Notes under the pieces: generated by a model | The model's input: only the letters and a program-made list of their open reading frames with translations | Databases searched by the model: none | Told to the model about the DNA's origin: nothing | Shown: positions 1 to 22,556 of the stretch, piece after piece | Numbering within the stretch: the stretch's first letter is position 1 | Layout of the letters: each line of letters opens with the position of its first letter | Assembly: GCA_963766075.1 (NCBI GenBank) | Contig: CAVYAN010000007.1 | Span: forward strand, 1 to 22,556 | Direction of reading: 5' to 3' | Length of the DNA: 22,556 nt | Origin: an uncultured cyanobacterium | GTDB taxonomy: Bacteria > Cyanobacteriota > Cyanobacteriia > Leptolyngbyales > Leptolyngbyaceae | Position numbers and translations under genes: made by a program

Positions 1-279
1 TTGCTCCTGGCCGCGGCCATGTTGATTGCCATTGTCGTTGCGGTGGTCGTTGTCGAGGAAGGTCGGCGCAACATGCTCGACTGGCATGACCAACGGGGAT
101 TGAGTTTTTTACAATTAGGTTTACGCGAAATTAAACGGTTGGCTTATCAACATCTTCCCATTCCTCGGTTAGCCACCTTACCTCGAAAGAATCCTCCACC
201 GGCCACGGCTTCTCTGAAAAAACGAGTGCAGATAGAAACGCGCATTGAGTTCTCCCGCGTCACCGTATTCTCATCTTGA
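1..279 (+). CDS. C-terminal part of a DDE transposase (IS4-like), cut by the window edge
   Basis: The tail 'RRNMLDWHDQRGLSFLQLGLREIKR' resembles cyanobacterial IS4-type transposase C-termini. It is followed by an IS-end-like 'AAGTTTTCTGCACCACTAAG' ending at ~307. Confidence 0.6.
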   Translation: MLLAAAMLIAIVVAVVVVEEGRRNMLDWHDQRGLSFLQLGLREIKRLAYQHLPIPRLATLPRKNPPPATASLKKRVQIETRIEFSRVTVFSS

Positions 280-358
280 GACTCAAGAAGTTTTCTGCAC
301 CACTAAGATGCACCACATCATAAATGCCATAGGGCACGGCCTTGGCTCGGGCATCTTT

Positions 359-425
359 AGAGGATGTCTGAGAAGTTAACAGCTACGCTAGCCGTCTGAG
401 CATGAGTCGAATCATGGCACCCTAT
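359..425 (+). mobile_element. Possible left-end stub of an IS5-family element interrupted by IS701
   Basis: AGAGGATGTCTGAGAAGT (359-376) resembles a cyanobacterial IS terminal repeat. An ORF start MSRIMAPY (402-425) is cut at the IS701 left end. Confidence 0.35.
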
Positions 426-1820
426 CCCTCTTTAATCACTTTTACCAGAAGAGTTTAGAATAGGAGGTAGAGAGTTTAGGGTGTAAGCAAGACACAATGC
501 CTGCTACGAGAGAAGCTCAACCGACGATCCGCTTTGTCGATGAGTATTGCCAATTGTATAAGGACTTGTTTTCAGAAGTGCGCCGCTTTGAGGCCTTCAA
601 GTACTTACATTTGGGCATGATTAGCGAGATTAAACGGAAATCGCTGCCAGCCATTGCCAAAGCGGTTGGACTCGATAACCAACAAAACTTGCACCACTTT
701 CTGAGCGAATCTCCGTGGACAGCACCCCAGCTACGTCAGAGACGGTTGGAGATCATCTTGAAAGTGCTTAACGGTCGGTCGATGATTTTGTTAATCGATG
801 AGACTGGAGATTGTAAGAAGGGGAAAAGTACTGACTATGTCAAACGGCAATACATCGGCAACGTGGGTAAGAAAGAAAATGGCATTGTGGCGGTGACTGC
901 CTATGGGTTAGTCGATGGCATGATTTTGCCATTGACCTTTGAAGTCTACAAACCGAGAGAACGACTCAAGGATAAAGAGGAGTATCAAAGCAAGCCTCAA
1001 ATTGCAGCTCAAATGATTCGTCAACTGCAAGCAATGGGATTTGGGTTTGAACTGGTGCTCGCCGATAGTTTGTATGGCGAAAGTAAGGTCAACTTTGTGA
1101 ACGTGTTAGATGAATTAAAACTGCCTTACATCTTGGCGATTCGGAGCAATCATGCCCTGTGGCTCCCGCAAGACCAAGAGGTGACTCAGGAGCCGTGGCA
1201 GACGTTTGAGCGCACCTTTAGCAATGGCACCACTGAAGTTCGCTACATGGCAGAGGTGATTTACGGCAAGCGTCAGCGCCAGCAATATTGGCTTTTGACC
1301 ACTGACCCCGAAACCTTGCCAGACAATTCCACCTCGTTCGTCATGGTGGTTGCCCCAAGCGTCAAACTGCAAGAGATTGGCGACAACTACGGTTTTAGAA
1401 CCTGGATTGAATATGGTCTCAAGCAAGCTAAAGATGCTTTAGGTTGGGCAGACTTTCGCATGACAAGCTATGAGCAGATTGAAAAGTGGTGGGAGTTGGT
1501 CATGAGTGCGTTTTTGATGGTCAGTTTGTTTGCCGACCAGTTCAACGATTCGTGTCCACTTGCCCATCAACAGTTTGCACGACATCCCTGGTGGGACAAC
1601 CAAAGCGGTTGGAAGAACGTACTCAACAACCTGCGCTTAATCATCCAACCGTTAATTTGTTTCAACTGGCTCAAACGGTGGTTAGAGGTCTTTCCGCTCG
1701 CCTCATTGCAAACCGGGTTTGAACAATTGACACGCAAAATGGATGCGTTCATCTGCCCATTGGTGCATGAGTTAAATCTGCAACTCATCTTTTCATCCGC
1801 TTAGAGTGACCAAAGAGGGA
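425..1820 (+). mobile_element. IS701-family insertion sequence, copy 1
   Basis: Terminal inverted repeats TCCCTCTTTAATCACT (425-440) and AGTGACCAAAGAGGGA (1805-1820) surround a transposase. A second near-identical copy lies at the right end of the window. Confidence 0.9.
497..1804 (+). CDS. IS701-family transposase
   Basis: 435 aa with motifs 'LHHFLSESPW', 'LLIDETGDCKKG', 'VKRQYIGNVGK', 'VLADSLYG' and 'RTWIEYGLKQAKDALGWADF'. Confidence 0.92.
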   Translation: MPATREAQPTIRFVDEYCQLYKDLFSEVRRFEAFKYLHLGMISEIKRKSLPAIAKAVGLDNQQNLHHFLSESPWTAPQLRQRRLEIILKVLNGRSMILLIDETGDCKKGKSTDYVKRQYIGNVGKKENGIVAVTAYGLVDGMILPLTFEVYKPRERLKDKEEYQSKPQIAAQMIRQLQAMGFGFELVLADSLYGESKVNFVNVLDELKLPYILAIRSNHALWLPQDQEVTQEPWQTFERTFSNGTTEVRYMAEVIYGKRQRQQYWLLTTDPETLPDNSTSFVMVVAPSVKLQEIGDNYGFRTWIEYGLKQAKDALGWADFRMTSYEQIEKWWELVMSAFLMVSLFADQFNDSCPLAHQQFARHPWWDNQSGWKNVLNNLRLIIQPLICFNWLKRWLEVFPLASLQTGFEQLTRKMDAFICPLVHELNLQLIFSSA

Positions 1821-2452
1821 TACGCCGCCCAAAGGATACTCAGATGAAGTCAAAGCGCAATGTTTGAAAATGTACGTCAATGGCATGGGATTTCGAGGCA
1901 TTGAACGCGTCACAGGCGTGCATCACACCACCGTGATTAATTGGGTTAGGCAAGTCGGAGAACTCCTACCTGATGCTGACGACCCAGAGACCATTCCCCA
2001 AGTCGGAGAACTCGACGAACTGGAAACGTTTGTGCGCTCAAAAAAACAAAATCTGGCTCTGGACAGCCGTTGACCACTTTAAGCAAGGGATTTTAGACTG
2101 GGTATTAGGTGACCACAGTGCCGAAACCTTCAAGCCTCTATGGGCCATTGTGGCAACTTAGAAATGCTATCTCTACGTCACCGTTCGCGTAGCGTTGCCG
2201 AAGGCATTAGGCTGGTCAGTCTATCCAGGATTTATTCCAGACGGCGACCAGATTGTTAGCAAGACTTACATGACACGGGTAGAAGGTGAAAACACTCGGT
2301 TGCGACACTACTTGGCGCGACTGCATCGCAAGACACTTTGTTATTCCAAATCAGAGGAAATGCTGAGACACTCGATTCGCTTGCTACTGCACTACCTCAA
2401 ATTCTGGGATGTTCCGATTCCTCATTGATTCATAGCTTCATTCAGCAACGCC
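1821..2452 (+). pseudogene. 5'-truncated IS1-family element (InsA/InsB) with a nonsense codon
   Basis: InsA HTH 'MYVNGMGFRGIERVTGVHHTTVINWV', 'ELDELETFV', slippery A7C at 2040-2047 and InsB 'MTRVEGENTRLRHYLARLHRKTLCYSKS'. TAG at 2159-2161 lies where Trp is expected. The right end TTCAGCAACGCC finishes at 2452. Confidence 0.88.
2184..2209. repeat. Small dispersed repeat-like in-frame insertion (~24 nt) in insB
   Basis: The conserved InsB 'YVTDGW' reads 'YVT-VRVALPKAL-GW'. The insert TTCGCGTAGCGTTGCCGAAGGCAT contains the mini-hairpin TGCC-GAA-GGCA. Confidence 0.6.
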
Positions 2453-2508
2453 GCAAATTGTCACAACAGTCCCTAGAATTAGCTTAGTTTGCACATGGGA
2501 GATTCATC

Positions 2509-3340
2509 ATGCGATCGCTCAACCTGCCTTCTGGTGCCACCATCCCCGTTCTCGGTCAGGGTACTTGGCGTATGGGCGAGAATCCGCAAGCGCGATCGCA
2601 GGAAATCGCGGCCTTGAAATTTGGCATCGACTTGGGTCTGACCTTAATCGACACCGCCGAAATGTACGGTGAAGGCGGAGCTGAGGAAATTGTCGCCGCC
2701 GCGATTCAGGGGCAGCGATCGCGCCTCTTTCTGGTCAGCAAAGTCTACCCCCACAACGCCACGCGACGGGGCACAATCCAAGCGTGCGAGCGCAGTCTCA
2801 AACGGCTCAAAACCGATTACCTCGACCTGTACCTGTTGCATTGGCGCGGTTCTGTACCCCTCGCCGAAACCTTTGCCGCCTTGCTCGAACTCCGCCAAGC
2901 CGGAAAGATTCGTGATTTTGGCGTCAGCAATTTTGACCCAGATGATTTAGTCGAAGCGCGTCAGTTTGACCACAATCTGACAGCAACCAATCAAGTTCTG
3001 TACAATCTCAGCCGCCGTGGCATTGAATGGGATGTGCTGCCATTGTGTCGGCAGGAAAGGATTCCTGTGATGGCCTATTCCCCGATCGAGCAAGGGCGGT
3101 TGCTGCAAAATCCGGCATTGAGTGCGATCGCTGACGCGCTTAAACGTCACTCCCGCGCAAGTTGCGATCTCATGGCTGCTGCATCAAGACAATGTCGTGG
3201 TGATTCCAAAATCGAGGCAGCGCGATCGCATTGGAGAAAACCATGCGGTATTGGAGATGACGCTGAGTCAAGCTGATTTGGTGGCATTGGATAAGGCATT
3301 TCCGCCGCCTACGCGATCACAACCCCTGGAAATGCTGTAG
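2509..3340 (+). CDS. Aldo/keto reductase, split by a +1 frameshift near 3143
   Basis: 'LGQGTWRMG', 'IDTAEMYG', 'LVSKVYP', 'DYLDLYLLHW' and 'GVSNF' are in frame 1. The C-terminus 'TPAQVAISWLL..VVIPKS' continues in the next frame. Span 832 nt = 3n+1. Confidence 0.9.
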
Positions 3341-3565
3341 GTAGGTAGCAGATCGTGGAGCCTCAAAAATGAGGCGTCTAGACTGTGGCGATCGCTCAGT
3401 CACGCCCTGGGCGAAAAAGTCACCAAATCAAATTTCAGGGAAGCCATCCACCGCCACCATCAACGCACCGGACGCCGAGACAGCCAATCTTTGGATGCCT
3501 CGTAGCTTCCGTCGTGCCAAACCGCACATCGACCACTGACCATCCCGCATGAGTAGAGGCAGGGC

Positions 3566-4438
3566 ATGAATGTAGCCTTCGCGCCGTTGGTGCGCAGTTT
3601 TTCCAGCTTTGGCTATTTATTTAGCATCAACGAGTCCGTATCCGTTAATTGGATCGCCGATACTGCCCTCAAGCAGGTGATCACGAATTTAGTGACCACG
3701 GCTCCCTGTCCCCAGCCAGATGTCTGGGCGCGGTACTTTCTGCTTCAGGTGCGAGCCGAGGATTGGGTCACCCTGATTCCCTTGCTGCATCCGGAAGCAT
3801 GGCAGCATCCCGTCAAAGCCGCGATCGCCCAGTTCCGCCGGATTCCCCGACAGGCTGCACTGTATGCCGTGGCACAGCAGCGCATTGACCAAGCCGCCCA
3901 ACGGATTCTCGCTATTGCCCATAAACACTATCAAAAAGGTGAACTAGAGCAGGCGATCCGACTGGCTCAGGCCACGCCCCAGTCGAGTGTTTTGTATACG
4001 CAAGGGCAGGAAAAAGTTCAGCAATGGGTACAAGTTTGGAACAAGGATAAAAATCATTTCGCGAAGGCGACCCAAGCCAACGCCAAACCAACCCAAATCC
4101 TTAAAGAACGCGAACAAATCAAGCATCCCTATTGGAAGCAGAAAGTCGGACCGTTAGTGGCTGAAACTCAAGTGGCGTTGCAATCGCGAGCGATTCAGCG
4201 CCAGTCAGCGATCGCTGCGATCGCCCCACCCACCTATCTGGCCCACGTACCGGTCTTGGCCCCAGCCAACGATCCGCCTCCGCCAGTTTACCAGCCCGCT
4301 CCAGCGCCGATGAACGCAGCACCGGTGAATACAGCGTCGGTGCGATCTCGCCCTCCTGCGTCCCAGCCCGTTACATCCACTTCAGCATCCGCCGAAATGT
4401 TCAGCGTTTTATCTCGGCTGCCACTCAGTAAAAACTGA
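3566..4438 (+). pseudogene. Apparently chimeric ORF made of fragments of unrelated cyanobacterial genes
   Basis: The N-part (to ~3820) resembles the N-terminus of cyanobacterial sigma-70-like proteins. The middle is a helical-repeat domain ('AQQRIDQAAQRILAIAHKHYQKGELEQAIRLAQ'), then a Pro-rich tail that runs into antisense WD40 sequence. Confidence 0.45.
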
Positions 4439-4720
4439 CCATCCGGGCTATAGGCGACGGAGGTGACCACGTAGGTATGTCCGCCTTGGGGAGTGCCGTA
4501 GCGTGATCTCACAATGGCCTGCGGGGTTTCCCATACGGGATCTGCTACAGGTTGACCGGAGGAATTACCACTTGGTGAAAGATAGTTGGAGAGCTGACAG
4601 CGGGTGGTCTGTTCACCAACGGGGTGGGCCAAGGCAACGGATTCCAGCCCAGTCAGAGAAGTCGCCGTCAAAATCAGGCTGAGAAAAAGTGCCGCAAGAA
4701 AGCGAACGCCAAATTTAATC
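4395..4720 (-). pseudogene. Truncated WD40-repeat protein (signal-like N-terminus plus one repeat)
   Basis: 'GHTYVVTSVAYSPDGQFLLSGSRDKTLNI' is one canonical WD40 repeat. A hydrophobic stretch 'RFLAALFLSLILTAT' lies upstream. No further repeats follow. Confidence 0.65.
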
Positions 4721-5179
4721 GACGGATAGAACTCTAGCTAGCTGACACCTACACTGAGCAAGGGGTTGGGAAAGTATCATTAAAAACTAATCGGAGTGAG
4801 TGAGCTTACGTGCTATCACGAATTCAACACGTGATATTCGCTACATTCACTTCTTCGGAGAGGTGGGCATCCGTCAGGATGACTTATCTCTAGTTTTGAT
4901 GAATTTCCCATTGGAGAGAAAATATCGGGTATTCCTGTCTGCTGGGAGATCTTTCCGATAACTGCATCAATCTGAACTGCTGCGATTTTCCAGGATCCTG
5001 AGTCGCGCTACTTTCTCAAGCAACTGCTGGCTAACCACGTCTCACCGATCTTGATCAGTACGGTTTTGGCTGTAAATTGCTTAGGGGCTGTAAAGAAGCA
5101 ACTTCATGGCTTTAGGTGAGAAGTCCTAGTCATAAGCGTAGAAGATGCTTGAAACTATGGAGTTATTTTTTACAGCGCC

Positions 5180-6373
5180 TTAGGTGAGATCAGGGGGGCG
5201 GAGATTAGTAAAGTTGGTTGCACCGTAATGTCGATCAATCGTTTTGGCACTGGTTCCGGTCCATCTGCCAATAGCCGTACTATTAATATGAGCCTCTACA
5301 CACAAGCTAATGAACGTGTGCCTGCACTGATAACTCTTTCGATATGGAATATTACTCTTCTCCAAGATAGACTGCCACGCTCGGTTTGCAAAATTATGTT
5401 GGTCAAGGAATTTGCCCTTGGGGCTCGGAAATAAAAATCCTTCAGGGTTGTAAATTTCTTCTCTTAAATCATCCAAAATAGCTCTAACTTCTGGTGTCAT
5501 GGGAAAATCTCGCTTACGCTGAGTCTTTAAACCCTCTTTCAGAACTAGACCCTTTTCAGATACAACCACCGACTGCCTAAACTTGACCACAGATTCACCA
5601 ATGTGCTTCCACCGCAACGCAATCGCCTCAGAAGGGCGAGCACCCGTGAAGAAAAGAAATTTTACGTAGTTCGTGTAGTGCTTGTAGTAGCGATCGCTGG
5701 CAAAGCTGGCGATGATCAGGTCACGCTCAGCCTTGGTGAACGGATTGACATCCTCATCTTCAGATACCCCTTTGGGAACTCTGAGCTTCATGGTCAGAAA
5801 AGGATTGTCTTGAGTGAGCCCCTCTTCCACGGCCCAGTTACAGCATGCTTTTAACTGAGTCAAGCACCGCTTAGCGGCATCCGGCGTAAGAGTTGCCAAT
5901 AGATGGTCACGGATAAGCGTGGCATCTTCCAACGATTGGCTCGGAAACCTGCCAATATGATTTTTGTGTTTGGTGAAGTCCTTTGCGTAGGTACTGGGAC
6001 TGACTTGAGGTTTCTTAAACTGCGAATATTTCTCCCAAAGTTCATCCAGGGAGGGTTGGGATTTCGGGGGGGCATTGGGGGAAATTGGGGGAATGGACGA
6101 AACGGTGGTGAGGGAAGCCTTAGGCTTGTATTTGCTGAGGCTCAAATCAACCTCACCGTAGTCAATATCGCGCTGGATCTCCCGCACCTTGTCTCCGACC
6201 CGTTGGCGATTGAGAGGGGTGTCCTCGTACCCCGTGGAAATATAGAAACGCTTCCGCTGGATTTCGCCATTTTCTTCCACGGGATATGAAAAGACGATTT
6301 GCAAGCGCCCCTTTGTGCTTTTGAATTGGACTGAACCCTTACTGGCCTTGGATTGCTTTTCCTTGGAGTACAT
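5180..6373 (-). CDS. Tyrosine recombinase/integrase with N-terminal arm-DNA-binding domain
   Basis: 397 aa with 'FFTGARPSEAIALRW', 'LKTQRKR', 'YQCRHTF' and 'IDRHY'. The N-terminus 'GRLQIVFSY..RKRFYISTG' is typical of cyanobacterial integrases. It lies next to a tRNA fragment. Confidence 0.93.
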   Translation of the reverse strand: MYSKEKQSKASKGSVQFKSTKGRLQIVFSYPVEENGEIQRKRFYISTGYEDTPLNRQRVGDKVREIQRDIDYGEVDLSLSKYKPKASLTTVSSIPPISPNAPPKSQPSLDELWEKYSQFKKPQVSPSTYAKDFTKHKNHIGRFPSQSLEDATLIRDHLLATLTPDAAKRCLTQLKACCNWAVEEGLTQDNPFLTMKLRVPKGVSEDEDVNPFTKAERDLIIASFASDRYYKHYTNYVKFLFFTGARPSEAIALRWKHIGESVVKFRQSVVVSEKGLVLKEGLKTQRKRDFPMTPEVRAILDDLREEIYNPEGFLFPSPKGKFLDQHNFANRAWQSILEKSNIPYRKSYQCRHTFISLCVEAHINSTAIGRWTGTSAKTIDRHYGATNFTNLRPPDLT

Positions 6374-6434
6374 AATTTTGCTCGGGGGTAAAGAGTGTTT
6401 GTACTATTCGGATTGTAGCGAGTTGGCTCAAAAA

Positions 6435-6480
6435 ATTCCCCCAATTTTCCCCCAATCTGTCCCCCAAACTGACCCAAACC
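6435..6480. repeat. CCCC(C)AA repeats, candidate integrase arm-type sites
   Basis: Three CCCC(C)AA motifs at ~11-12 bp spacing lie between the integrase start and the att core. Opposite-strand TTGGGGGAA repeats occur inside int at ~6075-6093. Confidence 0.4.
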
Positions 6481-6572
6481 GGTCTGAAAATAGAACAGGG
6501 GTAGGGTTGGCTCATCCATTAAAAAAGCTCCGAACCCTTTACAGGTGGAGCCTTTTACTTGATTTCATTGAA

Positions 6573-6622
6573 TGCCAGGAACCGGACTTGAACCGGTGAC
6601 ACGAGGATTTTCAGTCCTCTGC
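6573..6622 (-). other. 3' 50 nt of tRNA-Phe(GAA), att core
   Basis: Minus strand GCAGAGGACTGAAAATCCTCGTGTCACCGGTTCAAGTCCGGTTCCTGGCA gives the anticodon arm, T arm and 3' acceptor strand. The 5' acceptor strand and D loop are absent. Confidence 0.9.
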
Positions 6623-6920
6623 CGTAAAACACCTGTACCCATACATCTCTAGCTGAAAAGCTTATGGGCAAAGGCTTTATTGTTTGAACAGATGTACCAA
6701 AATATGCCGAAAAACACTGAGAGATTGTGCAAATTTCGGGAAGAATCTGGGAAGCCCATCACTGGGAGTGTGAATCAATATTTTTCTCTAGGCATCAATA
6801 ACCCCATCAGAGTCCACATTCTTACCTAGAAAACTGCAAGCATGTCAGCAAACACTTTTTTAACGGCTGAAACCTTTACACATCAACGGGTTTACCCTGC
6901 TTGCATTTGTGCAAGCAGGC

Positions 6921-6988
6921 TGTCAGCAAATCAGAAAAATGCAAGCAAATCAGAAAAATGTCAGCAAATCGGGTGAATGCAAGCAAAA
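6921..6988. repeat. Four tandem 19-bp-period repeats, TG(TC/CA)AGCAAA core
   Basis: Units start at 6921, 6940, 6959 and 6978. Extra cores lie at 6835-6852 and 6910, with an inverted one at 6898. Confidence 0.8.
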
Positions 6989-7069
6989 CTCCCTCCAATC
7001 AACACAACACAACATCAATCAGCGCGTATATCATAGAAGAGGCGTTAGCACAATAGCTTAGAGGAAAAA

Positions 7070-7807
7070 ATGGAAATCAACGAAGAACAGCAAACCGACA
7101 ACAACGACCTGAATGTTCAATTGGCAGCGGCGTTAGAGGAAATCGACACGCTCAAAGAAGCCAACCTTTTAGGTGAGAAGCAATTGAGCAAGGCAGTGGC
7201 ACAGATTGAAGCCCTGACGGCTGACACCACCAAAGACGTTAAAGACATCCGTGATGCATACGAATCCCGCTTCCAGGGGCTTACAGCGGCGATCACGAAG
7301 CAAGCCTTTATCAAAGAGCTGGGTGGTGATGCAGAAGTGGCTGATTTTCTCTATGAGAAATACAAGAATCGCTTAGACATGGACACCGATGATTTCTCCA
7401 TCACAGTCCTTTCAGACAAAGGAAAACCTGAGTATGTGCGCGGTGGCCCTAAAACCGTTGCTGACTTTGCCGGGGAAGTAAAAGCGACTCACAAAGGCTT
7501 CTTCCAAGCCCCGGACACCGCAGAGGGAGGCGTGCGCTACATCACCCAGCAGCAAGCCCTCGATGCTTCCTTTCTGCGGCGTGAGGGTATCACGCTTGAT
7601 GCCATGGGTGATGGCAGGGTAGTGATTGATCGGGATGGGTCAAAGACGGGTGCGATCGCAACCAAGCAAGCCCCGACATCTAAGGGAGCGTTGAAAATCA
7701 CCCGCGCTGAAATGCGGAATACCCGCGCCTGGTGTCATCAAAACGGAGTCCCAGCCACCGAATTCTTGAGCAAACTCAACGCCAACGAAATCGCGATTGT
7801 CGATTAA
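7070..7807 (+). CDS. Phage capsid scaffolding-like coiled-coil protein
   Basis: RBS AGAGGA precedes an acidic coiled-coil N-half. 'VLSDKGKP..KTVADFAGEVKATHKGFFQAP..GG' resembles scaffold C-terminal regions. It lies upstream of a terS-like gene. Confidence 0.5.
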   Translation: MEINEEQQTDNNDLNVQLAAALEEIDTLKEANLLGEKQLSKAVAQIEALTADTTKDVKDIRDAYESRFQGLTAAITKQAFIKELGGDAEVADFLYEKYKNRLDMDTDDFSITVLSDKGKPEYVRGGPKTVADFAGEVKATHKGFFQAPDTAEGGVRYITQQQALDASFLRREGITLDAMGDGRVVIDRDGSKTGAIATKQAPTSKGALKITRAEMRNTRAWCHQNGVPATEFLSKLNANEIAIVD

Positions 7808-7848
7808 CCACAAGTTTGTGTGCGTGCTGACGACCTAATAAGTGTCAC

Positions 7849-7895
7849 AAACCCCTAAGCGCTGTCTCGCACACGCAGTGTTCAGGGGGTTTCTT
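7849..7895 (+). terminator. Stem-loop between the scaffold-like and terS-like genes
   Basis: AAACCCCT-AAGCGCTG...CAGTGTT-C-AGGGGGTTT followed by CTTCT. Confidence 0.4.
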
Positions 7896-7917
7896 CTATA
7901 GGATTCAAAAAAAAGCC

Positions 7918-8403
7918 ATGACATTGACTGTGAAGCAAGCTCAGGCGGTGAGCTTGCGCCTACAAGGGTTGAAAGGTTCAGAGATCGCCAAACAACTCAA
8001 GGTAAAAGATGCCACGGTCTACAGGTGGTTCACACTGCCTGAAGTGAAGGCGGCGATCGCAGCGTTAGGGGCAGAGCTTGAGGCGGATTCGGTAGACTCG
8101 CTTAAGGAACTTCGATCCAAGTCTCAACAGCTTGTGCAGCAAGCGCTTACTGTCTTGGGGACAGAACTGAAGACAGCGGAAAGCCTTCCTGAAAAGCTGC
8201 TGGTGACGACTGAAATCTTAAGCTACTACCGAGCGCTTCACCCGGTCCAGAATTCAGCGGCGGCAATCACGGCACAGGCCAAAGTTGAGGACGGTGCGCC
8301 GACTGCCAGCGTAGTTGTCTACATTCCCGACAACGGGCGCGGCGATAGTGCCATTCCAAAGCGGACCCTAGTGGATGCCGGAAACGGTGTTGACTTTTAT
8401 TGA
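7918..8403 (+). CDS. HTH protein, terminase small subunit-like
   Basis: N-terminal HTH 'GSEIAKQLKVKDATVYRW', a helical middle region and a C-terminal 'VVVYIPDNGR' strand motif seen in TerS proteins. Confidence 0.6.
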   Translation: MTLTVKQAQAVSLRLQGLKGSEIAKQLKVKDATVYRWFTLPEVKAAIAALGAELEADSVDSLKELRSKSQQLVQQALTVLGTELKTAESLPEKLLVTTEILSYYRALHPVQNSAAAITAQAKVEDGAPTASVVVYIPDNGRGDSAIPKRTLVDAGNGVDFY

Positions 8404-8521
8404 GCTTCTCCCGAAAGCGAAAAAAGATACTAAATTAATGCTAATTTTTGCCCCAAAAAAACGACTAAACCCTGTACCAAATGACACAGAGACAATACGT
8501 AGTAAATCAAGAGGTTCTGGA

Positions 8522-8944
8522 ATGAAATTTTTCAAAGTATTTGCGTTCGCACTTCTGGTACTGATGATTGGTTTTGGGAGTCCAGCTTGGGCGGCCACCG
8601 ATCAAAGTGATTTTTTAAGCGGTTCTACCGTGTACCTCCCATATTCTGGTGCGATTCCCGTCAGTTCCGGTAAATTTGAATGCTTGCGAATCGACAGTAC
8701 ATCGGGTGTATTGGCGCTGAATTTACAGACGTATAACTTGGGGATAAATTCTGTCAGTGGAGATGCAATAAGTCTCAAAATAAAAAGCGTTTTTGCACGA
8801 GCGCTTTTGCTGACTTCGGGTAGATATTGGATAGGAGGTAAACCATTGGCGCACAACGTTTATGGGTTTCAAAAATATGTGGACGTTATTCTTCCTAGTG
8901 GCACGGCTGTTGCTGTGGCTGCGGTTAAGGGACAATCAGAATAG
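8522..8944 (+). CDS. Secreted hypothetical protein (140 aa; start reassigned from 8375)
   Basis: RBS AGAGG then a classic signal peptide MKFFKVFAFALLVLMIGFGSPAWA. Confidence 0.7.
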   Translation: MKFFKVFAFALLVLMIGFGSPAWAATDQSDFLSGSTVYLPYSGAIPVSSGKFECLRIDSTSGVLALNLQTYNLGINSVSGDAISLKIKSVFARALLLTSGRYWIGGKPLAHNVYGFQKYVDVILPSGTAVAVAAVKGQSE

Positions 8945-9127
8945 TAAACGGCGGATATACGTCGCTCGTAGATAGAAACGGTTATGGCGTAGTGACAACG
9001 AATTGCCCTGCCGAGAAAAAACCCGACGAAAATCCACAGAGAGCACCAATCCCCGTCGTACACCTTTATCCCAAAGGAGTATTCATCCCTAACTTGATTA
9101 GATTTTGACAAGATTCTCAGTGATTAG

Positions 9128-9757
9128 CTAAGTCGGGTGAAATTCAAAAGCGGGTTGTTGGACCTGGCTAATAGTCCACACTAGATCCTCCCGACTTAGT
9201 TTTTTGAAATCGAACATCAACAGAAGCCGCCCAAACGGAAGGAAAACAAAACCTTCGGAACAATAATTGACACAATGCACGGCCTTCAGTTCCATGTCGC
9301 AGAGGTCACATAGGCTAGATTGCAGTATGACAAAAGTCGCACGATATTCTAGGTTTATCCCTCTCCTGAAAGCAGCCTCATGACTATCAGTAAGCGCGTC
9401 GTAGACCTCACGTTTCTTTTTCAAAATCTGCCACAAAGGACTTTCAGCGTGTTCAAGTGGCGTCCCTGAAAAGTCAACGGCATCCCCTACGAGAAATTCG
9501 CACCACAACATCCACAAAGATTCGGTCATCCCCGCTAACTGCAATTCTCCAACGCGGGCCTCGTGCCGATTGAAAGGTGGGAAGCACAACCCGTCACCCA
9601 TAAGTGTCCACACAGCAAAATCAACTGACGGATTGAACAAATCCAGTGGTGTGAAAGGAACAGCCCCTTTTCTGGTAGATTTCCTAACCCACACTCCACG
9701 GTCTTTGTCCCACGGGAACCCTTCCGATTCAAAACCACTGGCAATTTTTATGCTCAT
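9128..9757 (-). CDS. Hypothetical protein
   Basis: 209-aa ORF with no recognised motif. Confidence 0.55.
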   Translation of the reverse strand: MSIKIASGFESEGFPWDKDRGVWVRKSTRKGAVPFTPLDLFNPSVDFAVWTLMGDGLCFPPFNRHEARVGELQLAGMTESLWMLWCEFLVGDAVDFSGTPLEHAESPLWQILKKKREVYDALTDSHEAAFRRGINLEYRATFVILQSSLCDLCDMELKAVHCVNYCSEGFVFLPFGRLLLMFDFKKLSREDLVWTISQVQQPAFEFHPT

Positions 9758-9826
9758 CTTTTTGGAGTCCAGGAATGAAATTTCTGAAGGTTTTCGCGTT
9801 CTTGATCGTTTTCTGCATAGTCACTA

Positions 9827-10219
9827 TCAATCAGTACTGATAGATCGACCAGGGTTCAAATTACTACCAAATCTGCCAATAATCCGCTTTTGTCCTGAGT
9901 AGAACATCTTCTCTTCTGCTATAGCTGCTTCGAGTGTGGGCTTAGGCAACGCTAAACCACTCCTTTTCTTAAATCCGAAAGACCAGTAACCATCGTACCG
10001 ATAAAAAACATTGGGAATCGGGTGCTCAAATGAAAATGCAGTACCCATCACTGAAAATCCAGACACCATGGATTCGTCATAAACATCCCCTAAATGAGCA
10101 ATTACCGCTGCTTTGAATTCTTCAAAAGTCACACGGCGGTAATTGCTCATTTCGGGATTGACTATTCTGCGTCGCGGTTCTTGGTCAGTCATTTTGCTTT
10201 TGAAGGGAGAACACCGCAA
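9827..10219 (-). CDS. Hypothetical protein (start probably ATG ~10192)
   Basis: ORF co-oriented with 9128..9757, no recognised motif. Confidence 0.5.
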   Translation of the reverse strand: MRCSPFKSKMTDQEPRRRIVNPEMSNYRRVTFEEFKAAVIAHLGDVYDESMVSGFSVMGTAFSFEHPIPNVFYRYDGYWSFGFKKRSGLALPKPTLEAAIAEEKMFYSGQKRIIGRFGSNLNPGRSISTD

Positions 10220-10755
10220 GTCTAACCTTATCCTTTCTCACCCACGAAATCTTCACACGCCACAACAGAACCCCAGAACCCTCATCAGTAAAGGATTCTG
10301 GGGTTTGTTCTCTGTGGTGCGCTAAAGGGGTGTTTTGCTTCAGGTAGAATCCCTCAGACACCATGTCTACCGTGCGTTACAGGGCATTCTCAGAGGGGTG
10401 TTTCTGGGTATTTCCTGGAATGCGTCTTAGTAGGAAGCATCAGTATTAATTCATCCAAAAAAAAAGGTTGTCAAAAGTTGTATCAAGTTGAGACTGACTG
10501 TCTCAAAAACACCCTGGACTAGAAACGGACTACAAAGCAAAAAACCACTCAACTGGCACACAGGTGAAACCTAATAGGCTCATGAGACTGAGATCCGCAA
10601 GATTCAGAGAGCAAAATGCTTGAAACCCTTCACCTGAAAGCTTTTTAGCTTAGTCTTAGTCCGTGGGTCTTCTGCCATCTTAGGCAGAAGTGCAAGTAAG
10701 GTTTCAAACTGCCTCGCCATAAGGGTTTGAGATTTTATTTTGCCTTTTTCTAGTC

Positions 10756-11151
10756 CATTGGTGCAAGCCCAGGTGACAACATAGCGAAAATCCCGCCACT
10801 CTCAGCAGAGAATGATGGGATTTTTGGTCCATCGGTTTGCTCTAAAGTGAAATGCAAATCAGCATCTCTTGCGCCAAAGTGAATCATTCGTACCAAAAAC
10901 CAATGTATAAGCTAAACCTATGCCATAGTCGGACCGGTCTCGCTTATACTTCGTCACCTGGTCTTGCCCCAAGCCTTGAAACCTATACAGGGCAATGGTT
11001 TCAGTTTTGGTCAAAGCACTTAGTGCAAAACCCAAAATCCAAAACCTATACAGGGCAATGGTTTCAGGCATTGGTGCAAGCCCAGGTGACAACATAGCGA
11101 AAATCCCACCACTCTCAGTAGAGAATGATGGGATTTTTGGTACGAATGATT
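10756..11151. repeat. Structured non-coding repeat locus (73-bp direct repeat, inverted related unit, duplicated palindrome)
   Basis: 10756-10828 and 11069-11141 differ at 2 positions. 10882-10899 is the exact reverse complement of 11134-11151. AAACCTATACAGGGCAATGGTTTCAG occurs at 10979 and 11042. Confidence 0.9.
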
Positions 11152-11164
11152 GAATCGGTTCGGT

Positions 11165-11192
11165 ATGTTCCCGTAATCAGTTACGGGAACAT
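11165..11192. terminator. Perfect 12-bp hairpin at the end of the minus-strand operon
   Basis: ATGTTCCCGTAA-TCAG-TTACGGGAACAT overlaps the stop codon of the HicA-like gene. Confidence 0.55.
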
Positions 11193-11357
11193 GATGGCAC
11201 GGCGGATAGCTGCGATCGCAGAACTGGACAACGGGCAATGCTCACTGATCACCAGACGGTCTGGACCGCGTTGCCAGATAGCGTGAGAGGTTTGCCCTTT
11301 CCTGATCCGTTCCCACCCAGCGCGGCGTAGTTCTCGCAAAGCTTGCCTGAGCTTCAT
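11181..11357 (-). CDS. HicA-family toxin-like protein (58 aa, not in the ORF track)
   Basis: MKLRQALRELRRAGWERIRKGQTSHAIWQRGPDRLVISEHCPLSSSAIAAIRRAIMFP fits the HicA pattern L..GW..R..SH..W. It has an ATGA overlap with the upstream gene. Confidence 0.7.
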   Translation of the reverse strand: MKLRQALRELRRAGWERIRKGQTSHAIWQRGPDRLVISEHCPLSSSAIAAIRRAIMFP

Positions 11358-11626
11358 AGGTATTCATCCTCTCTGCGAATGGGGCAACATTCCCACCCAT
11401 CCAAAGACAACCGCTTACCCAAGCTGCATGTGATGCCCCGGTAAGGTTTGCCTTGCTTGTTCAGTTGCTTGGTGAGGATGGCTCTAGCCTGCTCTTCACT
11501 GCCTGCCTCAACGTACCGCAGGGCATTAGTCCGATCCTGGTAGCGGGCATACATCGCATAGAGCCAGCGATCAGGTTGTGCGCTTGGGGACGGTGCGATC
11601 AATTCAAGTTGGTGGTAACGCTTCAT
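11354..11626 (-). CDS. Hypothetical protein
   Basis: 90 aa, with 4-nt start/stop overlaps with both neighbours. Confidence 0.65.
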   Translation of the reverse strand: MKRYHQLELIAPSPSAQPDRWLYAMYARYQDRTNALRYVEAGSEEQARAILTKQLNKQGKPYRGITCSLGKRLSLDGWECCPIRREDEYL

Positions 11627-11943
11627 GGGTCACTCCCCGGCACTTCCCCGATGAACTCCACATCCAACCTGGAAATTTGCCTAGGCTCATGTTTACGGTG
11701 CCGATGGGCATAGTGGTAGCGCTGAGCAACCCGCCATAGAAACCCCAGGTATTCAACCGAATCACCAACCATAGGCGGCTCGTAAAACGACATTAAGAAG
11801 ATGCCTTCTAGCTTCTCTACTTCAGCTTTAGGCAGGTTGTCACGGACTGAATCGGGTAGCTCAAAGTCAACCATCCACTGTGAGGGGTTCTTGCTCACAG
11901 TTACCGGGGTTTCTTGTGCAATTCCTAAGAAGAATTTAGCCAT
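11623..11943 (-). CDS. Hypothetical protein
   Basis: 106 aa, ATG start, stop overlaps the next start. Confidence 0.65.
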   Translation of the reverse strand: MAKFFLGIAQETPVTVSKNPSQWMVDFELPDSVRDNLPKAEVEKLEGIFLMSFYEPPMVGDSVEYLGFLWRVAQRYHYAHRHRKHEPRQISRLDVEFIGEVPGSDP

Positions 11944-11997
11944 GGCGTTAATAGTTTGATAGTGCTTTTGTGTTGCAGTCTAATTCGTTCTATGCGG

Positions 11998-12132
11998 TTT
12001 GGGGACGTTGGGGACAGCGTTGGGGATGAATCTGGGGATGGGGATGGGGATAGCCTTGGGGATGGCGGGGATACCGTCCCCTGCGTGTCCCCAAGGGTCT
12101 ATCCCCAACGTCCCCAAATCCCCATCCCCAAC
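11998..12132. repeat. Convergent GGGGA/TCCCC repeat array directly downstream of the ATPase gene
   Basis: Eight GGGGA(C/T) units (12001-12072) are followed by six (G/A)TCCCC units (12076-12129). There is a perfect 17-bp inverted repeat at 11998-12014 / 12102-12118. Confidence 0.9.
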
Positions 12133-12135
12133 TTT

Positions 12136-13808
12136 TTACCCCTCTACCCGGAAGGTATCGGCATCAATTCGTGTTAGGCATTTCTGAGCAACCGCCACGG
12201 CTAAAACTTGAGTCAGCTTGTCGCGTTGCCTACAACCATTGCGCTTGCCCCAGTTGCCTTTGATTTGTTCAAAGGTTAGCTCTGTGCCTGCTTTCTCCTG
12301 AATCCAACTCAGGAAATTAGCAACGAGCAAAGCATCCTCTGAGCCGTGGTTTTTTAGGTGTGCGATAACCTTTTCGATGCGGCTATTAGGTACTGGGTTT
12401 TGCGCGGTCGATGTCACTTGCGGGTGGTCAACTTCAGCGCTTTTGTAGTCGGTTACACCCGCCACTTCCCGAACTTTTTCAACCTTAGCCGCAACACATT
12501 TCCTGCCATCCCAGTCAGGCAGGGACAGCCCATCGAGGCTGTAAAAACGGCCTTCGATTTGGACGGTGCGATCGCAGATTTCGGCGGTTGCTGGGTCCAA
12601 GGTTGCCCCTTGAAAGTTGGTGCTTAGTTGCTTGAACAGCCCTGAATCAAACACTAGGCGTTGCCCGTTCCACTCCGACTGAGAGGCCGGGTGGATGAAC
12701 ACATGGGTCAGACTGCCTGTTTTGCAAAAGCTCTTGCCGTGCTGGACCATGTTTGCCGCGATGAACTCAGGCCCGATAGCCCAGACAGACTTACCCCGCT
12801 TCACCCCGGTGCTGTTGCATTGACTCGACAGGGAAGCGATCACCGCATTCAAAGGTTCCAACAAACCCCGGTGCATGTTGGAGATTGCGGCCTGCGCGGG
12901 TGCCTCATCGACAACCAAGATCGCCCCGGTCTGTGCCCAAAAGTCCCGGACCATTTTGATGGATGCTTCAATCACCTGCTTCGCCGTCGGACTGTCCAGC
13001 GACCCCAGGTCGAACCGGATTGATGCCGTGGCATGTTGCCAGTACTCTGCATCTTCGTCTCTGCCCTCCGATGTCCGGGTGTGGCTGAGATTGAGGTGAA
13101 AAGTCTTGATGCCCTTTGAGGCCAGGTAGCGGCTTGCGATCGCAGCTAAGAAACTCTTACCTGTGCGTTGCCCGCCAAAGATGAGCCGATTCTGGTATGG
13201 GTTAGCTAGAAGCACACTCACAGGCCCGTCTTGTGGGGCGATCACTTCAGAGCGGGTGTCATCACCGTAAACCTCCATACCCACACCCACGGCTTGCACC
13301 GGAATTGCCCCTAACTGGGTTTGGATACCCACGGCGGGCGCGACGGCGGGCGCTGTTTTGCCAGACGGGGAAAGGGCAAGCTGCGGGGCATCACCCATCA
13401 CATAGGCGCGGTAAGCCGTTTCCAGTGCGGCGGCAACTTTGCCCAGTGGTTCGCCCTGGTCAACCTTCGTCCACCAGATCCAAGATTTCTGGGTGATCGG
13501 TGAGGAAATCGGCTTCAGCTTGGCGATCGCGCTGGGTGATCCTGTAATTCCAAGCTTGCAATGCCTGCCAACCTGCCAGCACGATCAGGGGTGCCAGGAG
13601 TGGCAAAGTAAAGCCAGACAAGGCCACAATCCCCGCCGCACTGGCAATGCCTACCGCAGCAGTGGTTAGAGGCGATCAGGGTATCTTTGCCCGTCTCAGC
13701 TTCATCCAGGTGGATGATTCTGAGCGCTTCATGGGCATCAGGGATGAAGTCTTGCCGTAGCATTTCGGACGTGATGAGCGTGGCGGGGTTGGGTTCAAAG
13801 CTTCGCAT
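12136..13808 (-). CDS. Membrane-anchored P-loop ATPase (FtsK/TraB/coupling-protein-like), ~556 aa after repairing two frameshifts
   Basis: Walker A 'IFGGQRTGKS' and Walker B 'ILVVDE'. RBS GAGAGG precedes the ATG at 13808. Shifts near 13670 and 13468 reveal the hydrophobic segment 'LTTAAVGIASAAGIVALSGFTLPLLAPLIVLAGW'. A small C-terminal domain follows a linker. Confidence 0.7.
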
Positions 13809-13864
13809 AAAATACCTCTCAGTTCAGTGAAAAGAAGGGGGCATCGTTGCCCCCAGATTGACGG

Positions 13865-14609
13865 TTAGTTGTTGCTGGAATTGTGGTCAGGCACAGTGAC
13901 GGAAGTACGGCGCACAGAGGCTTCTAGGGACTGAATGAACTCTAGTTCATCGCGGGATAGCAGCTTTTCCGCACAAGTGTTCGTAAGGCGTATCCCGACC
14001 TCTACCCCAAACATGCCGACTAGAGCCAGCAGCACCCCTGACCAGCTCACCCCAGTTGCACCCAGGATGCCACCGCCAACAATCAGCACGAAGAATTCCA
14101 GGGCATAGCAGACCCACCGAATCGCCTCAAAGGTCATCTCCTGAGACTTCTCGCGGTTCCGATAGCGCTTGAACTTGTTCCGAGCTACCGGGTTCAGTTC
14201 GTGATTCACCACGGGGATTTCTACTGGCTTGCGTTGGAGTCTGACTAGTCCGGCGATGTTTGCCTTCAAATTCAGATTGTCGAACGCGGGCATAATTTCT
14301 AGAGCTTGGATCACACCCCAACTGAGCAACCCAGCGGCAAAGGAACCCGTTGCAGCAGACCAGGACGTGACATTTATAATCCCGGCAAACACGGTGAATG
14401 AGCCACAGAGTAGCGTTGCCCCACGCCAACTAACCACCCACTGAAAGACCTCTTTAAGACCGATCAGGAGGTCATCAAAGTCAATCCGGCCATTGTGATT
14501 CTTGTCTACCACATCAGCCCACGGGCGCTTGGGGTCAGTCTTTGCGGTTTCCTTTGCCTTGGCGATCATTGGTGCGTTGGGTGGAACGGGAATTAGTTTG
14601 AAAAGCCAT
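13865..14609 (-). CDS. Multi-pass membrane protein (frameshift near 14542)
   Basis: RBS AGGAAA then MAFQTNSRS..., joined to 'KTDPKRPW' by removing one A. It has about four hydrophobic segments and an EF-hand-like 'DKNHNGRIDFDD'. Confidence 0.7.
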
Positions 14610-14630
14610 GGTGTATTTCCTATTGAGGGT

Positions 14631-15028
14631 TTACGGTGGAACGGGCGATGTGCTGGGGATTGGTGCGGAATCCACGGGTGTGGAAGCGGTAGGTGCAAAC
14701 CTGGAAGCGAGAATCCGATTCAGCACTTCAGGCGGGGCAGAGCGGATGTAATGACCTTGGCATCGGCGGTCACTTCAGCGGTGTTGCCCTGGTCATCACA
14801 GACCAGAGTGCCAGGGGTCAAAGGGATTCCGGGTTTGCTATAGGCGCGATACCAAGGGTTAATCGTGCCTGTCATCCTTTGGCAAGTGGCGGCGCGTTGT
14901 TGGGCGATTGTGGCGGCGCTGGATACCTGATTCCAGGCGACGATGCGGGGATTTGCGCACATAGACAAGGCTTGCACCGAGAACACGGCCCCAAGGCCCA
15001 ACAGGCAGCGCTGTGAGGTTCTGTTCAT
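14631..15028 (-). CDS. Exported or membrane-anchored hypothetical protein (frameshift near 14750)
   Basis: N-terminal hydrophobic segment and 'GTLVCDDQGNTAEV'. Adding one base extends it to a Pro/Ser-rich tail that ends just before the next RBS. Confidence 0.6.
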
Positions 15029-15411
15029 GCCGCTACCTCTGGCAATTCGTCCCGAAACCCTTCGTAGACTGAATCCTCATCAAGGGAATAGATGCCTTCC
15101 AGGATTTGATGTCCCAGTGCGATCGCTAACTGGATAGCGGGCAATGGTTCTGCAAAGTCTAGAAATTCCTCGATCATCTTGACCGCATCGCATTCGTGAA
15201 AATCGAATGGGTCGGTCATCTCGATAAATTCGTAAAAGCTGCTGCGGTCAACTTCTTCCACCGACGCGCAGTAGTTCACCCAATCCCCGATAACCATGAT
15301 TAGCTGGCTTTTCTCGGATAGGGGCAAGCTCTCTAGGCGCGGCCCGTAGGCGTTGGCGGCTTCTGCAAAATCAGCGTCGTAGGTGGATAGCAGACTGTTT
15401 TTCGTTACCAT
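15025..15411 (-). CDS. Highly acidic hypothetical protein
   Basis: 128 aa with 27 D/E versus 6 K/R by manual count. RBS GAGG; stop overlaps the next start. Confidence 0.7.
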   Translation of the reverse strand: MVTKNSLLSTYDADFAEAANAYGPRLESLPLSEKSQLIMVIGDWVNYCASVEEVDRSSFYEFIEMTDPFDFHECDAVKMIEEFLDFAEPLPAIQLAIALGHQILEGIYSLDEDSVYEGFRDELPEVAA

Positions 15412-15420
15412 TGGAATACC

Positions 15421-15735
15421 TCAAAGTGTTGATAGTTCGATGTTCTGGGGTGCTAAGCCTGCCTGTGATTGGTAGTCGGGGCAGGCTTTTGCATTGATGC
15501 ACGGGAATGGTCTAGAGATGGAAAACAAGTCACGGGCAACCTCAAAACCCTCTAGCTCCAACCATTCGATGACCCAATCGGTTTCAGTGCCAGACAGCGG
15601 CCCGTCTACTTGTGGATCGAACAAATCGGCGTGACTGGCAATCCGCCATAGGGCATCGGCGCGGCCACTGGGGCTGATGGAGCGGTTGTAGTGGGTTACT
15701 TGCCGTTGGACGTAATCGGGGGTGTAAGCCTTCAT
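15421..15735 (-). CDS. Hypothetical protein
   Basis: 104 aa, RBS AGGAG. Confidence 0.65.
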   Translation of the reverse strand: MKAYTPDYVQRQVTHYNRSISPSGRADALWRIASHADLFDPQVDGPLSGTETDWVIEWLELEGFEVARDLFSISRPFPCINAKACPDYQSQAGLAPQNIELSTL

Positions 15736-15759
15736 TGGGTTCTCCTGTGGTTAACGAAT

Positions 15760-16039
15760 CTAAAGTCCTTCAATCGGCGGTCTGGGCTTCTTGGCAGTAC
15801 TGGGCAGTGCTGTGACACTAACGGGCGCTATCGAGTCATTTGGAACAGGTTTAGGCGGGTTAGTGTCACTAACGGGCGCTATCGGGATGTTTTGTCCTGT
15901 TAGTAAACTGGATAGCGTCACTACCGTGCCGATTGATGAGGTATTCAAGTAAAAACGAGGGTTCAAGGTTTGCTTGGTCGGAGAGGGCATAGAGGCGTTG
16001 CCGTGCCCTCTCGCTTAGCCTGATTCTGGGTTCTGCCAT
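15760..16039 (-). CDS. ParR-like ribbon-helix-helix protein (frameshift near 15910; start not in the ORF track)
   Basis: The ATG overlaps the ParM stop (TGATG) and reads MAEPRIRLSERARQRLYALSDQANLEPSFLLEYLINRHG. Removing one C joins it to a Pro-rich tail ending 'KKPRPPIEGL'. As written it stops at 15869 (56 aa). Confidence 0.65.
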
Positions 16040-17022
16040 CACAACCCCATGCCTAAAACGGTGATGTCCTGCGGTTGGGGCACAACCTTAAACCGTCCTT
16101 TGGTGCGGTGCTCCATGGACTCAGCCAGAGAGGCAGAGCCACCCACTAGAAGCACTTCACCCAGATCCGACAGGTAGGGTTGCCATGCGGCAGTAGCACT
16201 AGTGCGGATGTCATCGATCCAGGTATCGCGGCATGAGGCAAAGTGAGTCACAAAGCTGGAACCGTTACGCCCAATCTTGAACGAACCGTTTTCGATGCCG
16301 TCCATGATTTGAGATAGGTCAGCACTGATGCCCGTTTCCTTGAGCAACCGTGCCTGAATCGCTTGAGCCAGCTTGTTTGTACCGGGCAAGGTGATAGAGG
16401 CATCGCGCAGATTCACACCCTCAGCAGAGTAGAGCCGACCGCTAGAAGTCCCACCGCCAAAGTCGATCACCCCGTTGACGGCATCGTCAGCCCACTGGTA
16501 AAGCCCATTGGTAACCCCATACAGGTAAGCGGCGGTGCTTTCCTCCACTAGAACCACATGGGCGATAGTGACAATCAGGGCTTGACCGTTGCGGGTGTAT
16601 TCGTGGGTGCCGGTCAGTGCTTTGCCTGCTGCGATCGCATCTGGGTTGCGGGTATCGGGTACGGCAATCTTCAGGGTTTCTACTCGGAATGCCGAATGCC
16701 CAAAAGGTGCTTCCAGCGCGGCGAAAACGGACTCAGACAGCATCGATAGCTTGCCTTTGTCGAATGCACTGCGGTGCCCTGATTGAGCTTTAGCGGCTTG
16801 CCCAATGGCGTAGGTTTGGCCGTCACGCTCAATGATGACGGTATCGGCACCGGGCGCGGGTACATCTTCCCAGCTTGTATCGAAATGGCGGATCACATGG
16901 GGCATCCGTATCAAGTCCCCATTCACTGAAATGTACTCTAGGTAGCGGTTCCCGGCGTTTAGCAAGACTTCAGGGCGAATCTTGGCGGTCCAAGAAAGTG
17001 GTTTTTGAAGTGGGGTCATCAT
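16039..17022 (-). CDS. parM: ParM/StbA-family actin-like ATPase
   Basis: Actin-fold motifs 'LNAGNR', 'YAIGQAA', 'VEESTAAY', 'VIDFGGGTS' and 'LLVGGSA'. Confidence 0.85.
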   Translation of the reverse strand: MMTPLQKPLSWTAKIRPEVLLNAGNRYLEYISVNGDLIRMPHVIRHFDTSWEDVPAPGADTVIIERDGQTYAIGQAAKAQSGHRSAFDKGKLSMLSESVFAALEAPFGHSAFRVETLKIAVPDTRNPDAIAAGKALTGTHEYTRNGQALIVTIAHVVLVEESTAAYLYGVTNGLYQWADDAVNGVIDFGGGTSSGRLYSAEGVNLRDASITLPGTNKLAQAIQARLLKETGISADLSQIMDGIENGSFKIGRNGSSFVTHFASCRDTWIDDIRTSATAAWQPYLSDLGEVLLVGGSASLAESMEHRTKGRFKVVPQPQDITVLGMGL

Positions 17023-17027
17023 TGGTT

Positions 17028-17344
17028 TTAGGTAAATAAAGGTGCTGTGGGCAGTTTTGAGCCATACCTAGGGCGTGTGAAATTAGGCGGGAGCAGATAA
17101 ATACGTAGTTTTGCTAGAGCCGATTGCCCGCGCTTGTATTGAAGTGAGTCGTAGGGGTTGTAATCCAGTAATTGGGTTCCGACATACTCTTGATCAGTCG
17201 TGACGATCGTGGTCCCAATGTATTCAGACCCGAATTCTGTCGGCAAGTTGAATCCGGTCAATATAAATCCACCGTTCAATTCCTGGATGAATTGATCATC
17301 TGGCAGCGTGCGGCAGAGGACTGGACTTGAGAAATCGTGATCAT
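17028..17344 (-). CDS. Hypothetical protein (frameshift near 17318)
   Basis: ATG at 17344 after AAAGG; MITISQVQS joins 'LCRTLPDDQFIQELNGGF' with one added base. Confidence 0.5.
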
Positions 17345-17404
17345 GGTTTTGACCTTTGGATAGAGGTTTACAGTGGGCAGTTTTTAGCTTGAGGGCGTGC
17401 GAAA

Positions 17405-17758
17405 TTAGGCGACGACCTTGGGAGAATTCTTAATCCGACTGTCCAGTTCATCAAAATCAATCAGTGATTCAGCAGAGCGGGGTAGTCTGAGCACTGGGAT
17501 TAGGGGTAAGCACAGCCCGTAGCCAGCCAGCCAAGGAATCAGGATGGCATTGCAATAGTTCCGGGTAGCTCTGGCAGCGTCGATTACGGAGCCACAGAAG
17601 GAGCAGAACGCGGTCCAGAACCAGCGAATGTCTTGCAACATCCCGGTTACCCGAAAATCAATCTCGAAATCGTTGCCTTCGGACATGCAAACCGTAACCA
17701 AATCAACATGCTTAGCGATCCAGTATCCAAACGAAGCGGCGAGGAAGAGTGAAAGCAT
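17405..17758 (-). CDS. Hydrophobic hypothetical protein, first gene of the leftward operon
   Basis: 117 aa, RBS GGAG, N-terminal hydrophobic stretch. Confidence 0.6.
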   Translation of the reverse strand: MLSLFLAASFGYWIAKHVDLVTVCMSEGNDFEIDFRVTGMLQDIRWFWTAFCSFCGSVIDAARATRNYCNAILIPWLAGYGLCLPLIPVLRLPRSAESLIDFDELDSRIKNSPKVVA

Positions 17759-17959
17759 TGGTGTAGTCTCCAGGGGTAAAAGGTTTAAGGGTGGGGCTTT
17801 TTTAGGTGGCCCCGGTCTGGTTGGAAAAGTTGTTAACCCGGTTCAACCCTGCCGGGAAGCCTTTTACGGGGCTTGGGCGGAACCTTTGGTTTGCCGGGGT
17901 TCAGTCCGGGAGGCGGTTGTCTGTCCCGCTTGAATCTAATGTAATTCAATAGCAATACG

Positions 17960-18087
17960 ATTGCAATACTATTGATATTCAATCATCTTATATATCTGTT
18001 TTGACTTAAACCCTTTCAGGAAAGCAGTTTCAAGCAAAAGCAATACTATTGATTCATAAGTTTTAACTATATCAATAGTATTGCAAT
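17960..18087. promoter_or_regulatory. Divergent promoter region with three operator-like repeats
   Basis: GCAATACTATTGAT occurs at 17963 and 18040 and inverted at 18071-18084. The outer pair is a perfect 19-bp inverted repeat (17960-17978 / 18069-18087). The region is AT-rich. Confidence 0.75.
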
Positions 18088-18137
18088 TGATAAGAGAATG
18101 CAGTTACTATCGAGTTCAGATGTAAATTAATCAGGTA

Positions 18138-18380
18138 ATGACTATGTGTGACGCAACGATGCCCCGAAGTACCCGTGCTTTTCGATTAGACGATCGCTTG
18201 TTGGAAGCGCTGGATCGGCTTGCAAAAAAGGGGAATATATCAGCCAATAAATACGTTGAAAATCTTCTGATGAGTCATGCTAAGCAATTGGGTGAAATCC
18301 CAATGGATACAGAGCCGTTAGGGGATCCCCGTGGTGGCAAGCGTGACGGATCCGGGCGGAAGTCTAAGCCTGAGGAATAA
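18138..18380 (+). CDS. CopG/Arc-like ribbon-helix-helix regulator
   Basis: 'TRAFRLDDRLLEALDRLAKKGNISANKYVENLL' fits the RHH pattern. The gene is divergent from the operon. Confidence 0.75.
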   Translation: MTMCDATMPRSTRAFRLDDRLLEALDRLAKKGNISANKYVENLLMSHAKQLGEIPMDTEPLGDPRGGKRDGSGRKSKPEE

Positions 18381-18441
18381 GCCGATGCGATCGCAAAATA
18401 TCGTAGTCTGATCGGACTCATGCCCTCTCTGATACCCGTAT

Positions 18442-18672
18442 ATGAAATTTGAAGAGTACAAACCGGGTTTGACTGTTCTGCAAGTTGGGCTAGGCCGTCC
18501 ACTATCCAAAGTGATCGGAGTAACGATTTCACCCGAACCGTTTCGGGAGTTAGGCGATCCGTTCAATTGGAAGTGTTTGGTCAAACTGGACAAAGGTGGG
18601 ACCAAAATCCTCCCACTTGGGCGATTAAAATTGCACCAACCTGTAATCGTTAACGACTGCCAAAACCCCTGA
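18442..18672 (+). CDS. Small hypothetical protein (possibly beta-barrel)
   Basis: 76-aa ORF followed by a terminator. Confidence 0.5.
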   Translation: MKFEEYKPGLTVLQVGLGRPLSKVIGVTISPEPFRELGDPFNWKCLVKLDKGGTKILPLGRLKLHQPVIVNDCQNP

Positions 18673-18703
18673 TAAAAGTGACTTTCACCGTATTTAGACA
18701 GAC

Positions 18704-18742
18704 AAAAAAGCCCCTGGAAAACTCGTAATTCCAGGGGCTTTG
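18704..18742. terminator. Bidirectional intrinsic terminator
   Basis: 13-bp perfect inverted repeat AAAGCCCCTGGAA / TTCCAGGGGCTTT between convergent genes. Confidence 0.8.
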
Positions 18743-18761
18743 TCTATTTCAGGACAGGGTG

Positions 18762-19332
18762 TTAGGCGACCTCTTCAAACGGCTCATACTGTGGATTCCC
18801 CTGGTAGCCGGGAAAATCGTATTGCCACTTTTCAATCAGCATCCGTTGCCCGCTGCCAGGGTGTTTGACGGCGAACAGGGAACGGTCCAGGGCTTGATGC
18901 AAGCACGGTTGGACCAAGGGGACTATTTTGCCGTCTTCAAAGTTGCACGGTTTCCACTCGAATCCACAAGTGGTGTCCCAGATCCAGCATTGCGGGTTGT
19001 TTTGGGGCTGATTGGCCAAAAGCACAATCGGAAGTTTGCCCCCGGAGCGGGAAATATCGGGCATCGTCGAAATGCTCTTCATGCCGTCCAATCGTGCTCA
19101 GTTCGATCCCGTAGGTTTTCTTGTTCAGGGCGATCGCAAAATCCGGTGCCCAATAGCCGCTAGGGTCTGGCACGAACAAGGGATTTTGTGCAGCGTTCGG
19201 ATTGGCTCTGAGGTGGTCCATGTTCCGAGGGTGGATCATGGAAATGCCTTGAGCGGTGAAAAAGTCTTGCCAATCTACCCGGTAGCGCGTCCGGTTTTCC
19301 TCTCCAACATAACGGTCTGGCAATGTGAGCAT
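18762..19332 (-). CDS. PD-(D/E)xK-like nuclease domain protein (frameshift near 19090)
   Basis: Motif 'YWAPDFAIALNKKTYGIELS'. Two overlapping ORFs join into ~189 aa (571 nt = 3n+1). RBS AGGAG. Confidence 0.5.
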
Positions 19333-19372
19333 AGGTTTTTCTCTCCTTGAATTTGGGTCCAGACTACGCTAT

Positions 19373-19948
19373 TCACGAGGGTTTCGATAAAATCTGCCTA
19401 CAAAAATCTTTGGCTGACATCTGGACCCAGTTACGCCGATCCTGTGCGACCGGAAACCAGGGTAATCCCTCCGGGTCAAGCTTGGAAGTCATGGCCGCAA
19501 CCCGTTCAGCACTGGCAAGGTCACCCCGAAAAAGTTTGCCGTCACGGCCCCCAACTTGGCAGAGCCGTGCATTTACGGTGCGATCGCCTTTCAGCCTGTC
19601 TATCAGGGCATAAATCGGGATGGCATCCACAGTAGGGACAACCGGGGCAGAATCTTTGAAAAAAGTTTGGGCACCTTTACGCACTTTTCGCCCGGATGTG
19701 TCCAACGGGACCGGGGTGGGTATAGGCTCTAACCGCTCCAATATCGCCTTGATTTGGCTCTGGAGCGTTCCCAAGACATGCGGCACGGATGTTCGCCCAG
19801 ACTTCACCAGATACCGATCAGACGCGGCTTGTAGCAGCAGTTCTGACAAGGAAACACCTAGACTTTGGGCAACCTCGGATAGTGCTTTTTTAGCCGCGAT
19901 CGGTACGTAAATTTTGACTATGGCAGTCGAGTTTTTCTGAATCGGCAT
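19373..19948 (-). CDS. RHH/MobC-like DNA-binding protein, copy A (191 aa)
   Basis: N-terminal 'IVKIYVPIAAKKALSEVAQSLGVSLSELLLQAA' and C-terminal 'TSKLDPEGLPW'. Confidence 0.65.
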   Translation of the reverse strand: MPIQKNSTAIVKIYVPIAAKKALSEVAQSLGVSLSELLLQAASDRYLVKSGRTSVPHVLGTLQSQIKAILERLEPIPTPVPLDTSGRKVRKGAQTFFKDSAPVVPTVDAIPIYALIDRLKGDRTVNARLCQVGGRDGKLFRGDLASAERVAAMTSKLDPEGLPWFPVAQDRRNWVQMSAKDFCRQILSKPS

Positions 19949-20898
19949 GAGGTTCTGGTGGGTCTACCAGAAGTCCCCCAAGGAAGGCAAACCAGTCCAA
20001 AAACAGTCCACCCGTTAGTGGCCCCACCGAATCCACATCGTCTCAATTTCTCAGACTCCTGAGGCCCAAACTGTAGAGACCCAAATGGGCTTTAAGGGAA
20101 CCTGAATTAACCACCCAGTGGATATTAAAGTTTAATCGGGATGACAGGATTCGAACCTGCGGCATCCTGCTCCCAAAGCAGGCGCGCTACCAAGCTGCGC
20201 TACATCCCGTTGCAGAAATTGCTCATTAAAGATAACACACCTTGCCCCCACCCGGGCAGAAAGCCGAAGAAATTGAAACGCTGTGGATTCGGTGGGTCCA
20301 CTAAAGAGTGGACTGTTTTTGGACTGGTTCGCCTTCCTTGGGGCACTTCTGGTAGACCCACCAGAACCTCATGCCGATTCAGAAAAACTCGACTGCCATA
20401 GTTAAAATTTACGTACCGATCGCGGCTAAAAAAGCACTATCCGAGGTTGCCCAAAGTCTAGATGTGTCCCTGTCAGAACTGCTGCTACAAGCCGCGTCTG
20501 ATCGGTATCTGGTGAAGTCTGGGCGAACATCCGTGCCGCATGTCTTGGGAACTCTCCAAAGCCAAATCAAGGCGATATTGGAGCGATTAGAGCCTATGCC
20601 CACCTCGGCCCCGTTGGACACATCCGGGCGAAAAGTGCGAAAAGGTGCCCAAACTTTTTTCAAAGATTCCACCCCGGTTGCCCCTACTGTGAATGCCATC
20701 TCGATTTATGCCCTGATAGACAGGCTGAAAGGCGATCGCACCGTAAATGCACGGCTCTGCCAAGTTGGGGGCCGTGACGGCAAACTTTTTCGGGGTGACC
20801 TCGCCAGTGCTGAACGGGTTGCGACCATGACTTCCAAGCTTGACCCGGAGGGATTACCCTGGTTTCCGGTCGCACAGGATCGGCGTAACTGGGTCCAG
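19421..20898. repeat. ~630-bp inverted duplication (19421-20051 / ~20268-20898) flanking tRNA-Pro
   Basis: The two gene copies and ~100 bp upstream of each are reverse complements with scattered substitutions. Confidence 0.9.
20136..20209 (-). tRNA. trnP: tRNA-Pro(TGG)
   Basis: CGGGATGTAGCGCAGCTTGGTAGCGCGCCTGCTTTGGGAGCAGGATGCCGCAGGTTCGAATCCTGTCATCCCGA forms a full cloverleaf with anticodon loop TTTGGGA. Confidence 0.97.
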
Positions 20899-20901
20899 TA
20901 G
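20371..20901 (+). CDS. RHH/MobC-like protein, copy B (176 aa, lacks the last 15 aa)
   Basis: Near-identical to copy A, with TAG directly after 'RRNWVQ'. Confidence 0.65.
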   Translation: MPIQKNSTAIVKIYVPIAAKKALSEVAQSLDVSLSELLLQAASDRYLVKSGRTSVPHVLGTLQSQIKAILERLEPMPTSAPLDTSGRKVRKGAQTFFKDSTPVAPTVNAISIYALIDRLKGDRTVNARLCQVGGRDGKLFRGDLASAERVATMTSKLDPEGLPWFPVAQDRRNWVQ

Positions 20902-20959
20902 CCAATCCTGTTTGACTACATAAAGCAGCAAACTGGATTGGCTCCGCGAAATCGGGTGC

Positions 20960-21233
20960 TTACAGAAGTTTCCAATCTACAAATAGATCGCGAGGATCAT
21001 ATAGACGCAGAAGCCTGACTAGTTTCTGTAAGTCTTCGATTGAAGTCGTGCAAACACATCCCGCACTTCCAGGGGAATGCCCTTCCGTAATGAAGTTCCA
21101 ATCGGCATGAAAGCCAAAAGCATCCCTTCCACCTTTCCGCCCAACTTCTCTGTCTCGAATCGGTACGTTCCTGATAAAGGGAACGAAGACAGGTCCAATC
21201 CCGTTATTCGGATGAGAATGAGGAGTATCATAA
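20960..21233 (-). pseudogene. C-terminal fragment of an L,D-transpeptidase (YkuD)-like protein cut by IS701
   Basis: 'AFGFHADWN..SPGSAGCV' fits the H-x(n)-S-x-G-C catalytic motif. The frame is open up to the IS end. Confidence 0.6.
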
Positions 21234-22556
21234 CCCTCTTTGGTCACTCTAAGCAGATGAAAAGATGAGTTGCAGATTTAACTCATGCACCAATGGGCAG
21301 ATGAACGCATCCATTTTGCGTGTCAATTGTTCAAACCCGGTTTGCAATGAGGCGAGCGGAAAGACCTCTAACCACCGTTTGAGCCAGTTGAAACAAATTA
21401 ACGGTTGGATGATTAAGCGCAGGTTGTTGAGTACGTTCTTCCAACCGCTTTGGTTGTCCCACCAGGGATGTCGTGCAACCTGTTGATGGGCAAGTGGACA
21501 CGAATCGTTGAACTGGTCGGCAAACAAACTGACCATCAAAAACGCACTCATGACCAACTCCCACCACTTTTCAATCTGCTCATAGCTTGTCATGCGAAAG
21601 TCTGCCCAACCTAAAGCATCTTTAGCTTGCTTGAGACCATATTCAATCCAGGTTCTAAAACCGTAGTTGTCGCCAATCTCTTGCAGTTTGACGCTTGGGG
21701 CAACCACCATGACGAACGAGGTGGAATTGTCTGGCAAGGTTTCGGGGTCAGTGGTCAAAAGCCAATATTGCTGGCGCTGACGCTTGCCGTAAATCACCTC
21801 TGCCATGTAGCGAACTTCAGTGGTGCCATTGCTAAAGGTGCGCTCAAACGTCTGCCACGGCTCCTGAGTCACCTCTTGGTCTTGCGGGAGCCACAGGGCA
21901 TGATTGCTCCGAATCGCCAAGATGTAAGGCAGTTTTAATTCATCTAACACGTTCACAAAGTTGACCTTACTTTCGCCATACAAACTATCGGCGAGCACCA
22001 GTTCAAACCCAAATCCCATTGCTTGCAGTTGACGAATCATTTGAGCTGCAATTTGAGGCTTGCTTTGATACTCCTCTTTATCCTTGAGTCGTTCTCTCGG
22101 TTTGTAGACTTCAAAGGTCAATGGCAAAATCATGCCATCGACTAACCCATAGGCAGTCACCGCCACAATGCCATTTTCTTTCTTACCCACGTTGCTGATG
22201 TATTGCCGTTTGACATAGTCAGTACTTTTCCCCTTCTTACAATCTCCAGTCTCATCGATTAACAAAATCATCGACCGACCGTTAAGCACTTTCAAGATGA
22301 TCTCCAACCGTCTCTGACGTAGCTGGGGTGCTGTCCACGGAGATTCGCTCAGAAAGTGGTGCAAGTTTTGTTGGTTATCGAGTCCAACCGCTTTGGCAAT
22401 GGCTGGCAGCGATTTCCGTTTAATCTCGCTAATCATGCCCAAATGTAAGTACTTTAACGCCTCAAAGCGGCGCACTTCTAAAACAAGTCCTTATACAATT
22501 GGCAATACTCATCGACAAAGCGGATCGTCGGTTGAGCTTCTCTCGTAGCAGGCATT
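21234..22556 (-). mobile_element. IS701-family element, copy 2 (inverted; runs off the window; transposase 21249..22555 with a 1-nt deletion near 22480)
   Basis: Near-identical to copy 1. TTTTCAGAAG is read as TTTTAGAAG. The terminal repeat CCCTCTTTGGTCACT starts at 21234. Confidence 0.92.

Follow-up and report, generated by a model that had tools for sequence, protein, structure and literature searches.

We analysed a window of 22,556 nt (positions 1–22,556 of the forward strand of contig CAVYAN010000007.1, assembly GCA_963766075.1) from an uncultured cyanobacterium of the Leptolyngbyaceae, and found that it contains a damaged, rearranged copy of a family of cyanobacterial elements that insert into tRNA genes. 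In our view the region is likely to be a rearranged member, lacking a replicase, of a 14–43 kb tRNA-integrating family that would join PICI-like packaging to AICE-like DNA transfer, a combination that we did not find in the literature searched. The presence of a phage-packaging gene together with an actin/DNA-pump operon suggests that such elements may travel in two ways, in phage particles that they borrow and by direct passage between cells. Profile or sequence matches confirmed each component that an earlier note on this DNA had named (integrase, tRNA-Phe core, scaffold-like, TerS-like, ParM/ParR, membrane ATPase, HicA-like and RHH genes), and the features of the region are as follows.

5180–6373, minus strand: tyrosine integrase of tRNA-Phe type, on the P' side of the Phe core (PF00589, 1e-8; Arm-DNA-bind_2; phrog_1, 4e-47)
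6571–6622, minus strand: tRNA-Phe 3' core (tRNA nt 24–73, at 6573–6622, plus 2 nt), an attP-type junction between the integrase and scaffold/TerS arms
7070–7807, plus strand: head-scaffold-like protein, moderately supported (phrog_206, 5e-4; relative P0014, 1e-5)
7918–8403, plus strand: small terminase (TerS)-like protein, phBC6A51/SF6-type HTH plus long helices (phrog_2538, 3e-6)
8375–8944, plus strand: hypothetical cargo protein, with a hydrophobic N-terminal segment from a likelier start near 8522; no family match
9128–10219, minus strand: two hypotheticals (9128–9757 and 9827–10219), cryptic-Rep candidates of the earlier note; no Rep evidence
10755–11184, no strand: non-coding stretch that carries direct repeats of 73 nt and 26 nt and shares 87% identity with the att-proximal arm on contig C6
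11181–11357, minus strand: small HicA-like toxin gene, bacterial toxin-antitoxin type (PF07927, 2e-4, below cut-off; phrog_353, 1e-4)
11623–11943, minus strand: conserved small gene downstream of the ATPase; homologues follow the ATPase in G004, G015, G409 and L089
12136–13808, minus strand: FtsK/HerA-superfamily ATPase with N-terminal membrane segment, motor and C-terminal winged-helix-like domain; frame broken twice (near 13665 and 13465)
13865–15735, minus strand: two-helix membrane protein (13865–14698) plus three small conserved genes (14720, 15025, 15421) of the ParMR–ATPase operon
15760–16042, minus strand: ParR-like RHH adaptor, frame broken once near 15895; N-terminal half matches G355 ParR (1e-16)
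16039–17022, minus strand: actin-like ParM of the mobile clade (phrog_691, 1e-13; NF010498, 9e-8, below its cut-off)
17960–18380, plus strand: 19-bp perfect inverted repeat (17960–17978/18069–18087) in a divergent promoter region, then an RHH regulator (18138–18380)
18762–19332, minus strand: one hypothetical gene split by a frameshift, the third Rep candidate; no family or Rep match
19373–19948, minus strand: NikA/MobC-like RHH protein whose family occurs beside att sites
20050–20209, minus strand: attL at tRNA-Pro(tgg), with the intact tRNA (20136–20209) plus 86 bp of host DNA
20268–20898, plus strand: beyond tRNA-Pro, an inverted and truncated copy (96% identical) of the element's end

The earlier note had treated the region as one element with a tRNA-Phe att core and had missed the tRNA-Pro(tgg) att site, the inverted duplication beside it and the frameshifts. 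Integration of a single element at tRNA-Phe is not borne out: the region is bounded at 20051 by the Pro att site, and the Phe core is an internal junction. The 147 bp at 20050–20196 recur at 99% identity on C6 (3669–3815), where the partner attR follows a host EamA-like gene, and a 41-bp arm motif (19996–20036) recurs at C6:3910–3950; from att orientation only, we infer that C6 and C7 are adjacent. The Phe core has the same geometry as in the predicted excised circle of the G211 element, and the window integrase is 85% identical in amino acid sequence to one in G030 that lies directly downstream of an intact tRNA-Phe, its element extending leftwards for 9.3 kb. There is no intact tRNA-Phe in the window's assembly, which is 85% complete. 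With an attP-type junction inside the region, at the Phe core, integrase/TerS may derive from one member of the family and ParMR from another: the integrase–Phe core–scaffold–TerS part is probably from a second, Phe-targeting member, the TerS and ParMR of the window may belong to different elements, and it is doubtful that this integrase serves the ParMR half. That half stops at attL(Pro), as do G326 and G409, two relatives without an integrase; in both, a NikA/MobC-like RHH gene also adjoins the att site, as it does a tRNA-Val in G254. The inverted duplication that flanks tRNA-Pro is 631 bp long, with 25 differences (9 synonymous and 9 non-synonymous codons); its copy at 20268–20898 is probably a second related element, and the same placement, upstream of a tRNA, is seen in G254. 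The repeat-bearing region at 10755–11184 is a candidate cis-site and possible recombination point, and the 19-bp inverted repeat a putative operator.

A search for synteny of parM, ATPase, terS and int across cyanobacteria, as the earlier note had proposed, showed that the modules recur together in complete elements. We found 14 complete relatives of 14–43 kb, each bounded by direct repeats of tRNA ends (40–224 bp). The AICE trait of entering tRNA genes with a tyrosine integrase and att repeats is shown by these relatives and by the att(Pro) pair in the window's genome. A replicase and an FtsK/HerA-type ATPase are present in all 14, ParM in 13, an integrase in 12 (two of them, G203 and G355b, by N-terminus resemblance only) and a TerS-like gene in eight, including five of the 11 that were found via ParM or ATPase alone, without a TerS search. 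By comparison, the family plan consists of an integrase (with or without xis), a primase-helicase replicase, an RHH regulator and an operon of ParM, ParR, small genes, membrane proteins and ATPase; the operon carries two membrane proteins, often an M23 peptidase, and the other end of the element often has a small terminase and sometimes scaffold, TerL or tape-measure-like genes. The named relatives have filamentous cyanobacterial hosts. The ATPase has almost no library annotation; its profile finds matches in 55 of the 90 genomes from the host's family and in 98 of the 401 from the class, many of them with several matches.

The ParM of the window is 71% identical, and sister (99/96), to that of the complete, TerS-bearing G004 element, and only 28% identical to the host's chromosomal paralogue on C117, whose context among host genes suggests that it is CorM. 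We therefore rejected an identity with the chromosomal CorMR cytoskeleton, since the window ParM groups with element-borne ParMs. The gene order, an actin-like ParM followed by an RHH ParR, is that of ParMRC (3js6, 7e-7), with the parR frame broken in this copy and the C-terminal ParR motif shared with G004 lying in the next frame; among the 20 largest repeat families there is no iteron array of parC type just upstream of parM. The family of the 15025 gene is present in 35 of the 76 loci clustered. By profile (HerA, 7e-7; TcpA, 4e-6; FtsK/SpoIIIE) and predicted fold the ATPase belongs to the FtsK/HerA DNA-translocase superfamily. Counted along the in-frame part, Walker A falls at residue 76; Walker B is intact, and the C-terminal domain is winged-helix-like in the secondary structure of the model. 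The best structural matches were VirB4 (Z 13.1, rmsd 3.8, 203 aligned), TcpA (12.8; PDB 6o1x, from the pCW3 Tcp conjugation system) and HerA (12.6); the top five lie within 1 Z, a spread in which TraB-like, coupling-protein, VirB4-like, HerA and packaging ATPases are not separable. Plasmid pCW3 also has ParMRC, and it uses a VirB4-type T4SS and a relaxase, whereas neither was found here. A hydrophobic N-terminal segment, as in Streptomyces TraB, is present in 29 of 32 full-length members. PF01580 gave no match except in G247, where a true FtsK (2e-15) occupies the same operon slot, and PADLOC profiles for HerA-type defence matched one of 19 proteins, weakly (mad8, 4e-5, in a relative).

We propose that, after excision, the circle would replicate with its own primase-helicase. 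In the first route, to which we lean, TerS would mark the circle for packaging into the heads of a helper phage, as in PICIs. In the second, which we rate an even chance, the membrane-anchored ATPase would bind a cis-site through its C-terminal winged helix and drive double-stranded DNA, with no relaxase involved, into the next cell or a recipient filament, as Streptomyces TraB/Spd does, while ParMR would position the circles. The family may have two mobility routes. The window copy, which sits in a composite island at tRNA-Pro, would be unable to replicate on its own. It is possible, but in our view rather unlikely, that phage packaging is the sole means of movement and that ParMR and the FtsK-like ATPase segregate circles or clear the septum: ParM is a known plasmid segregation actin, septal DNA clearance is the ancestral role of FtsK (PMC3429521), and there is no relaxase among the 50 proteins scanned. 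However, the two membrane proteins, often with an M23 peptidase, would be superfluous for segregation. The same operon also occurs on the Nostoc and Calothrix plasmids pNPUN05 and pCAL6303.03, which carry ParA or ParAB as well and may therefore segregate without ParMR. A relaxase is encoded on each of the two plasmids examined that have the full operon, and in G369d too; the ATPase might accordingly act as the coupling protein of a relaxase.

The evidence for TerS identity is moderate. In a G349 prophage a member of its family stands immediately before TerL, and a portal gene is close by; the best structural matches (2ao9, Z 7.2; 2cmp, Z 7.1) are tied with generic HTHs and ordinary HTH regulators, and no match to BFVD was found under E 0.001. 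Five of seven non-self TerS matches in the family search lie no more than ~10 kb from the ATPase, the remaining pair being on contigs of 4 and 12 kb, and two of 15 in the class-level search stand alone among host genes. The scaffold-like protein (Atlas 0.93 to Uroviricota clusters, 0.92 to DUF6651) is encoded next to TerS in G004, G015, G255 and G442. The TerS slot is filled by at least three types–phBC6A51-type, Sf6-type (PF20901, 3e-7) and one adjoining TerL in G318–which points to selection for function. The elements might also be integrative plasmids with no phage route, their TerS-like gene being a regulator or a leftover. We hold this to be unlikely: an HTH-only structural signal, the six of 14 complete elements without library-supported TerS, and the lack of any match to the G015 TerS-like protein on 72,556 plasmid records, when the operon itself is on plasmids, would fit it, but the family member before TerL in a prophage and the presence of three TerS types, TerL, scaffold-like and tape-measure-like genes at the same end would not. 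ParM-less, PICI-like relatives with the same TerS family also exist (G194, 8.8 kb at tRNA-Tyr; G035, 10.7 kb at tRNA-Val).

As the earlier note had stated, no capsid, portal, TerL or tail gene was matched among the 28 window ORFs in PHROGs, save a stray tail-chaperone match (E 0.03) on the TerS gene. Nor are the relatives complete prophages, a possibility that the note had raised: there was no capsid or portal among unassigned ORFs of at least 200 aa from 13 of the 14, and TerL was found only in G318, alone. We therefore rejected a prophage or cf-PICI identity, and the lack of capsid and portal argues against both a prophage remnant and a chance mosaic. That the elements arose by deletion from a temperate phage, or from a phage-plasmid, bearing ParMR and the ATPase seems quite improbable. 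TerL in G318, the tape-measure and tail-fibre-like genes of G355b, G203 and G006, a related ParM on two IMG/VR contigs and the att-side RHH gene, which also flanks an apparent prophage in G254, all speak for such an origin; against it, the att pairs are intact, the operon is found on plasmids, and the G355b order scaffold–TMP–fibre–TerS is not that of a deleted head-tail operon.

The earlier note was right that the window copy has no visible replicase: 57 replicase, primase and helicase proteins of relatives had no match in six frames of the window contig or C6. Its suggestion of a cryptic Rep gained no support, the hypotheticals at 9128–9757 and 9827–10219 matching neither the 57 Reps nor four libraries, and that at 18762–19332 neither the Reps nor the family libraries. 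The missing replicase is not a trait of the class, because all 14 complete relatives carry one (DUF3854/D5, Prim-Pol/VapE, DUF3987 or CyRepA1) and relatives run from the equivalent of 17960–18380 into it. One could still suppose that the window copy works as a parasite without a replicase of its own, with a Rep and a Pro integrase supplied in trans by sister elements. Complete relatives without an integrase do exist (G326 and G409), the shared 430-bp region might serve as an origin in cis, and the frameshifts (one in parR, two in the ATPase, one in the 18762–19332 gene) may be assembly errors, given that every one reads as +1, like that in cysK on C6, and that repeat pairs show 82 gap openings in 59.5 kb. 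We give this little credence: no complete relative lacks a Rep, the Rep-like genes elsewhere in the genome are fragments, most adjoining IS elements, and there are 4 frameshifts in ~9 kb of element genes versus 3 frameshifted genes among 55 host genes (58 kb). A chance mosaic of modules that never co-occur elsewhere, as the composite nature of the window copy (two att specificities, flanking IS elements) might suggest, is almost certainly wrong and is refuted at the family level by their co-occurrence in eight att-bounded elements and, without visible att sites, in G255, G286, G006 and G053.

Among known systems, PICIs and PICI-like tycheposons are alike in being tRNA-integrated, on a 10–20 kb scale, with a tyrosine integrase, primase-helicase and small terminase but no capsid operon (10.1101/2022.09.14.508007, 10.1101/2020.12.28.424599). 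The window copy has the integrase and the small terminase (phrog_2538, 3e-6; weak structural support); its candidate for capsid morphogenesis is the scaffold-like gene (E 5e-4 to 1e-5), with no MCP-like gene; the primase-replicase module is in the complete relatives only. The family differs in its larger size, in the added actin ParMR–membrane–FtsK/HerA operon, in having RHH instead of AlpA/MerR/Stl regulators (only RHH regulators matched in the window, in Pfam, PHROGs and NCBIfam at E up to 0.05–0.1) and in the tail genes of some members, which the PICI model as outlined in 10.1101/2022.09.14.508007 forbids. PLE satellites (PMC12987554) encode a TMP without a capsid, a precedent for G355b, G203 and G006, although the window copy has no TMP. 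The AICEs pSAM2, SLP1 and pMEA and the Streptomyces TraB/Spd plasmids, in the relevant sections of PMC2440964 and PMC3429521, share tRNA integration by a tyrosine integrase, an own replicase, filamentous hosts and, as far as profile and fold tell, one membrane-anchored FtsK-family ATPase with small hydrophobic neighbours, mostly without relaxase or T4SS. That system was called unique to Actinomycetales at the date of review, and those sections describe it without ParMR and TerS; the present family is cyanobacterial, has a primase-helicase instead of RepSA/RepAM, and its ATPase misses PF01580 in most members. Two mostly plasmid-borne cyanobacterial ParMR clades, with an actin-like ParM then an RHH ParR as here, and CorMR, from which the window ParM is distinct, are reported in 10.1101/2025.06.27.661541; its available text has no occurrence of "integrase" or "prophage" and no discussion of a membrane/ATPase operon, integrases or terminases.

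A bolder reading, less likely than not, is that this is a widespread, undescribed dual-route family. Its TraB-like pump, together with membrane proteins, ParM and an RHH adaptor, would move double-stranded circles among the cells of one filament or from filament to filament without relaxase or T4SS, and an interchangeable small terminase (with scaffold or tape-measure genes) would lead the same circles into helper-phage particles; AICE-like conjugation outside Actinobacteria would then be combined with a phage satellite, and ParM would have a new role. DNA movement in filamentous cyanobacteria is poorly known. If the ATPase is a TraB-like pump, these cyanobacteria possess a means of transfer, independent of a relaxase, that has so far been described for actinomycetes, and if the terminases work, phage satellites extend beyond those of marine Prochlorococcus and Synechococcus. 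Both claims can be put directly to the test with complete elements from closed genomes, which also supply new site-specific integrases; the window copy itself is a poor test object. Among the remaining genes of the window, no HicB partner was recognised for the HicA-like gene at 11181–11357, and residues 40–90 of the 9128 protein recur in 10 of 89 family genomes.

The modules of the window recur together in other cyanobacteria. Among the compared genomes (denoted G, with a letter for each element within one genome), we found 14 loci whose two flanks carry a tRNA end as a direct repeat:

G015, tRNA-Leu, 18.5 kb
G004, tRNA-Pro, 18.6 kb
G318, tRNA-Lys, 25.1 kb
G326, tRNA-Val, 17.0 kb
G247a, tRNA-Arg, 28.8 kb
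G409, tRNA-Val, 14.2 kb
G369a, tRNA-His, 18.9 kb
G369b, tRNA-Phe, 15.1 kb
G369c, tRNA-Ala, 16.7 kb
G203, tRNA-Phe, 24.6 kb, with a second element in tandem behind
G247b, tRNA-Pro, 32.5 kb
G355b, tRNA-Lys, 29.7 kb
G369d, tRNA-Pro, 43 kb
G211, tRNA-Val, 21.7 kb

A further locus with integrase, Rep, ParM and ATPase genes (G355a) was left out because no att repeat was seen. When ATPase matches were chosen from long chromosomal contigs, six of seven lay inside att-bounded elements.

All 14 complete elements have a replicase, and all have the ATPase, G247a having a PF01580 FtsK gene in that slot instead. ParM is present in 13 (two divergent ones were recognised by phrog_691) and an integrase in 12, two of which were assigned from N-terminal resemblance only; G326 and G409 lack an integrase and have a homolog of the window gene at 19373 beside att. 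Eight have a TerS-like gene, so the co-occurrence of integrase, ParM, ATPase and TerS that the earlier note proposed to look for does exist in complete elements. Five of the eight are of the window type, one is Sf6-type, one lies directly before TerL, and one is homologous to the TerL-adjacent gene (3e-28), this last being assigned by context, as PHROGs names its family 'Rnase E'. TerS occurs in 5 of the 11 elements found without a TerS search; the other three elements came via that search. Three short genes in G326, G247a and G247b, with what we take to be an HGGxSTG-like motif, and a terminal HTH gene of G369a were considered as TerS candidates and rejected, having no terminase match. A relaxase with MobC is present in one element, G369d.

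We found no capsid or portal gene among unassigned ORFs of at least 200 aa in 13 complete elements (G369d is outside this set, G211 was scanned in part, and edge-crossing ORFs were skipped). Matches to 'minor head' and 'virion structural' PHROGs in relatives were due to M23 or LamG-like domains, not capsid genes. Tape-measure-like genes are present in G355b, G203 and G247a; G006 and G255 have them close to related loci. Three loci combine TerS and a tape-measure-like protein of 1,400-1,800 aa containing an M23 domain, with no capsid: L184:7475-14595 (G355, which has tail-fibre-like genes too), L185:4107-11015 (G203) and L151:9550-15754 (G006). These could possibly be satellites with chimeric tails in the style of PLEs (PMC12987554). 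In G318 (L024:1444-3379), TerS and TerL occur in an element without a portal or capsid match. In G015 (L146/L147) and G247 (L056/L057) the att repeats do not contain the 3' end of the tRNA; what is duplicated is its 5' half together with 117-179 bp of upstream sequence. The G004 element carries, about 170 bp in from its end, the 5' portion of tRNA-Pro in inverted orientation (L014:1234-1261).

In all full-length examples looked at, two of them in elements without any integrase, members of one RHH protein family with a conserved C-terminal domain adjoin a tRNA att site:

window 19373-19948
window 20371-20898
L027 787-1413
L171 19349-19921
G254 contig C34 92774-93397

The att-side RHH protein may be a directionality factor, or may aid in borrowing an integrase.

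Our confidence that the window gene family is TerS is moderate. Its PHROG matches are weak throughout, and a homolog lies directly 5' of TerL in a prophage. In a structure search the phBC6A51 and SF6 small terminases came out on top, tied with other matches; sequence matches in PDB were at E = 0.09-0.4 only, and BFVD gave nothing below 0.001. Both Atlas features and phrog_206 relate the scaffold-like gene to phage proteins. A word-index search with it recovered only itself, phage records gave no match, and its profile had seven matches (three inputs, one true relative and three repeat-protein artefacts).

The window is a damaged representative of this family. Every part that the earlier note had named was recovered. 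The note's statement that there is no replicase holds for the window copy, where 57 replicase, primase and helicase proteins of relatives had no match in six frames of either the window contig or contig C6 of the same genome, but not as a trait of the family. Three hypothetical genes suggested as a cryptic Rep (9128, 9827 and 18762) gave no match in Pfam, PHROGs, NCBIfam or PADLOC or against the relatives' replicases, and the replicase that G004 has downstream of its RHH gene is absent at the matching place in the window. Residues 40-90 of the first of these genes (9128-9757) form a 50-residue segment that is found again in 10 of 89 genomes of the host family, in G152 four times on one contig. 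There are four frameshifts in the window's element genes, which may be decay or assembly error. We do not take them as proof of decay because all read as +1, as do the single frameshifts in an aldo-keto reductase gene (window 2509-3340) and cysK (C6:154-1138), which suggest insertion-type errors in an assembly that looks prone to indels.

The source genome is 85% complete in 126 contigs, and the window is an entire contig with IS elements at both ends. Several further tRNA-linked integrase or primase remnants occur elsewhere in the genome, most of them adjoining IS elements. The tRNA-Phe piece in the window is only the 3' 50 nt, and ARAGORN found no tRNA-Phe in this 85% complete assembly. An intact tRNA-Pro(tgg), overlooked in the earlier note, lies at 20136-20209. 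Window positions 20050-20196 recur at 99% identity on C6, directly after host genes, and past this repeat the C6 arm has three things in common with the window: a scaffold-like gene, a motif of 41 bp and a non-coding region of 430 bp (87%). From these sequence matches we infer that the window would carry attL(Pro) and C6 attR(Pro). An inverted copy of the element end (631 bp, 96% identical) lies beyond tRNA-Pro. A scan for promoters and terminators gave chance-level results. Short imperfect palindromes and repeats of 19-nt period are concentrated next to att sites and within the non-coding region common to the window and C6, and are candidate arm or pac sites:

window 6870-6990
window 10979-11067
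C6 3818
C6 4414
C6 4477

The end of C6 (6711-7160, L016) has an origin-like 132-bp inverted repeat of short palindromic units.

Complete members such as G211 have the integrase at one end and TerS at the other, so excision would put them back to back across attP. This is the arrangement in the window, whose junction is therefore of attP type, within a tRNA-Pro island. It could have arisen by tandem integration, for which G203 provides a precedent, or by recombination of a Phe-type circle with a Pro element that has no integrase; in the latter case the crossover may have been in the 430-bp region, which is repeated on C6 in direct orientation. A reading of 5180-20051 as one element integrated at tRNA-Phe is not borne out, because its right end is att(Pro) and because in G030 an integrase 85% identical to the window's lies downstream of an intact tRNA-Phe, with its element running leftwards, away from the scaffold side. 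The same integrase arm is next to an intact tRNA-Phe in G001 and G013. The window ParM is sister to that of G004 (support 99/96 in a tree of 33 selected ParM sequences); its closest named relatives are Phormidesmis and Leptolyngbyales records.

In the predicted model of the ATPase (pLDDT 72, 35 sequences), residues 60-290 form a RecA-like motor, and the C-terminal alpha/beta domain is modelled with confidence; the order of its secondary-structure elements fits a winged helix. Its best structural matches, effectively tied (Z 13.1-12.1), are VirB4, TcpA, HerA, EccC and the STIV2 packaging ATPase; Foldseek returned generic RecA/F1 folds, and Atlas linked it to HerA/DUF87 clusters (0.93). A hydrophobic segment occurs within the first 200 residues in 29 of 32 full-length members. 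TraB consists of a membrane anchor, an FtsK-type motor and a C-terminal winged helix, and the modelled family ATPase would have the same layout. Two reviews describe TraB as one FtsK-like protein that translocates dsDNA, aided by small hydrophobic Spd proteins (PMC2440964, PMC3429521). The ParMR-ATPase operon is also found on plasmids pNPUN05 and pCAL6303.03, which have ParA or ParAB plus a relaxase, so the ATPase could instead be a coupling protein or act in segregation. A role in defence found no support in PADLOC.

Relatives of the window ParM are present in 20 of 401 genomes of the class (source genome counted), in 80 metagenome loci retained from 105, on two viral contigs, and on 19 plasmids, all from filamentous genera of cyanobacteria. 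Among 76 clustered loci of at least 4.5 kb, which include the window and some redundant loci, 71 have ParM, 53 a ParR family, 37 the ATPase and 35 the family of the window gene at 15025. The ATPase profile matches 55 of 90 genomes of the host family and 98 of 401 in the class, where its spread is patchy (24/39 in group f1, 0/39 in f2 and 0/23 in f4). The TerS profile matches 8 and 16 of these genomes, respectively, source genome counted. Six of the 15 non-self matches in the class are near ParM and/or the ATPase, five are in primase-bearing PICI-like elements without either, one is in a prophage, one has an unclear context, and two are alone. Small PICI-like elements without ParMR or ATPase (L148 in G194, L154 in G035, L155 in G023, L156 in G338 and L160 in G032) have a primase, the same TerS family and mostly a recombinase; two of them, of 8.8 and 10.7 kb, are flanked by att repeats.

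Integrase, primase and TerS make the family resemble PICIs, and its predicted transfer ATPase would make it resemble AICEs; it falls outside strict membership of both. That it joins these two known kinds is well supported as a statement about a gene family, and as a mechanism it is a proposal. We did not find the combination described in the literature searched, which covers only a small part of the subscription papers, and the ParM list of the CorMR paper (10.1101/2025.06.27.661541) could already include these loci. Elsewhere in the source genome, a second, distant family ATPase lies among phage- or plasmid-like genes (C116:10715-12160), a small integrase-like gene adjoins another IS701 copy (C34:1006-1623), and a chromosomal ParM/ParR pair amid host genes (C117:66000-67400; L017:11086-12392) is probably CorMR.

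Follow-up and report, generated by a model that had tools for sequence, protein, structure and literature searches.

Does a membrane-anchored ATPase, encoded next to a short repeat array in an uncultured cyanobacterium of the Leptolyngbyaceae, serve to pass DNA from cell to cell? A preliminary description, made from the letters and open reading frames of the locus, had likened it to the TraB/clt system of Streptomyces plasmids and suggested a relaxase-free transfer or spreading module. The DNA analysed here (the window) is a stretch of 22,556 nucleotides that makes up the entire contig C7 of a 5.05-Mb genome assembly, 85% complete. The assembly contains 6,932 GCGATCGC sites, as is usual in cyanobacteria.

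Genomic setting of the locus

The window encodes a tyrosine integrase, scaffold-like, terS-like and ParM-like genes, and tRNA-Pro, with two IS701-like copies at its edges. A copy of the sequence around tRNA-Pro adjoins a chromosomal gene on contig C6, and the window is therefore a mobile region integrated at this tRNA gene. Its features relevant to the present question are as follows.

5180–6373, minus strand: tyrosine integrase (Pfam and PHROGs), of the same element or a tandem one
11949–11985, minus strand: conserved box of ~40 bp right after the array (profile from 17 other loci)
11998–12132, no strand assigned: repeat array of 8 GGGGA and 6 TCCCC cores, candidate docking site of the ATPase tail (core count, fold)
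12136–12393, minus strand: winged helix predicted at the C-terminus of the ATPase, a tail of type A (AF2, folded alone, pLDDT 90.5)
12511–13248, minus strand: ATPase core of FtsK/HerA fold, holding both Walker motifs, A and B (AF2 model, structure comparison)
13466–13808, minus strand: N-terminal portion of the ATPase, including its membrane anchor, read in two other frames with breaks near 13670 and 13466 (tblastn, P0003–P0006)
13865–14609, minus strand: multi-pass membrane protein of no known family, with a frameshift in the first ~20 codons and a homolog-supported start at 14609
14720–15028, minus strand: small putative exported or single-anchor protein (homologs in the matching operon slot)
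15025–15735, minus strand: two small ORFs of 128 and 104 aa, the former found in 14 loci
15760–16039, minus strand: ParR-like small gene behind the actin gene, frameshifted (homologs; labelled from its position)
16039–17022, minus strand: ParM-like actin ATPase (PHROG 691 'partition protein', E 1e-13; Pfam MreB-like_C below cut-off)
18138–18380, plus strand: divergent ribbon-helix-helix (RHH) regulator (Pfam RHH_1, E 0.0018, below cut-off; homologs L016, L039, L051)
20136–20209, minus strand: tRNA-Pro(TGG), integration target (147-bp copy of 20050–20196 on contig C6)

On contig C6 (G000 contig C6:3669–4632) the att copy is followed by DNA 87% like window positions 10831–11184 (region 10755–11184), which suggests, from sequence likeness, tandem related elements at tRNA-Pro. 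An inverted duplication of 631 bp (96%; 19421–20051 and 20268–20898) lies on both sides of the tRNA gene, with a NikA-like RHH gene inside each copy, and the scaffold-like and terS-like genes are at 7070–8403. G5/C5-rich inverted repeats (6062–6091 and 6435–6475) and a 19-bp tandem repeat (6919–6987) near the integrase start are possible arm-type or regulator sites. An aldo-keto reductase (2509–3340) is seemingly divided between two frames, and an overlapping ORF pair at 18762–19332 may be a single broken gene. As had been stated previously, no relaxase, VirB4 or T4SS gene was found among 27 window ORFs searched against Pfam or 23 searched against PHROGs; a lone NikA-like Pfam match at 19948–19373 (E 0.0024) fell below the cut-off.

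An anchored ATPase with a FtsK/HerA fold

The ATPase gene is split into three pieces in three frames (13808–13671, 13669–13466 and 13467–12136), each of which matches the intact homologs P0003–P0006 in tblastn searches, so both frameshifts lie in the sequence as assembled. The membrane anchor is in the middle piece (hydropathy 2.28), and an N-terminal hydropathy peak is common to this piece and all full-length homologs listed. Walker A (FGGQRTGKS) and Walker B (ILVVDE) motifs are both present, so that homolog matches, hydropathy and motifs agree on the anchored ATPase first read from the sequence after repair of two frameshifts. The family comprises 238 relatives at the 50% cluster level, and K103 (Walker K) and E187 (Walker E) are invariant across 137 sequences.

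Sequence searches placed the protein in no described family. Neither the window protein at E 0.1 nor 22 family members matched PF01580 (FtsK_SpoIIIE), the ATPase and the multi-pass protein had no Pfam, NCBIfam or PHROG family matches, and no solved structure was found for the ATPase by sequence search. In the ESM Atlas, P0004 led mostly to unnamed cyanobacterial clusters and P0159 to nothing usable. For the AF2 model of the ATPase (pLDDT 85.8), structure comparison matched the core to VirB4 (Z 15.8, rmsd 3.7, 205 aligned), HerA (Z 14.4), the STIV2 packaging NTPase B204 (Z 13.0), TcpA (Z 12.7) and FtsK (Z 11.7), with TrwB likewise among the matches; in structure the modelled core is more distant from FtsK than from VirB4 and HerA. 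The tail matched DpnI (Z 8.7, rmsd 3.1, 82 aligned), SelB (Z 8.5) and Fur (Z 8.3), where Z values of 7–8.7 denote a shared fold only and the tail folded is of type A. The FtsK/HerA-type motor and C-terminal winged helix anticipated earlier are thus both recovered in the models, the latter for type A. The likeness to TraB extends to the anchor, the winged helix and the adjacent array, but not to family membership, as the lack of a PF01580 match means that by Pfam the protein belongs to no TraB/FtsK family.

The main and a second subfamily of these ATPases are related with an HHalign probability of 97.7%. Motifs of the FtsK/HerA superfamily include an arginine finger (GR) and a Q ending strand 4. 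The second subfamily carries MGRS...LVSQ, equivalent to the FtsK/HerA-type GR and Q, and the main subfamily has G-x-K-R without a clear GR finger and a P in place of the Q.

Operon partners and decay of the window's copy

The ATPase is the last gene of a conserved operon that also encodes a ParM-like actin, an exported protein and a multi-pass membrane protein. A search with the multi-pass protein gave 31 matches, the window's own counted, and its gene is immediately 5' of the ATPase in most loci; homologs of the exported gene were found at E 1e-13 to 1e-16. Across 59 loci, the ATPase usually closes an operon that also contains one gene for a membrane protein of 2–5 helices and another whose product is exported or has a single anchor. 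The two upstream partners originally proposed therefore both have homologs, but in the window the multi-pass gene is frameshifted and the N-terminus of the 'exported' protein is under the hydropathy threshold; moreover, the ParM-like actin, a regular partner, had been left out. A variant operon in L099–L105 and L150 has the ATPase followed by a membrane gene and then an M23 peptidase.

Four frameshifts fall within ~4 kb of the window's operon (two in the ATPase, one each in the multi-pass and ParR-like genes), compared with 2 broken genes among 25 controls (29 kb). On this comparison decay of the operon is likelier than assembly error, and sequencing error across the whole assembly is disfavoured by the same control rate and by intact rpoB and rpoC2. 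Judging by its reading frames, the copy in the window has probably decayed to the point of no longer functioning.

The repeat array and its relatives

The array begins 6 nt past the ATPase stop codon and contains 14 cores at 12001–12129, on the plus strand 8 GGGGA followed by 6 TCCCC, with a consensus unit TGGGGAY. The earlier account of 14 repeats at the ATPase stop holds for number and place, but these are two opposed blocks and not direct copies. The array is the sole cluster of at least 8 such cores per 140 bp in the assembly, which rules out a dispersed cyanobacterial repeat of the STRR type, and it matched neither terminators nor Rfam RNAs. It is predicted to fold into a single long imperfect hairpin (z -5.5, 0/200 shuffles); across 27 arrays, arm complementarity beyond the motif, as for a possible cruciform, has a median z of -1.6, with 10 arrays below -2, for a unit fixed at 7 nt where the true one may be longer.

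Behind the arrays of many relatives, whatever the tail type or motor subfamily, the ~40-bp box recurs. Of 28 loci held out, 11 match its profile (best E 1e-8), and the window's own match, although weak (E 8.4 genome-wide), lies at the expected place. The box may act as a promoter or offer another site for protein binding.

Arrays were scored as a 6-mer present at least 5 times, in both orientations, at most 220 nt from the stop, in 56 homologs that remained of 63 distinct ORFs from fetched loci after 7 were dropped (open ends, <230 nt downstream, or a frameshifted piece). In agreement with the expectation that homologs bear downstream arrays, 34 of 48 tail-bearing homologs (window included) have one, versus 0 of 8 tail-less homologs; the control rate of the rule is 78 of 2175 long ORFs in the window's genome. 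Second-subfamily ATPases have an array in 10 of 25 scored loci (28 fetched). The rule failed for the other 14 tail-bearing homologs and 15 second-subfamily loci, for L167 and for one complete element (in G223). One Leptolyngbyaceae MAG has six near-identical ATPase copies (L043–L048) that lack both tail and array and sit in other surroundings, beside DNA polymerase and exonuclease-like genes, and L104, L105 and the G223 element combine another tail with absence of an array.

Co-variation of motif and tail

At least five tail types are dispersed across the core tree, for which a motif filter kept 46 rows and excluded type E and partial ORFs. In the 34 loci with an array, similar motifs go with similar tails (partial rho 0.30, 0/2000 permutations, a count that overstates co-variation because the loci are related by kinship) as opposed to core identity (partial rho 0.007, 872/2000 permutations). 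None of 14 pairs with cores at least 70% identical and unrelated tails has a common motif, and L057 and L062, with cores 96% identical, are unlike in both tail and motif. CGTTAC is common to L017 and L041/L051/L052 at 21–22% core identity, and L017 and L041 (21%) have the same tail type. Held-out loci agree: L111 and L146 (type D) carry GCTACA, L139 (type C) carries GGGTCA, and L162 (type A) carries TAGGGAC together with a helix EQIK..WAKR comparable to EQIK..WGKR in the window, while L160/L161 have GCGGT (5 and 4 copies) and L165/L168 have AGGACA. Among the later loci L166 has a new motif, and L164 is outside the scored set. When the GGGAC and GCGGT groups of type A are compared, fixed differences occupy 11 of the 23 positions in the helix-turn-helix versus 7 of 62 elsewhere. 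The motif thus co-varies with the C-terminal domain, as the preliminary description would have it.

Tail and array are adjacent and can be swapped as one cassette, which alone yields co-variation at the level of types. The part that such linkage leaves unexplained is the apparent retention of one motif across tails only ~50% alike. Taken as a pattern in the sequences, this makes it very likely that each tail would bind its own array as a cognate site.

Complete elements and distribution

Four elements bounded by att repeats were recovered, of 16.7 kb (tRNA-Ala) and 18.9 kb (tRNA-His) in G374, 29.7 kb (tRNA-Lys) in G360 and 21.6 kb (tRNA-Val) in G223. All four encode an integrase-like gene, a primase-helicase-type gene and an actin, and three, all but that in G223, have an array. 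The G374 element carries integrase, excisionase, primase-helicase and terS genes; both elements scanned against PHROGs (G374, G360) have terS-like or tail-like genes, and that of G360 (L093:12174–19291) encodes scaffold-, terS-, tape-measure-like (SLT, M23) and tail-fibre-like genes.

Contrary to the possibility that homologous loci consistently carry a relaxase and T4SS, relaxases were found near 4 of 32 loci of at least 12 kb (2 of 19 array-positive), and none of the four complete elements matched three relaxase families or a VirB4-type profile. The MOBP/MOBF relaxases found lie near a minority of loci, later ones being L139, L140/L141 and L144/L145. Neighbouring genes were represented by 237 proteins (up to two from each cluster, plus singletons of at least 180 aa), and none of these matched VirB4, TraG or a coupling protein. 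A Replic_Relax search gave no match anywhere and was equally silent on controls.

The main subfamily occurs in 19 of 401 genomes of the class, across four families, and the second in 30 of 401; a phylum-wide sample gave 2 of 301 genomes. Plasmid records gave one weak match. Named records are mostly Leptolyngbyales, an order of filamentous cyanobacteria.

Comparison with known systems

Streptomyces TraB/TraA, clt and the role of helix 3 of the winged helix are treated in PMC3429521, PMC4447253 and PMC3583192, and TraB homologs are given as confined to Actinobacteria in PMC3548315, which also treats MPF-C. The predicted arrangement of N-terminal anchor, C-terminal winged helix (type A) and adjacent cognate array resembles TraB, and as far as anatomy goes the TraB/clt analogy has good support. 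Unlike the Streptomyces TraB/TraA-clt systems (pSVH1, pWTY27, pIJ101, pJV1) and AICEs, the cyanobacterial protein has no PF01580 match and a core nearer to VirB4/HerA, no modelled folded domain lies between anchor and core, and the family has at least five exchangeable tail types. Its arrays are two opposed blocks whereas clt consists mainly of direct 8-mers, and it is accompanied by a ParM-like actin and a primase-helicase instead of a rolling-circle Rep, in a diderm host. In our reading the ATPase is TraB/clt-like in its working, yet outside the TraB family.

Thermus thermophilus TdtA (ICETh1, transjugation) is described in PMC5365140 as donating DNA free of a T4SS. It is likewise a HerA-type ATPase of a small tRNA-integrated element in a diderm, but that paper reports for it no detected DNA-binding domain and names a NurA nuclease and a restriction enzyme as partners. 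The cyanobacterial ATPase additionally has a membrane anchor and a predicted winged helix, with a candidate cognate array beside its gene. With type IV coupling proteins and VirB4 (TrwB, TcpA; cyanobacterial MPF-C) it has the superfamily fold and N-terminal anchor in common; it differs in that no VirB4/T4SS neighbours were recognised, relaxases are unlinked, and the tail is predicted to be sequence-specific with its own array. PICI-like phage satellites carry a tRNA-targeting integrase, excisionase, primase-helicase and terS-like gene, as do the elements described here (17–30 kb), but no such satellite is known to encode a ParM-like actin or an operon that joins a membrane ATPase to an array.

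Proposed mechanism and alternatives

We posit that cyanobacterial integrative elements and plasmids carry in this module a self-addressed DNA translocase working in the manner of TraB/clt, a reading towards which the evidence tips moderately. The element would first excise and replicate, integrase, att repeats and primase-helicase being seen in complete relatives. The anchored ATPase, with its modelled FtsK/HerA fold, would assemble into a ring as expected of its superfamily, and its winged helix, as the co-variation strongly indicates, would dock on the 6–8-bp repeats behind its own gene. The ATPase would then pump the double-stranded circle through a membrane channel formed with the multi-pass and exported proteins, without a relaxase. 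The likely role of the ParM-like actin is to segregate the circle or deliver it. The weakest step is the destination, which by analogy would be an adjacent cell, either in the same filament or in a different one; such cell-to-cell transfer of element DNA is, on balance, somewhat favoured. No outer-membrane channel was recognised, although cyanobacteria have an outer membrane, and with terS-like and tail-like genes in complete elements, phage-helped spread is an available alternative.

The module might instead act in partition or tethering only, with a centromere-like array, an ATPase that holds or clears the circle at the septum, an actin that segregates it and no transfer between unrelated cells. 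This we consider unlikely. In 20 of 59 loci there is a ParM-like gene, as a rule within the ATPase operon, and two repeat blocks facing opposite ways would suit a motor that loads in both directions, as known for FtsK/KOPS. However, the actin owns a small downstream ParR-like gene and shifts independently of the ATPase, being 3' of it in L050, L080 and L090; compared with ParMRC, the array is 4 kb from the actin and tracks the ATPase tail. In addition, the exported partner and the peptidoglycan hydrolases (M23, lysozyme) in ATPase neighbourhoods point to crossing of the envelope.

It is quite improbable that the ATPase is a packaging or extrusion motor of phage satellites or vesicle-forming elements, for which the array would be the packaging signal of a membrane-bound particle. 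The high rank of STIV2 B204 among the fold matches and the terS-, scaffold- and tape-measure-like genes carried by the window and by elements of G374 and G360 are in keeping with such a role. Against it, no homolog was found in viral contigs (IMG/VR, pattern-based) or 50,697 phage records (one query), element ORFs scanned against PHROGs include no capsid, portal or large terminase, and the module also occurs on plasmid contigs where no head genes were recognised.

We give very little weight to the ATPase being a coupling protein that joins the element to a host MPF-C T4SS and a relaxase in cis or trans, with the array as part of oriT. VirB4 is the top fold match and TcpA and TrwB match too, relaxases occur near a minority of loci and outside the elements in the four complete host genomes, and the window has its weak NikA-like match; but all four att-bounded elements are devoid of a relaxase, the window's genome (85% complete) has no match to the three relaxase families, and the VirB4-type profile, a model that may miss MPF-C, gave nothing above cut-off in 5 genomes.

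Least credible, and most improbable, is a tail that binds the array or an RNA hairpin to control the box, or an array that merely co-travels: the box is straight behind the array, 10 of 27 arrays have additional arm complementarity and the SelB and Z-alpha winged helices bind RNA, yet the motif is constant across tails ~50% alike with cores ~20% identical, tail-less genes have no array, terminator and Rfam searches were negative, and repression needs no conserved membrane motor.

Significance for filamentous cyanobacteria

In the literature searched, with subscription journals and supplementary mobile-element tables outside its scope, no description of this ATPase family was found. Conjugation of dsDNA by a single motor has been described in mycelial Actinobacteria. 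A 2025 review (PMC12282955) presents cyanobacterial conjugation systems as hypothetical, with functional studies lacking. Somewhat short of an even chance, we tentatively propose that filamentous cyanobacteria possess a second system for relaxase-free dsDNA transfer, assembled independently of the first and comprising an unannotated FtsK/HerA family with swappable DNA-reading tails, each addressed to its own bipartite array, membrane partners and an actin. Small complete relaxase-free elements in closed cyanobacterial genomes, with exact predicted binding sites, make movement of DNA between filament cells directly testable, and the natural tail swaps are a ready protein-DNA specificity code. 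If the proposal is true, integrative elements would travel within a filament and from one filament to the next in a diderm host, the counterpart of what TraB does in the Streptomyces mycelium, pairs of tail and motif would be a readable recognition code, and the elements could serve as native gene-delivery tools for hard-to-transform filamentous strains.
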